A stretch of 64,000 bases of DNA from contig CAWFJP010000024.1 of the NCBI GenBank assembly GCA_963816145.1, positions 1 through 64,000 of the forward strand, read 5' to 3'. This DNA is from an uncultured delta proteobacterium (GTDB lineage Bacteria > Desulfobacterota > Binatia > UBA9968). The notes below the pieces were generated by a model. The model was given only the letters and a program-made list of their open reading frames with translations. It was not told the DNA's origin and made no database searches. The position numbers and the translations under genes are program-made. Within the stretch, counting starts at the first letter, position 1. Each line of letters opens with the position of its first letter. Positions 1-64,000 of the stretch are shown here, piece by piece.

Positions 1-3
1 GCG

Positions 4-41
4 GGGTGGCGAGGCTTCGGTCTGCCGAAGCCTCGCCACCC
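4..41 (-). terminator. GC-rich hairpin (17-bp perfect stem, 4-nt loop) downstream of 87..494
   Basis: gggtggcgaggcttcgg-tctg-ccgaagcctcgccaccc; any U-tract would lie outside the window. Confidence 0.55.
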
Positions 42-86
42 GTTTCCATGGGACGGCTATGTCCGCTGGCGGTGTTCACACCCCGC

Positions 87-494
87 TCAGTCGTATCCCC
101 AAACTTTGACGGTGGCCGTCGGTTTATTATTGAGGATCTTGTACTGGACCGCCACCGACGTGAGGGTCGCCTCGCGTCCCGGAGCGTCCTTCGGAGCCGT
201 TTCTCCTCCCGACTTCACGACTCCGACCTTCGTGATGGTGTCGTCCTTACGACCCTTCCAGCGGAGCACGACTTTCGTGATCTCCACGTCAGCGCCCTCG
301 ACCGAGATCTTCGTCCTCTTGATGTCCTCCTTCCACATCTTCCCCTCTTCGGCCTTGATCTCCGCGTTGGGATCCATGGACTTGACCACCTTCTCGCCGA
401 GCACGAACCACTGGTCAGCGCTGGCGCTGCCAAGGGCGGCCAGCAGGACTACGGCCGCGAAGCCAATGCCCCCTCCTAGGAATCTTGCTTTCAT
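87..494 (-). CDS. Secreted hypothetical protein, DUF2541/YaaI-like
   Basis: Signal peptide (…LGSASA-DQ), WFVLGEK start, 'ADVEITKVVLRW', C-terminal 'ATVKVWG'; resembles the paralog at 4998..5432. Confidence 0.65.
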   Translation of the reverse strand: MKARFLGGGIGFAAVVLLAALGSASADQWFVLGEKVVKSMDPNAEIKAEEGKMWKEDIKRTKISVEGADVEITKVVLRWKGRKDDTITKVGVVKSGGETAPKDAPGREATLTSVAVQYKILNNKPTATVKVWGYD

Positions 495-521
495 TCGTTC
501 TCCTGTTCTTTCTGATCCCCG

Positions 522-731
522 TTAGCCGGAGATCGGTTGCGCCCACCGCTTCATCCGAGTTGCACAGCGGTGGGACTGTATGTATGCGGAATTTAAACCA
601 CCTCCTTTTTTTTCACCCCCCTTCCTTATCAGATACGAAGCGTAGCTACTCCATCGGTAATCTTGTCGGCGCTCGGCTAATTTCGCCTCGACGGGGTTGA
701 TGCGAATATAGCGGCGCCTTTGACCTGCCAC
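522..731 (-). pseudogene. C-terminal remnant of REP-associated tyrosine transposase (RAYT, IS200/Y1 family)
   Basis: RYIRINPVEAKLAERRQDYRWSSYASY matches the RAYT motif YIxxNPVxAxL…xYxWSSY; the N-terminal HUH part is absent. Confidence 0.7.
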
Positions 732-737
732 GCGCGT

Positions 738-2288
738 CTACAACAGGTGGTCAATCGGCAGAATGCCGATGAAGTCGAAAAGTAACCTCTCCCATACGTT
801 GGTTCCCGGGTCTTTGTCGTACTGCACCTTTTCGCCGTTATTCTCAGCGGTCCACACTAGCCGATCATCATTGTCGAGCGTTACGTGATAGGCACTGCCC
901 GGTGAGACCCCTGCATCCATAATCTTTGCCACTTGACCGGCGATCTCCGGACTGTCGATCATCACACCGACCTCGGTGTTGAGGGTCGACGATCTTGGGT
1001 CGAGGTTGAAACTGCCGATGAACACGGACTTGCGGTCGAACACCAGGGACTTGGCGTGCAAGGCCGCTCGCGATTTAACCGCCAGAAGCGACCAATGCCT
1101 TTCCATGTCGGTATCCGGACGAAGCTCGTAAAGCTCGGCACCAGCCTTGAGCAACTCCTCGCGGGTATTTTCATAGCCGGCAAACGCCGCTATGACGTCA
1201 GTAGAGCCAGCCGAATTGGTCAGCACTCGCACCTTGACGCCTCGCGCGGTCAGTTTCCGCACCCCCTCGATATTCGCTTCGGGCAGCACAAAATACGGCG
1301 ACTCGACCAACACTTCGCGCTCCACCTCGCTCAGCCGTTGGCTCAGCGCCTTGTGGATGACACCGATCTCAGCGGCGGTCTCGACCCTGTCGGGAAGCTC
1401 AACCAAAACGTGTCCCGGTGCCCAGGTGAAATTGTTCCGAATCTGGACCAGCCGCGCGCGTAGTTCATCGACATTTTGGTAGATGGGATACGGGTAGCCG
1501 CTGGCACTGACGCTTTCCTCAAACTGTTTCAGCTTGGCCTTCCAGTCTTGTTCGGTCGCAGTTTCTTTCACCATCGCACCGACAGGGATCGCCCAATCGC
1601 TGTTCCAGAACATGTCGAAGCTCGCCGATATCTCCCGGACGATGGGACCCGTCGTCAGAACATCGAGGTCGCGAAAGTTATGGTCTTCCCGAACGCCGAA
1701 GTAAACATCCGCAATGTTGCGTCCCCCGACGATCCCCACAGCGTTGTCCACGACAAGCAGCTTGTTGTGCATCCGGCGGTTAACGCGGGTAAAATCGACC
1801 AAAAAACTCATCGTGCGCCAAAACCGGTTGGTTACCGGGTTGAAGAAACGTATTTCGATGTTGGGGTGGCCATCCAGCGCCGCAACCGCAGAGTCTCTCG
1901 CCTCCGTTTGATAATGGTCGTCGATCAATATGCGCACGCGTACGCCGCGGTTGGCGGCGCGCATCAGCCGGCTGGCTAAGATCCGGCCGGTGGTGTCCGA
2001 GTCCCAGATGTAATACTGCGCGTCCAGCGTCTTTTCTGCCAAGTCGGCCATAGCAAGCCGGGCAAGGAAAGCGTTCTCCCCATGTTCAACAACGGAGAAA
2101 CCGGATAAGCCCGGATGTTTGTCGGCGGCTTCCCCAAAAAGCGCGCCCACTGCGGTGGTCTCAGGATGTGCAAATGCATTTGACGGCATGCGCGGGTAAT
2201 CCCAATTGACCGCGGCACACGCGTTCAGAACGAAGGCCATTGCGAGAGCCGGGAATATGCTCTTGAATATGTGAGACATGCGATTCAT
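738..2288 (-). CDS. Phospholipase D family lipoprotein, cardiolipin synthase ClsC/YmdC-like
   Basis: Two HKD motifs (MHNKLLVVD, LHAKSLVFD…GSFNLDPRS); lipobox LNAC. Confidence 0.9.
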   Translation of the reverse strand: MNRMSHIFKSIFPALAMAFVLNACAAVNWDYPRMPSNAFAHPETTAVGALFGEAADKHPGLSGFSVVEHGENAFLARLAMADLAEKTLDAQYYIWDSDTTGRILASRLMRAANRGVRVRILIDDHYQTEARDSAVAALDGHPNIEIRFFNPVTNRFWRTMSFLVDFTRVNRRMHNKLLVVDNAVGIVGGRNIADVYFGVREDHNFRDLDVLTTGPIVREISASFDMFWNSDWAIPVGAMVKETATEQDWKAKLKQFEESVSASGYPYPIYQNVDELRARLVQIRNNFTWAPGHVLVELPDRVETAAEIGVIHKALSQRLSEVEREVLVESPYFVLPEANIEGVRKLTARGVKVRVLTNSAGSTDVIAAFAGYENTREELLKAGAELYELRPDTDMERHWSLLAVKSRAALHAKSLVFDRKSVFIGSFNLDPRSSTLNTEVGVMIDSPEIAGQVAKIMDAGVSPGSAYHVTLDNDDRLVWTAENNGEKVQYDKDPGTNVWERLLFDFIGILPIDHLL

Positions 2289-2334
2289 CTCTTTGTCCCT
2301 CCCTCTCGGGATCTCTTCAACGGACCGCTTTCAT

Positions 2335-2937
2335 CTAATGGCCGGGTACCTTAGCGCGCAGGTTTTGAATCAGTTCCTCCAACGAGGCCGTCCGAAGAAA
2401 TCGCGCGAACTGAGAGCGATAATTTTCAACCACGCTGACGTCATCGATAACCGCATCGTAAACCATCCACTGTCCACTTGTGAGATGGAGCTTGTAGCCG
2501 ATTTTGATCGGATCTCCCTGGCCGCCAACAACCCGCGTGTCGACCTCCGCAGATTCTCCATCTGAGCGGTCGCGGTCGTAAACCATTTTTTCGCCTCGAT
2601 AAGAGCCGAGTGTGCTCATATATGAGTGTTCGACAAAGTCAGTGAACGTCGATACATACACTTTCTCCATGCCGTACAGATCTTTCCAGCGATTCCCCAG
2701 CGACTTCTCCGCCATTGCGGCAAAATCAATGCGGGTCAGAAGAATCTGCCGAAGAGAGCTCCTGTTTTTCTCAATGTCCTCCGGGCTCCGGATGGTCCGG
2801 AGAACTTCGACGACGCGATCCATGGTACCTTGAAGTTGCTCCTTCGCGCTCTCGGCCGCAGCGTTTGGGGCAAAGGTCAGAAAAAGCACCGATAAAAGCA
2901 ATCCGAAATTTAAGTATCTGTACTTGGCCAACATCAT
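2335..2937 (-). CDS. MlaC/Ttg2D-family phospholipid-binding periplasmic protein
   Basis: Signal peptide; IDFAAMAEKSLGNRW; WMVYDAVIDDVSVVENYRSQF. Confidence 0.85.
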   Translation of the reverse strand: MMLAKYRYLNFGLLLSVLFLTFAPNAAAESAKEQLQGTMDRVVEVLRTIRSPEDIEKNRSSLRQILLTRIDFAAMAEKSLGNRWKDLYGMEKVYVSTFTDFVEHSYMSTLGSYRGEKMVYDRDRSDGESAEVDTRVVGGQGDPIKIGYKLHLTSGQWMVYDAVIDDVSVVENYRSQFARFLRTASLEELIQNLRAKVPGH

Positions 2938-3016
2938 AAATTTTCCTTATGCGTCATGGAATCAAAGTTCGTTGAAAAAGTAATTGGCTTTATATCAAAG
3001 AGCCGATGAGCCTTTA

Positions 3017-3036
3017 TATTGGACTTTGGTCCAATA
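3017..3036. promoter_or_regulatory. Palindromic regulator site upstream of mlaC-cls operon
   Basis: tattggac-tttg-gtccaata, perfect 8-4-8. Confidence 0.8.
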
Positions 3037-3396
3037 GCCTTTCCGCCCATGCGCCACATGCTCATTGCCGCAATTACCCACGAAAACAGCACAACTCATG
3101 CCACAAATTCCGGAGCTGCCTACGTCAGATAATTGTTGTTTCGAAAATAGCGATGCAGCGCATTTCCGATAATAGAGAAATATAAGGCGGCCTAATTGCC
3201 ACTTCCGCGAAAAGTTGTCTGCACGCCGATTCTTGTGTCTTTTATTCATCGACCGACACAACGACTCACTGCGGAGAGCCGATCTGTCGCGTCCCACCAG
3301 ATTCGGAACACGGATAAGAACGGCCATCAGCTCTGACTTATCCGGCCGGAATCTGTGTTCCGAATTCGCGGGACAGGACACATCCTCATCCCGATT

Positions 3397-3592
3397 TTTT
3401 CCGTCGACACTCGACACTCTTCCCTCGAGTGTCACGGTGACTTTTTCACAGGAAGCAACAGAGGAAACAGAGATAAAAAAATCTCTCTCTGCTCTCTCCA
3501 TTTGCTCCTGTATAAAAGATCCGAAAGGGTCGAGGGTCGGGTGTCGAGGCGAGGATCACTCGACACTCCTCCCTCGTCCCTCGTACTTCACC
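3397..3592. repeat. Composite REP-like element (TCGACAC/TCGAGGG heptamer family plus an ACAGAGGAAACAGAG…TGCTCCTGT hairpin)
   Basis: gggtcgagggtcgggtgtcga recurs at 8110 and 22705; the hairpin at 3442-3517 recurs at about 22640 and 30007. Confidence 0.7.
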
Positions 3593-4167
3593 CCTTGTCA
3601 GTGCGAAAACCCGCGCGCTCCTTGGACGGCGCCGAGAGCCGGCCCGAGCTACCGTTGAAGATTCGCACCTTCTCGAAGATAACGGCCGCGGGTGGATTAC
3701 CCTGGGCAAGAGCTGGCTAAGCGGCAATCCAGGCAGAGAAGAGCAGAGCGCTGAGTAGAAATTTGAAATGAAGCTGCATTGCTTGTGCGATTGTTACACG
3801 TCCGGTCACGGCACCCCCTGCAATAGTTGAAAGTCGTGCGCGCTGTCGGCGGCACGACCTCATGAATCACTTCGTGGTGAACCATGACCCAGCCAGCTGG
3901 AGTTGGGTTACTACTTTATCGGCTCCCAAGTCTTGTCCGTTTGCGCGAGCTAATCTGCGAATTTTTTCTGCCGCCGAGAACGTAGGTCGCTTGATCGAGA
4001 GTGACTCCCACCCACCGGGCGAACACCCTTTACAGGAGGCTCGACATGCGCCAGCTGAATCAGTTGCGCGAGATCCGTCGATCTGTCGCTCCCGTCGATA
4101 GACCGCCGGCAACTTCATCGACCCTCAGGGCATCGGTCCCGAGGCTTGCATCAGACTCTCTCGATGA

Positions 4168-4866
4168 CTACTGCTCATCGTCCGAGTCAAACACCAAGCG
4201 AGAGAACCAGCCGGCAATCACGGCGCCGACGATCGGCGCAACCCAGAACAACCACAGTTGCTCGATCGCCCAGCCGCCGACAAACAGCGCCGGCCCGGTG
4301 CTGCGCGCCGGGTTCACCGAGGTGTTGGTCACCGGTATGCTGATGAGATGGATCAACGTCAAACACAGGCCAATGGCGATGCCGGCAAAACCGGCAGACG
4401 CGCGCTTGTGAGTCGCGCCGAGGATCACCACCAGGAACATGAAGGTCATTACGATTTCGCTGACCAATGCGGCGCCGAAGCTGTACTTCCCAGGCGAGTG
4501 CTCGCCGAAACCGTTGGAGGCAAAGCCCCCCGCCAGCTCGAAGCCGGCTTTGCCGCTCGCAATCAGGTACAGCACGCCGGCTGCGACGATCGCGCCGCCC
4601 ACCTGGGCAATCACGTATGGCAGCAGTCTCGACGACGGAAAGCGGCCTCCGGCCCACAGTCCGAAGGAGACCGCGGGATTGAAGTGCCCACCGGAGATCG
4701 GGCCGAGCGCATAGGCGCCGGTCAACACGGTCAGACCGAACGCGAACGACACGCCGGTCAGGCCAATGCCTACTTCGGGAAACGCCGCAGCCAGCACCGC
4801 GCTGCCGCAGCCTCCGAGAACCAACCAAAACGTTCCGACAAATTCTGCAGCTAAACTTCGCGACAT
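4168..4866 (-). CDS. aqpZ: Aquaporin Z
   Basis: [10 protein letters not shown] and [13 protein letters not shown] motifs; [18 protein letters not shown]. Confidence 0.97.
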
Positions 4867-4997
4867 GACGTCACCTTCCTTTCTCTTTCACTGTTAAGCT
4901 TCTTCACTTATTTCACCTTCTTCATTTATGCAACTTCGCCGAGCGCCCAACGCTTGGTGGGTGTGTCTTAGACAATTTACTACCACCGGATCCCCGT

Positions 4998-5432
4998 CTA
5001 TTTCATGCCGAAGAGCATAACATCGGCCTTGCCCTTCAGGACACCCTGGGTGTCGTACCAGAACTCTATCTTCCTCAGGCTCCGCGTGCCAACGCCGCGC
5101 AGATCGATGGCCCGGCTTTCGCCTCCCTGCGGGATGTTCTGGCGCACGTTAATCCGGTCCGTCCCACGTTGTCGTAGGTGACAACCATTCGTTCCATGTC
5201 CAAAGGCGCATTGATCACCTTGAACTTGATGCTCCGGAAGTTGTCGAAGGGCCGCTGCACGATGATCGTGTCGTGGTCAGCGGTATGCGAAGCCTCCGTC
5301 CTCCCTAGCAGCCGCCAGGACCCCTTCGGGCCGGCTTTGGGCTGGACAACTTTTTGCGCCTCTGAGGAAACCGCCCAGAAAACGGCGAGCGCCACTAGGG
5401 GGGAGGAAGATTAGCTTAACTCGCTTACTCAT
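4998..5432 (-). pseudogene. DUF2541-like secreted protein, two apparent frameshifts (about 5400 and 5160)
   Basis: WRLLGRTEASHTADHDTI…APLDMERMVVTYDN continues in another frame as DRINVRQNIPQGGESRAIDLRGVGTRSLRKIEFWYDT…VMLFGMK*. Confidence 0.7.
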
Positions 5433-5486
5433 AAAACTCCTTTCTTCTCATACCTGTTAATTTTGCGAACCCTGTTTTCTTACCAT

Positions 5487-5668
5487 CGAATCCGAAATCC
5501 GAATATCGAAATCCGAAGCTCGAAGCTCGAAACAAATTCAAAATGATGAAAACAAAACAACTACAATGCTCCAAACGGGACGGATCGAATTCACCGTTTT
5601 GGATTTTCTGATTTTGACTTTATTTTGGCCGCGGTTTGTTTCGGATTTCGTGCTTCGGATTTCGGATT
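5487..5668. repeat. Heptamer-armed long inverted repeat (AATCCGA family), copy 1
   Basis: aatccga-aatccga-atatcga-aatccga-agctcga-agctcga-aacaaatt … tttgtttcggatttcgtgcttcggatttcggatt. Confidence 0.8.
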
Positions 5669-5713
5669 AATCCTTGTAGAGTTTTTTGGTCCGCGGCGCC
5701 GCTTTCGTGCTTT

Positions 5714-8068
5714 CTATTGCTTCGCTAGGGCGATGCGCATCTGGGCCTGGTAATCCTCGACATGCTCGCCGCTGACGTCGACAATGACCCGCTTGATCGC
5801 GCCGGTGAAATGAAACGGCGGTTGGTACTCCGGCGTCACCGGCGCGCCCACGTCGGCGCCGACCAGCATGGCGCCGCCCTGCGCTAGTCGATTCGGCGTC
5901 GTTACAGGCAGTTCGCCGCGACCGACCTCCTTGCCATCAATCAGCAGCTTGACCACGCCCGGCGCGCCCTTGCCCTTGTCGAAGTCGGGCTTTCCAGTGG
6001 GTTCGAACTCCATGCTCAGAAAGTGCCGGCCGGCGCTTACGGCGGTCTTCGACTTCACATGGTAGAGTTCGACGGCGACGTAGTTGTGCACGAAGCACAG
6101 CTTGCCGCCCTGCACGTAGAATGAGATGCCGCCGTCGTTGCCACCCATGCTGAGTAAGACTCCTTCCGCCCCCTCCTTGGAAATGTCCACCTCCGCCGTG
6201 ATGGAATAGGGCCGGTTGAGGATTTTCGGCGCGGCGCCCGCTGGTATCGACTGGGTGCCCGGATAGAGCACGTAGCGGTTACGGCTGACCGCAATTTGCG
6301 GGCGCTCCTCGCGGACACGCTGCAGGCCCCGGCTGTCGATCGGCAGGACGTTGTACTTGCCGGCCTCGTTGTACCACATGCCGATCATCGCGATCAGGCG
6401 GGCCTTCTCCTTCTCAGCAAGATTGTTGGTCTCGGCGAAGTCCTCGTTCAGGTTGTAGAGTTCCCAGCCTTTGGCATCGAGCTCAGTGAGCATGTCATAG
6501 GTGATCGGAGTCCCGAAGGTTCTGCCGGATTCAGTAAATGAAGTTCCCGGCCAGGGGCAGACCGCGCGCCAGCCATCGTGGTAGAGCGATCGGTGCCCCA
6601 TCATTTCGAAGTACTGGGTGGTGTGTTTGTCGGGCGCCTTGGCGTTGTCGAACGTGGAGACCAGGCTGATGCCTTCGATGGGAGATTGGGTCACGCCCCG
6701 AATGGATGCAGGCGGCTCGAGCCCGAGGGCATCGAGGATCGTCGGTACCATGTCGATGATGTGGGTGTACTGCGTGCGGATCTCGCCGCGCGCCTTGATA
6801 CCCTTGGGCCAACTGACGATGAACGGGTCGCTGACACCGCCGCGGTAGGTTTCCCGCTTCCAGCGCCGGAAAGGTGTGTTGCCGGCATACGTCCAACCCC
6901 AAGGAAAGTGATTGAAAGTTTTCGGCCCGCCGATCTCGTCGATGGCCGCCAGGTTCTGTTCGACCGTGTCCGGGACGTTGTTGAAAAACTTGCACTCGTT
7001 AATCGATCCGTGCGGGCCGCCCTCGGCGCTCGAACCGTTGTCCGAGATCAACATGATCAGCGTGTTCTCATACTCGCCCAAGTCCTTGAGGAACTGAATG
7101 AGATCGCCCAAGTAGTGGTCGGTGTGGGTCAGGAAACCGGCGAAGACCTCCATCATCCGCGCGTAGACCCGGCGTTCATCCGCCGTGAGCTTCTCCCAAT
7201 CCTGCACATCCGGATCGTGGCGTGAGAGCGTAGCATTCGTGGGGATAATCCCCAGCTCCTTCTGCTTGTCGAAGACCTGCTTGCGGTAGGCGTCCCAACC
7301 GGCGTCGAATTTGCCCTTGTACTTGTCCGCCCATTCCTTGGGCACATGGTGCGGCGAATGCATGGCGCCAGGGGCAAAATACATGAAGAACGGCTTGTTT
7401 GGCGCCACCTGCTTGGCGTCGGCAATCATCGCCTTGGCCTTTTCGACCAGGTCCACCGTGAAGTGGTAGCCGTCCTCCGGAGTCTTCTCCGGTTCGGTCT
7501 GCGAGTTATCCCGAACCAGCTCGGGATAATATTGATGGGAGTCGCCGCCCAGGAAACCGTAGTAACGCTCAAAGCCGCGACCGAGAGGCCACCGGTCATA
7601 CGGGCCGGCTGCCGTCATCGTCTCCTCCGGAGCCAGATGCCACTTGCCGAGGCAGTAGGTGTTGTAGCCCCTCTGCTGCAGGATCTCCGAGATGAAGCCG
7701 TTCTCGAAGGGGATGTAGCCGTCCGATCCCGGATACCCTGTCGAACCATTGGTGAGACAAGCCAAATGGTTGGAATGGTGGTTGCGGCCGGTGAGGATGC
7801 ATGAGCGCGACGGCGAGCACAGGGCGGTCGTGTGCATGTTGCTGTAGCGCAGGCCATCGGCGGCCAGCGCGTCGATGTTGGGGGTTGCGATGGGGCTGCC
7901 GTAGCATCCCAGATGCCCGAAGCCGGTGTCGTCGAGAACGATGAAGAGGACGTTGGGCGCCGCCTCCTTCGCCCGGTTGGGTTCGGGCCACGCAGGTTTC
8001 GAGACTTCGGCCGTGCGCCCGATCACGCCGGGGAATGTGGTTCCTGGTTTGTATTCCGTGAGTGCCAT
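5714..8068 (-). CDS. Arylsulfatase (Cys-type, AtsA-like), no signal peptide
   Basis: NVLFIVLDDTG; CSPSR signature; GKWHL. Confidence 0.93.
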   Translation of the reverse strand: MALTEYKPGTTFPGVIGRTAEVSKPAWPEPNRAKEAAPNVLFIVLDDTGFGHLGCYGSPIATPNIDALAADGLRYSNMHTTALCSPSRSCILTGRNHHSNHLACLTNGSTGYPGSDGYIPFENGFISEILQQRGYNTYCLGKWHLAPEETMTAAGPYDRWPLGRGFERYYGFLGGDSHQYYPELVRDNSQTEPEKTPEDGYHFTVDLVEKAKAMIADAKQVAPNKPFFMYFAPGAMHSPHHVPKEWADKYKGKFDAGWDAYRKQVFDKQKELGIIPTNATLSRHDPDVQDWEKLTADERRVYARMMEVFAGFLTHTDHYLGDLIQFLKDLGEYENTLIMLISDNGSSAEGGPHGSINECKFFNNVPDTVEQNLAAIDEIGGPKTFNHFPWGWTYAGNTPFRRWKRETYRGGVSDPFIVSWPKGIKARGEIRTQYTHIIDMVPTILDALGLEPPASIRGVTQSPIEGISLVSTFDNAKAPDKHTTQYFEMMGHRSLYHDGWRAVCPWPGTSFTESGRTFGTPITYDMLTELDAKGWELYNLNEDFAETNNLAEKEKARLIAMIGMWYNEAGKYNVLPIDSRGLQRVREERPQIAVSRNRYVLYPGTQSIPAGAAPKILNRPYSITAEVDISKEGAEGVLLSMGGNDGGISFYVQGGKLCFVHNYVAVELYHVKSKTAVSAGRHFLSMEFEPTGKPDFDKGKGAPGVVKLLIDGKEVGRGELPVTTPNRLAQGGAMLVGADVGAPVTPEYQPPFHFTGAIKRVIVDVSGEHVEDYQAQMRIALAKQ

Positions 8069-8109
8069 AAAAATCCTCCGAAGGTTTGATGCCAGTTCAA
8101 GAAGGTAAA

Positions 8110-8264
8110 GGGTCGAGGGTCGGGTGTCGAAGGGAAGAAAACTACAGCTTTGCTTCGCCTTTTTCTGCTCCGTGTCCGTTGTTTTTCATTCGTCACTCGA
8201 CCTCCAACTCGCAACACTTCCTCGTCACTCGGGTTTTCCCCTCGACACCCGACAGTCGACCCTC
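8110..8264. repeat. REP-like element, TCGACAC/TCGAGGG family
   Basis: gggtcgagggtcgggtgtcgaaggg … ccctcgacacccgacagtcgaccc inverted arms. Confidence 0.75.
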
Positions 8265-8270
8265 AGTTTC

Positions 8271-9761
8271 CTAGGACGCCGACACCGACGACTGCATTTT
8301 TTCCAGCGCCTGATCGATGGTGAAGGAGCCCGGCTTTTGCCGCGGCGGGAAGTCTTTGAAGGACATCAAGGTCCGGCCGACGATATTCTGCACCGGCACG
8401 GCGATGAAGGCGCGGCGATACCACCACTCGTTGTAACCCATGCCTTCCTGGCCGCGCTCGAAGGGATCGATCTCGAGATCGAAAAAGATCGGTCCGCGCA
8501 AAGTTGTGAAGGGGTGGCGCCAGACGTCAATGCCGGTGGATTCCTGGATCATGAAGTGGATCTTTAGGCGCTCGTAGCGCAGGGCAAGCAGGTCGCCATC
8601 GTCGCTGAAGTAGAAGAACTCCTTGCGGGCGCCTTTCTCACTCTTGCCAGCGAGGTAGTCCAGTTGGTTGTAGCCATCGAGATGGACCTTGAAGCTCTTG
8701 TCGCCAGCGCTGTGGCCTTGGAGCAGCTTCTCCTTGATGTCGGGCACACCGGCGGCGGCGAGGAAGGTGGGCAGCCAGTCTTCTCCGGCGAAGATGTCGG
8801 TGAACTTGGTGCCGGGCTTGACCACGCCGGGCCAGCGGATCAGGGCGGGCACGCGCCAGCCACCTTCCCAATTGGTGTTCTTCTCGCCGCGGAAGGGCGT
8901 CGTGCCGGCGTCCGGGAAAAGACAGACCATAGGGCCGTTGTCGGTGGTGTAGACGACGAGGGTGTCCTCGGTGAGCCCGAGATCATCAACGGTCTTGAGC
9001 AGTTTGCCGACGTTGGCATCGTGCTCGACCATGCCATCGGCGTAAAAACCGAGGCCGGTCTTGCCCAGGTTGGCATCCTTCACATGGGTGAAGTTGTGCA
9101 TGCGCGTGGTGTTGAACCAGCAGAAGAACGGCTTGCCGGCCTTCTTGGCGCGGCCGAGGAAATCCTCGGTAGCGGCGAGCACCTCTTCGTCAATGGTCTC
9201 CATGCGCTTCTTGGTGAGCGGACCGGTGTCCTCGATGATCTGTCCGCCCTTGCCGTCGGCGCTGGACTTGATCACGCCGCGCGGCCCAAACTTCTTCTTG
9301 AACTCGGGGCTCTTGGGATAGTCCGGGTTCTCTGGTTCTTCCTCGGCGTTGAGATGGTAGAGGTTGCCGAGGAACTCGTCGAAGCCGTGATTGGTGGGGA
9401 GGAACTCATCCTTGTCGCCAAGGTGATTTTTGCCGAACTGGCCGGTCATATAGCCGAGCGGCTTGAGCAGTTCGGCGATGGTCGGATCCTCCTTGCGCAG
9501 GCCGAGATCGGCGCCGGGCAAGCCGACCTTGCTGAGACCGGTGCGAAACGGCAGCTGACCGGTGACAAACGCCGAGCGGCCGGCGGTGCAGCTTTGCTGG
9601 GCGTAGTAAGTCATGAACTGGCCGCCTTCTTTGGCCAGGCGATCGATGTTGGGCGTGTTATAGCCCATCATGCCCTGGTGGTAGGCGCTGATGTTAAAGA
9701 TGCCGATGTCATCCCCCATGATAACCAGGATGTTGGGTTTTTTCTGCGGTGGTTGTGCCAT
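8271..9761 (-). CDS. Arylsulfatase (Cys-type)
   Basis: KPNILVIMGDDIG; SCTAGRSA; GKNHLGD; FRGEKNTNWEGG. Confidence 0.93.
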   Translation of the reverse strand: MAQPPQKKPNILVIMGDDIGIFNISAYHQGMMGYNTPNIDRLAKEGGQFMTYYAQQSCTAGRSAFVTGQLPFRTGLSKVGLPGADLGLRKEDPTIAELLKPLGYMTGQFGKNHLGDKDEFLPTNHGFDEFLGNLYHLNAEEEPENPDYPKSPEFKKKFGPRGVIKSSADGKGGQIIEDTGPLTKKRMETIDEEVLAATEDFLGRAKKAGKPFFCWFNTTRMHNFTHVKDANLGKTGLGFYADGMVEHDANVGKLLKTVDDLGLTEDTLVVYTTDNGPMVCLFPDAGTTPFRGEKNTNWEGGWRVPALIRWPGVVKPGTKFTDIFAGEDWLPTFLAAAGVPDIKEKLLQGHSAGDKSFKVHLDGYNQLDYLAGKSEKGARKEFFYFSDDGDLLALRYERLKIHFMIQESTGIDVWRHPFTTLRGPIFFDLEIDPFERGQEGMGYNEWWYRRAFIAVPVQNIVGRTLMSFKDFPPRQKPGSFTIDQALEKMQSSVSAS

Positions 9762-9839
9762 TTTTAAATTCCTCTCGTTTGAATCTTTTAATGCTCAGGA
9801 AAACCAAGTCATGAATTCTTTTCGGGCCAAGACACTCTC

Positions 9840-10021
9840 AAAATGCGAAATCCGAATATCGAATTTCGAAACAAACCAGCGCCAAAATGAATTCAAAATC
9901 AGAAAATTCAAAATGCGGGATCCGATCCCTCCTGTTTGGAACAGTGAATTTGTTTTGGATTTCCTGCTTTGAATTTGTTTCGAATTTCGCTTCGCGGGGC
10001 CGCTTTCGAGTTTCGAATTTG
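9840..10021. repeat. Heptamer-armed long inverted repeat (AATCCGA family), copy 2
   Basis: cgaaatccgaatatcgaatttcgaaacaaa … tttgtttcgaatttcg…tttcgagtttcgaattt. Confidence 0.75.
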
Positions 10022-10047
10022 TATTTCTGCTTTTCGGCGCCCGCCGA

Positions 10048-12382
10048 TCACGTGAGTTCCACCTCCACGCTGGCGATCTTGCCGTCAAACCGGAACGGCC
10101 TGCGGTCGAAATAGTCGAGCGACACCGGCGAACCGAGATCGACCCCCACGCCAAAGGTTTCGCTCGCGCTGAACGCGGCGGGAACGGTGCGCTTGACCGT
10201 GGTGCGGGCGACTTCTTTGCCGTCCAGGTTGATGACGACTTCGGCGGGTGAGAGCGGGCGCCGCTCCGTGAGCGTCGTCACGACTTCGATGCGGTGGTTG
10301 CCCGGGGCCAGTTTCCCTTTGCTGCGCGCTTGGTAGCGCTCGATGACCATCATATTGTACTCGTACACGAGCTGCCCCTTATCCATGAACAGCGTCAAAC
10401 CGCCGGACGCGCCGCCCAGCGCGTACAGGACTCCTGAAGCGTCCGCCCCGACTTCGGCATCGATCGCAACCCGGTTGCTCTCTCGGCCCAGGCCGGGTGC
10501 GGTGAACTCCGGCATGCGGGTCGTCGTCGCGTCGAACTTCCACCTCGTGTAGGGCGTCTTGATGCGGTCTTCCGGATGAATCCGCAGCCAGATGCCCGCG
10601 CCGATGGGAAACACCTTGTTCTCCTTGGCTTCCTTCAAGAACAGCGCTTTCATCTTCTCCAGCCGCTTCGGCTCCTTTGTGGCCAGATCGTGGGCCTGGG
10701 AAAAGTCCTTCGTCAGGTCGTAGAGTTCCCAGACGTCTTGGTTCGAGTCCCAGGTCGCCAGTCCCGGGCTGACCGTGAGCCACGGCGTAAGCGGGCCGAA
10801 GGTGCATGCATACCAGCCGTCGTGGTAGATGCCGCGGCTGCCGTTGTTGTCGAAGTACTGAGTGCTCTTGCGTCCCGGCGCCTTGGCGCGTGCGAAGGTG
10901 TAGGCCATGCTGGTGCCGTCGATGGCGTCCTGCTTGAAACCGTCCACTACCTTGGGCGCTTTGATGTCCAGGATGTCGTAAATCGTCGGCACGATGTCGT
11001 TGACATGGTGGAACTGCGCGCGCGGCGTCTTGTCGGGCTTGATGCGCGCCGGCCACGAGACGGCCATCGGGTTGCGCGTGCCGCCGAAGTGCGACGCGAT
11101 CAGCTTGGTGTGATGGAACGGCGTGTCGCCGGCCCAGGCCCAACCGGCGTGGTACATGTTGTCGACCTTGGGTCCGCCGAGCGCGTCGAGGCCGCCGATC
11201 TGGTTCCAACGCTTCGATCTGCTGCTGCACCGTGTTGGGGATCTGGTTCTGCGCCAGCAACTCGCTGATGGTGCCGTTCTGGCCTTCGGCGCTCGAGCCG
11301 TTGTCGCCCCAGATGTAGAAGATGATGGTGTTGTCGCCGATGCCGAGATCATCGAGCCCGTCGACGACCTTGCCCACCTGGTCATCGACATGCTCGACGA
11401 AGCCGGCAAAGACTTCCATCAAGCGCCGCTGGAAAGGGCGTTCCGATTCCGGGATCGTGTCCCACGCCGGCATCGTGTCGGCGCGCGGCGTGAGCTGAGC
11501 GTCCGGCGGAATCCAACCAAGCTCTTTCTGGCGCTTGAAGATGCGCTCGCGCATGGCGTCCCAGCCGTCGTCAAACTGGCCTTTGTACTTGTCGGCCCAC
11601 TCCTTGAAGATGTGGTGCGGCCCATGCGCCGCGCCGGGCGCCCAGTACATGAGAAACGGCTTGTCCGGAGCATAGGCGCGGTGGTGCTTCATCCAGGTCA
11701 CGGCACGCTCGGCCAGGTCTTCGCTCAAGTGATACTTCTCGCTGTTCTCACCGGCGGGCGGCTCGATCGGATTGACGTTCTCGTAAAGCCGTGGCTCCCA
11801 TTGCGAAGTCTCGCCGGCCATGAAGCCGTAGAAGTAGTCAAAGCCGTGGCCGGTGGGCCAGCGGTCGAACGGGCCCATCGCGGTGGTCTGATCGGCAGGC
11901 GTGTTGTGCCATTTGCCGAAGGCGGCGGTCTTATAGCCATAGTGGCGCAAGGTTTCCGCGAGGGTGGCGGCGGTTTTAGGGATCACGCCCAGATAGCCGT
12001 CCCAGTCCACGGCGCGCTCGGCAATGGTGCCGTTACCGACGCGCTGATGATTGCGCCCGGTCAAAAGCGCAGCACGAGTGGGCGAGCAGATCGCCGTGGT
12101 ATGAAACCGGTTGTAGCTGATGCCGGCGTTCGCCACACGCGTAAGCGTGGGCGTGCGGATCACGCCGCCGTAGGTGTCGGGCAGGCCGAATCCCACATCG
12201 TCGAGCAGCACGATGAGGATATTGGGCGCATCCTTGGGCAAGCGGCGCTTGTCGACGCGCCGCTTATGCTTCGATTGCTGCAGGGTGACGCCGGCAATGC
12301 TGGCCGACGGCGTCGGTGCAAACGGCAGCACCGAGCCGTCCGGCGTTTTCTGCGGTGATCGCTTATTTCTTTTTGCATTCAT
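10048..12382 (-). CDS. Arylsulfatase (Cys-type), split by a frameshift at about 11205
   Basis: N-part has CSPTR and GKWH (10379..12382 frame); C-part QIGGLDALGGPK…GGTRNPM is in the 10048..11409 frame. Confidence 0.88.
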
Positions 12383-12557
12383 ATCGTCTCGTTCCTTGTG
12401 GATGCACGACTCTCTTGCCCATCACAGACGAATACGGCAACACCGGTGCTGCGGGCCGGTTGACCAACTTGTTGGTCACCGGAAAGCCAGCCCGATGGCG
12501 ATCCATTGATTCCAGTTGTTATCGATCGCTCCCGTCCCATAGTTGCCGCATTACAAC

Positions 12558-12591
12558 ACGACCCCCAGGGCCAGTTGGACCCGGGGGTCGT
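12558..12591 (-). terminator. Hairpin downstream of 12651..13055
   Basis: acgaccccc…gggggtcgt with inner gggcca/tggaccc pairing. Confidence 0.45.
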
Positions 12592-12650
12592 TCATCTATC
12601 CACTTCTGTCGCTTCACGACCTGCTCTTTCGGTGTGATCGGTCTTGCCCG

Positions 12651-13055
12651 TTATCGAATAAGCGCTGCTTCGGTTCCAGTAAACTCAGTCACGTAACCAT
12701 ACTGATCGACGCGAAGGTTGCGGGTTTCACCCGCTGAATTTATCGCATCGATGAGATATTCGACCGAATAGAAGGATTGAACCTTTCCGGTGGCCGGGTC
12801 TTTCCTAACGCAGACGGTGTTATACCCTCCGCCGTAGCCGCTGGGCCGCACTACTCTATAGCCGGCGAGGTTTTTGTCGGCATAGAGTTGAGCCAAGTCC
12901 CGCGCTTGGTCCTCGGTTATTTTCTCTTTCGTCGCCTTGACCTGGGGACAATTTGCGCTGCTTACTACGACCATTTGCGCCACGGACACACCGGACAGCG
13001 CCAAGATCCCCGCTGCGGCGACGATCGGCGATAATGCTAAGCGTAATTTCTTCAT
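12651..13055 (-). CDS. Secreted hypothetical protein (PepSY-like pattern)
   Basis: RBS ggagg, signal peptide, 'ITEDQARDLA…Y' and 'LRVDQYGYV'; two Cys. Confidence 0.65.
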   Translation of the reverse strand: MKKLRLALSPIVAAAGILALSGVSVAQMVVVSSANCPQVKATKEKITEDQARDLAQLYADKNLAGYRVVRPSGYGGGYNTVCVRKDPATGKVQSFYSVEYLIDAINSAGETRNLRVDQYGYVTEFTGTEAALIR

Positions 13056-13225
13056 GACTGCTTTCCTCCACTGAATTTTATTTGCTGAGTTGCTGATACC
13101 TGAACTCCTGTGCCCCCCATCGACGTGATGAGAGCTGCCTTTACCAACATTTTATTTGACCCTTTAACTTGGGCGGGCTGGTTATTCGTGTTTCTTGATA
13201 CATGCGCCGTCTCCTCTCGCAAGTC

Positions 13226-13714
13226 TCACTGCGGCGGATTTACCACGATGTAAGTCACCGACGATCCCTGGTACTGCGGTTGATAATAAGCGCCGCCGCA
13301 CTGCTGGTACGTGACGCCATTGACGACGACAACCGAGCAGGCCGGCGGCAGCGTGCGGACCATCGAGCCGACAACGGCACTGGTAACCATGACTCCTGCC
13401 GTGACGGCCGCCGCGGTTCCCACCGCCCTGCCGACGGAGTTGTGGTGGCGGTCCACATCGACATCGATGTCGACATTGCGGTTGACATTGCGATTGACGT
13501 TGCGGTCAACGTTGACGTTGGTGTTCCGGTTTACGTTGGTGTTGCGATTAACGTTAGTGTTGCGGTTGTTGTTGGTGTTTTTGTTGACGCTTGTGCGCGT
13601 GTTGTTCTTGATTTCCCGCGCCGCGGCGACTACCGGCATGGTTAGATCCACGCTGGTTGCAACCAGGACCAGGGCCACAAGCCCGGTTAGCTTTCCGCCA
13701 GTGAATTTGTTCAT
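13226..13714 (-). CDS. Secreted/membrane protein with Asn-rich N(T/R)NVNR repeats and a C-terminal Cys-pair domain
   Basis: ATG at 13714 after aggaga; NTNNNRNTNVNRNTNVNRNTNVNVDRNVNRNVNRNVDIDVD; LPPAC…NGVTYQQCGGAYYQP. Confidence 0.75.
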   Translation of the reverse strand: MNKFTGGKLTGLVALVLVATSVDLTMPVVAAAREIKNNTRTSVNKNTNNNRNTNVNRNTNVNRNTNVNVDRNVNRNVNRNVDIDVDVDRHHNSVGRAVGTAAAVTAGVMVTSAVVGSMVRTLPPACSVVVVNGVTYQQCGGAYYQPQYQGSSVTYIVVNPPQ

Positions 13715-13728
13715 GAAATATCTCCTGT

Positions 13729-14532
13729 TTATTTCTTGACTGCGGCCGGCGCGTCGGTGGTGGCAATATCTATCTTCAACGCGCCCTTCGGCGGCACGAA
13801 GGTAAAGATCTTGTCGTCTAGCTTCGGCGCCAGATCCCACTTCAGCACGGCGATGAATTGCGGTTGCGCCGGCTCATCGGTGGTGGTGATCACGAGCTTT
13901 CGCGGCAGCGGCGTTTTGCCGCTTTCGATCCAGATCTGCCAATCGACGTCCTGCTGGCGAAAGGCGTAGTGGTTGCAATCGACGCCGCCGATGCGGCTCG
14001 TGCCGAGTAAGATAGCCGACTTGATGTCGTTCAGGCCGTCTTTGTCTGTGCCCCAAAAAAACAGGTCGGCGAGCGGCCACTCCAGGCCGTACTTCTCGTC
14101 TAGAACCTGGAGCAGCTCAGGAATCGTCGGCGGTGCGGCAACTGTGGCATAGTAGCCGTTGATTGGCCCGTATTGCGTCACCGTCTTGCCGTTATAAAAG
14201 TACTGGCGCTTTTTGCGGTCCGAGTTGATCTCAGCTCGCAGGCCGTTGGGCATGCGCACACGGTATTCCACCGTCCCGCCGAACTGAACCTTCTGGCCGT
14301 TGTCGAGCACTTCATCTTTGCTGGTCTCTGACCGAAGCGCGAAGGTTTTAAGTTTACGCAGCTCGGCGCCCATCGCCTTGAGCGCGTCGATCGCCTTGGG
14401 CTCGATCGCGGGAGTCTGTTGCGCGTGACAGACGCCGGTAAGCGCTGCCAGCGCAAGTGCCAGCGCGGCCATTCGGACTCGTCGAGTGGACATCATTATG
14501 TTTGCCTCCTTATTCTGCTGTTGTTGTTTCAT
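13729..14532 (-). CDS. DUF2092 family periplasmic protein (LolA-like fold)
   Basis: GQKVQF…RMPNGLRA…YYATVAAPPTI…PLADL…CNHYAFRQQDVDWQIWI…PLPRKLVIT. Confidence 0.85.
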   Translation of the reverse strand: MKQQQQNKEANIMMSTRRVRMAALALALAALTGVCHAQQTPAIEPKAIDALKAMGAELRKLKTFALRSETSKDEVLDNGQKVQFGGTVEYRVRMPNGLRAEINSDRKKRQYFYNGKTVTQYGPINGYYATVAAPPTIPELLQVLDEKYGLEWPLADLFFWGTDKDGLNDIKSAILLGTSRIGGVDCNHYAFRQQDVDWQIWIESGKTPLPRKLVITTTDEPAQPQFIAVLKWDLAPKLDDKIFTFVPPKGALKIDIATTDAPAAVKK

Positions 14533-14660
14533 CTATTTCCTATCTATTTGCCGTTGCCATCAAAGGTCTCTGAATCTGAAGTGGATGTCATTTGTTCAAT
14601 TAGGGCCATGGGGGTCGCTTTCTTGCCGGACATGAAGGTTTTCCGTCGAGTGAACCTCGA

Positions 14661-15551
14661 TCACCTTCGTGCTGCGGCAACCTTTGATGGCCCGAGGTTT
14701 TGTGCTTTGAATTGAGCTTTGCGCCAGCGCATATACGGCATCGCCGCTAGGGCAGCCATTAATAAGTAGGCAACCACGATCGGCAGCGGCTTCGCGTTGG
14801 GAAAGTTCAACGATGCAATGAGCAAGCCCAGGGCGGGAAAACGAGTCGCACAGGCGAGCGCCAGAGTGGTGCGATCGTTTGGATCCGGTCCACCCAGGAC
14901 ATGGCCGACCGCCAATGAGGCAAGCGTCATCACAACGATGAGCAAAAACGCCGGCATGCCTATTCCAACAATAACGGAGAAATTGGTCGCCACAATCAGG
15001 AGAATCAGGACTAACAGGACGATACCTGCATAAGTGATGAGCGGCTCGCCGATGCGCTCGGCCAGCGTCGGCCAGAAGTAGCGCACGGCCATGCCGGCGA
15101 GGAGCGGCGCAAGAAACCCCGTCGCGATAACGGAAGCAACCTGGCCCGGAGGGACACTGGCGTCCCTGTGAAAGAACGCGCTTAGTGCGGCGAGCGAGAG
15201 CGGCACGGTGACGATCGCCAGCAGCGCCATAATAACGGCCAAACTGTAGACGTAGGGTGGGTTGGCGCCGAGCTTGAACAACTTCTTTGGCAGGGCTGGA
15301 GCGCCGGCCGAGATGGCCATCAGCAACACCGCAATTTTGACTGGCAAGGGCGCAGTGAAAACGAGCACCAGCAGCACGGCGATCAGCGGCGTCAGCACGT
15401 ACATCGCCAGCAGCGAGCGCGCGAGCAGTTGCGGCCTGTGCAGCAAGTAGGCGACGTCTTCCCAGGTCGCTTTGAGACCAAGGGCAAACACGGTGGAGAG
15501 TATGCATAGGCGCAGCACTAAGCCGATAAATTCGGCGACAGACAGGTCCAT
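14661..15551 (-). CDS. Bile acid:sodium symporter (SBF/BASS) family transporter
   Basis: Multi-TM; VFALGL…ARSLLAMYVLTP…SAGAPALP…GHVLGGP…LALACATR; start MDLSV. Confidence 0.8.
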   Translation of the reverse strand: MDLSVAEFIGLVLRLCILSTVFALGLKATWEDVAYLLHRPQLLARSLLAMYVLTPLIAVLLVLVFTAPLPVKIAVLLMAISAGAPALPKKLFKLGANPPYVYSLAVIMALLAIVTVPLSLAALSAFFHRDASVPPGQVASVIATGFLAPLLAGMAVRYFWPTLAERIGEPLITYAGIVLLVLILLIVATNFSVIVGIGMPAFLLIVVMTLASLAVGHVLGGPDPNDRTTLALACATRFPALGLLIASLNFPNAKPLPIVVAYLLMAALAAMPYMRWRKAQFKAQNLGPSKVAAARR

Positions 15552-16402
15552 GACAGCTCCTCTTCCTGAGGAATTCTTCTCAGTGCAGTTGGGGTTCGGG
15601 CGAGAAAGGCTCGATAAATCCCGAGAACGTCGTCGCTTTCGTTGTGTAAAAAATGTCCCACGCCAGGGACAATGTTGACCTCGCAATTAGGTATCTGGGC
15701 GGCGGCCAGGGTGATATCTTCTAAATCCATGACGGTATCCAGGGCGCCATTGATGATGAGGGTTTGGGCTCTGATGCTATGAAGATCGACGACTTCATCA
15801 ATATGCTTGGTAGATTGGAGCAACTCGCCGTGGGCATGAAAATTCTCCAGATGTTCCTTTGTGATGTTCTTAAATTGATCGTACATTTTCCGTTTGAAGG
15901 ATTCGTTTAGGTGCTGGCCGAAGTACTTGATGATGACGCCGGCCACCTGTTCGCCGGTGGCGGTGCCATTTAGTCGTTGGCCTTCTTTGATCGCCTGCAC
16001 CAACTTTTCGTTTACCCGGATGCCAAAACTGGCCAAGATGATTTTGTCGACCCAGTGAGGAAAGCGCGCGGCAAACGCGGCAACCACGACGCCGCCCCAA
16101 GAGGCGCCGGCAAGGATCGATCGATCCGGGCGATTTTGCGCGGCGAGAACTTGCTGTAAGACTTCGATCTGCTCATCTAAGCCAACCACAGACGAACCGG
16201 AGATGATTCGCGCGCGCCCCTGGCCGGGAAAATCGAAGAGCAGCAAGCGGTAGTCCTTGCAAAAATAGTTTACCACCGGTCTCCAGGCTGCCATGGTTTG
16301 CTGCGCGCCATTGACACAGACCAGCAATTGGCTGCCTTTACCGAAGAGCCGGTACGGGATCACAAATCTGCCGGCAGTGAGTTCGCCTCTAGTGATGTTC
16401 AT
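15518..16402 (-). CDS. Alpha/beta hydrolase
   Basis: FDFPGQGR; nucleophile elbow GASWGG; GALD; GVGHFLH. Confidence 0.85.
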   Translation of the reverse strand: MNITRGELTAGRFVIPYRLFGKGSQLLVCVNGAQQTMAAWRPVVNYFCKDYRLLLFDFPGQGRARIISGSSVVGLDEQIEVLQQVLAAQNRPDRSILAGASWGGVVVAAFAARFPHWVDKIILASFGIRVNEKLVQAIKEGQRLNGTATGEQVAGVIIKYFGQHLNESFKRKMYDQFKNITKEHLENFHAHGELLQSTKHIDEVVDLHSIRAQTLIINGALDTVMDLEDITLAAAQIPNCEVNIVPGVGHFLHNESDDVLGIYRAFLARTPTALRRIPQEEELSWTCLSPNLSA

Positions 16403-16408
16403 ATTCAG

Positions 16409-17044
16409 TCAGCGAGCAACACCGCGATAGCAGCAACGCCGACAGCGTTTCGGAATAGTAATTTCATTTGGCATCCCTACTAACAGGAATGAACCTAGCG
16501 AATGTGACAAAGTCCGTCTATTGTACTTTGGTACATGTCCTTTGGTACAAGTACCGCCGCCGGCATGGGTCGAACATCGATGGTTCTCATGCGCACAAAC
16601 ATCCCAGGTGTCGTCCTGGCGGCGTTGTCCGGAAATTGCGTCGGCTGGCGCTACCGCCCGCCGGACGGCCTGCAGTAGCGAGCTGCCAGGAAACGGTTTG
16701 CGTAAATAGGCAACACATCCCGTGCGGCGCGCTCGCTCACGAGTCTCAGGCTCGTCAAGAGCTGTGATGAAAATGATCGGCGGAACCGCACCTGTAGCGG
16801 CGAGACGTGTCTGCAAATCGAAGCCGGACTCCCGGCCGAGATGAATATCGAGCACCAGGCAATCCACCCGCGCGCGGCTTGCATCTTGCCAGAACGCTTC
16901 GGACGTCAAGTAACTGAGCGAATGAAAACCAGCGGCGCGCAGCAAGCGCTCGAGCGCGCGGCAGACGCTGGCATCGTCATCGACAATCACGACGTTTATT
17001 TTGTTTGGGGTCATTTGCAGTCGCGCGCTTTGGAAGAGATGCAC
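16409..17044 (-). CDS. Single-domain response regulator receiver; the C-terminal ~80 aa are probably read-through
   Basis: VVIVDDD…CLVLDIHL…IIFITA…YLRKPF; the domain ends at about 16640. Confidence 0.8.
   Translation of the reverse strand: MHLFQSARLQMTPNKINVVIVDDDASVCRALERLLRAAGFHSLSYLTSEAFWQDASRARVDCLVLDIHLGRESGFDLQTRLAATGAVPPIIFITALDEPETRERARRTGCVAYLRKPFPGSSLLQAVRRAVAPADAISGQRRQDDTWDVCAHENHRCSTHAGGGTCTKGHVPKYNRRTLSHSLGSFLLVGMPNEITIPKRCRRCCYRGVAR
16519..16552. promoter_or_regulatory. Two overlapping degenerate palindromic sites upstream of the hydrolase
   Basis: tattgtac-tttg-gtacatgt and acatgtcc-tttg-gtacaagt; TAGGTT on - strand at 16497-16492. Confidence 0.65.
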
Positions 17045-17075
17045 CGGCAGGATAGCCGCATGCTGGAAAGCTTTC

Positions 17076-17095
17076 TATTGTACTTCAGTACAATA
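17076..17095. promoter_or_regulatory. Palindromic regulator site upstream of the receiver gene
   Basis: (tc)tattgtac-ttca-gtacaata(ga), perfect; TATCCT on - strand at 17054-17049. Confidence 0.8.
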
Positions 17096-17210
17096 GAGGA
17101 AGGGTCGAGGGACGAGTGGCGACAATGGCAAGATGTTTTTCAGCCCCGTCGAAACCCGAGGCTCGACACCTATCCGTTATTCGCCTGTGAGGAGTGGTGA
17201 GTGACGGCGC

Positions 17211-17834
17211 TTATGGCGCTGGCTCGATGCCCAGTTCTTGAGCGAAGCGGACAAGTTCAGCGACAGATTGCACGTTAAGCTTGTCCATGATGCTGGCCCG
17301 GTGCGCCTTGATGGTGCGTTCCGTGATGCCCACGTCGAAGGCGATTTGCTTGTTCAGTTTGCCACTAATAATGTGAACCAGCACCTCGCGCTCCCGGGCG
17401 CTGAGCGTATCGAAGCGCGCGTGTAAGGCGCGCGCGTGCGTGCGTCGACGGCGCTGCTCGGCCTCCAGGGAAAACGCCCGTTCTATGGCCTCAAACAAGA
17501 TCTGTTTCTTAACCGGTTTGCTGAGAAAATCCACTGCCCCGTGACGCATGGCGCGAACGCTAGTGGGAATGTCGCCGTGTCCGGAAAGGAAAATAAGCGG
17601 CAAGGGACTGTTCTGTGCAACCAGCAAGGCCTGCAAATTGAGGCCGCTCTGCCCAGGCATGCGCAGATCCGTCACCACGCAGCCGGCGGTGTCGGGTGTG
17701 AGGCGTTTAAGCAAATCGGCCACGGTGGTGAAGGTTTGCACAGTGTAGCCACCAGCACGAAGCAGGCGGGAGACAGCGGTGAGGAATGACGAGTCGTCAT
17801 CGACGACATAAACAGTGGCAATTGGCGAGGGCAT
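17211..17834 (-). CDS. FixJ/LuxR-family DNA-binding response regulator
   Basis: VYVVDDD…TDLRMPG…SGHGDIPTSVRAM…LSAREREVL…LNKQIA…TIKAHRASIMDKL. Confidence 0.93.
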   Translation of the reverse strand: MPSPIATVYVVDDDSSFLTAVSRLLRAGGYTVQTFTTVADLLKRLTPDTAGCVVTDLRMPGQSGLNLQALLVAQNSPLPLIFLSGHGDIPTSVRAMRHGAVDFLSKPVKKQILFEAIERAFSLEAEQRRRRTHARALHARFDTLSAREREVLVHIISGKLNKQIAFDVGITERTIKAHRASIMDKLNVQSVAELVRFAQELGIEPAP

Positions 17835-17835
17835 G

Positions 17836-17925
17836 GGTGATCGGTGATCAGTTATCGGTTAACAGTAAACGGTTATCAGTCTCGTAGTTACTGACCCCTG
17901 TTCACCGATCTCTGTCCCCCCCACT
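17836..17925. repeat. Heptamer-armed element (GGTGATC/AGTTATC family) overlapping the kinase 3' end
   Basis: ggtgatc-ggtgatc-agttatc-ggttaac-agtaaac-ggttatc … tactgac-ccctgtt-caccgat-ctctgtc. Confidence 0.65.
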
Positions 17926-19817
17926 GGAAGCGTGAACCTGAACGTCGCGCCGCCGTCAGGATTGTTCTCCGCCCAGATGCGTCCGCCATGGGCTTCGAGA
18001 ATAGTCTGCGAGATGGCCAATCCCATGCCCATGCCTTCAGGCTTGGTCGTATAAAACGGCTCAAACAACTGCGCCATGGCGTCCGGCGCAATGCCGCGAC
18101 CGTAGTCGGCAACCGCCACTTCGACGACGCTGTCTGCGCTAAGACGAGCGGTTACCCGTATGCGGCGGCGCGCCTTCGGGCAATCATTTGAACTGTCCAT
18201 GGCGTTGAACAGGAGGTTGAGCAGCACCTGCTGCAAATGCACGCGGTCACCGCGTACCAAGGGCAGATCGGGCTCAAGTCTAGCTTCGATCGCGATGTCG
18301 CGCGCGAGGGCCGCGTTCTGCACCAAGATGACAACTTCATCGATCAGCTCGCCGATGGCTAGGTTGCTCAATTTCAGCTCTCGCCGCTCGAGCAGTGCCC
18401 GCATGCGCTGAATGATATCGCTGGCACGCTCGTCGTCCCTGCGGATGTCGGCGAGAATCGCGCGCAACTCCTCCCAGGCAGGTGGTTGGGTCTGGAGGAT
18501 AAGCTCCGCTGCCTCAGCGTTGCTGAGAATCGCTCCGAGCGGCTGATTCAGTTCGTGCGCCAGTGTGGTGGTGAGCTGACCCATGGTTGAAATCCGGCTT
18601 GCGTGTGAAAGTTCGTGCTGTAATCGCTGTACTTTTACCTCCGCCCGCCGGCGGCGCACGCGCTGTCCCACGAGGCCCGCGATCAACAGCGTCTGCACCG
18701 CACCGATGGCAACCGCTGCGATAACATACCAACGGTACTGCTCCCACATCGACGGCGTGCGGAACTGAACCACGCTGCCGGGCGGCAGCCGGCGCTCGCT
18801 GATGCCCCAGCGCCGAAGCGCGCGCCAGTCGAACATCGGCACGCCTTGGGTGCGGATTTCAAATGGCAATGAAGCCGGCGCGGCGCCATTAAGAATGCTG
18901 TGGGCGAGCTCACCGGCTCTTTTCCCCAAGGCTTCGAGACTAACCACAGACCCGCCGACATGCCCTCTGCCGATGCCGATGTCAAACAAGTTATAAACCG
19001 GAACGTTGGCTGATTTCGCAATCATCTCGGCGACCTGTCCACGAACAAACGCCTCGCCGGCCGAGTCCCGCAACATGCTAGCAAACAGAATCGCCGTGCG
19101 CGCCGGCATGGACCCTACCGCCCGTGGCACCTCGGCAAAAGTTAGGTTGGTTAAGAACTCAAACTCGACTTTTCCGGCCAACGGCCGGGCAGCTGTTTTA
19201 GCGCGGTCAACGTAGGTACGGTCCAACGCCGAGGTGCCGGCAACCATCACGATGCGGCGCGTTTCGGGTTGAGCCTTCATGATCAACTCCATTGTCCCGC
19301 GCAGATCAGCGCGGGCAAACACCCCGGTGACGTTGGCGCCCAGGCGCTCGCGCGGAACCTCTTCTTCGCCAATGACGCCGAAGGTGACGAGCGGCAAATC
19401 AGGGAAAAGGCTTCTCGACAATGTTTCGACCAGCTCAAAGTTTCGCGAATAATTTACGATGAGCAGATCGGGGGGACGCTGGGCATATTTCTCGCGCAGG
19501 TAAAGGTCGAACCGGCGGCGATCGCTTTCGCCGGGGAAACGGCTGGTGTCGAGATATTCGGAGTAGAACTCAAACCGGCCCGAGAGGAGTTTTTGTAGCG
19601 TATCCTGCACGGAACGCTCGACCAGCATAGTGGCCGGGAGAAAGCGGTTTTCCGGTGAAATTATAAGAATGCGCCGCGTACGCTCGGCCCCTTCGACGCT
19701 GCTTGCAACAATCAGAAAAAGCACCACGCAGAGTGGGTTTAGCCAGTCCCACGGGCGCGATCGGGGCTCTAAAATGGCATTTTTTTGCGCTTCGTCCATG
19801 CATCTCCTAAACCGCAA
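17859..19817 (-). CDS. Sensor histidine kinase (FixL-like HisKA/HATPase) with a periplasmic ABC-substrate-binding-like sensor
   Basis: LAHELNQPL H-box, LQQVLLNLLFNAMD, DYGRGI, GMGMGLAI; TM at WYVIAAVAI; no PAS domain. Confidence 0.92.
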   Translation of the reverse strand: MRFRRCMDEAQKNAILEPRSRPWDWLNPLCVVLFLIVASSVEGAERTRRILIISPENRFLPATMLVERSVQDTLQKLLSGRFEFYSEYLDTSRFPGESDRRRFDLYLREKYAQRPPDLLIVNYSRNFELVETLSRSLFPDLPLVTFGVIGEEEVPRERLGANVTGVFARADLRGTMELIMKAQPETRRIVMVAGTSALDRTYVDRAKTAARPLAGKVEFEFLTNLTFAEVPRAVGSMPARTAILFASMLRDSAGEAFVRGQVAEMIAKSANVPVYNLFDIGIGRGHVGGSVVSLEALGKRAGELAHSILNGAAPASLPFEIRTQGVPMFDWRALRRWGISERRLPPGSVVQFRTPSMWEQYRWYVIAAVAIGAVQTLLIAGLVGQRVRRRRAEVKVQRLQHELSHASRISTMGQLTTTLAHELNQPLGAILSNAEAAELILQTQPPAWEELRAILADIRRDDERASDIIQRMRALLERRELKLSNLAIGELIDEVVILVQNAALARDIAIEARLEPDLPLVRGDRVHLQQVLLNLLFNAMDSSNDCPKARRRIRVTARLSADSVVEVAVADYGRGIAPDAMAQLFEPFYTTKPEGMGMGLAISQTILEAHGGRIWAENNPDGGATFRFTLPVGGTEIGEQGSVTTRLITVYC

Positions 19818-19820
19818 AAG

Positions 19821-20192
19821 CTAACCCTGGTACCGCGCAAATACAACCCGATTGCCTGCCGCTGAGAGGCTTTTACTGAGCAGCGCGTCGTACTGCCAAT
19901 CACCGTACTTCCAAGCCAACATGCCGGGAACGAGGGCCAAGTCGCCGAGGCCAGACAGACTGTTCGTGCGCTTGACGAAGCCGAGCGGTGTCGCGACTTT
20001 CGCATTGACGACCACCCAGAGGTACGGTAGGAAGGCGGCGACGCTGTAGTGCGCGCCGAGGATCGTCGGCGCGAACGTGTAGAGACCGCCGAGGGTCAGG
20101 GCGCTGGTCTCGGCATGCAAGCCGGCGGTGACCCCGGCGGCGGTCGGGATCAGTTGGGAGACTGACGCATTACCCCCGTAGTGCAGGTACAT
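19821..20192 (-). pseudogene. Internal fragment of a SphA/MetA-pathway-type outer-membrane transporter
   Basis: YLHYGG…ILGAHY…LPY…SGLGDLALVPGMLAWK; truncated at both ends. Confidence 0.6.
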
Positions 20193-20255
20193 CGGTTAAA
20201 TACTTTGCGTCTTTCATTGGTATTACACTTATCCGCGTGCTCTTGCGCAAGCCGA

Positions 20256-20849
20256 TTATCGCAAAGAGTCCGTTTTCATCGCTGCGACAAGTTCTTTTGA
20301 GCCTGCCCCCCACCGGGAGATAGATTTGAGCGCTTGCGTGAAGGGGACATCCAGGGGATGCACCCGTTCCGGAGCGAGAATGTAGACGGCTCCGGCAAAA
20401 GGCGTGGGCACCGACGGCACGAAAACCGTGAAGCGCCCGTCGTCCAACTCTTCGATAATGAACGCAGGGACAAGCGCCTCCTCAATCTCCACCAAGGCCG
20501 GCTTCCATGCGCTCTCCTCGTCTTTGCCGGCTAACCGTTGCGTCAGGCTGCGAATGAGTGCGTAGCCTGGGATTCTTTCGAAAAGAGATTTCTCGATACG
20601 CTCTCGGACGGCTCGCCCTGCCGGCGTGCGAATGGCAACACCGATAAGAAAGCAGACGATCAACACGAGGAGAAGAGAGAGGGCGTGTTCAGCCGGCAAC
20701 CATGCCGGGAGCAGCATAGCAAAGGGCCGCACAAAACCGACAACGGATTGCATCGCCTTGAACAGCAACAAAACGGAGAGATAAACCGGCACGACGACGA
20801 ACAAGCCGCCAAGGAACGAGCTGACAATGAATCCACAACATTTTTTCAT
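20256..20849 (-). CDS. DUF502 family membrane protein
   Basis: FLGGLFVVVP…RIPGYALIR…TVFVPSVPTPFAG. Confidence 0.85.
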   Translation of the reverse strand: MKKCCGFIVSSFLGGLFVVVPVYLSVLLLFKAMQSVVGFVRPFAMLLPAWLPAEHALSLLLVLIVCFLIGVAIRTPAGRAVRERIEKSLFERIPGYALIRSLTQRLAGKDEESAWKPALVEIEEALVPAFIIEELDDGRFTVFVPSVPTPFAGAVYILAPERVHPLDVPFTQALKSISRWGAGSKELVAAMKTDSLR

Positions 20850-21133
20850 AGCTCAACGCCTTTGGTTTCGATTTCCATCCATTCTCTATGCGCCCAGTCG
20901 CGGGCATAAACTATTTTTTCGCCGCGATTGGAGCTCGCGGGAGGCATAAGATTTTTCGAGTTACACCCGGCCGCCGGTCAACTCGGCAAACTGCAGTCGC
21001 GCATGACACAGGCTCGGGTTCGGCGCGCAAATCACTTACCGGTAGCCGGTCGTAAAACTGTTGCGGCCGGTGCGAAATCGGTCCCTGTAGCTCATTCCCC
21101 CTCCTCGTACCGGGCTTCGACGTTGTCTGCCCC

Positions 21134-22611
21134 CTATGCTTTCGTCAGCGCAAAAACCCGCGCGCTCCAGGGACGCTCATCGAGATATAATCCGCGCCCT
21201 TGCAGATCGTTGCCGTTCCAATCGTAGGTGGCGTCACCGAGCAAGTCCTTGAGCCGCCACTTACTGTCGCCGAGATCGGCAAACGGCAGTCGCACCTGGC
21301 ACTGGCTCTGGTTCGGCGCATAGTTCACCGCCACAATCAGCCGCTCGTCACCAGCGCCTTGCCAGGCAAAAACCAGGAAACAATCCCAGGTCCAGTTGCC
21401 GTCCCAGGCGGGAACGCATTCGAGCAGCTGCCAGTCGCCGTTGCGCACGACGTCGTGGCGCAGCACGGCAAGCAGCCGATCGTAGAATTTCTTCACCCGC
21501 TCATCCACCGGCTCTTCCGGCCCGCGCACCAGATGCGGTGAGATCCGCTTCTTGCGCGCCTCGAATTGTCCCTGGTGAAAGAATCGCAACCCGGGCGATA
21601 GAAAAGTAATCACCGCCGCAGCTTCATGAACTTCCGGCGTAAACGTTGCGGCCGCCCGCGGCTCGTCGTGATTTTCGAGAAAGCGCGCCAGCTTGTTTTG
21701 ATAATCAAGCCCGCGTGAAAATGTTCGCGAACCGGCCGCGCATGTCCCTCACGCAGGCGATCGTAGAGCCGTTTGTCGTAGGCGTAATCGAAACCTTGCT
21801 GCTGCATCGTCCATTCCATGTCCCAGTAAACCTCGGCCATGAAAAGAAATGTCGGATACTTGCGCCGCACCGCCTCGGTCGCCTTGGGCCAGAAGAGCTC
21901 GGTGCGGATGCCCCAGGTGCGTTCGAACACCTCGGGCAGAACCAGCATGGCCATGTCGCAGCGCACGCCGTCGCATTGCCCGGCGATTCTCTCCAGCTCG
22001 CCGATCATCGCTTGCTGCAATTCCGGATTGCCGTAGTTGAGCTGCAGTGTGTCGGGCCAGCCGTCGAAGTACGGGTCGCGGCCGTAGGCGAGCACCACGG
22101 GTCCACGTGAGGTTTCGTAGCGGCGATAATTCTGCGGCGCCCTTGCCAGATCATCCTCGCTGCCGTGGACGAAGTAGTCCGGATGCTCGTCGAGCCACGG
22201 GTGATCCGGCGCCATGTGATTGGGCACAAAGTCGAGCATCAATTTCAGTCCGCGTTGTTGCAGCCGCTGGCGCAAGCGTGCCAGCGCGGCGTCGCCGCCG
22301 AGATCGCGATGCACGGTGTAATTTTGAATGGCGAAGCCGGAGCCGCCGATGTCTTCTTCTTTGAGATCCGGCAGCGTTTCGTGAAACTCCTTGCGCCATC
22401 CGGCATTGCTGCGTGACACCTGCTGCGCCGCCGGGCCGGTCTGCCACACGCTCAGGAACCAGATCCAGTCAAAACCCATTTCCGCCAAGCGATCGCAGCT
22501 CCGCGTCGGGAATGTCATCCAGCGTCGCGCGCCGCCCGAGCTTCGTGACAACTCGGTTAGCCAGACACGGGTGTTGATTTGGTACAGCGAAGGATAGCGC
22601 GGATCGGACAT
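21134..22611 (-). CDS. GH13 alpha-amylase-family glycosidase, frameshifted (about 22530-22500 and 21700)
   Basis: LYQINTRVW; LMLDFVPNH; DGVRCDMAML; AEVYW; C-part PGLRFFHQGQFE. Confidence 0.85.
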
Positions 22612-22639
22612 CTTCTTCCTTTTTTCCTTTCGTCAATTC

Positions 22640-22870
22640 TTTACAGGAGGAAACAGAGGCTTCTTCGAAATCAATCTTGTTATCTCCGTTTGCTCGGTGA
22701 GAGAGGGTCGGGTGTCGAGGGGGGGGAGCGAAACGCGAGGTCGAGGGAACGAGAACCGCAACATCAGCTCTCTTAGTTCCTTGCTCCCTCCGAGTTCCAT
22801 TTTCACTCGACACTCGACCCCCTCGTTCTCGTCCCTCAACCCTTCCCTCGACCCTCGTCACCCGTCACTC
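22640..22870. repeat. Composite REP element between the GH63 relic and GH13 (duplicated at about 30007-30235)
   Basis: About 165 bp gcgaaacgcgaggtcgaggg…cccacttgctc identical to the 30090-30260 copy. Confidence 0.8.
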
Positions 22871-23283
22871 TTTCCCTTCTCCGCCCACTTGCTCCCTTAC
22901 AACCCGGGCCAAGCACGCGCCCGCGCTCGGATTCCAACGCGGCTTTAGCATCGACACGCCCGAAGATGTCCAGGAGAGGAGCGACCAGAGCCGTCCAGCC
23001 TGTCTGGTGGCTGGCCCCAAGCCCCGCACCGTTGTCACCGTGAAAATATTCGTAAAACAAAATCAGATCGCGCCAATGCGGATCGTCCTGGAACTTGGTC
23101 AGCATCAGCAGCAGCTGCTCCTTGGCGAAATCGAAATCCACCAGCGAAAGCGCAATGGTATGAAACGCCAGATCCCAGGCCGCATACCAGGGGTGTTCCC
23201 ACCTGTCCGGCATCGAGATCACGTCGGCATTGAGCATGTGGAACCACTCGGTATTACGCATGTCGTGGCGGGCCGATTCGAGC
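22862..23283 (-). pseudogene. Internally deleted copy of the GH63 glucosidase
   Basis: ESARHD…[16 protein letters not shown]…; equals 31602-31780 joined to 30231-30461 of the intact gene. Confidence 0.9.
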
Positions 23284-23306
23284 TTCGCCTCAGCGGCCCA
23301 CGGAGT

Positions 23307-23400
23307 TGCCAAGAACGCAGCTCGGCCGCGTCGTCTTGATCAGCTCGCCGCTCACCGGCTGGTCGCGCCGTGGAGAGTACCGGTGAACTTGAAGGAAGGC
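23307..23400 (-). pseudogene. Degenerate C-terminal remnant of an arylsulfatase
   Basis: PSFKFTGTLH…VSGELIK/DDAAELR (2 indels), cf. PPFHFTGAIKRVIVDVSGEHVEDYQAQMR of 5714..8068. Confidence 0.55.
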
Positions 23401-23420
23401 TATTGGACCTTAGTCCAATA
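23401..23420. promoter_or_regulatory. Palindromic regulator site
   Basis: tattggac-ctta-gtccaata, perfect. Confidence 0.8.
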
Positions 23421-23477
23421 GGCCCGGCCCGGCCAGCTCTGCCTCGCCGAATATTCGACGATACCGTCTGGGAAAGC

Positions 23478-23497
23478 TATTGGACTAAAGGGCAAGA
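23478..23497 (+). promoter_or_regulatory. Degenerate palindromic site in the opposite orientation
   Basis: tattggac-taaa-gggcaaga; TACTTT at 23518 on +. Confidence 0.5.
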
Positions 23498-23578
23498 CGG
23501 GAATGATAGGGCCATGATACTTTGATGGACCCGGAGCGTACCAACTTGCAACGCAACGTCAGCGCCCCACGTCTGAGC

Positions 23579-24043
23579 TCAATGCGGGTCTTTGCCCGAG
23601 TGGCTATTCTGAGGCCTCGCTTCAAATTGCACCTTGATCAACTGCTGCAGGATCGCCATCAGGGACGCGCTCGTCATGCCAAACATCAGGACTCCATTCG
23701 CAGCCTCGAGGGGACCCATCAGCTTCCATCGCGCGCCCATTACCACGTCACCGTAACCCAACGAGGTGAAGTTCACCGCTGAATGGTAGACCGCCTCGTA
23801 CAGCTGGCTGAATTCGCCCAGGCAGATGAACAAAACTCCCCAGATCACGATCTGGATAAAGTTGCCCAGCATCATGGCGATCATCACGATCAGCAGCGGG
23901 CGGATTTGCGCGATCGGTCCGTTACCGGGTGGCATCCGGCCTGATTGCCGCATGTAGAACTGGACGCTCCAGAAAGTAAAGGCTGCCTGCAACGCCAGGC
24001 ATACCAGCATGATCGGCAGCCCTATCATCAGGTTCATCAGCAT
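23579..24043 (-). CDS. Two-TM ion channel (Ion_trans_2, K+ channel-like)
   Basis: YHSAVNFTSLGYGDVV pore motif; LEAANGVLMFG. Confidence 0.85.
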   Translation of the reverse strand: MLMNLMIGLPIMLVCLALQAAFTFWSVQFYMRQSGRMPPGNGPIAQIRPLLIVMIAMMLGNFIQIVIWGVLFICLGEFSQLYEAVYHSAVNFTSLGYGDVVMGARWKLMGPLEAANGVLMFGMTSASLMAILQQLIKVQFEARPQNSHSGKDPH

Positions 24044-25082
24044 TGTGCTCTCCCTTGATCAGGCGCGCTTGAATACGATCTAGACGCACGCCAGCGTTCA
24101 AGCGCCCACACCGTTGCCCATGCGTAGAGCGCCACCCCGACAAACAGGGTGACGCGGACGACGGAAGCGGCGTAGACGTCCTTTCCGTTCGCGGAATCCT
24201 CGATGGCGGGCCCCAGCAGGATCAGCATCGTCACCAGAGCGTTGGCCCAGAACGAGGGTGCAAAAGAAGTCGGCCTGACTCCAAATAGTTTTGCGCCAGC
24301 CCATAGCGCTGCAGCCACCATCCATAATATCAGCATCCATAGGTTCGGCCGCAGGGTAAGGCCGAACCAGACCAGTGCCGCCATCCATGCTCCCATCAGG
24401 GTGGAGCCCACCAACTCGCGTCCCGCCGACTGCGCGTTGGTGGCTCCGGCCTGCTGGCCCAGCGTCACCGTTTTCATGATGGCCGCCAGATAGAAGGCCG
24501 GGTTGGTCAGCGCCAACACGAATACGGGCATGACGACCAGGGTAGCCTGCAGGGCGCTCCAGCTTGCCGCTTCCGGACTGACGGCAGCGGGTGACGCTGC
24601 GATTTTCGCTGAACGCCGGAGCATCCGGGAAAAAAGCGTGTGAGAGCGCCACTGACCAGAACCCCGGTGCCGAGCCCCACTCCCACAGCTACGCTGAGCA
24701 CGGTGGTCAGGGCCTGATCGGCGACACCGGCCACAGGAATAAAAGTGAGGGCGATCACCAGGAAGATCGTCAGCGGATTTGCACTGCGCGCGCCAGCGAA
24801 GAACACTGCGTAGAGCAATGCGCCGGTCAGCAGGACGCCGGTCACAGGGTAGTTTTCCAGGAGCGGGACCATCAGCACGCCCACCACCAACAGTGCGGCG
24901 ATGACAAAGCCCATCACCGCGCCCTTCAGGAACGGGATCGGCGGCCCTGGCTTGCACAGCAACAACACAGTCAACACGCAGACCACGAATGGCGCCGGTA
25001 GCGCCAGTCCGTAGGCGATCAGCACGGACAGGCCCAGGCCTACGCCCAACCGCAGTACCGCTTTGTCAGCGCGGTCCATCTG
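24037..25082 (-). CDS. DUF2955/FUSC-like inner-membrane protein, frameshifted at about 24630
   Basis: MDRADKAVLRL… continues as …SHAFFPD…/ALQATLVVMP…GRELVGSTLMG…MLILLGPAIEDS. Confidence 0.75.
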
Positions 25083-25088
25083 CCGCAA

Positions 25089-26237
25089 TCAATAGAGATA
25101 CGAAAAGTAGCTCATCAAACTGATGAAGACCCCGGCAAGCCAGTTCATCACGGGGTGGTCTCCTGTGTAGATCAGCACGTCGGCCTGGCCCCCTATTCGC
25201 ACCCCACGCAGCCGCTCGCGTTCGGACGGGTCGAACTCGACGGCTACCGGGAAGCGCTGTGACTGCCGCAGCCAGTCGCGGCTGTTCTCGACCGCAGGCA
25301 GGGTGCCGGGTTGAGGTTGCTTTTCGGGACCGACGCCGGTGCCTACGCTGCGTACGCGCCCCTTCAACACTTCGCCCGGCATCACGTCGAGCACGATCGC
25401 CACCTTGTCGCCGGGTTTGACGTTGCCGAGGTTGTTCTCGGTCATGTCGGCGCTGATCCAGAGATCGTGCATGGCGATCAGAGTCATCGCCGGCGCGCCG
25501 GCCTGCGCAAATTGCCCGACGTCGGTGCGCAGGTCGGTGACCGAACCTCGGGCGGGAGCGACCACTTGAGTACGTTTGAGATCCAGCTCGGCCTTCTCGA
25601 TCGCCGCGCGTGCACTCAACAGTTGCGCGTTCTTTTCACCGCTTTCGCCCGCTGTTTCCTGTGCCTGGCGCAGATCCGCCTCGGCTTTCTTCTCCTGACT
25701 TTGGGCCGCGATCCGGCTGGCCTGTGCACTCTGGACGCGGCGGACAGAGAGCGCGCCTGGATCTTCGGCATGGATCTGTTCCAGTCGCGTCGCATCCTGC
25801 TCTGCGTAGACATGATTTGCCACAGCCGCCTGCAGTGACGCCCTGGCCGCTTCCACCGCCGCCGTCGAGGCATTGACCGAAAGACGCACCGACTCGTAGT
25901 CTGAACGGCTGCGTTCAAGCGCGATCCGGTACTGGGTCGGATCGATATCGAACAGGCGCTGCCCGGGCTGCACCTCATCGTTGTTCTTGACGTGCACCTT
26001 CAGCACGGTGCCCGATACCTCGGCTGCCACCGGCACGACGAAGGCCTGAACCCTGGCCTGCGAGGTATACGGGGTCAGGCGATCCGAAACGAAATACCAG
26101 ACCAGGCTCGCGACGATCAGTATCAGCACGATGATCGCGCCCAGCCGGCTTCCCTTGCCAGGCGCGGACGGCGGTGATTTCTCGGTCGCGTCTATCGGGG
26201 CCGGGGTCTCGTCCGGCTTCGCGGATTCTTGACTCAT
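25089..26237 (-). CDS. HlyD-family membrane fusion protein
   Basis: DRLTPYTSQARVQAFVVPVAAEVSG; WLRQSQRFPV. Confidence 0.9.
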   Translation of the reverse strand: MSQESAKPDETPAPIDATEKSPPSAPGKGSRLGAIIVLILIVASLVWYFVSDRLTPYTSQARVQAFVVPVAAEVSGTVLKVHVKNNDEVQPGQRLFDIDPTQYRIALERSRSDYESVRLSVNASTAAVEAARASLQAAVANHVYAEQDATRLEQIHAEDPGALSVRRVQSAQASRIAAQSQEKKAEADLRQAQETAGESGEKNAQLLSARAAIEKAELDLKRTQVVAPARGSVTDLRTDVGQFAQAGAPAMTLIAMHDLWISADMTENNLGNVKPGDKVAIVLDVMPGEVLKGRVRSVGTGVGPEKQPQPGTLPAVENSRDWLRQSQRFPVAVEFDPSERERLRGVRIGGQADVLIYTGDHPVMNWLAGVFISLMSYFSYLY

Positions 26238-27803
26238 GGTCTTGCCGTTCCGGGACGGCTTTGTGGAGCATCAGCGCCGGGCGCCGGTAGCGGGGCGTCC
26301 AGTAGGCCTTTCCAGTCACTGCGTTGGCCCATGGTTTCGCGCGTCGCATCGTCCAGCACGGGCCGGGTTCGCCCCTGCTCCCAGCCGCCACCCATGGCCT
26401 TGTAAAGGGCAATCAGGTTCTGTGTCAGGTTGCCACGGTTGGTGACCAGAAGCTCCTGTTGGCTGAACAGCGTTCGCTGAGAGTCGAGCACGCGCTCGAA
26501 GTCGGTCAGCCCTTCCCGGTACTGGATGGTGGCAATGTCCAGCGAGCGCTGCGCGGCCTTCACGGCGTCTGCGAGCAGCGCGATCTGCTCTCCGGTCTTG
26601 GCGAAGCCAACCGCGGCGTCGTCGACCTCGCGGGCCGCCCGCAACACCGCGTCCTGATACTGTTCATACAGCTGCTGGAATCGGGCGTCCTGGACCAGTA
26701 CGGAGTTGGTGAGTCGGCCATGGTCGAACACGTTCCAGACCAGGCTCGGGCCGAAGCCCCAACTCAGCACCCGCGGCGCCCCACTCAAAGACGTGGCTGA
26801 CAGTCCAACAGATCCCAACAGCGATATCGACGGATAGAGGTCCGCCACGCTCACGCCGATCAGGGCGGACTGAGCGGCCAACTGCATTTCTGCCGCCCTG
26901 ATGTCCGGGCGGCGGCGCAGCAAATCGGCCGGCATGTCGACGATGACGTCCAGTTCAGCCTGCGGGATCACGTCCTTGCCTGCGGCCATTTCAGGCAATG
27001 GGCCCGGAGCTCTGGCGAGCAATGTGCTCAGTGCATTCTCTGTCTGGCGTTGCACGCCCTCCAGCTGAGGTATGGTGGACAGCGTGCCAAGATACAAGGC
27101 CTTCGCCTGTTGCACATCCAGTTCGGAGTCGGTGCCACCCTTGAATAGCCGCTCGGTAATCTCCAGGCTGCGCTTTTGTAGGGCTGCATTTTCGCGAGCG
27201 ATCACCAGCCTCGCTTCCACGGTACGGATCGAACAGTAGAAGCTGGCCACCTGGGCGGCCATCAGCACTTGCAGGTCATCGTACTGGGCGATGCTGGCGA
27301 AATAGCCGGCATCCGCGGCCTCGATGCTGCGCCTGAACTTGCCCCAGAAATCGATTTCCCAGCCGATGCCCAGCCCGGCGCTGAAAGACAGCGCGCTGAT
27401 GTCCTTTCCGTTTCGACCTTTCCTCTCCCGCCCAGAGCGCATCGCCAGTGGCCTGCTGGACCTGCGGGTAGAGCGTGCTGCCGGCAATCCCGAGTTGGGC
27501 GCGCGCTTCCATGATGCGAAGACCGGCGGTCCGCACGTTGGGATTCACGCGCTGCGCCTCGGCGACGAGGTGGTCGAGCACGGGATCGTTGAAGCTGCGC
27601 CACCACTCCTGAACTAGCCCGCTGCGCAGACCTCGCGTCGCCGCGTCCAGCGACTCGAGTGAACCGCCGGTCCAATCGGCCAGCCAGGAGGGCACTTGGG
27701 GTCGCTTGAAGTCAGGTCCAACCATAGTGCAGCCGCTGAGAAGTGCAGCCGCTGCCAGCCCCACCGCCCGCGTTCGCAATCTATTTGCAGACATGCCCCG
27801 CAC
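26234..27803 (-). CDS. Efflux outer-membrane lipoprotein (NodT/TolC), frameshifted at about 27420
   Basis: LSGCTMVGPDF lipobox; WEIDFWGKFRR; LLRRRPDIRAAE; LYKAMGGGW. Confidence 0.88.
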
Positions 27804-27808
27804 GCCAC

Positions 27809-28933
27809 TCAGCTCGCAGCCTGCGATTTGCGCTCCGTCGGTACCTTGTCAGGATTGGTAGCGACCCACCGCATGAAGATCTGATAACCCAGGGCCAGCA
27901 GGGTTGCGCCGACGAACATCCCCAGGACGCCCTGGGTTGCCAAGCCGCCCAATGCGCCCAGCAGAATGACGACCATCGGCGCATCGACACCTCGACCGAG
28001 CAGCAGCGGTTTCAGCACGTTGTCGAGCATGCCGGCAACTACCAGCAGCACGGTGTAAATAACGGCCGCCACCGTACCGTAGTCCCCACTAGCCCAGATG
28101 TAGACGATGACCGGTAAAGTGACCAGCAGCGCCGGCACCTGCGCGATTCCCAGTATCAGCACTATCAATGCGAGTACGCCTGCAAATGGAACGCCGGCGA
28201 TCATCACTACCAAGCCCACGACGATCGCCTGGATGAACGCCACGCCGAGGACACCTAACGCCACCGCACGGATGGTCGCCGTGGACAGCTTTGCAAATTC
28301 TTCGCCCTGCCCTGTGCCGACGATGCGATCGAAAATGGACACGGTGCTTCTGGCGCCCGACTGGCCGAAGGCCATGATGATTCCGGCAATGATGAAGGAG
28401 ACCAGAAACAGCAACAGCGCGCCGCCGATGCTGGCAACAATCCCCAACACGTTTTTCGCTAGGTCGCCGAGCTTCGGCTGCAGGCTCTGAACGACTGCCG
28501 GCAAATCCGAGTGAGCCTGCGACCAAAGCCCATGGATCCTCTTGCCGACGATCGGCCACTCGGCAACCCCCGGCGAGGGTGCGGGAATCTGCAGGGTGTT
28601 GTCGCGCACACGGCCGATAAAGTCCTGAACTGAATCGCCTAGCTCGAACATCAGCACGGCAGTAGGAATTCCGATCAGCACGATCCCGCCCAGCACCAAC
28701 GTTGTGGCCGCAAGCCCCTGTTTCTCTCCCATTCTGTGCGCCAGCTTTTGATGCGCCGGATAAAGCGTCACTGCCAGGATCAGCGCCCACACCATCAGCG
28801 CGAGAAACGGCGAAAAGATCTGGTAGCATAACACCGCCATAGCGAAGACCAACCCGGCCCGGATGAGGACATCTAGCAGTCGTCCGGACAGACGCTTCTC
28901 GAGATCCAGATCAGGCGTGGAGGGTTCATTCAT
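27809..28933 (-). CDS. AI-2E family transporter
   Basis: WALILAVTLYP…DNVLKPLLLGRGVDAPM…GMFVGATLLA. Confidence 0.9.
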   Translation of the reverse strand: MNEPSTPDLDLEKRLSGRLLDVLIRAGLVFAMAVLCYQIFSPFLALMVWALILAVTLYPAHQKLAHRMGEKQGLAATTLVLGGIVLIGIPTAVLMFELGDSVQDFIGRVRDNTLQIPAPSPGVAEWPIVGKRIHGLWSQAHSDLPAVVQSLQPKLGDLAKNVLGIVASIGGALLLFLVSFIIAGIIMAFGQSGARSTVSIFDRIVGTGQGEEFAKLSTATIRAVALGVLGVAFIQAIVVGLVVMIAGVPFAGVLALIVLILGIAQVPALLVTLPVIVYIWASGDYGTVAAVIYTVLLVVAGMLDNVLKPLLLGRGVDAPMVVILLGALGGLATQGVLGMFVGATLLALGYQIFMRWVATNPDKVPTERKSQAAS

Positions 28934-29090
28934 GGGATCAGCTCCTTCTTCTGCGTTAGTCGTTACCCAACTAATGCGGGTGCAGGACCCGCTATTTCAT
29001 TTCAGCCACGAAAAATATTTCACCGCCTGCGCTTCGGGAACTTCCACGTCCGTTCGAGCTTAGCTTGGGGCCGCTGACGTATCGCGGACG

Positions 29091-29182
29091 ATCGACCTTT
29101 GCGCGATGCTGAAACAATGCGCGCATCTTGTCCCAGAAGTCGCCGCGAGGACGAAGGCGCCCCCGATCAGCACCGAGTCGCC
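29091..29182 (-). pseudogene. C-terminal relic of a 'transporter suffix domain' protein
   Basis: GDSVLIGGAFVL/GDFWDKMRALFQHRAKV with one indel; FVLGGDFWDK.RALF is characteristic of the family. Confidence 0.55.
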
Positions 29183-29223
29183 GCGCTCGAATACAGTCTG
29201 CCGTTCCCGGTACCTAGCCATTT

Positions 29224-29493
29224 TCAGCCCATGCGACGGTACAACTTCACGTGGGCCGCTTCAATCGCGAGCATCGCTACAACGACCACGATCAGGGCCA
29301 CGACCCCATGGAACGGCCCGCCGAAACTCAAGCGGTCGCCGAACGCGAGAGCGAGCGCTTCGAGAATCGCTAACTTGGAGCCGAACAATATCAGCAAGGC
29401 AGTGAACAAGAAGCGCATGAATCTGTTAAAACCTCCCGGTCTCGCGTTGAAGAAGTTGGCAACGCGATGCTCCAGGACGTCTGTAGGCGGCAA
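29224..29493 (-). pseudogene. C-terminal half of a conserved membrane protein, 5'-truncated by the GH13 relic
   Basis: LEHRVANFF…ILFGSKLAILEAL…FGGPFHGVVALIVVV; no plausible start. Confidence 0.55.
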
Positions 29494-29499
29494 AACTTT

Positions 29500-29980
29500 T
29501 GCCGGGCGCGCTCCAGGTCACTCTCACTGCCATGGACAAAGTAGTCCGGGTGCTCATCGCTCCACGGGTGATCCGGGGCCATGTGATTGGGGACAAAGTC
29601 GAGCATCAATTTCAGTCCGCGTTGTTGCAGCCGCTGGCGCAAACGTGCGAGCGCGGCGGCGCCGCCGAGATCGCGATGCACGGTGTAATTTTGAATGGCG
29701 AAGCCGGAGCCGCCGATGTCTTCTTCTTTGAGATCCGGCAGCGTTTCGTGCAAACTCCTTGCACCATCCGGCGATTGCTGCGTGACACCTGCTGCGCCGC
29801 CGGGCCGGTCTGCCAAACGCTCAGGAACCAGATCCAGTCAAAACCCAGCTCTGCCAGTCGATCCAGCTCGGCGTCGGTAATATCGTCCAGGGTCGCGTGC
29901 GTGCCGAGAGCGCGAGACAACTCGGTCAACCAGACGCGGGTATTGATTTGGTACAGCGAAGGATAGCGCGGATCGGACAT
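29500..29980 (-). pseudogene. 5' fragment of a second GH13 copy
   Basis: MSDPRYPSLYQINTRVW…LMLDFVPNH…HGSESDLERA, then an abrupt junction. Confidence 0.88.
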
Positions 29981-30230
29981 CTTTTCCTTTTCCATCTCGT
30001 CAATTCTTACAGAGGAAACAGAGGCTTCTTCGAAATCAATCTTGTTACCGTTTGCTCCTGTGAGAAAGTGTCGAGTAACAAGTGTCGAGGGGGGCGAAAC
30101 GCGAGGTCGAGGGAACGAGAACCGCAACATCAGCTCTCTTAGTTCCTTGCTCCCTCCGAGTTCCATTTTCACTCGACACTCGACCCCCTCGTTCTCGTCC
30201 CTCAACCCTTCCCTCGACCCTCGTCACCCG

Positions 30231-32963
30231 TCACTCTTTCCCTTCTCCGCCCACTTGCTCGGTTACAACCCGGGCAAGCACGCGCCCGCGTTCGGTCTCC
30301 AGAAGGGTTTTGGCGTCGACACGCCCGAAGATGTCCAGGAGGGGAGCGACCAGAGCGGTCCAGCCCGTCTGGTGGCTGGCCCCAAGGCCCGCACCGTTGT
30401 CGCCGTGGAAATACTCGTAAAACAGGATCAGGTCGCGCCAATGCGGATCGTCCTGGAACTTTGCCGTGCCGCCGTACACCGGCCGGTGCCCATTGGCATC
30501 GCGCAGAAAAGTACCCGCCAGCCGGCGCACCAGCTCCTGCGCCACTTCGAACAGCGTCATGTAGCGGCCGGAACCGGTTGGGCACTGTACCTTAAATTCA
30601 TTGCCGTAGAAGCTGTATAGATTGATCAGCGCCCGAACGATCAGCCCATTGACCGGCATCCACACCGGCCCCCGCCAGTTGGAGTTGCCGCCGAACATGC
30701 CGGTATTCGATTCCGCCGGCAGGTACTGGACCTTGTACTCCTGCCCCCCGACATGAAATACGAACGGATGTTCCAGGTGATAGCGCGACAGCGAACGTAT
30801 GCCATGCGGACCGAGAAACTCGTTCTCGTCGAGCATGTAGGCGAGCACGCGCTCGAGCTTGTTCTTGTTGAGGATCGATAACAGCCGCCGGTCTTTGTAG
30901 CCGATGAAACCCGCATCGGTCGGCGCGAGATGGGAAATCAACTCGGGGTGGCGTTTGCGAAACAGCGCGATCATCTCCATCAGTCTGGGATAGCGCGTGA
31001 CAAAATCCGCCTCGATCACCGTCGAGGCGCACAGCGGCAGCAGCCCGACCAGCGACCTGACCTTCAGCCGCATCGCCTTGCCGTCCGGCAGCCGCAGCAG
31101 ATCATAGAAAAAGCCGTCCTGCTCATCCCACATCTCGTCGTGATGCTCGCCGCGGCGGTCCATGGCATAGGCGATCCACATGAAATGCTGGACGAACTTG
31201 AAGGCGATCTCTTCGTACATCGGGTCGTATTCGCAGAGTATCAGGGCCATCTCCAACATGTTCTGGCAGTAAAACGCCATCCAGGCGGTGCCGTCCGCCT
31301 GCTCCAGCGTACCGCCGGTGGGCAGTTGCGCGCTGCGGTCGAAGACGCCGATGTTGTCGAGCCCAAGAAAGCCGCCGGCGAAGACGTTGCGCCCCGCGGG
31401 ATCCTTGCGATTGACCCACCAGTTGAAGTTCAGCATCAAGCCCTGAAACGATCGTTCGAGGAAGCGCAGGTCGGCCCGGCCCAGCTGCTTCTCGTAGTTA
31501 TACAGCCAGAGCGTGGCCCAGGCGTGCACCGGCGGATTGACATCGCTGAAGTTCCACTCGTAGGCCGGGATCTGCCCGCTCGGGTGAAAGTACAGGCTGC
31601 GCAGCATCAGCAGCAGCTGCTCCTTGGCGAAATCAAAATCCACCAGCGACAGCGAAATCGTATGGAAGGCCAGGTCCCAGGCGGCATACCAGGGATATTC
31701 CCACTTGTCCGGCATGGAGATTACGTCGGCATTGAGCATGTGGAACCACTCGGTGTTGCGCACGTCGTGGCGGGCGGACTCCATCAGCGGATGGCTCTTG
31801 TGCTCGCGCAGCCACTGCTCCAGGTCGAAGTAGTAGTACTGCTTCGACCACAGCATTCCCGCCAGCGCCTGGCGGTGCACCCGGCGCTGATCTTCATTCA
31901 GCGAATTGGGCGCGATCCGATCGTAGAATTCGTCGGCGTCGGCGATGCGGCTTTTGAATGTCTTTTCGAAGCCGGCAAAGGCATTTTTTATCTCGGCGGT
32001 CGCCAGGCGCAGCCGGACCGTCTGGCTACCGCCGGCGGGCACCTCGAGGACATAGTGAGCCGCCGCCTTGGTCCCGGTCTTGGCGGGATTCACCGCTTCG
32101 CCCTCTCCCGAAATAATATATCGATGGAACGAGTCTTTGACGTAGGGAGACGCATTGGGCTGGTTCCACAGACGCTGGGCATTGCTCTCGTTTTCGGTGA
32201 ACAGCAGCTCCGAAGCGCCATCGCATTGCAGCCAATACTCGCCGAGCTCTGGGTGTGACGCTTGAATTACCCCAGGTCCGGCTTCGCGTAGCGACGGCTT
32301 GCCATCAGCCTCACCCCAGGACCAGGTGTTGCGAAACCACAGTGTCGGCAAGAGTCGCAGCCGGGCCGCCTCCGGCCCGCGATTGTGCACGGTGATGCGG
32401 ATCAGCACATCTTCGGGGCCCTCTTTCGCGTACTCGACGAACACATCGAAATAACGGTCATCGTTGAATATGCCGGTGTCGAGCAGCTCGTATTCGAACT
32501 CTTCCCGCGAGCGACCCCGGTTAGTAACGATCAGATCCCGGTAGGGATACTCGCGCTGCGGGTACTTGTAGAGGTACTTCATGTAGGAGTGCGTCGGCGT
32601 GCTGTCGATGTAGAAGTAGTACTCCTTGACATCCTCGCCATGGTTCGCCTCGCTGTTGGTCAGTCCGAACAAGCGCTCCTTCAAAATCGCGTCGCGCTCG
32701 TTCCACAAAGCCAGGGCAAAGCACAGCCGTTGCTTGTCGTCGCAAATGCCGCCAAGCCCGTCCTCGCCCCATTTGTAGGCGCGCGAGCGCGATTGGTCAT
32801 GAGTGAAATAATCCCAGGCGTCGCCGTTATCGCTGTAGTCCTCGCGCACCGTGCCCCACTGCCGCTCGCTCAGGTAGGGTCCCCATTTCTTCCACGGGAT
32901 GCCCGCCTCGCGCGCCTCGTTCAGCCGTTTTTGCTCGGTAACATCGACAATCTGAGTTGCCAT
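30231..32963 (-). CDS. GH63 / MGH1-like glucosidase
   Basis: [21 protein letters not shown]; [19 protein letters not shown]; [22 protein letters not shown]. Confidence 0.92.
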
Positions 32964-32983
32964 TTCTCGCTGTCTCCTTCGAG

Positions 32984-33295
32984 TTAATTTTCCGCGGTCT
33001 TGGTTTGCGCCGTTGATCCCGGCTTTTTAACTGGTTTGGCTTTTGCTTTTGCGGCGCTGGTGACCGGCGGCTTGCGAGTCACTTTAACCGCTGTGCGAGC
33101 GGCCGGCATGGTTCGCTCTTGCCCCAGCTCCGCTTCCGCCTGCAGCCAATCTTCTACCTCGTGGCCATGTTCGCGGCCGCGTCGCTCGTAAAGTTCATAG
33201 GCACGGCGGCTAATTTGCTCCTCAAGGTCGATGGCGACTTCTTCGCTCTTAACTTTTGCCGCTCTAGGTTTGGTTGTCTTCTGCGATATTTTCAT
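32984..33295 (-). CDS. DUF2934 domain protein with a Lys/Ala-rich tail
   Basis: EEQISRRAYELYERRGREHGHEVEDWLQAEAEL. Confidence 0.85.
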   Translation of the reverse strand: MKISQKTTKPRAAKVKSEEVAIDLEEQISRRAYELYERRGREHGHEVEDWLQAEAELGQERTMPAARTAVKVTRKPPVTSAAKAKAKPVKKPGSTAQTKTAEN

Positions 33296-33548
33296 ATTTA
33301 CTCCGCACGCCTGTTCTGTCGGTAATTGACGAATCACTGCGTCTGCGCGATGCCACAACTATCCTGAATAATCTGCACACGCCATGCCATGGTTTCACCA
33401 CCGACGACGAGATCGTCGCCCGGCTAATTCCGACAAGAATCGTTAAACGGTCTGGTCAGAGATGACAAATCCATCGGGAAAATTCTTAGATCTGAAAATA
33501 CGCCGCAGTCCTTACGCACTGCCAATAGCGCTCAATCCTGCTTTACGC

Positions 33549-34271
33549 TTATTTCTGCTGCTCGAGCCACGCCGCATGCTGCTCCCGGATGATGGCGATC
33601 GCAGCATCGGCGTCGGCCGCGCAGCGCGGGATCGCCATGTCCTCGGCGTTGGCCAAAGGTGGGTCGACGGATAGCATGGAGTTGCGCGCCCACTCGATCA
33701 GGCCCGGCCACATATTCCCCACCAGGATCAACGGCATGTCTTGAAGATGGCGAACCTGCAACAGCTGCCAGATCATCATCGTCTCCAGTACCGTACCGAT
33801 GCCTCCTGGCGCGACGATGAAAGCGTCGGACGTGAGCACGAACTGGTGCAGGCGCGTGAAAAAGGTCCGGTGCTCGAACGCCTCGGTCACGAACGCGTTG
33901 ACTTCCTGCTCGAAGGGCAAATCCACACGGATGCCAACGGATTGGGCGCGATCCGGCGCCGTGGCCGCGCCTTCGTTGGCCGCTTGCATTAACCCCGGGC
34001 CGCCGCCGGTGATGATGTCGCAGCCCATATCCGCCAACGCGGCCGCCAGCCGTTTGGTCTCTTCATAAGCGAAGGTTCCCGGCTTCACCCGCGCCGAACC
34101 GAAGATCGTCACCCGATAGCGGTCGTGCTTGGACGGCCTGAGCCGCGTCAGATTGCTTACGACGTCCCACAGCCCGAGTACCGAGTTGACAAGAACCTGC
34201 TTAACGCTTTCCTCGTCGGCCAGGCTGATCCTATCGTCTTTTGGCGCCTTCGAATCATTCGTACTCATCAC
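33549..34271 (-). CDS. LOG-family (Rossmann-fold nucleotide-binding) protein
   Basis: VTIFGSAR; TGGGPGLMQAANEGA; FFTRL; PGGIGTVLE. Confidence 0.9.
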   Translation of the reverse strand: MMSTNDSKAPKDDRISLADEESVKQVLVNSVLGLWDVVSNLTRLRPSKHDRYRVTIFGSARVKPGTFAYEETKRLAAALADMGCDIITGGGPGLMQAANEGAATAPDRAQSVGIRVDLPFEQEVNAFVTEAFEHRTFFTRLHQFVLTSDAFIVAPGGIGTVLETMMIWQLLQVRHLQDMPLILVGNMWPGLIEWARNSMLSVDPPLANAEDMAIPRCAADADAAIAIIREQHAAWLEQQK

Positions 34272-34432
34272 TCTCGATCCTCGAGCAACAAAACGTCGAG
34301 ACGGTGATTGTCCATTCTCATCCTTAACGTCTGGTTAAAGCCATATGATCCGCGCATTATTGCTCCAATTCCTCGACTAGACTCCGGTTCGCTGCAGACA
34401 CAATCACCGTAATGAAGACGAAAAAAACTGTC

Positions 34433-34452
34433 TATTGGACCTTGGTCTAATA
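34433..34452. promoter_or_regulatory. Palindromic regulator site upstream of LOG
   Basis: tattggac-cttg-gtctaata; TACGGT on - strand at 34411-34406. Confidence 0.75.
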
Positions 34453-34499
34453 TGTTTGAGCGGCGAATCGCGCCCCGTGCGAACTGTCGAATGCCGTCG

Positions 34500-34880
34500 A
34501 ATGGGTCAGGGGTCGAGATCCGGATTCGCCTGTGGTGAGCACGATCGAAGCACCGCTAAAGACATGCGGGAATGACGGACTTGGCAATGGCAATTAGTGC
34601 AATGCAGCGAGCTGCGGGGAGTCGACCCGCAGAGTGTTCATGAGCTTACGCTCGTCTACAGAGTATGAAATTGCCCGGTACCCCGCCACAGGTTCTTTCA
34701 TCGATCCGTCATGCCGGCGCAGGCCGGCATCCATCTTCGTGCGCGCTGCAACGCCAAAGAAAACCTGGATTCCGGCCGGATCGAGTCCGGGGCAGGCTCT
34801 GCGCCGGAATTACGACAAGAGGAAGAGTCGACTTCTAGGCGACGAGTTCAGAACCCCGCGCCTTTAAGCCGACGGTCGTC
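34500..34880. repeat. Cluster of mixed REP-like palindromes
   Basis: gtcatgccggcgcaggccggcatcca…ctggattccggc[cggatcgagtccggggcaggctc]tgcgccggaattac; cctgtggtgagcacgatcgaa; gctgcggggagtcgacccgcag. Confidence 0.7.
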
Positions 34881-35079
34881 CAATATAAATACACCGGTGC
34901 ATTTACAGTGTCGTAAATACGCACGGATCGAGGCGTCGGATCAACTTAATAAACCATGCGCGCCGTGAGCATTGTCCCTTACCGATTGACTATCCGATGC
35001 TGACGGGATCGTCGCGAGCGGCTTGCAAGCGCCGATGGGCTTACAATTTTAGCAATCCACGTTACAATGAAGCGCACAT

Positions 35080-35411
35080 ATGGCGAATGTTGGCGCACCT
35101 GAGGAGTTGCAGTTTGAGGTAATAACCCCGTTGGGCTTCCGAGTCCGCGTGACGCGTGCTTATTGGGAGATCATCGTCGGCTTTAAACACCCGGTTATGG
35201 CGGCACACGAGCAGGCGGTTAAGGAAACTCTGGTAAAGCCGAGTGAAATACGATTGAGTAAGAGTGATCCGTCAGTACACCTTTTCTATCGAACGGAACG
35301 GAGCGAGCGCTGGGTTTGTGCGGTTGCCAAGCGACTCGATAGCGAAGGCTTTCTAAGCACGCCTGTCCAACGGATGCCATCAAAGAAGGAGAACGGATAT
35401 GGCCCAAGTAA
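35080..35411 (+). CDS. DUF4258-like putative toxin, frameshift at about 35360
   Basis: RVRVTRAYW…KHP…RLSKSDPSVHLFY…VAKRLDSEGFL; the shifted frame gives PTDAIKEGERIWPK*. Confidence 0.7.
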
Positions 35412-35611
35412 AAGTATTTTACGATGAGACCGGCAATACACTCACAGTTTGGTTTGGCGATTCGCACGAAGAATATGTATGCGAAGAAACAGGCGAAGAA
35501 GTCATTCTCATGAAGGATAAAGCCGGTAAAGTGATCGGTTTTGAAAAACTCAATTTCACGCTGGCTAAACCAACGCGCCTACAGGTTGCCTTTGAAACAG
35601 TGACCGGATAA
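35399..35611 (+). CDS. DUF2283-like putative antitoxin
   Basis: VKVFYDETGNTLTVWF…EEVILMKDKAGKVIGFEKL; overlaps the toxin end. Confidence 0.75.
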   Translation: MAQVKVFYDETGNTLTVWFGDSHEEYVCEETGEEVILMKDKAGKVIGFEKLNFTLAKPTRLQVAFETVTG

Positions 35612-35673
35612 AAGGCACTCCGCTTCAATCCAACCCCGACAAGAGCTTGGGCCCTAAACAGATTTATCAGCAA

Positions 35674-37812
35674 CTAGTCGACCCAGTGAAGCACGTTGCG
35701 GATCACCGACCAGCGGGGCTGGTTATCCGCGGCGAATTGTCCCAGGATCCAGTAGTCATAAAGTTTTTTAAAGGTGCCATCGCCCTTTTTAAGTTCCACC
35801 AGGGCGTTGACGTAATCGACCAGTTCCCGGTCACCGCGCGCCACCGCATAGCTCACCGGTAGCGCGATCGGCGGTGGCGGCACGACAACCGCGTATTCCG
35901 GATAGAGCAGGCTCCAAGCCGATCCCCCCTCGGCGCTATAAACAAAGCCATCGAAAGTTTTTCCCTTGGGTTGAAAAAACTCTTCGGCGGAATTCACGGT
36001 CACCAGCTCTGCTTTGGGCAAGCGTTCCCGGACGAAAGAGATAAAATAGGGCACATCTAAAACGGCTAGCTTCGGCGCTTTTAATTCTTTCAGGGCTTCG
36101 CGGCTACTGAATTCAGATCGTCGATAATCTTGGACCACAAAAGCCAAAGTCAGCTCCATGTATGGCGTCGAGAGACTCGCGGCTTCGGCGCGTTCCGGAG
36201 TGAGCACCATTCCCGACATCACGATATCACAGTAACCTTCACTGAGCTGTTGAAATATCTTGCTGCGATCGACGGCTACGAACTCGAGGCCGACGCCGAG
36301 AGAACGCGCAAGAATATGCGCCATTTCAACATCCAGGCCGACTAATTCTCCCCTTCCATTAAAGAAAGTAGCGGGACGATTATCCTCGAGATAGCCGACT
36401 CGGATTACACCCCGGGCACGGATTCTCTTCAGCCCCGATGGCGACGAATCCATCGGCAAAGGCGGCGGCGCCGATTTATAAACCTTGGCAGGGCCGGTGG
36501 CGAATAACGGCTGCATTTGGCCGATAATCTTATCCTTGTCGTAGGCGTTCTGAACCGCCAATGAAAAATAGGCGCGCGCCCCAATCACCGCGCCGGCGAT
36601 CAAGCCCACCATAAGCGCTGTCACGGGAACCAAGCGCTTCCACTGAAAACGCAGCGCCCCTGACATGGCAAAGCCGCCGAGCACCGCGAGCGTAAATAGG
36701 TGCATCGCCGAGGCCAAAGTGCCAAATTGCGCAACGAAAATCCCCGAGGCGAGGTAAAGTTGCATCATGTCGGCGGGTAGGCGGAGCAGATCAAGCAAAA
36801 ACGGCATGGCGGCAACCGGCTTGCCGAAAAAACTTAACAGTCCGGACACAGTTAAATTGACATAGGCCGCAAGGCTGATGGCCGTCTTGGTGAACCAAGC
36901 AGCAAACAGGATGAAAAGAAGCTGGAACAGCCTACCGACGTTAGGGAAATTGAAGGAAATCGGTATGATCACGTCAACGCTACGCTCCGCTTCCGCGCTC
37001 GCGCCCGCGCCCTTTCGCAGCATTTCCTTGCCATGTTCAGTCAGCATCGGTATGACGATCAGTAAATTATCCGTCGCGAATGCCATTAACAGCGCGTCTT
37101 TCGTGGTCCAGACGATCTCCCGGTAACCGAGCGGTGTCAGCAGCATGATGAACGCAGGGAGAACGCCAAACGTCATCAACAGGGTGGCCAAAATATCGGT
37201 GACGATATAGACCTGCAGGCGGCTCAATTCATCGATATTCATCGTGCCGGCTGTGCTCGCCGAAATCGCGAAAATACCGAGCGGGGTGAGCCTGGAGACA
37301 AATTTCGTGACCCGCTTGAGGGCGTCTTCCATGACATCAAAGGCGGCGATGAGTGGAGCCTTGCTCTCGATCCCCATCAGGGCCAGACCTACCGCAATGC
37401 TAAAAAGCACCACCGCCGGCACGATGTTGTTGGCCATCGAATAGAAAGGGTTGCTGGGGATGAACTCAAGGAAATTGAATCGCTGCGGCGACTCGAGCGA
37501 CGTCGAGCTAAAGAACGACGCGGATTGCCAATTGGGAAAACTGAGCGGGAAGATATACAAGAGCGCGAAGGTCAAGGCCCAGATCAGCAGCAGCAAACTG
37601 CCCACGCGCAACGAAAGCTGGACAGCCTCGCCGTATTTCAACTTGCCGATCCCGGACATCAGAGTAATCATGATGTATGGCAGCACGGCCATCTGCAGCA
37701 ACTGGACATAGGCTGTGCCGACAGCCTTGAGCGGAGCGGTGATTTCACCGAGGAAAATACCCGTCGCAATGCCCAGACCCAAGCCGAGAAATATTTTTGC
37801 CGATAAACTCAT
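35674..37812 (-). CDS. Dicarboxylate/amino acid:cation symporter fused to a type-2 periplasmic binding domain
   Basis: N-terminal SDF (YVQLLQMAVLPYI, IPSNPFYSMA); C-terminal IRARGVIRVGY…GLDVEMA…YDYWILG. Confidence 0.88.
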   Translation of the reverse strand: MSLSAKIFLGLGLGIATGIFLGEITAPLKAVGTAYVQLLQMAVLPYIMITLMSGIGKLKYGEAVQLSLRVGSLLLLIWALTFALLYIFPLSFPNWQSASFFSSTSLESPQRFNFLEFIPSNPFYSMANNIVPAVVLFSIAVGLALMGIESKAPLIAAFDVMEDALKRVTKFVSRLTPLGIFAISASTAGTMNIDELSRLQVYIVTDILATLLMTFGVLPAFIMLLTPLGYREIVWTTKDALLMAFATDNLLIVIPMLTEHGKEMLRKGAGASAEAERSVDVIIPISFNFPNVGRLFQLLFILFAAWFTKTAISLAAYVNLTVSGLLSFFGKPVAAMPFLLDLLRLPADMMQLYLASGIFVAQFGTLASAMHLFTLAVLGGFAMSGALRFQWKRLVPVTALMVGLIAGAVIGARAYFSLAVQNAYDKDKIIGQMQPLFATGPAKVYKSAPPPLPMDSSPSGLKRIRARGVIRVGYLEDNRPATFFNGRGELVGLDVEMAHILARSLGVGLEFVAVDRSKIFQQLSEGYCDIVMSGMVLTPERAEAASLSTPYMELTLAFVVQDYRRSEFSSREALKELKAPKLAVLDVPYFISFVRERLPKAELVTVNSAEEFFQPKGKTFDGFVYSAEGGSAWSLLYPEYAVVVPPPPIALPVSYAVARGDRELVDYVNALVELKKGDGTFKKLYDYWILGQFAADNQPRWSVIRNVLHWVD

Positions 37813-38104
37813 GAGCAGCCTTAATCAATTTTCAGTGCAGTTGACGTGAAGCAGCCGGCGATAGTGTTTAGACTGAAGGAGTGCCGTCGCGATGAAATAC
37901 ATGATGATTCAGCAGCGGATTTGCATTGACGTACATAGCACCCATTGAGGCGTCGGATCAACTTAAATAAAGCCTCGACAACTTCCTCGGCCAAGGCGTC
38001 TATCACTTCCGTGGCGAGCAAACGTTCGCGCTCCGCAGCGACTTTGAGGTTCGGCTGCTGACGCATGATGCCAGGCGAGTGCAATAAAGACGCAAAAAAC
38101 CGGC

Positions 38105-38124
38105 TATTGGACTTTGGTATAGTA
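38105..38124. promoter_or_regulatory. Palindromic regulator site upstream of the symporter
   Basis: tattggac-tttg-gtatagta. Confidence 0.6.
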
Positions 38125-38255
38125 TGTTCGTGCGGCAAATGGCTAGCCCTATGCGGGCTGTTGAATACCTGGGCCTCACCGAGCTGGCAGCGAGACCCAG
38201 TAAAACTTCGCCGTCCGCGCGCGTTCACATCGTTCCCTTCGCATGTTCAGGGTAG

Positions 38256-38338
38256 GCTCTATCCTCCCCCGCGACGCGGGGGAGGATAGAGGTGGGGGTT
38301 TGAACGATTGGCACGGTTTGAACGGCTGGAACGGCCTT
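38256..38338. repeat. REP-like hairpin plus TTGAACGG nonamer repeats downstream of xfp
   Basis: ctctatcctcccccgcg-a-cgcgggggaggatagag; ttgaacgat-tggcacggt-ttgaacggc-tggaacggc. Confidence 0.7.
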
Positions 38339-38344
38339 TTCCAA

Positions 38345-40711
38345 TTAATACGGCCAGATCCAGTGGGTAAGCTCGGGCCGGTCGGTGCCATGCTCGTGGG
38401 CGTAGTGCAGGTTGTCGATAATCGCGTTCTTCATCGCTTCCTTTAAATGCGCCGCCTTCGTGCGCAGCTTCGGCACTCGGTCGATGACGTCGATGACCAG
38501 ATGGAAACGCGAGGTCTCGTTCAGCATCGCCAGCTCGAGGGGTGTGTTGATGTTGCCCTTTTCCTTGTAGCCGCGCACGTGCATGTTTTCGTGTCCCTTG
38601 AATCGGTACGCGAGCTTGTGGATGAGCCAGGGATAGCCGTGGAAGTTAAAGATGATCGGCTTGTCGGTGGTGAATAGGCTGTCGAACTCGCGCTCCGTCG
38701 AGCCATGCGGATGCTCCGATGCCGGCTGCAGCTTGAACAGATCGACCACGTTGACGAAGCGGAGTTTCAGATCCGGCGTGCGCTCGCGCAAGATCGCGGC
38801 TGCGGCCAACGCCTCCATGGTGGCCACGTCGCCGCAGGAAGCCAAAACCACATCCGGCTCCTCGCCCGCGTCGGTGCTCGCCCGCGCCCAAATGCCGATG
38901 CCCTTGGAGCAGTGAATGATCGCCTCGTCGATGGTGGTGAACTGCAGGTGCTTCTGCTTGTCGGCGACGATGACGTTGATGTAGTCGGTCGAACGCAAAC
39001 AATGGTCCGCCACCGACAGCAAGGTGTTGGCGTCGGGCGGCAGATAAATACGTGTGACCGATGGGCCCTTGTTGGTGACTAAATCGATGAAACCGGGGTC
39101 CTGATGCGAAAATCCGTTGTGGTCCTGGCGCCAGACGGTGGACGACAACAGGATGTTCTCGGAAGCCACCGAGGCGCGCCAAGGCACATGGTTTTTACAG
39201 ATATCCAACCACTTGGCGTGCTGGTTGAACATCGAATCGATGACATGGGCAAAGGCTTCATAGGTGTGGAAAAAACCATAACGGCCAGTGAGCAGATAAC
39301 CCTCCAGCCAGCCGATCAAGGTGTGCTCGGAAAGCATCTCCATGACGCGCCCATCGGGCGAGAGTTCGCCGCCGTCGGCGTCCTCCGGCAGCATGTCGGC
39401 CATCCAGGTTTTCTTGCTCACTTCGTAAATCGCCTGGAGCCGGTTGGAGGCGGTCTCGTCGGGGCCGAAGACGCGGAAGCTGGACATGTTGTTCTTCATC
39501 ACATCGCGCAAGAACTCGCCCAGGGGTTTGGTGTTCTCGAATTGCGCTGCTCCTCGAGCTGGAACTTCGACGGCGTATTTGCGAAAGTCGGGAAGCTTGA
39601 GTTCCTTGCGCAGCAACCCGCCGTTGGCGTGCGGGTTGGCGCTCATGCGCCGGCTGCCCTTGGGCGCCAGCGCCTTGAGCTCGGGCACGAGCTTGCCGCT
39701 GGCGTCGAACAACTCCTCGGGCTTGTAGCTGCGCATCCAATCTTCCAGAAGTTTTAAGTTCGTGGGGTTGTCGCGCACGTCGGCGAAGGGCACCTGATGC
39801 GAACGCCAGGAGCCTTCCACTTTATGGCCGCGGATTTCCTTTGGCCCGGTCCAACCTTTAGGGGAACGGAGCACGATCATCGGCCAGCGCGGTCGGAAAG
39901 CCTTATTCGACTCGCGCGCTGTGTTCTGTAGCGCGCGGATCTCGCCGATCGCTTCCTCCAAAGTAGCCGCCATCTTTTGATGCATCGCCGTCGGGTCGTC
40001 GCCTTCGACGAAGTAGGGCTTGTAACCGTAGCCGACAAACAACGCTGCCAACTCTTCGTGGCTGATACGCGCAAGGATCGTTGGATTGGCGATCTTGTAG
40101 CCATTCAAATTGAGGATCGGCAGCACCGCGCCGTCGCGCACCGGATTGATAAATTTATTAGAGTGCCACGCAGTCGCGAGCGGTCCGGTCTCCGCCTCGC
40201 CGTCGCCCACCACGCAGGCGACTATGAGATCCGGACTGTCGAGCGCCATGCCATAGGCGTGCGACAGACTGTAGCCGAGCTCGCCGCCTTCGTGGATGGA
40301 GCCGGGAGTTTCCGGCGTGACATGGCTGCCGATGTGGCCGGGAAAGGAGAACTGCTTGAAAAACTTCTGCATCCCTTCAGCGTCTTCGCTCTTGTCCGGA
40401 TAGATCTCGGAGTAGGTGCCTTCGAGATACGCCGGACCCAGGACCCCCGGCGCGCCATGGCCCGGGCCGGCGACAAAAATCACGTCGAGGTCATGCTTGA
40501 CGATCATTCTATTGAGATGCACCCAAGCGAACGAAAGCGCCGGGCTCGCGCCCCAATGGCCGAGCAGGCGGTGCTTCACATCTTCCGTCTTCAAAGGCTC
40601 CTTGAGCAGCGGGTTGTCTTTGAGATAGATCATCCCCACCGAAAGGTAGTTGCACGCCCGCCAGTAGGCGTTCATCAGTTCCAGCTCTTTATTGGTTAAT
40701 TGATTTGCCAT
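38345..40711 (-). CDS. xfp: Phosphoketolase (XFP/XPK)
   Basis: LLGHWG; GPGHG; [11 protein letters not shown]; [11 protein letters not shown]; [14 protein letters not shown]. Confidence 0.96.
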
Positions 40712-40943
40712 TGCTTCCTCCTATTTAATTCTTCCAGAGTTTCGCGGCGCGCCGCGAACTTATCCCCTGTCGATTGCTAACGATGCGCATACTCATCGCG
40801 CCGCAGTCGTGAAGTTTGCGGCTCTTAAGTTATTGTACTTGGATTTTTTCGCGCGATCCTCCGCTGCTTCTTAAGCGTTGTTTGCGCCATACCGTGGTCC
40901 CTCTCCCAATCACAGTTTCTAACAAACATCGTCGACCCAGCTC

Positions 40944-40963
40944 TATTGGATCTTGGTCCAATA
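40944..40963. promoter_or_regulatory. Palindromic regulator site upstream of xfp
   Basis: tattggat-cttg-gtccaata; extra half-site tattgtac at 40831. Confidence 0.75.
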
Positions 40964-41346
40964 CCAACTCTGGGGTAACTTTCCGCTCCTGTGATGCCGA
41001 GACGATCGGCGATTTCGCAGCCGTGAAATTCATTCACCGCAAAACCCACGCCACCATTGCACGATGGTGGAATCACTTGGAACACGGAAATTTGAACTAA
41101 AGATCAGAAAACCACGTGGCAGAACTGAAACAACATTGTTGCAAATTTCACCCGGGCGATAACGGCCCGACTTTGAAGTTGGACCCGGTGCTGGCACAAA
41201 ATTACATTGCCAGTCTACCTTGCTTGCCGCGACGTCACCAAAGCGAATCGGACTCTGCATTGAACTCTGGGTGTCGTCCCTCCTGCGGAACTTTAATTAG
41301 CTGCGCATCGATGACGTGAGATTGCGGCATACCGGTTCGTTCAGAA

Positions 41347-41538
41347 TCACAGAACAGTCGCTCTCGACTTCACACCGTAAGCGAGCCCAGCTCCATCGAT
41401 TGAACTAATGCCCTCCGATGAAGTTTCTCTGTCTTCTTTCAACCGCCGCAGGCGGGCTCGTCGGCCGATCTCGAGAAACAGCAGCATGCCGAGAAACAAA
41501 CCAGCGGCAAGCAAAATCACAATGGTTGCGTGTGTCAT
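41347..41538 (-). pseudogene. N-terminal fragment of a DUF4239-like membrane protein
   Basis: GLFLGMLLFLEIGRR…GISSIDGA, then diverges and stops. Confidence 0.55.
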
Positions 41539-41707
41539 GGTGAATTGCGAGAGGATTAGTTATCAGTGATCAGTAACCAGCAAAAAGAGATAAAATGTTG
41601 GAAGTTGGAACACTGGAATCCGGTTCCGATCTCCAGACGTAGCAGCCGTCCGAACTGCCACTACGCGGTACTCTAGTATTCCTTTCGTCCGATCACTTGC
41701 GTACCGT

Positions 41708-43132
41708 TCAGCGCCAGCGCAAGGTCTGGCGCGCCCGCCGCACGACCGCGAAACGCGCATAGATCCCTTCATGGCCATCGCTCGGGCTGATGCTCACCAG
41801 ATCGTAGATCCCGCCGAAGCGGCTATCGCCGCCGGCAAGAGAGCGCAAGCGATTGCCGGCCATGACTTGGTAGCCGTCCAAATGGGTCCAATGCGGCCAT
41901 TTGCCGAAACCCCGCTCGCGGCCGAAGCGCGCATAGAGATCGTAGGGAATGCACACCAGGCGAAACTCCACCGGGTCCAGACCGAGCAGTTTTTCGACGA
42001 TCTCGGCCCCGGAGCGCATGAGCTTGGACTCGATCTCCGCATGGGCGCAGCCGTTGCGCTTGGCCAGGCCCAATGCAGCCAAAAGTTTCGATGGCTGGCC
42101 GGCGGTCGATTCGTTTTCGGCGAAGTCTTCCCACAGCACCGATTCGGCGGCTAGCGGCGGCAGATAGCGCGCTCCCCCTGAATTGACAAAGATCTGCTGA
42201 ATGAACTGTCCGGCGAGCACCCGACTTTCTTCGTTGTCGAGCTCAGCCGGAATTCCCAGTTCGGCCAATGCGCGCGACCGCAGCACCCCTTCGCGTTCCA
42301 TATCCGGGTTGGACGGGACCGGCTGGTCGACATGGGTGTAAATGGCTTCGCGGACCTTGGCCAGTTCGGCCAGCGGCGCTGTGCGCGCTTCAACCAGGCC
42401 TAGATCTCGAGCCCGCTCGATCACTTGGGGCGAAAACGGCGCGGCGAGATCGATGGGGCACTCGTAGCGGCTGAGCATCACCGGGGCGTTTCCCGAGGCT
42501 GCCGGGACGCCGCTTTCTTTCCAGTCCTGCAGCTCTTTCGCCAGCCGTTGCAGCGCGGCGGCATCGCCGCGTTCCGCGGCGTCCATGGCCGACTGCTCCA
42601 CTTGTGACCGGTCGCGCTTCGCACCCTTTTGCGAAACGACTTCGCTTTTCAGTTCCAGCGCGGCAAAATAGCTGCGCCGTTTTTCATAGAATGCACTGGA
42701 TGCGCTATCCAGTTTCGCCAGCGACGCCAAGGCGTTAGTCAACTGCGTGCGCAGGTCGGCTTGACCGGCCTGAGATCCCAAGTGTTTGCCGGGTGAGAAC
42801 GGATCAAAAACAACCGCATCCGCCTCGTAAACATCCTTCCCCATGACGGCCAGGTTGCGCGTCGTTGCCAGCCGTTGGCGCAGGCTTTCGATCCGCGCCG
42901 ACAGCTCGGCCGCTTGCGCCCACTCGCGGTGCAGCACCGCCGTGCGGCTGCGGCTCGTCAAATCGTCAATTTCCTTTTCGCTCGTGCCGATGGCCCGATA
43001 GTTAGCTTCATCGAAGGTCGAACTCAACAATTCGCGCGCCCGCCGCAGATGGATATCACGATAGACTGTGTCCCCGTTGGCGACCTCCACCAATAGTCCG
43101 ACGATTTTGATTGTATTTGCATCCTTTGCCAT
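41708..43132 (-). CDS. Hypothetical protein (474 aa)
   Basis: Strong RBS caggagg, protein-like composition; helical N-part; C-terminal RLVCIPYD…WTHLDGYQV…ARFAVVRR. Confidence 0.8.
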   Translation of the reverse strand: MAKDANTIKIVGLLVEVANGDTVYRDIHLRRARELLSSTFDEANYRAIGTSEKEIDDLTSRSRTAVLHREWAQAAELSARIESLRQRLATTRNLAVMGKDVYEADAVVFDPFSPGKHLGSQAGQADLRTQLTNALASLAKLDSASSAFYEKRRSYFAALELKSEVVSQKGAKRDRSQVEQSAMDAAERGDAAALQRLAKELQDWKESGVPAASGNAPVMLSRYECPIDLAAPFSPQVIERARDLGLVEARTAPLAELAKVREAIYTHVDQPVPSNPDMEREGVLRSRALAELGIPAELDNEESRVLAGQFIQQIFVNSGGARYLPPLAAESVLWEDFAENESTAGQPSKLLAALGLAKRNGCAHAEIESKLMRSGAEIVEKLLGLDPVEFRLVCIPYDLYARFGRERGFGKWPHWTHLDGYQVMAGNRLRSLAGGDSRFGGIYDLVSISPSDGHEGIYARFAVVRRARQTLRWR

Positions 43133-43172
43133 TACCGTTTCCTCCTGTTCATTTATCTGCTAAAATAATAGA

Positions 43173-43712
43173 TTAACCCCGGATGAGCACCCAAGGCACT
43201 GAAACCGCTGTGAAGACGACGAAGAAAATGATTCCGAAGATGGCGCCCAGACGCCAATAATCCGCCGAAGGCAGATAACCGCTGCCGTAATAGACAGGGC
43301 TCGGTCCGGTACCGTAGGGCGTAATGATACCCATAATCCCCAGCTGTAGACAGAGCAGCTGCGCCAGATGTCCCATGTTCATCTCCGGGATGGTGGAGCC
43401 GACGGCGAGCAACACCGGCAGCATTGCCGTCACATGCGCGGTAATGCTGGCAAACATGTAGTGAGAGAAAAAATTGATCACCATCAGCATCAATATGGCG
43501 CTCATGGGCGTAAAGCCGGTCATGTAATTGGCCACCGCCTCGGCAAACCATTTGATGAATCCTACTCTTGCCAGTCCGTCTGCAAGCGCGACCAGCGTCG
43601 CAAACCACGCGAGCGTGTTCCAAGCCGACGAGTTTTTGGTGATGTCATCCCAGGTCACCACCTTGGTCAGCAGCATCAATGAAATTACCAAAAGCGCGGC
43701 CGTCGTGGCGTT
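43173..43712 (-). pseudogene. C-terminal third of a DASS anion permease (CitT/TtdT-like)
   Basis: NATTAALLVISLM…WNTLAWFATLV…HYMFASITAH…ITPYGTGPSPVYYGSGY. Confidence 0.85.
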
Positions 43713-43732
43713 TTTGCGCCGCCCATGCTCGG

Positions 43733-44971
43733 TTAGCCAGCGGCATCTCCTCTATCGCCTGAAACTCTGAAGCGGTCGGAGTCCAGAGACGAGAGTCTAC
43801 TGGCATAGAAATCGATTCCCGGCAATGCGCTCAGACCGTGCGCAAATATGCTCAGCAGCACGGTCGCCATGACTGCCAAGCGGATCGTCGACTCACCCGG
43901 CAGGTCTGATTGCTGCTCCAAGTAAACCAACCCGAGCACGATGGAAGCCAGCCCCCTAGGACCGAACCAACCCATAAACAGCACAGTCGGCCGGGTTAGA
44001 CCGGTGCCAATGAGCGCCAGCGCCACCGGCACCATGCGCGCCACCGTCAAGCTGAGGACCGCGTACAGCACCAGGCTTGGCGTGAAATTGGCCCAGGCCC
44101 GCCCGACGAACAAGCCAAATAAAAAGAAAACAAAGAAATTCAGCAGCTGTCCCCAATCCTCGGCGAATTCAGTGGAACGCTTGCCCGCGGGTGCGAAGCC
44201 GACCTGGACGGCCAGCCCGGCAACATATGCGGTGATGAACATGCTTGCGCCGACCGCTTCGGACACCACCATGCAGAGCAACGGCAAACTAACCAGCCCG
44301 ATGGTCTGCCGTTCTGCCGCCATCCAGTTTCTTTGCTGCGCCAGACCGAGCAGCCAGCCGCCACCCAGGCCGATGCCGAGGCCGGCCAATGAACCGTAGC
44401 CGAGTTGCTCTTTCAAGAATTTCGTCAACACCGTGCCGGCGCCTTCGGTGGTCCCGATGGACAAGGCGATAAAGAGCATTAGAAACGGCACCGAGAGCCC
44501 ATCGTTGACGCCGGCTTCGAAATTGAGCGCCTGGCGAATCCGCAGCGGCACCCGCGAGCTCTTGACGATCACCTGGCCAAGGCCCGCGTCCGTCGGCGCC
44601 AGGATCGCCGCGAGGATTCCCGCCTCCCATACCGAGAGCCCCCCTATGATAACTAAGGCGAGAACCGCGCCGAGCAGGATGGTCAGCAACATGCCGGCAC
44701 TCAGGAGGCGGATCGGCAGATTGCGGTTGCCCTTGAGCACCCGAAGGTTGATATGGGCGGCGTCGGTGAAGAGCAGCATTACCAAGCCAAGCTCGGCTAT
44801 GTGGAGCATCTCGGTGCGCTCAAGCTCCAATGCGCTCAGTTGCGGCGGTAGCAGGCAGATCAAGAGCCCCGCCGCGGTGAAAAGGATCGGCGCCGTTATG
44901 ACGGTTCGCTCCAACCGGCGCGAGACCAGACTGTACAAAAGGACGAGGACAATGAAAATGACGCTGATCAT
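43733..44971 (-). CDS. Cation:proton antiporter (CPA1/NhaP-like)
   Basis: LAPTDAGLG; EAGVNDG; GWFGPRGLASIV; SIFAHGLSA. Confidence 0.9.
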   Translation of the reverse strand: MISVIFIVLVLLYSLVSRRLERTVITAPILFTAAGLLICLLPPQLSALELERTEMLHIAELGLVMLLFTDAAHINLRVLKGNRNLPIRLLSAGMLLTILLGAVLALVIIGGLSVWEAGILAAILAPTDAGLGQVIVKSSRVPLRIRQALNFEAGVNDGLSVPFLMLFIALSIGTTEGAGTVLTKFLKEQLGYGSLAGLGIGLGGGWLLGLAQQRNWMAAERQTIGLVSLPLLCMVVSEAVGASMFITAYVAGLAVQVGFAPAGKRSTEFAEDWGQLLNFFVFFLFGLFVGRAWANFTPSLVLYAVLSLTVARMVPVALALIGTGLTRPTVLFMGWFGPRGLASIVLGLVYLEQQSDLPGESTIRLAVMATVLLSIFAHGLSALPGIDFYASRLSSLDSDRFRVSGDRGDAAG

Positions 44972-45111
44972 ATTAGTTCGAATGTCTGAGCCGTCCGGCT
45001 AACGTGATGCGTCAACGCGCGGTTTCCATGGGGCCAATCCGCAGGCGGGAAATCGCGCCGTATTTCAACCCCAAAGCGACCATTTTCCGCCGAAGAATCG
45101 CAATCTGCGTC

Positions 45112-45213
45112 ACCGAGAAAAAGCCCGCTCGCGCTCTGGACGAAATCCAGCCTGGCGGGCCAATGGCTTTTGCGCGTTTTCCGATCCAAGCCGGACCCGG
45201 CGATGACAGCCAT
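45112..45213 (-). pseudogene. N-terminal relic of a fumarate reductase cytochrome b subunit (FrdC-like)
   Basis: RKSHWPARLDFVQSASGLFLG resembles the KSR.PA.LD..QSATGLFL motif of diheme FrdC; breaks before the first heme His. Confidence 0.55.
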
Positions 45214-45280
45214 TGATTTGCTCGTGCACGGCTCCGTGCTTGCCGACCCAAAGTCACTCGCGTTGTGGGAACGCATCTAA

Positions 45281-46960
45281 TCAGGACGTGCCGCCCGCTT
45301 TCGCCTGCAGTGCCTGGTAGCGTTCGATCGCCGCGCGGGCGTTGAACAGCATGCGCTCGCGGCCGAGTCGCTCATACAGCCCGGCGTTGCGCACGACCTC
45401 GAGCGCGCCGGGATTGAGCCCCACCAGCCAGAAAACCGCGCCGTGTTCGGTCGCGCGTTTCTCGCCCTGCATCAGCGCCTGCAGTGCCGAGTATTCGATA
45501 TCGGGGACCCGGCTCATGTCCAGCGCCAGCACGCGCGGCTTGTGCTGCCTGACCAGCGTGGCGATCTGCTCCACCACATACTGCGCGTTGACGAAGAACA
45601 GGCGTCCCTCGGGCCGCACGATCAGCAACCCCTCGAAGGTCTCGTCGTCCGGATGCTCGGGCGACAGCGGTCGCAGCACGTCGGCGCCGCGCTTGCGGCC
45701 GATGATGGATATCCGCGGGTTTGCCGTCTGGCTCCCCAGTCCGATCAGCGACACGATGATCGCCACCACGATGCCCTTGAGCGTGCCGAATATCAGCACG
45801 CCGAGGGCGGCGATGATCGCCCAGCGAAACTCCATCCTGCGCACATTGCGAATGGCCAGGAATTCCACCGGTTGGATCAGTCCGACGGAGTAGACGATGA
45901 CGACCGCCGCCAGCGTGGCATTGGGCAGCAAGCCGAGCAACGGCGCGAGCAGCAGCATGGTCGCCGCCGCGGTGCCCGCCGTGACCAGCGACGCCTTCTG
46001 CGACCGACCACCGGCGGCGCGGACAACTGCGGTCTGTGAGGTGCCGCCGCCGGCCGGCATCGCGCCGAGCAACGCGCCGCCGAGATTGGCCGCCCCGGTT
46101 GCGACCAGCTCGCGATTCGCATCTATGGCTGGATCGCCGGCGCCGGCGAAGGCGCGACCCGCCGCAATCGTTTCGGTGAAGCTCATCAGCGCGATGCCGA
46201 GCGCGCCGGGCACCAACTGCTCGATCAGTTCAAGATCAGGCAGCGTCAGCGACGGGAAGCCCTGTGGGATCAGGCCGACCGTCGACACCCCCAGGGCCTG
46301 CAAACCGAAAAACCACGCCGCGGCGATGCCGCCGCCGACGGCGACCAGCGGGGCCGGGGAATGCGGCAAGAGTCGCTCCATGCCGATCAGCACGAGCAGC
46401 GTCGCGGTGGCGACCGCAAGCGTCAATAGCGAGGTCTCGGGGATGTGATGCGCGACGCTCAGGATATCGCGGAAGAAGCCTTGCTTGGCGATGTGGACTC
46501 CCAGGAGCTTCGGCACCTGGTCGAGCACGATCACCAGGCCGATCCCCGCTTTGAAGCCCGTCAGCACCGGCGCGGAAATGAAGTTGGCGACAAACCCCAG
46601 ACGCATCAGCCGGGCCAAGAGCAGCATTGCACCGACCAGCACCGTCAGCGTGGCCGTCGCCGTGACCAGCTTCGCCGGGTCGCCGTCCGGCACGGCCAGT
46701 CCGAGCTGCGTGCCGGCGAGGATCGCCAGCGTGGTGGTGGAGCTGACGCTCAGCACCCGCGACGAGCCGAGCAGCGCGTAGATCACCATCGGGACAAACG
46801 CGGTATACAGGCCCACCGCAACCGGCAAGCCGGCAACCGTCGCGTAGGCCATCGCCTTCGGAAGAACAACCGCCGCTGCCGTCAGGCCGGCGATCACGTC
46901 GAAGCGCAGTGCGGTGGTGCCGGACTGGCTTGCCTTTGTCTCTGTCGGATGCTGATTCAT
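45281..46960 (-). CDS. SulP-family anion transporter with STAS domain
   Basis: DVIAGLTAAAVVLPKAMAYATVAG; NRELVATG; STAS EGRLFFVNA. Confidence 0.93.
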   Translation of the reverse strand: MNQHPTETKASQSGTTALRFDVIAGLTAAAVVLPKAMAYATVAGLPVAVGLYTAFVPMVIYALLGSSRVLSVSSTTTLAILAGTQLGLAVPDGDPAKLVTATATLTVLVGAMLLLARLMRLGFVANFISAPVLTGFKAGIGLVIVLDQVPKLLGVHIAKQGFFRDILSVAHHIPETSLLTLAVATATLLVLIGMERLLPHSPAPLVAVGGGIAAAWFFGLQALGVSTVGLIPQGFPSLTLPDLELIEQLVPGALGIALMSFTETIAAGRAFAGAGDPAIDANRELVATGAANLGGALLGAMPAGGGTSQTAVVRAAGGRSQKASLVTAGTAAATMLLLAPLLGLLPNATLAAVVIVYSVGLIQPVEFLAIRNVRRMEFRWAIIAALGVLIFGTLKGIVVAIIVSLIGLGSQTANPRISIIGRKRGADVLRPLSPEHPDDETFEGLLIVRPEGRLFFVNAQYVVEQIATLVRQHKPRVLALDMSRVPDIEYSALQALMQGEKRATEHGAVFWLVGLNPGALEVVRNAGLYERLGRERMLFNARAAIERYQALQAKAGGTS

Positions 46961-47073
46961 GGTCCCTATATCTCAGTTGCCGCGCGAATTCATGAGGGGT
47001 CTGTTAAATTCCTACGAAAGATTCACGAAAACGACCTAAGCAACATTCCTCGCGCAAAAGAACTAACGAAATA

Positions 47074-47238
47074 AAATCCGAAATTCGAAGCACGAAATCC
47101 GAAACAAACCTAAATAAATGCCAAAGGTGGAAAATTCAAAACACCGACTCCGCTCCGTCCCGTTTGGAACATTCTTTTTATTTTGTCATGCATCGTTTTG
47201 ATATTGTTTCGAATTTCGAGATTCGGATTTCGTGCTTT
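47074..47238. repeat. Heptamer-armed long inverted repeat (AATCCGA family), copy 3
   Basis: aaatccgaaattcgaagcacgaaatccgaaacaaa … ttgtttcgaatttcgagattcggatttcgtgcttt. Confidence 0.8.
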
Positions 47239-47260
47239 TGATTATTGAATTTGTTTCGGT

Positions 47261-48515
47261 TCATGCGAAATAACTCCCTGCGGCTGCCGCAACCAGCAAG
47301 ACCAACGTGACCAGTACGATCGTGCGCCGCAACGCAGGCGCGCCCATAAACGCCGCCATTCCGGTCTTCACCAGGGTATTCGAAAGCACGGCAATGACGA
47401 TTGTGTAAGCCGCGATCTTGACACTTTGCGGATTGCTGGTCGCGAGATTCGCCATCGAGAGGGAAATCGCATCGACGTCGGTGAGACCGGCGATGGCTCC
47501 CGCCAGGTAGAGTCCCTTTGCGCCGAGATAAGTCTCCGCGGCTTTGGCTATGACGGTCACAATGCCGAACAGCAAGCCAAACTTGATCGCTTCGCTGAGT
47601 TCGAACGGGTTCGCTCCCGCGGTCACCACTGCCGGTCACACGCCCTCTGCTGCGCCGCCACAGGACCAGCGAAACCAGCAGTCCAGCCGCCGCCATGCAG
47701 CCAAGCGCCAAAGCCAAATCCCTGGCAAGAAACCTGTTGACCAGGCCGACCACGACGACGACCCGAACGAACATGATCGTCCACGCGACGACGATCGCCA
47801 GCACGAACGCGCTGGCCATTTCCGGCTCGCGCCGGCTGCGCTGGGAGAAGCTCAGCGTCACGGCCGTGCTCGACACCAGACCGCCAAGGATACCGGTGAC
47901 GACAAATCCATGTTCGCCGCCAAGCACCTTGACCAGCACATAGCCGAGGAAATTCAGCCCGGCGATGAGCACGACCATTAACCAAATTTTGTATGGATTA
48001 ATAACGTCCAGCGGTGGCGGGCCGAAGGTCTCATTGGGCAGGAGCGGTAGAATGATCACGCTGATGACGGCAAACTGCAGGGTCGCCTCAACATCGGCGA
48101 GTTCGACGCGCCGGGCCAGACCGTGCAAAAAGTCCTTGAGCGTAAGCAACAGCAGGCTAACCACCGTTGCGACGCTGGCCACCGCAACTTTGTCCCAGCC
48201 ACACAACGCGCCGACCATGAAGGCGAGCAGGGCGCTGATTTCAGAGGTGATTCCCAGCTCGCCGCGCGCCGCCGTCGTCGCGTAGGACATGATCACCAGC
48301 GCGCTTACGGCGATGAACGCGGCAACCAGAAGCCAGTTTTGGTCCAACTCGCGCTCCATGAAGGCACCGAGCGCGCCCAATAGAGCGATCAGGGCGAAGG
48401 TTCGCACGCCGCCGAACATAAGCTCGGCATCGCGTTTTCGCTCCCGCTCTAAACCCAGCAGCAGGCCGAGACCGAGCGCCGCGCCTAATCGAATCGCCAA
48501 CTCCAGATCAAACAT
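47261..48515 (-). CDS. MgtC/SapB + DUF4010 membrane protein, frameshifted at about 47635
   Basis: GLERE…GGVRTFALI; GGLVSSTAVT; C-part NPFELSEAIKFG…GLTDVDAI. Confidence 0.88.
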
Positions 48516-48575
48516 CTCGTTTGTCGCGCTTCAATGATTCTCTTTCGGCCGCGCAATCCATCATAGACAACATTT

Positions 48576-48740
48576 CTCCCGCCAAGCCTGTCCTGAGTTA
48601 AATCGAAGGGGCGCCAAGAGCGCAAAGTAATCCACGTTGTCATTTCGACTGAAGGGAGAAATCTTTCTCAGATCCCTCGCTTTCACTCGGGATGACGGGC
48701 CGAGACCCGTCACTTCGCGTCTTTGCGCCTTTGCGGGAGG
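48576..48740. repeat. Nested REP-like elements
   Basis: cccgccaag[cctgtcctgagttaaatcgaagg]gcgccaagagcgcaaag…[gtcatttcgactgaagggagaaatct…agatccctcgctttcactcgggatgac]…ctttgcgcctttgcggga. Confidence 0.7.
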
Positions 48741-48797
48741 TATTCTTTTGCCGATTCAGTAAAGTTCAGGGCAAACGCAAATTTCAAACATGCTGGA

Positions 48798-49709
48798 TCA
48801 CTTGCCGGCATTCAACGCCCGTTTCGCCGCCGCCAGTTCTTTCAACTTTGCCTCGCTGACTTTCGGATATTTCAGATCGAGCTCGGCCAGCGCATCGATG
48901 ACGGCGGCCGCGACCACCACGCGGGTAAACCACTTGTTGTCGGCGGGCACGACGTACCACGGCGCGTCTTTCGTCGCGGTGTTACGAATCATATCTTCGT
49001 AGGCGTCCATATAATCGTCCCAGTATTGGCGCTCCTTGGCGTCGTTAGCCGAGAACTTCCAGTTCTTCTCGGGCTCTTCGATGCGCTCGAGAAAACGCTT
49101 CTTCTGCTCTTTGTTGGAGACATGCAGAAAGAACTTGAGGATGGCGACACCGTTGCGCGTCAGGTAGCGCTCGAAGCTGCGGATGTCCTGAAAGCGGTCT
49201 TTCCAGACATCCTTGGTGATCAGGTCGGGCGGGATTTTTTGATGTTCTAAAAACTCCCGGTGCACCCGCACCACCAGGGTTTCCTCGTAATAGCTGCGAT
49301 TGAAAATGCCGATGCGGCCGCGCTCGGGCATACACTTGATACAGCGCCAGAGGTAATCATGGTCGAGGTCTTCGCTGGTCGGCGCCTTGAAAGAAAAAAC
49401 CTGGCAGCCCTGCGGGTTGACCCCGGACATGACATGCTTGATCGCGCCGTCTTTGCCGGCGGCGTCCATCGCTTGGAAGATCAGCAGCACGGCCCAGTTG
49501 TCCTGGGCATAAAGCATGTCCTGAAGCTCGGCCAACACCTCGGTGCCCATGGCGAGCGCTTCCTTGGCGCGCGGCTTGTCCTCGGATGTCAAATCGAGGG
49601 TATCGCCGGGGTCGATGTCCTTCAGGCGGAATTTGCCATCGGTCACGCGGAAAGGCTTGGCGAGCTTGCGCGCGTTCTTGATTAATTTCTTCATATCTTT
49701 GTTGTTCAC
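48798..49709 (-). CDS. ppk2: Polyphosphate kinase 2 family (class III-like)
   Basis: FQAMDAAGKDG Walker A; FNRSYYEE; WYVVPADNKW. Confidence 0.93.
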   Translation of the reverse strand: MNNKDMKKLIKNARKLAKPFRVTDGKFRLKDIDPGDTLDLTSEDKPRAKEALAMGTEVLAELQDMLYAQDNWAVLLIFQAMDAAGKDGAIKHVMSGVNPQGCQVFSFKAPTSEDLDHDYLWRCIKCMPERGRIGIFNRSYYEETLVVRVHREFLEHQKIPPDLITKDVWKDRFQDIRSFERYLTRNGVAILKFFLHVSNKEQKKRFLERIEEPEKNWKFSANDAKERQYWDDYMDAYEDMIRNTATKDAPWYVVPADNKWFTRVVVAAAVIDALAELDLKYPKVSEAKLKELAAAKRALNAGK

Positions 49710-49732
49710 AGAGTTGCCTCCTGGTTAATCAG

Positions 49733-50656
49733 TCAGTCTTTTTCGTTTGCCGTTTCGGTGATGGTCGGCAGCCGCAGGGTCTCGTCGGATTCGCTGCCAA
49801 TCTTAATCTGTTGATTCTCTGGCGACTCCATCGCCAGGCGAAATACGTTCTCGATCTCGTTGGCTTGGCGGCTGCGTTCCTTCTCCACTTCCGCCAAGAG
49901 TAACCGCACCGCTTGCATCTCGTTCAGTAAAACCTCCGGACGCGCCAGCGCTTCGGCAACCGCTCGGTGGAACACTTGGCGGTCGTGCCAGACGCCGAGA
50001 GCTTCTTGCAAAGCAGCCAACCATTTGAGCTGCGGCTTAAAGTGTTTGGCACCGACATCGTAAAGCAGCTCCGTCCGGTACCGTAAAACTTTGGTGGCGA
50101 TGCGCAGCCGGTGCAGGTCGTCGGCCGCGCGAGTGCTCCGTGCCTGGGTCAAGCTCGACTGCCAGGCGATCTGCGCTTCTTGCACGCTAGCACCGAGCCG
50201 CTGCATCAGAATCTCCGGGCTTTCATCGCTGGCCTGTCGCACCACCCTTTGGGCTCGGGCCGCGTACTCTCCAAGGTCTTCGCGCACCACTCTCTTCGAC
50301 GCGCGGGCAACCTCTTTCGTGCGTTTCTGTAATAAGTAGTCGCGGATACCGGTCCAGGCTTGCCGCTTGGCCACGCTGCGCGTGCGGCGCTGCTCCTGCG
50401 CGACGATCTCGAGCAGGACATCGAAATTGCGCCATTTACCGAGCGCGCGCCGAATCCGTCGAGGTGTTCGCCGCAAGCGCCGCACCTTGGCCGGACGTGG
50501 CTTGGCAAAGAAGGCATCGAGCGCCTGTTGGAAACGCCGGCTCCAAACGCGCGCGTCATGGATGGTTTTTGCTTCGGCGTTGGCGCGAATTTCCGGCGCC
50601 AGCGCGACGAACTTCTTCAGCCGGCTCCGCAGTAAGCGTGACAGCGCGCTTTGCAT
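49733..50656 (-). CDS. CHAD-domain (polyphosphate-binding) protein
   Basis: IHDARVWSRR; LHRLRIATKVLRY; LQEALGVWHD. Confidence 0.88.
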   Translation of the reverse strand: MQSALSRLLRSRLKKFVALAPEIRANAEAKTIHDARVWSRRFQQALDAFFAKPRPAKVRRLRRTPRRIRRALGKWRNFDVLLEIVAQEQRRTRSVAKRQAWTGIRDYLLQKRTKEVARASKRVVREDLGEYAARAQRVVRQASDESPEILMQRLGASVQEAQIAWQSSLTQARSTRAADDLHRLRIATKVLRYRTELLYDVGAKHFKPQLKWLAALQEALGVWHDRQVFHRAVAEALARPEVLLNEMQAVRLLLAEVEKERSRQANEIENVFRLAMESPENQQIKIGSESDETLRLPTITETANEKD

Positions 50657-50797
50657 GGCCGCGGCCTCAGGTGGTTGGCGTCGCCGCCGCGCCGCCGCGG
50701 GTTGCGCCTCGCCAGACCGGGGCTTCAGGCGGTGGTTGATTATCTCCTTCCACGATCTTTTCTTTCACCCAGCGAGGCGTCCAATGGGCCAGGCTGT

Positions 50798-51301
50798 TCA
50801 ACGCGCCAGCAACCGTAGATGCTTCGGCGCCAGCGCCCACTGCAGCACCGCGCTCTTGCGCGGCGCAACGGCGTCCACTTCGAGGCAGCAGAGCCCGCCC
50901 TTTTTCAGCTGAATTTGCGCCCCTGCCTTTTCTGACAATAAAAAAGAAACCGTGCTGCTGAGCAGCGGCTCATGACCCACCAATAGGATTTGTTCCTTGC
51001 CCGCGTATGCGGCCAAGCCGGACAAGAGGTCGCGGACCGATCGGTCGGGGCCGAGCTGCTCGAACTCCTCCAAGCGGTCCTCCAGCTGCAGCGCCTGGGC
51101 GACGATTTTTGCCGTCTGGCGCGCGCGCTCCAACGGACTGGTGAGAATTCGGTCAAAAGACAGTGAGAGGGTTATGAGCCCTCGCGCTTCTTTGTGAATT
51201 CTTTTGATCCCCTTTGGGGTCAGCGTTCGTTGCCAATCATCCGAGCTTTTGCCGGTGGCGCGGTCCGCCGCAATGCCGTGACGCATAAAGTACAGATTCA
51301 T
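50798..51301 (-). CDS. sixA: Phosphohistidine phosphatase SixA
   Basis: LYFMRHGIA; RTLTPKG; TSPLERARQTA; LLVGHEP. Confidence 0.9.
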   Translation of the reverse strand: MNLYFMRHGIAADRATGKSSDDWQRTLTPKGIKRIHKEARGLITLSLSFDRILTSPLERARQTAKIVAQALQLEDRLEEFEQLGPDRSVRDLLSGLAAYAGKEQILLVGHEPLLSSTVSFLLSEKAGAQIQLKKGGLCCLEVDAVAPRKSAVLQWALAPKHLRLLAR

Positions 51302-51362
51302 AAGCCGATCTCAGCTTATTTGCCACTCCATCGAATCATTTCCATTGTCGCTGCATCGGAGC

Positions 51363-52043
51363 CTAGCTCCGACCCCCGCGCCCGTATAAACTTACCAGAC
51401 GGGCCACCATCACCGCTAGAAACAGTTGACCGCCGACCCCTTCGACGATGGCCAGGCCGCGCGCCACATCGGTGCGCGGCACGATATCGCCGTAACCGAG
51501 CGTCGCCAGCGTCACAAAGCTGAAATAGAAAGCGCTCATGCGCGAAAAGTCGCCGGGCGCGGCGAACGTTCCCGGCCTCGTTTGCTCAAGCACCCAGTAG
51601 AGTAAGCCGAAAAAAATTCCCGCGAGCAAGTAAGCGCTGAGCGCAGCGTAGAGGTGTTCGGCATCGACCCGGGTTGCCCGCATGGCAAATCGCAAAGCGA
51701 AGCCGGCAGCGAGCAGGCCGATCAATATCCACAGTCCGAGCGTGGCGGCAGAGAGCAGCGGATGATCGAACCAGACCGTCACCGGCCGCGCCAACCAAAT
51801 CAAAGCAACGGCGAGCATAACGCCGGGTTTTCTCGCCTGGCCGATCGGGGTTACCGCGGCAAGCAGGCTCGCCGCCAGAAGGAAGTCGACCAGCGCGCCG
51901 GTAAAGCCCAAGGTGGTGATGAGCGGCAAGCCCCCCACGGTAAGCAAGAGCATATAAAACAGTATGGTGTATCGCCGGCGCAGATAACCTTGCGCGAAAC
52001 CGTGCAAACCGCCGGCGCGCGTATCGATCGCTGCGGACATCAC
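51363..52043 (-). CDS. Ion channel protein (K+ channel pore)
   Basis: YFSFVTLATLGYGDIVP; EGVGGQLFLAVMVARLV. Confidence 0.88.
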   Translation of the reverse strand: MMSAAIDTRAGGLHGFAQGYLRRRYTILFYMLLLTVGGLPLITTLGFTGALVDFLLAASLLAAVTPIGQARKPGVMLAVALIWLARPVTVWFDHPLLSAATLGLWILIGLLAAGFALRFAMRATRVDAEHLYAALSAYLLAGIFFGLLYWVLEQTRPGTFAAPGDFSRMSAFYFSFVTLATLGYGDIVPRTDVARGLAIVEGVGGQLFLAVMVARLVSLYGRGGRS

Positions 52044-52071
52044 GCTTTACTCCCCGTCGCGCCCAGGACGA

Positions 52072-52198
52072 CTGGATTGTTGGAGCACTGGAATGTTGGA
52101 AGGCTGGCGATTAAATGCATAACTCCCTTACTGCCGCACTCCATCGCTGCGTTTTGGCCGACCTCTCATTCCTTAACGGCTTGAACGTTTTGAACGTG
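52072..52198. repeat. Octamer/nonamer REP-like repeats
   Basis: tggattgt-tggagcac-tggaatgt-tggaaggc … actccc/actcca arms; ttgaacg repeats; related run at about 41597. Confidence 0.55.
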
Positions 52199-52208
52199 TT
52201 TTTTTATT

Positions 52209-53605
52209 TTACGGTTGCCATCCGCCACCGAGGGCGCGGTACAGTTGGACCACACCGATGAGTTGCAAACCGCGCGCTCTTGCCAGTTCGAGCTCGGCAT
52301 TGAAGAGATCCTGATCAGCGATCAAAACCTCGAGATAGTTCGAGAAACCGGCGTCGTAGCGCAGCCGCGAAAGACGGCTGGAATTTTGCAACGCGGCCAC
52401 CTCCGATTCTTTCTCGGCCCGCAGGTCCTTAAGCTTGTCAAGGCTGACCAACGCATCGGCGACCTCGCGGAAGCCGTTTTGCGCGGCCTTCTCGTATTGC
52501 GCGAGCGCCTGGTCAAAGCGCGCCTTGGTTCCTTCATAGTTCCAGAATAGACGCCAGCCCTGGAAAATCGGTTGGAAAAAACCGCCGGCAACCGACCAAA
52601 TCTGCGCCCGCTTGTCGAAGATGTTGGAGAAGTCGTGACTGTTGCCGCCAAGCGCGCCGCTCATGGAGAAATTGGGAAAGAACAGTGCCTTCGCCGCGCC
52701 GATATTGGCGTTGGCGGCCACCAGCAACTGCTCAGCGCTTTGCACGTCAGGCCGCCGTTCGAGCAACGCCGACGGCAAGCCGGCGGGAATGGCGGGCGGA
52801 TAATATTCGTCGGTCAACACGGCGCCGCGCGGAATCGCGCCGGGATTGCGCGCGAGCAGAAAATTGATCAGGTTTTCCTGCTGGGCGATGCGCCGTTCGA
52901 GATCGGGAATCACCGCCGCGGTGCGGGCGCGATTGGCCACCGCCTGTTCCACTTCGAGCCGGTTGGAAACCCCGGTTTCATAGCGGCTGCGGTAAAACCG
53001 CACCGTGTCGTCATTGAGCTTGAGCGTGCGTCTGGTGATCTCAAGCTCGAGATCGAGCTCACGCAAAAGTAAATAAAACTGCGCCACATCGCCAACTAGC
53101 GCGATGTAGACGCCGCGCCGGTCCATTTCGCTGGCCTCGTAGACGGCTTTGGCAGCTTCCGCTTCGCGGCGGATCCGGCCGAAGACATCGACCTCCCACA
53201 CCATGCCGAACCCGCCGAACCAGTTTTGCCATGAGCGGTTGGCGCCGTCGGATTGGGAAGGATCGGTGGCCCGGGAAACCTGCTGGGCGCTGCCGCCGCT
53301 GTTAAGGTTAAAGCTCGGGTAAAGAAACGAGCGCGAAACGCCAACCTGCGCCCTCGCCTCTTCCACCCGCGCGGCGGCGGTGCGCAGATCATAGTTGTTC
53401 TTCAACGCTTCGCGGATCAGCTCCTGCAGCACCGGATCCCTGAAGATTTCCCACCACGGCATATCGGCCAGCGAATCGGCCGCCGGCGTTCCTTGCAGGC
53501 CGCGGTAATTCTCCGGGGTCGATACTGACGGACGCTGGTAGTCCGGACCCAGCGTGCAACCGGTGAAATACAAGAAATAAGACCAGCGCAATCCGTAACG
53601 CCATG
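52209..53605 (-). CDS. RND efflux outer-membrane lipoprotein (NodT family)
   Basis: TGCTLGPDY; LLERRPDV; LYRALGGGW; possible frameshift in the signal peptide. Confidence 0.9.
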
Positions 53606-56600
53606 TTAGTGAGGTCCTCCTGACGGATTGTGAGCTTCGGAAGGAGCGGCGTGAATCTCGGCCGGTCCGGGCGCAGGGCTTTTCTTCTTCGCGAAGCGAC
53701 GAATTACGTCGTAAAACACCGGTGTAAAGACCAGACCGAAGAAAGTTACACCGAGCATGCCGCTGAAGACCGCCACGCCCAAGGCAAAGCGCATCTCAGC
53801 GCCGGCTCCTTTGGCGACGACCAGCGGCACCACGCCGAGGATGAAAGCGAACGCAGTCATGAGAATCGGCCGCAGGCGCACGCGCGAGGCTTCGACCACG
53901 GCGTCGACGCGGCTCTTGCCCTCGTCTTCGAGCTGCTTGGAAAACTCGACGACGAGAATGGCGTTTTTAGCGGCCAGACCGATCAGTGTGATCAGACCGA
54001 TTTGGGTAAAAATGCTGTTATCGAGTTTCATAAAGTTGACGCCGATTAATGCGGCCAACAGACACATCGGCACGATCAGCAGAATGGCAAAGGGCAACGA
54101 CCAGCTTTCGTATTGCCCCGCCAGAACCATAAAGACGAACAGCACGGATAACGGGAATATGATCTTGGTCAGGAAATCCTTCTCGGCGAGGATCTGCTGC
54201 AGCGACAGCTCGGTCCACTCGAAGCCCAACCCGGACGAGAGCTGCTCGCCCACCAACTTCTCGCTGGTAGTGATCAGTTGGCCGGAGCTCACTCCAGGCG
54301 CTGGAATAATATTCACCTCGGCGGAAGGATAAATGTTGTAATGGTTGACGATCGCCGGGCCGCTGGTGGTTTTAACTTTGATAAACGTGTCCAGAGGCAC
54401 GCGGTCACCGGCGCCATTGCGCACTTCCAACCGGCCTATGTCCGGTGTTTTATCGCGAAAGCTCGGATCGGCCTGCACGTTGACCTGCCAGTTGCGCCCT
54501 TGGAAGGAAAAATCGTTGACGTAAATCGAGCCGAGATAAGTCTGTAATGTCGTATTGATCTCGTCGAGAGAGACATTTTGCGCCTTGGCTTTTTCACGAT
54601 CGATATCGACAAACAGTTGCGGCTGGGTGACGCCGAAGGAAGTGAACATACCGGCAAAGGTCGGATCGCGCTGGCCCGCTTCGACGATCGATTGGACACC
54701 ACCCTCCAAGGTCCTCAGTCCGGCGGCGCGCCGGTCTTGAACGTGGAGTTTCGATCCACCCGTGGCGCCTAGCCCATCGATCGGCGGGGCGTTGAAGATG
54801 CCGATGCGAGCTTCCTGGAAGCCGGCAAGTTTCTTGCGCAACTCCACGGCAATCTCGTTGGCCCCCAGTCCCGGGATACCGGCGCGCTCTTCGAAGGGAT
54901 CGAGGATCACGAACATGCCGCCGATGTTGCTGATGTTGGTGCCCAGCAAGATTGAATAACCCGGCACGTCGATTGAGTAAGCGACGCCCTTGGTTTTGCG
55001 CGCCACTTCGCTGATCTGCGCGATCATCTTATCGGTGCGCTCCAGGCTGGCGCCTTCCGGCAGCTGGGCGTTGAGAACCAAATAACCCTTGTCTTGTTCC
55101 GGGATAAAGCCCTTGGGCGTTACGTTGAAGCCCCAGACCGTCAGCGCCAACAGACCGCCGTAAATAACCAGCACGATAAAACCGACCCGCACGAGGCTGC
55201 GCACGATCTTACCGTAGCCGTTGGCGAGACGATCGAAAAAGCGGTTGAACACGCCGAGAAACAAACCGATGCCATGGTTGATCGGGCTCCTGAACATCCA
55301 GCCCACCCCGGTGCCCACTGCGAACACGCCGAGACGCACCGCCCAAAGACCCCATTGCGAAGTTTGGTGCACCGCTTCGGCTTCGGCGCCGTGAGCCGGC
55401 GCAGCCATGCCCAGGAGCGCCAGCACATGGGGCGTGACATAGTGATAGACGATAAAACCGACGAGGGCGGCAATCCCCTGCGGCGGCAGGGCATCGCGGT
55501 GATGTCCCGGGGTGTGCGGCTTGATCAATGTAACGGCGCGCGCCGGCGCCATGGTCATCGCGTTGATCGCCGAGATAATGACTGAAACCGCTATGGTCAA
55601 AGCGAATTGCCGGTAGAACTGTCCCGATATTCCCGCCAAAAACGCGGTCGGCACGAACACCGAGCTCAACACCAGCGTGATCGCGATGACCGGCCCGGTA
55701 ATCTCGTCCATCGCCTTGATGGTCGCTTCGCGCGCCGGCATCCCCGTGGACATCCATCGTTCGATGTTTTCGACGACGACAATGGCATCGTCGACGACAA
55801 TGCCGATCGCCAGAACCAGACCGAATAGCGTCAGGTTGTTGAGCGAAAATCCCATCACCGCCATTATCGCGAGCGTGCCGATCAGCGACACCGGCACGTC
55901 GATCATCGGCATCAGCGTCGCGCGCCAATCGCCCAAGAAAATCAGCACGACGATAAACACCAGCACAAAAGCTTCGAACAAAGTCTTGTAAACCTCGTGC
56001 ACCGATTCGTTGACAAACACCGTCGTATCGTAAACGATCCGGTACTCGACTCCTTCAGGGAACCGGCTCTTCAGTTCCGCCATCTTGGCTTTAATCTGCT
56101 CGGCGGTCTCGAAGAGCGTTGGCGCCGGGCAATTGAAAAACCGCCAGGGTTGCGGCCGGCAACCTGTTCTCTTTGGAGCCGAGGTAGCTATTGACGTCGT
56201 AGTTCTTGGCGCCGAGCTCGATGCCGCGCAGAATCATCTTGCCGTCTTTGTCGTATTTGCTGTCGCTGACGACGTCGCGCAAATAGACGATCTGCCCCTG
56301 TTTGCCGGTCTTGATGATAATGTTGTCGAACTGCTCTTCAGCGGTGAACCGGCCTTGGGTATTGATCGGCAACTGGAACGGCACCGACGAGCCCTGGGGC
56401 ACCGGCGGCTGGCCGATGCGGCCGGCGGCCACCTGCACGTTTTGCTCTTTGATCGCGCTAATGACATCGCTCGCGGTCATTTGACGGGAAGCGAGTTTGG
56501 TCGGGTCGAGCCAGACGCGCATGCTGTAGTCGCGCGCGCCGAGGAAAGTCACGTCGCCGACGCCTTTCACGCGCGCCAGATCGTCCTTGATATTCAAGGT

Positions 56601-57074
56601 GGCGAAGTTGCTCAGATAGAGTTGATCGTAGCGCCCGTTGGGAGAGACCAAATTAACCACGAGCAGGATGCTTGGCGATTTTTTCTTGGTCGAGATGCCG
56701 AGCCGTTTGACCTCTTCGGGCAGCTTCGCTTCGGCGATCGCGACGCGGTTTTGCACCAGCACTTGCGCGGCGTCGAGATCGGTCCCGAGCTCGAAGGTCA
56801 CATCGAGCGTCAACTGGCCGTCGTTGGTGCTGCGCGAAAACATGTAGAGCATGCGCTCGACGCCGTTCACCTCTTGTTCGATCGGCTGGGCGACGGTCTC
56901 GGCGACCGTGACGGCGTTGGCGCCCGGGTACGTCGCTGTCACCTGAATTGTCGGCGGCACGACTTCGGGATACTGCGAAATCGGCAGCTGCGTCAGCGCC
57001 ACCAATCCGATGAGAACGATCACCAAAGAAAGAACCGTTGCGAAAATCGGACGGTCAACAAAAAATTCGGCCAT
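53606..57074 (-). CDS. HAE1 RND efflux permease, frameshifted at about 56110
   Basis: FFVDRPIFA; GIVVDDAIVVVEN; GLAAKNAIL; RLRPILMT. Confidence 0.92.
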
Positions 57075-57109
57075 AGCTGGACTCTCTATTATTTACCGGC
57101 AAAGGGTCA

Positions 57110-58390
57110 TTAATGGGCTTTGGCCGCCGGAGCCGGTTGAGGCTCAGTGGTTTTGGCCTGGGCGATCGGCTTGCCTGAATTGTCCATCGGTTCGACCGGG
57201 TTGTTGATGCGCGCGCGTTGCAGACCGTTAACGATTACCCAATCGTTCGGCTTGATTTCCTGGCCTTTATCCGCGGCGCTTGCGACCCGCATGCCGTCTT
57301 CGAGCAATCGTCCGGGTTTGATGTCGCGCCGGAAAACTACATTCTGATCATTGATCAGTAACAAATATTTTTTGTCCTGGTCGGTAAGAACGGCGGTATC
57401 CGGAACCAACACCGCCTGGTAAGCGTCGCCGAACGGGATGCGCACCCGCACGCGGGACCCGGGAACGAAACGGCCCTGCGGATTGGCCACCACCCCGCGC
57501 ACCTGGATGGTTCCGGTCGCGTTATCGACGCGGTTATTGGCGAAATCCAGCACACCTTTGTTCGGGAAGCCGTCGTCGCTGTCGAGGCCGAAGTTGAAGG
57601 GAAACTTGGGCGGGGCGCCGGTCTTTTGCCGCGCCCTTTCCTGATTAGTTTTCATGTAGCGCTGCAGCGAGCGCTCATCGATATTGAAATAGAGAAAAAT
57701 CGGGTCAATCGACACAATGGTCGTTAGAACCGGATCATTACCGCCGGCGCTTACCAGATTGCCGACCGTCAGCTGCGCTCGGCTGACCCTGCCGCCGATC
57801 GGCGCGGTAATCCGCGCGTATTCGACATCCAACTCTTTGCGCGTGATCTCCTGCCTCGCCGCTTCCACCTGGGCTGCCAGGGATAATGCGCGCGCTTCGG
57901 ACTTATCGGCTTCGGTCTTGCTGACCGCGCCTTCGCCGACCAGTTGTTTCATGCGCTCGTAATCCCGGTCCGCGGCGACTTTCTGCGCTTCTACGACCCG
58001 GAGCTCGTCACGGGCGCGCCCGACCTCGGCTTCGAACGGCCGCGGGTCGAGCTGGAACAGCAAGTCGCCCTTCTTGACGATTTGACCGTCGGTAAAGCCG
58101 ATCTTGGCGATATGGCCGCGCACCCGCGAACGCAGGTCGACATTCTCCGCGGCTTCGAGCCAGCCGTTGTAATTGTCCTCGTCGACCAGGGTGCGGGTTT
58201 CCGGATGGGCCACCGTAACCTTGGGCGGCGCCGGTGGCGGCGCCTCGGTTTTCTTCGAGCACGCAACCCCGGCCGCCAGAAAAAGACCGGCGATCAGCGC
58301 CGCCGGCTTGCCACGCCAGCGCTTGTCCCAGAAGTTAACATTTTTGGCATTCACAGTGATCCCCCAAATTTTGGCATAGTGCGGTTTCAT
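57110..58390 (-). CDS. RND membrane fusion protein
   Basis: VACS lipobox; VDLRSRVRG; ITAPIGGRV; VDNATGTI. Confidence 0.92.
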   Translation of the reverse strand: MKPHYAKIWGITVNAKNVNFWDKRWRGKPAALIAGLFLAAGVACSKKTEAPPPAPPKVTVAHPETRTLVDEDNYNGWLEAAENVDLRSRVRGHIAKIGFTDGQIVKKGDLLFQLDPRPFEAEVGRARDELRVVEAQKVAADRDYERMKQLVGEGAVSKTEADKSEARALSLAAQVEAARQEITRKELDVEYARITAPIGGRVSRAQLTVGNLVSAGGNDPVLTTIVSIDPIFLYFNIDERSLQRYMKTNQERARQKTGAPPKFPFNFGLDSDDGFPNKGVLDFANNRVDNATGTIQVRGVVANPQGRFVPGSRVRVRIPFGDAYQAVLVPDTAVLTDQDKKYLLLINDQNVVFRRDIKPGRLLEDGMRVASAADKGQEIKPNDWVIVNGLQRARINNPVEPMDNSGKPIAQAKTTEPQPAPAAKAH

Positions 58391-58547
58391 ATCTCAGACA
58401 GCTCTTTATCGATCGAAGCCGATCACGGCGCGTTAAGTCGCCGCGGCTTGCTGCCGGGTGGTTCACTCTTAGAGCTCCCCCGGCATAGGCAAAACCTCGA
58501 CTTCTTGTAATTAACGATATTTATTATCGAATTTCTTCGACACTGTA

Positions 58548-58567
58548 CATTGGACCTTAGTCCAATG
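58548..58567. promoter_or_regulatory. Palindromic regulator site upstream of the RND operon
   Basis: cattggac-ctta-gtccaatg, perfect; GATAAT/TAATAA about 20 nt downstream on -. Confidence 0.8.
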
Positions 58568-58636
58568 CCACGGTGCCGGATACCACTCCAACAATGATTT
58601 TGCTCGAAGAACTCATCGAAGGGTTATTCGAAATAA

Positions 58637-59005
58637 CTAGCGGCTATCCGCCTCGAGCCAGGCGCGGGCTTTGGCGAGATCCTCGGTAAGAAAATATTCC
58701 ACCGCAGCTTGACGGAAACCTTTGGCGAGAAACGCCTCGGCAAAATCCCGCCATTTCTCGTCGCCGACAACTGCGATCTTGGAGATATCGCCATCGTGCT
58801 CGGTCAAAAAAGTGATATCGCCCCAATCCCCTGCCCGCGCCCATCCATTAAAATTTTCCAGAATGAAGAGCGCGCTGATCTTGCCGCAGCGCCCGATCGC
58901 CGCCAGGGCTGCGGCTTGCATCTGGCTCACCTCGCTCTTGGTCAGTTCGCCGTTAATCTTGGCGCTGATAATCGGCCCGGACGCGTCGATGATGGTAAAT
59001 GCCAT
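58637..59005 (-). CDS. STAS/SEC14 (SpoIIAA-like) protein
   Basis: INGELTKSE…FNGW…KIAVVGDEKW…ARAWL. Confidence 0.85.
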   Translation of the reverse strand: MAFTIIDASGPIISAKINGELTKSEVSQMQAAALAAIGRCGKISALFILENFNGWARAGDWGDITFLTEHDGDISKIAVVGDEKWRDFAEAFLAKGFRQAAVEYFLTEDLAKARAWLEADSR

Positions 59006-59025
59006 TGTGCTCTCCGTTTGAATTT

Positions 59026-60457
59026 TTACAGCGACGAAAAATCGTAGTTAAGAATAAATCGATAATTGTGTCTGGCTGTCTTTGGGGTTTTGATACTGAT
59101 GCACCCTCGCATAACGGAAGCGCCACGAGAAGCCCTTGAGAAAACTCCACTTGGGACGCCATTGGAAATCGGCGTCAAATTCGTTTTCGTCAGGCACGCC
59201 GTTCTTCGTCGACGGATTGACTCTGCCCCAGCCATGGACAAAAAGCACGGAGGTCGACACGCCTTCGAGACCGAGGCGGGAGAAGTCGTAGGATAATTTG
59301 GTGATCAGGGCCTGTTCTTTAGCGCGATTGAAATCCTGCACCTGGACGGCGGTGTAGCCGGGATAACCGCTCCAGGGATTTTGCATATCCTGCCGGCGCA
59401 TCGTATCCGAGTAACCGAGCGTGAACACCGCGCCGCCATAACTCACGTCGGCCTTCACGCCAATCTGATCGCCAAGGAACGATTGGCCATTCAAGAGATT
59501 TTCCCCGACGCTGCGCTGATCGGTAAATTGAAATGACAATAAGGCGCCGATATCCTTGGTGATGGGAAAACTGTACTTGGTCTCGGTGTAGAAAATATTG
59601 ATGATGTCGTTGGAAAAATAGTTGACGGCGCCGAGGGAAAATTTACCGTAGGTGAACGTGCCGCCCGCCACTGCGACGCCGCGTTTGACGTCGGCGCCGG
59701 CGTCTTTCGACATCCAAATGAAGTCGTCAGCATTCTCGCTTTTTGATCTTGGTGATATAGCCGGTGCCGTAACGGAATCCCGGCGCGCCGTCTTTGCCGC
59801 CGAACGATCCGGTTCAGCGTGTAGCCTTCAAACGTGTTCGGCGTCATCCGGATGTCGTCTTTGCCGATGAACGGCGTGTTGTATTCATAGCGATACAGAT
59901 TCACGACGTGATCTTCGAAAAGTTTTACCCGGCCGTAGGCCTGGCCCAACACGCTGTAACCATGCTGACCCGGCTTGAGCAGCAGCGTGCCATCCTTATC
60001 CTGCGGACCGTAGAGCCGGTTGGACCAATAGAAAGTCGTGCCGACCTGAATTCGATCGAGCAGCCAGCCGGACTTGTACGCGAGCGCGCCGCCAAACGCC
60101 CAGGCCGCGCTGACATCGTCGCCGTATTTGTCGCGCTGCAAGTAGAAACTGCGCAGATTGAGGTCGAGCTTGGTATCGCGAAAGAAAGCTGGGGTGTCTT
60201 CTAATTGATCCTTGAGCCAGGGGAAGAAACCCGGCGCGGCGAATTCCGTTCAAGAAAGGAGCGCTCGATGGGCGTAGTAATTTCATCGACTGCACGAGGG
60301 CGTCGGCTCTTCCTGTGAAATCACGTCTTGCGCGAAGCTCTCGGATCCGCACCGAACAGCAGCGAGACGAGAAAAGTTATTGTCTCGAGCCGGAACGAGG
60401 CGAACCAGACCCACTCCTCCCCACGGGACTGTATAGTGCTCCTTGATCTTCTTTCAT
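59026..60457 (-). CDS. OprD-family outer-membrane porin, several frameshifts
   Basis: FFRDTKLDLNLRSFY; AWAFGGALAYKSGW; RMTPNTFE; NPWSGYPGYT..QVQDFNRA; C-terminus NYRFILNYDF. Confidence 0.8.
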
Positions 60458-60484
60458 ACGCTCACCTCCGTCAAATGTGAGAAC

Positions 60485-61297
60485 TTACCTTTGCTCCTCC
60501 CACACCAGCGGCGGGCTGCTGCCAATCGAATCGAATCGGCAAGAACCCGCAACAAGAAATGTCGTCCCGATCGCAATCAGGGCGGCGCGTTGAACATCAA
60601 AATCGCGCCACCAGAATGAGAAAGACAAACACGATGGCGCCGACCACGGCCGTCAACGCGTAAAACTGACCAGGTTTAAACAGCAGCGGAACTTCCCTTG
60701 TCAGCACATCGCGGAGCAGACCGCCGCCGGAGGCGTTGACAGCGCCGACCAGAATGGCCGCACCGATCGGCAAGCCGTGATCGAGAGATTTCTGCGCGCC
60801 GACCACGGCGTAAATGCCCAGGCCGAGCGCGTCGACAAGCGATAAAACCATGATGTAGGTCTTGGCCAAGCGATCTTCAAGATTGAGGCGCTCGAAAACG
60901 CTCCGGGGGCCGCTTTCTCTTCCTTCCAAAGGAGTCGTATGTGGCGATTTGACCAAAGGCAGCACGAATCATCGTTACTGGGCGTCGGCACGACGCTAAG
61001 TATGCGCCGCACCGGCGGCACGATGCGGCCGATTACGATTGTTCCGATCACCGCCACCGTAACCACCTGGAGATAATAAACATTGGTGATCGCAACCGGT
61101 GGTCCGACGGAGATAAAAATTCCGTCGCGAATCAGTCCGCCGCCGAGTGCCGCGGCAAACGCCAAGACAAAAACCCCGATGATGTCGTAATGGCGCCGCA
61201 TGCCGGCCAAAGTGCCGGTGATCGCGAACAAGAACGTCGCCGTCAAATCGAACGCCACCGGAAGGTGGAATTCGCCGCTTAAAGTGACAGCTCCCAT
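60485..61297 (-). CDS. Trimeric intracellular cation channel (TRIC/YadS, UPF0126) protein, frameshifted
   Basis: ALGGGLIRD and ASGGGLLRDVL repeats; DALGLG. Confidence 0.8.
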
Positions 61298-61301
61298 GGG
61301 C

Positions 61302-63005
61302 TCAGTTTCCCGCCGACATCAAGGCGACGATGACGGGACCCCAGGCGGTGAGCACGATATTTCCGACGGCGTACGGCACCGTGTAACCCAACGCGGGGAT
61401 CTTGCTTTGCGCCTCGTCCTGGATGGCGCGCAGCGCGGCGGTCATCGTGCCCGCCCCGGAGCAGGCGCCCAAGAGGATCACCGGATTCATCTTCAAGACG
61501 TATCGACCGAAGAGAATCGCCACCAAATGGGGCAACAGAGCCGCGATAAAACCGACGAAGACCAGGCTGATGCCCGACTTCTGCAGGCCGGAAATAAAGC
61601 TCGGCCCCGCAGTCAAGCCAACCACGCCGATGAAGACGCTCAAACCGACCATGTCAAAAACCCACATCGCGGCTTCGGGAATCCGGCCGAACGCGGGAAA
61701 TACCGAGCGCAGCCAACCGAACACCAGCCCCATGATGAGAGCGCCGCCGCTGGCGGTGAGCGTGATCGGCAGCCCGGCGACAGTCACAGTAAGCAGGCCG
61801 ACGAGCCCGCCAAGCACGATGCCGCTGCCGACGAAAACCATGTCGGTCGCAGTGGTCGGCCAGTCGGCGTAGCCCAGCGCGGCCACGGCGCGATCGACAT
61901 CGCGTTTGGCGCCGGCAAGACTGAGCAGATCGCCGCGGTCCAGTTGGGTCGTCAGGGTAATCGGAATCTCCTGCCCGGCGCGCGTGAGCTTGCGCAAAAA
62001 GACGCCGCGGAATTGCGTCGGCCAGGGCTCCACCTTTACCAAATCCTCCATCGTTTTGCCGTAGAGAGCCTTGTTCGTCATCACCACATCCAAAACTTCG
62101 ACGGGAAAATCGAGCAGCTCTTTGTCGTCGACTTCTGGGCCGACGACGCTGCTGCGCTCGACAAGGACTTCCGTCCGCCCCATCACTACGATCACATCTT
62201 CGCGTTGAATGACCGTGTTAGGCTCGGCCTCGATGATCGCACCGGCGCGGCGGATGCGCTGAATAAAGATCCGAACATCCTTGGGCATCGCTTCGATCTC
62301 TGCGATGCTTTTATTGACGAGCCGTTCGTTGCTCACACGGTAGGCGCGCACATCGAAGGAGCGCGAGGGAGAAATGATTCCAGGCTGCGCTTCTGTTCCG
62401 CCCGACGCCTGCGCCTGCATTTTTTTCGCCTCGTCCTTGAGATTGATCCCCATCAACTTCGGCCCAATGTTCGGCAGGAACCAAACCACCGCTGTGGTTC
62501 CGACCAGATAAGTTACGGCATAAGCGACCGGAATATTATTGAGCAGACGCGCCTTCTCTTCCGCCGAAATCGCCAGGCGATTGATGGCATCACCCGCCGT
62601 GCCGATCACCGTCGACTCGGTAAACGCTCCAGCCAGCAGGCCGGCTGCGGTGCCGATGTCGTAGCCAAGCAGCTTGGCGGCGACGAAAGCGGTCGCCAGA
62701 CAAGTGGTGCAGAGCACTAATGTGAGCGCCATTTGCGACAGCGCATCTTTCTTGAGGCCGCGGAAGAATTGCGGCCCGACTTTGTACCCGGTGGTAAATA
62801 GGAAGAGATCGAAAAAAACCGTCTTGACGAGCGACGGGACCTTGATGTCGAGCTGGCCGATGATAACGCCGGCGAATAGTGTGCCTACCACCGTTCCAAG
62901 ACTGAAACCGCCGATCTTCACGCGACCGATCGCGAAGCCGACGGCGAGCGCGAGGAAGATCGCTAGTTCCGGATTTTGCTGCAAGGCTTTGATGAAATAA
63001 TCCAT
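61302..63005 (-). CDS. aspT: Aspartate:alanine antiporter
   Basis: GYKVGPQFF; TESTVIGTA; two TrkA-C-like domains; LGYTVPYAVGN; adjacent to aspD. Confidence 0.92.
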   Translation of the reverse strand: MDYFIKALQQNPELAIFLALAVGFAIGRVKIGGFSLGTVVGTLFAGVIIGQLDIKVPSLVKTVFFDLFLFTTGYKVGPQFFRGLKKDALSQMALTLVLCTTCLATAFVAAKLLGYDIGTAAGLLAGAFTESTVIGTAGDAINRLAISAEEKARLLNNIPVAYAVTYLVGTTAVVWFLPNIGPKLMGINLKDEAKKMQAQASGGTEAQPGIISPSRSFDVRAYRVSNERLVNKSIAEIEAMPKDVRIFIQRIRRAGAIIEAEPNTVIQREDVIVVMGRTEVLVERSSVVGPEVDDKELLDFPVEVLDVVMTNKALYGKTMEDLVKVEPWPTQFRGVFLRKLTRAGQEIPITLTTQLDRGDLLSLAGAKRDVDRAVAALGYADWPTTATDMVFVGSGIVLGGLVGLLTVTVAGLPITLTASGGALIMGLVFGWLRSVFPAFGRIPEAAMWVFDMVGLSVFIGVVGLTAGPSFISGLQKSGISLVFVGFIAALLPHLVAILFGRYVLKMNPVILLGACSGAGTMTAALRAIQDEAQSKIPALGYTVPYAVGNIVLTAWGPVIVALMSAGN

Positions 63006-63125
63006 ACTTGTTGTCTCCTGCTGGTCATGCTCACTTCATCTTCGCATGCAATATCCTCAACGGTTTTACGGCAAATTCCCGTTGATCTCCTTGGCGCCCT
63101 CGCGCGCTGGCCGGCGCTAGGCAAG

Positions 63126-64000
63126 CTAGCGTTTTGCACCGGGTGTCTTCTGACCCGCCGGCTGGACAGTCTTCCCTGTGGCTGCCTCATAGGCCAGTCT
63201 GTAGCCGCGCGCGATGGCGCGCACCGCCCGGCCGATGTCGTCGTAGACGTGATCGTCCAGGTTGGCGAACGATATGCGCACCGACCAGTCCGGAGCGGCA
63301 AAGCCGCTGCCGTTGAGCAGCACGATGCCGTGGTCCTCGGCCAGCCGGAACACGATGTCGAGCGGATGCACGTTCGCCTTCATCCACTTGACGACGTCCT
63401 CGCCCAGGTACTTGCGGGCAAAGAACTCGAAGTCGATCAGGCCGTAGTAGTAGTCGAAGAGCGGGTTCTCGCCGACTTCGATGCCCAGCCCCTCGATCGT
63501 CGCCTCGACGCGCTTCTTGACGATGCCGATGCAGGCTTTCTGGTAGTCCTTCTTTGTCGTCCATCAGCTCGCTCAGCGAGAACAGCGTCATCATGACCTG
63601 CTGCGGCAGCGACAGGCCCGCCGTGTGATTGAGCGCGACGTCGCGGCTGTCCGCCACGATGCGGTCGATGAATGCGAGCTTGCGCGGCTCGAGCGTGAGC
63701 CCGCCGTAGCGCTTGTCGAGCAGCTTCTTGATGGGCTCCGGATGCGCGGCGATCATTTCGTCGAAGATGTTGTCCTCGTGGACCGCGATCGTGCCCAGGC
63801 GCCAGCCGGTGCAGCCGAAGTACTTGCTGTAGGAGTAGACGCCGATGGTGTTCTTCGGGAACTCCCCCATCAGCGAGCGGAAGCCCGGCACGAAGGTGCC
63901 GTAGACGTCGTCGGTCAGCAGGATCAGATCCGGCCGCTTCTTGAGCACGGCGCCGATCTTCTTGATCGTCTCGGGCGAGAGCGCCACGGCGAACGGGTTG
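63126..64000 (-). CDS. aspD: Aspartate 4-decarboxylase, 3' part, frameshift at about 63550
   Basis: LTDDVYGTF; YSYSKYFGCTGWRLG (PLP Lys); VALNHTAGLS; VLLNGSGF…RISFANL. Confidence 0.92.

Follow-up and report, generated by a model that had tools for sequence, protein, structure and literature searches.

A conserved 20-base palindrome upstream of about nine promoters in an uncultured Binatia bacterium and its probable assignment to two FixJ/StyR-type response regulators

Introduction

What controls a stretch of DNA in which the same 20-base palindrome recurs upstream of one gene after another, and is the response regulator encoded among these sites the protein that reads them? The stretch considered here (the window) comprises 64,000 nucleotides, positions 1 to 64,000 of contig CAWFJP010000024.1 (C24 below) in assembly GCA_963816145.1, and comes from an uncultured soil and wetland bacterium with a genome of 7.8 Mb. 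A sequence-only reading had listed copies of TATTG(G/T)AC-N4-GT(C/A)CAATA in it, called them an island-wide and uncharacterised regulon, and assigned all of them to the FixJ/LuxR regulator at 17211..17834 and its kinase. We find that the palindrome is a real conserved regulatory site, located just upstream of about nine promoters in the window, and, as judged from sequence comparison, that its GGAC-type copies are probably read by a sister regulator on contig C23 rather than by the neighbouring one. The boxes and genes concerned are as follows.

3017..3036, minus strand: GGAC-type box, exact, 79 nt upstream of mlaC; -10-like ATATAA/TATAAA one nucleotide off the 21-nt spacing
2335-2937: mlaC, with a PLD/cardiolipin-synthase gene (738-2288) next
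16519..16552, minus strand: GTAC-type box with a 14-nt internal tandem duplication; -35 TAGACG, -10 TAGGTT at 21 nt
15518-16402: alpha/beta hydrolase gene, 116 nt downstream of the 16519 box
16409..17044, minus strand: single-domain receiver gene; Pfam Response_reg at residues 18-128 and a Cys/His-rich tail of about 80 residues
17076..17095, minus strand: GTAC-type box, perfect palindrome, spacer TGAA; -10 TATCCT at 21 nt
17211..17834, minus strand: FixJ/StyR-type response regulator, recognition helix ERTIKAHRAS
17859..19817, minus strand: histidine kinase with a periplasmic ABC_sub_bind-like domain, a membrane segment and a FixL-like kinase core
23401..23420, minus strand: GGAC-type box, exact, 88 nt upstream of a 158-aa ORF (22836-23312); -10 TACTCT at 21 nt
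23478..23497, strand not assigned: degenerate GGAC copy, 77 nt centre-to-centre from the 23401 box
34433..34452, minus strand: GGAC-type box, 161 nt upstream of the LOG gene; -35 TAGACA, -10 TACGGT
33549-34271: LOG/TIGR00730-family gene, with a DUF2934 gene and a GH63-like gene next
38105..38124, minus strand: GGAC-type box (2 mismatches) whose flanks duplicate the 34433 promoter; an SDF symporter-SBP fusion gene (35674-37812) lies 293 nt downstream
40944..40963, minus strand: GGAC-type box; the phosphoketolase gene xfp (38345-40711) lies 232 nt downstream
58548..58567, minus strand: GGAC-type box, perfect palindrome with C/G ends; -35 TGTACA, -10 TAATAA
57110-58390, 53606-57074 and 52209-53591: RND efflux operon, 157 nt downstream of the 58548 box

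Results

The box is enriched in the window and conserved in the genus

The degenerate consensus matched the window nine times with at most three mismatches, against 0.14 +/- 0.43 expected, and a count of nine was reached in 0 of 100 shuffles; three of the matches (3017, 17076 and 23401) are exact, a class with 0 occurrences in 100 shuffles. Each of the nine sites listed by the sequence-only reading was found where it had been placed, and its count of four perfect 8-4-8 copies is correct, with the copy at 58548 being a perfect inverted repeat as well. A further site at 16533 dissolves on inspection, as it arises from the 14-nt tandem duplication within the 16519 box. The copy at 23478 is present and its left half is perfect, but its right half is poor, its spacer is reversed and it has no -10 signal. 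The sites had also been described as avoiding well-supported coding domains; this is true of 16519 as regards the Pfam domain, yet the box sits in the 3' tail of the receiver ORF, and the boxes at 3017, 38105 and 40944 are located in ORFs without any family match.

A scan of the genome and its relatives, which had been proposed along with the motif, found the box enriched and conserved. The whole genome contains 6 copies at 0 mismatches, 11 at up to one, 17 at up to two and 44 at up to three. Eight of the 17 copies are on C24, five on C23, two on C9 and one each on C14 and C29; C23 and C24 amount to 2.5% of the genome, yet carry 13 of the 17. At up to one mismatch the box was present in 23 of 31 genomes of the genus, and reversed control matches in 1 of 31. 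The term island-wide is too narrow, since the box is also found on C23 and C9 and throughout the genus. The regulon itself is real, and calling it uncharacterised seems justified, as we looked for a description of it in the literature and found none.

The box keeps a fixed phase to a putative promoter

Phase was analysed on 69 unique oriented copies from this genome and the collected loci, many of which are orthologous rather than independent; because these copies and the genus loci are related, the counts overstate independence. Downstream of the box, position +1 was G or T in 64 copies, +2 was A in 40, +3 was C in 48, +22 was T in 51, +23 was A in 48 and +27 was T in 38, and an equivalent signal was absent from the mirrored upstream flank of the same copies. 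This pattern corresponds to a -35-like TAKACA that overlaps the box by 2 bp, a 17-bp spacer and a TAnnnT -10 hexamer beginning 21 nt past the box, an arrangement that puts the box centre near -43.5, as the sequence-only reading had proposed; the position is inferred from the -10/-35 phase. The hexamers reported exactly 21 nt past the site at 16519 (TAGGTT), 17076 (TATCCT), 23401 (TACTCT) and 34433 (TACGGT) are all there, and the TA-led TAATAA at 58548 is also at exactly 21 nt; at 3017 and 40944 the TA-led hexamer is one nucleotide off this spacing, and at 38105 the -10 hexamer is weak (TGCACT). The orientation of the YAAR spacer is likewise real, but two copies depart from it, namely 17076 (TGAA) and 23478 (reversed). 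Whenever a strong copy in this genome has AA/TT at its centre, an ORF of the same direction lies 20-490 nt downstream.

The same geometry could in principle belong to a repression operator, where the regulator would block RNA polymerase at the -35 instead of recruiting it. The 2-bp overlap would suit such a role, and the -35-like hexamer is fairly near consensus at several promoters (TAGACA, TGTACA, TATACA), which makes basal activity plausible. However, the -10 elements are weak (TAnnnT only), as activator-dependent promoters would have, and the strict -10 phase near -43.5 matches known activating positions: the site that StyR-P uses for activation is at about -40 (PMC2442086), and the DosR box is centred about -43.5 beside a suboptimal -35 (PMC13486717). 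We consider repression improbable and infer that the bound regulator activates.

Two sister regulators are encoded in the genome

Two FixJ/StyR-type response regulators, 48% identical, are encoded in this genome, one in the window (17211-17834) and one at C23:57916-58557. Both contain a receiver and a GerE helix-turn-helix (Pfam), and their best solved relatives over the full length are StyR 1yio (E 1.4e-52 and 3.5e-58) and FixJ 5xso, which agrees with the FixJ/LuxR type assigned earlier to the window protein. The Asp before RMPG (D56 in the window regulator, D53 in the C23 regulator) and the Lys in KP (K106 and K103) align with those of StyR and FixJ; in this family these are the phospho-acceptor Asp and the conserved Lys of the receiver domain. 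The top NCBIfam models are FixL-like for the kinase core and FixJ-like for the regulators, all below cut-off, the FixJ equivalog NF006900 giving 195.7 bits for the window regulator and 216.8 for the C23 regulator at a cut-off of 255.

The C23 kinase, 1270 aa long, joins a periplasmic domain to a PAS array, one member of which is a predicted haem-type PAS, and to a FixL-like core; the window kinase is without this array. In the C23 kinase, residues 770-890 can be aligned with the haem domains of EcDosP and FixL (E 1e-12 to 1e-14), and a His stands in the column of their proximal His, which is the haem ligand in these proteins; haem binding by the C23 kinase is a prediction from this alignment. 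Pfam detected PAS, HisKA and HATPase domains in the kinases, and no GAF domain.

Regulator gene, box and receiver gene form a recurrent neighbourhood

In all 14 genus loci with an orthologue of the C23 regulator (57-100% identity), a GGAC-type box lies beyond the stop codon, at a distance of 7-232 nt in 13 and of about 500 nt in the remaining one (G005:C295). Outside the genus, 8 of 26 related loci have a box with up to three mismatches directly after the regulator gene. By their MAG labels, two of the eight belong to Thermodesulfobacteriota and one each to Acidobacteriota, Nitrospirota, Hydrogenedentes, Phycisphaerales, Sedimentisphaerales and an unclassified source, and the next gene after the box is receiver-like in all eight. 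Among extra-genus loci with at least 55% identity the adjacent box is missing in 6 of 14, a weak match with four mismatches at L089 being scored as none, and one more contig (L100) stops within the regulator gene and is left unscored. The window shows the same order: the 17076 box comes 119 nt after the regulator gene's stop codon and precedes the single-domain receiver gene, which would be its first target and likely starts at the ATG at 17014 rather than at 17044.

Half-sites vary together with the recognition helix

The half-sites read GTAC at the three copies by the window regulator (16519, its duplicated arm and 17076) and GGAC/GTCC at the other seven, and the recognition helices differ as well, being EKTIKVHR in the C23 regulator and ERTIKAHR in the window regulator. 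Across loci, helices of the form xEKT[IV]KVHR, including the C23 paralogue, pair with GGAC/GTCC arms, and all four loci with xERT[IV]KAHR (the window, G005:C104, G020:C256 and the Sedimentisphaerales locus) have GTAC arms; this class consists of these four loci, one in an unpublished genome (G005) and two with one imperfect arm each (GTTC, GCAC). The Sedimentisphaerales regulator falls in a separate clade from the other three, and the switch of helix and half-site thus arose at least twice. In the alignment with StyR the V/A position corresponds to Val176, which PMC5874301 names as a DNA-reading residue together with Lys175 and His179. In G044 the hydrolase gene (window 15518-16402) has an orthologue with a perfect GGAC box and without a local regulator; at this place the window has GTAC.

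The claim that the window regulator and its kinase serve the whole set was not supported by this comparison. Only GTAC boxes adjoin this regulator and GGAC boxes track the C23-type helix, so that the seven GGAC boxes of the window probably answer to the C23 regulator. It could still be argued that the window pair is the sole cognate system and that GGAC and GTAC are strong and weak variants of one operator. This regulator is the only one of its kind in the window, is flanked by three box copies and shares its subfamily with the C23 regulator. Moreover, the 23401 GGAC box may drive an operon that runs on the same strand through the 158-aa ORF, an amylase-like gene and a DUF502 gene to the window kinase and regulator genes, and no terminator signal above chance was found between this box and the pair. 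However, a close relative of the window regulator occurs in only 3 of the 31 genus genomes (G000, G005, G020), whereas boxes occur in 23, two helix residues change in step with the arms, and this genome is without a further good GTAC-type copy having a YAAR spacer. A sole cognate role of the window pair is therefore unlikely.

Some genomes carry boxes and no recognisable regulator

Nine genomes have boxes without a C23-type orthologue, and in five box-rich ones (4-11 boxes each at up to one mismatch) neither a C23-type nor a window-type regulator was found at E 1e-25. Their completeness is 99% for G044 (20 contigs), 99% for G006, 92% for G045, 88% for G011 and 84% for G042. A GerE-family search of G044, G006, G045 and G011 found no domain of this kind, helices being read in G044 and G006. 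G045 has a fragmented kinase orthologue with a box directly after it, the regulator gene being absent, and G011 has a receiver gene with a box and no regulator within 420 nt. Assembly gaps may explain the absence: the box island of G044 begins 276 nt from a contig end, and the boxes of G006 are within 5 kb of contig starts.

These five genomes would also fit an unrelated factor, not of the FixJ/StyR type, that reads the GGAC boxes, in which case a box after the regulator gene would merely put the receiver gene in the regulon of this factor. In G044, two NarL-like regulators with the helix KT[VI]ETHR stand next to a homologue of the C23 sensor (40% over residues 13-802). Nevertheless, a KTVETHR-type regulator is present in two box-less genomes (G014, G021) and was not found in box-rich G002, G011, G043 and G042, and an unrelated factor leaves both the multi-phylum adjacency and the helix/half-site covariation unexplained; we regard it as very doubtful. 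A CRP/FNR-type operator was rejected, as the FNR consensus TTGAT-N4-ATCAA measures 14 bp between the outer arm ends and TTG...CAA spans 16 bp here, and no CRP/FNR-family gene was found among the scanned window proteins.

Discussion

We assign a probability of about 0.62 to the reading that the box is the operator of a dimeric FixJ/StyR-type regulator, with the C23 pair of kinase and regulator reading GGAC boxes and the window pair GTAC boxes. This reading brings together the motif, its enrichment and conservation, the fixed promoter phase, the regulator-box adjacency and the helix/half-site covariation. The operator, TATTGGAC-YAAR-GTCCAATA, would be bound by a dimer of the regulator, which from the class II position near -43.5 would activate a sigma-70-type promoter. 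The GGAC boxes read by the C23 pair would comprise all seven of the window plus another on C24, two on C9 and five or more on C23. The window pair (17211-19817), which would be the same kinase minus the PAS array together with its regulator, would read only the GTAC boxes 17076 and 16519 and so control only the neighbouring receiver gene and the hydrolase operon, although either regulator might bind both box types. The ancestral module, found in several phyla, would have been kinase, regulator, box and single-domain receiver, the last probably acting in feedback or as a phosphate sink; within the genus, the box would then have spread to about 10-20 promoters of envelope lipid, transport, sulfatase, phosphoketolase and efflux genes.

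A further step is tentative. We speculate that a phylum-hopping cassette of kinase, regulator, box and receiver became, in this genus of uncultured Binatia, a DosR-like regulon of 10-20 promoters that responds to low oxygen or redox state through a haem-PAS kinase and is driven directly by its FixJ-type regulator, and that a duplicate pair without the PAS array, with its helix (K to R, V to A) and half-site (G to T) retuned, became an insulated sub-regulon within the same cell, the retuning having happened independently in a planctomycete.

StyS/StyR and TodS/TodT of Pseudomonas resemble the present system in having a receiver joined to GerE and a 6-4-6 operator with an AC-N4-GT core, ATAAAC-N4-GTTTAT according to PMC5874301. 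The arms here are TTGGAC or TTGTAC instead, which sets the box apart from the StyR/TodT operator. Unlike StyS and TodS, the kinases here have one kinase core and, on the periplasmic side, an ABC_sub_bind-like domain, a PAS array being present in one and missing from the other, and the targets are many promoters rather than one or two and are not aromatic catabolism genes.

DosR/DevR of Mycobacterium tuberculosis also uses a 20-bp palindrome, the inner part of which, GGGACT...AGTCCC (consensus string in PMC2703886 and PMC2275270, motif in PMC13486717), is nearly the GGACY-AA-RGTCC found here. Both systems combine a multi-operon regulon with a haem-based sensor kinase, haem being predicted here from the PAS alignment. 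However, DosR represents a different branch of the family, and the outer bases of the arms are not the same; no DosR chain was among the 24 solved relatives at E 1e-10, and no universal stress protein or hspX-type gene was among the scanned proteins. The DosR kinases use GAF domains, not PAS.

FixL/FixJ with FixK and FixT (rhizobia, Caulobacter) has in common with the present system a FixL-like core, a FixJ-like regulator and the predicted haem-type PAS of the C23 kinase. FixT, which has a feedback role there, is paralleled by the single-domain receiver gene, likewise apparently under control of the system. In contrast to FixL/FixJ, the regulator here seems to serve 10-20 promoters directly, without a CRP/FNR-type FixK, and its kinase bears an extra periplasmic domain.

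A regulator dimer acting from a class II position is in itself an ordinary mechanism. For Candidatus Binatia, of which we know of no cultured member, the box, its phase and its regulator provide a testable regulatory code. A DNA motif is now tied to a widespread, unstudied clade of FixJ-like regulators, with more than 7,900 proteins in public data matching the C23 regulator at E 1e-30, and the two helix/half-site classes constitute a natural specificity switch that bears on the insulation of duplicated two-component systems.

Box copies and gene content of the window

In a pattern scan of the window, exact matches to the 20-bp palindrome TATTGKAC-N4-GTMCAATA, hereafter the box, were found at 3017, 17076 and 23401, and none occurred in 100 shuffles. 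All nine positions proposed by an earlier sequence-only reading were recovered at no more than 3 mismatches, where 0.14 +/- 0.43 would be expected, and the copy at 58548, whose ends are C/G, forms a perfect inverted repeat. Across the genome (7.82 Mb, 31 contigs), the numbers of copies at 0, 1, 2 and 3 mismatches were 6, 11, 17 and 44. The window's contig C24 carries 8 and contig C23 carries 5 of the 17 copies at up to 2 mismatches; together C24 and C23 amount to 2.5% of the genome. Contig C9 carries 2 more. The copies on C14 and C29 have no AA/TT centre and look like chance matches.

The organism's RpoB shares 97-98% identity with proteins labelled Candidatus Binatia bacterium by NCBI. Among the 24 runs listed, over half of the words sampled from 33400-41200 turned up in each of 17 DNA runs with wetland, soil or sediment metagenome labels, and the share was only 0.07-0.08 in RNA-labelled runs.

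Gene calls of the window, made with Pfam and NCBIfam
minus strand, mlaC and PLD/cardiolipin-synthase gene
minus strand, aquaporin and three sulfatases
minus strand, DUF2092 and alpha/beta hydrolase
minus strand, single-domain receiver
17211-17834, minus strand, FixJ-type regulator
17859-19817, minus strand, kinase with periplasmic ABC_sub_bind-like domain
minus strand, LOG-family gene
minus strand, SDF symporter fused to solute-binding domain
minus strand, phosphoketolase
minus strand, transporters and PPK2-CHAD pair
minus strand, RND efflux operon

The RND transporter gene at 53606-57074 is broken into ORFs of 327 aa and 825 aa that lie 7 nt apart and each match ACR_tran; the break comes from a frameshift, from a stop or from faulty assembly. 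The receiver ORF extends about 80 residues past its domain (16409-16650) as a Cys/His-rich stretch with the next promoter within it, and a short frame directly 5' of the hydrolase start encodes a signal-peptide-like 20-mer followed by a stop. Fusions of a sodium:dicarboxylate-family symporter to a family-3 solute-binding domain (712-720 aa) are encoded at 35674-37812 and C23:12278-14440, both within box-bearing regions, and a third is present in G045, a genome of the same genus. A polyphosphate module of PPK2, CHAD-domain protein and histidine phosphatase lies in a row at 48798-51301 without a box of its own.

A mobile repeat was rejected as the origin of the box, because conservation beyond the 20 bp is confined to promoter positions; only the 34433/38105 pair departs from this, having arisen by local duplication. 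The two promoters of this pair, at 34390-34490 and 38060-38165, resemble each other over about 100 nt surrounding the box, and metagenome contigs from two runs link 34282 to 38083 with 3800 nt absent, so that the symporter cassette looks like an insertion/deletion polymorphism between duplicated promoter copies. At 16519-16552, a 14-nt tandem duplication (..GTAC CAAAG GACAT GTAC CAAAG TACAA.., minus strand) divides the otherwise single, near-perfect GTAC-type box of the hydrolase gene.

Promoter geometry

Copies were oriented on the central AA. The pooled set comprises 69 unique copies, taken from this genome and the other loci analysed; as many of these are orthologues, the counts make the copies seem more independent than they are. 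Downstream of the box, +1 was G or T in 64/69, +2 was A in 40/69 and +3 was C in 48/69, followed by a CTTCG-like stretch at +16 to +20 and by T at +22 (51/69), A at +23 (48/69) and T at +27 (38/69), while the upstream side of the same 69 copies was flat, with no conserved positions. Because conservation lies on one side only after this orientation, the central AA predicts the direction of transcription, and in this genome a co-directional ORF lies 20-490 nt downstream of every strong AA/TT-centred copy. The downstream pattern reads as a putative -35-like TAKACA, 2 bp of which also belong to the box, and a TAnnnT -10 separated from it by a 17-bp spacer. This layout would place the box at about -53 to -34, and its predicted centre near -43.5 is the value that the sequence-only reading had proposed, obtained here from the phase to the -35/-10 in the 69 copies. 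Terminators between 23401 and the kinase-regulator genes, which this box may drive, were not above chance (7 found vs 7.7 expected).

Candidate regulators and half-site classes

The genome encodes 8 GerE domains, one of them in a paralogue on C23 (57916-58557). This paralogue is 48% identical to the window's regulator, and its locus has the same order as in the window, namely kinase, regulator, box (57805) and receiver. Orthologues of the C23 regulator were found at 14 genus loci (57-100% identity, its own locus included), and a GGAC-type box follows the stop in 14/14, within 7-232 nt in 13 and at about 500 nt in G005:C295. Outside the genus, one collection scan gave 26 loci with relatives at 43-65% identity; the box lies directly after the regulator gene in 8/26, and a receiver-like gene then follows in 8/8. 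These eight MAGs are labelled Thermodesulfobacteriota (2), Acidobacteriota, Nitrospirota, Hydrogenedentes, Phycisphaerales, Sedimentisphaerales and one unclassified. At 55% identity or above (n=14), a box was present in 7 non-genus loci and none was adjacent in 6, with a weak 4-mismatch match at L089 scored as none; at L100 the contig ends within the regulator gene.

The helix xEKT[IV]KVHR belongs to the regulators whose genes precede a box with GGAC/GTCC arms. The helix xERT[IV]KAHR is found in the window's regulator (arms GTAC/GTAC), G005:C104 (GTTC/GTAC), G020:C256 (GCAC/GTAC) and the Sedimentisphaerales locus (GTAC/GTAC). When 42 regulators were placed in a tree with FastTree, the protein from Sedimentisphaerales adjoined a GGAC-class protein and was distant from the window's clade; therefore, the class switch arose at least twice. 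The V/A position of the helix (V174 in the C23 regulator, A177 in the window's) aligns with StyR Val176, and one report lists Lys175, Val176 and His179 as putative DNA-reading residues of StyR (PMC5874301). The unpublished genome G005 underlies 1/4 GTAC-class loci, 1/14 GGAC-class loci and its own 10 boxes. An orthologue of the hydrolase gene in G044 (78% identity), another genome of the genus, has a perfect GGAC box without an adjacent kinase-regulator pair. The sequence-only reading had taken the regulator at 17211-17834 and its kinase as the cognate system of all boxes; judged from the helix and half-site classes, this regulator probably reads the two adjoining GTAC boxes and would not be the reader of the rest.

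The window's kinase corresponds to the C23 kinase minus about 600 residues of PAS domains, with 43% identity over the first 398 residues and 48% over the kinase core, and both cores score best with the FixL model, under its cut-off. In the C23 kinase, the PAS at residues 770-890 aligns with the haem PAS domains of EcDosP and FixL (E 1e-12 to 1e-14), and has a His in the column of their haem ligand. Because this PAS resembles haem PAS domains and has the aligned His, oxygen or redox may be the signal, a tentative assignment to which we give somewhat less than even odds.

Conservation in the genus and in other phyla

At no more than 1 mismatch, the box occurs in 23/31 genus genomes with 1-20 copies each, and the reversed control occurs in 1 genome, once. 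The box is not confined to the window's contig, and lies on C23 and C9 as well. In genome G018, 19/20 copies fall in 510-662 kb of one contig. Genes after boxes in G018 and G044 that are common with the window's genome encode the receiver, OprB porin, DUF4410, a GH63-like protein, mlaC, cardiolipin synthase and hydrolase; beyond this shared set are others, for example a molybdopterin oxidoreductase operon and fumarate reductase in G044. Five module-bearing genomes of other phyla contained only 1-5 matches with no more than 2 mismatches, chiefly the one that follows the regulator, against 1-2 for the reversed control. A large regulon is therefore peculiar to this genus.

On G044:C12:1-20000, three units are preceded by the box. 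The first is the molybdopterin oxidoreductase operon, which includes Fe-S and NrfD subunits and adjoins genes for multihaem cytochromes and an MtrB/PioB porin; the second is a sodium:sulfate-family symporter, and the third a fumarate reductase-fumarase cluster. Divergent genes flank the boxes at G018:C14:651362 and 651390, which are 28 nt apart and oppositely oriented and so make up a back-to-back pair of promoters. On C23, the boxes at C23:41894 and C23:42086, separated by 192 nt, lie 5' of a gene for a 1040-aa PAS-containing sigma-54 activator, which suggests a regulatory cascade.

Nine genomes have boxes without a C23-type orthologue, and in five of them, with 4-11 boxes each, neither regulator class was found at E 1e-25. 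A GerE family search in four of these five (G042 excepted) gave no domains of this kind, the helices being read in G044 and G006 only. Among the box-bearing genomes, G045 has kinase fragments with a box directly after, in G011 a receiver gene carries a box and no regulator lies within 420 nt of it, and in G044 a sensor homologue adjoins two NarL-like regulators. Regulators of this NarL-like, KTVETHR type also occur in two box-free genomes and were not found in four box-rich ones, and their presence over the 31 genomes tracks boxes worse than the C23 type does; they were rejected as box readers. A 91-aa LuxR-type protein within the G044 island was likewise rejected, as its helix is NarL-like and unlike either class. 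A cNMP-binding protein without a DNA-binding domain adjoins one G044 box. All five genomes in which neither class was found have their boxes near the ends of contigs, or on contigs that are short or frameshifted, and gaps in assembly may plausibly explain why no regulator was seen.

Comparison with known systems

A CRP/FNR operator was rejected, as the TTG...CAA arms of the box span 16 bp and those of an FNR site 14 bp, and membership of the DosR system was rejected because the regulator lies outside the DosR branch. From FixJ the regulator differs in scoring under the equivalog cut-off. StyR activates from about -40 (PMC2442086), the StyR/TodT box is ATAAAC-N4-GTTTAT (PMC5874301), and the DosR box, read at GGGACT, lies next to a suboptimal -35 with its centre at about -43.5 (PMC13486717). 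By analogy, the system described here would work like StyR and like DosR, yet it is neither, since the StyR arms differ from those of the box and its regulator falls outside the DosR branch. Searches with the arms plus 'response regulator' or with exact 16-mers, with subscription journals, RegPrecise and CollecTF outside their scope, found no published description of the box or regulon. The regulon is real and conserved, was found described nowhere, and its mechanism is of an ordinary kind.
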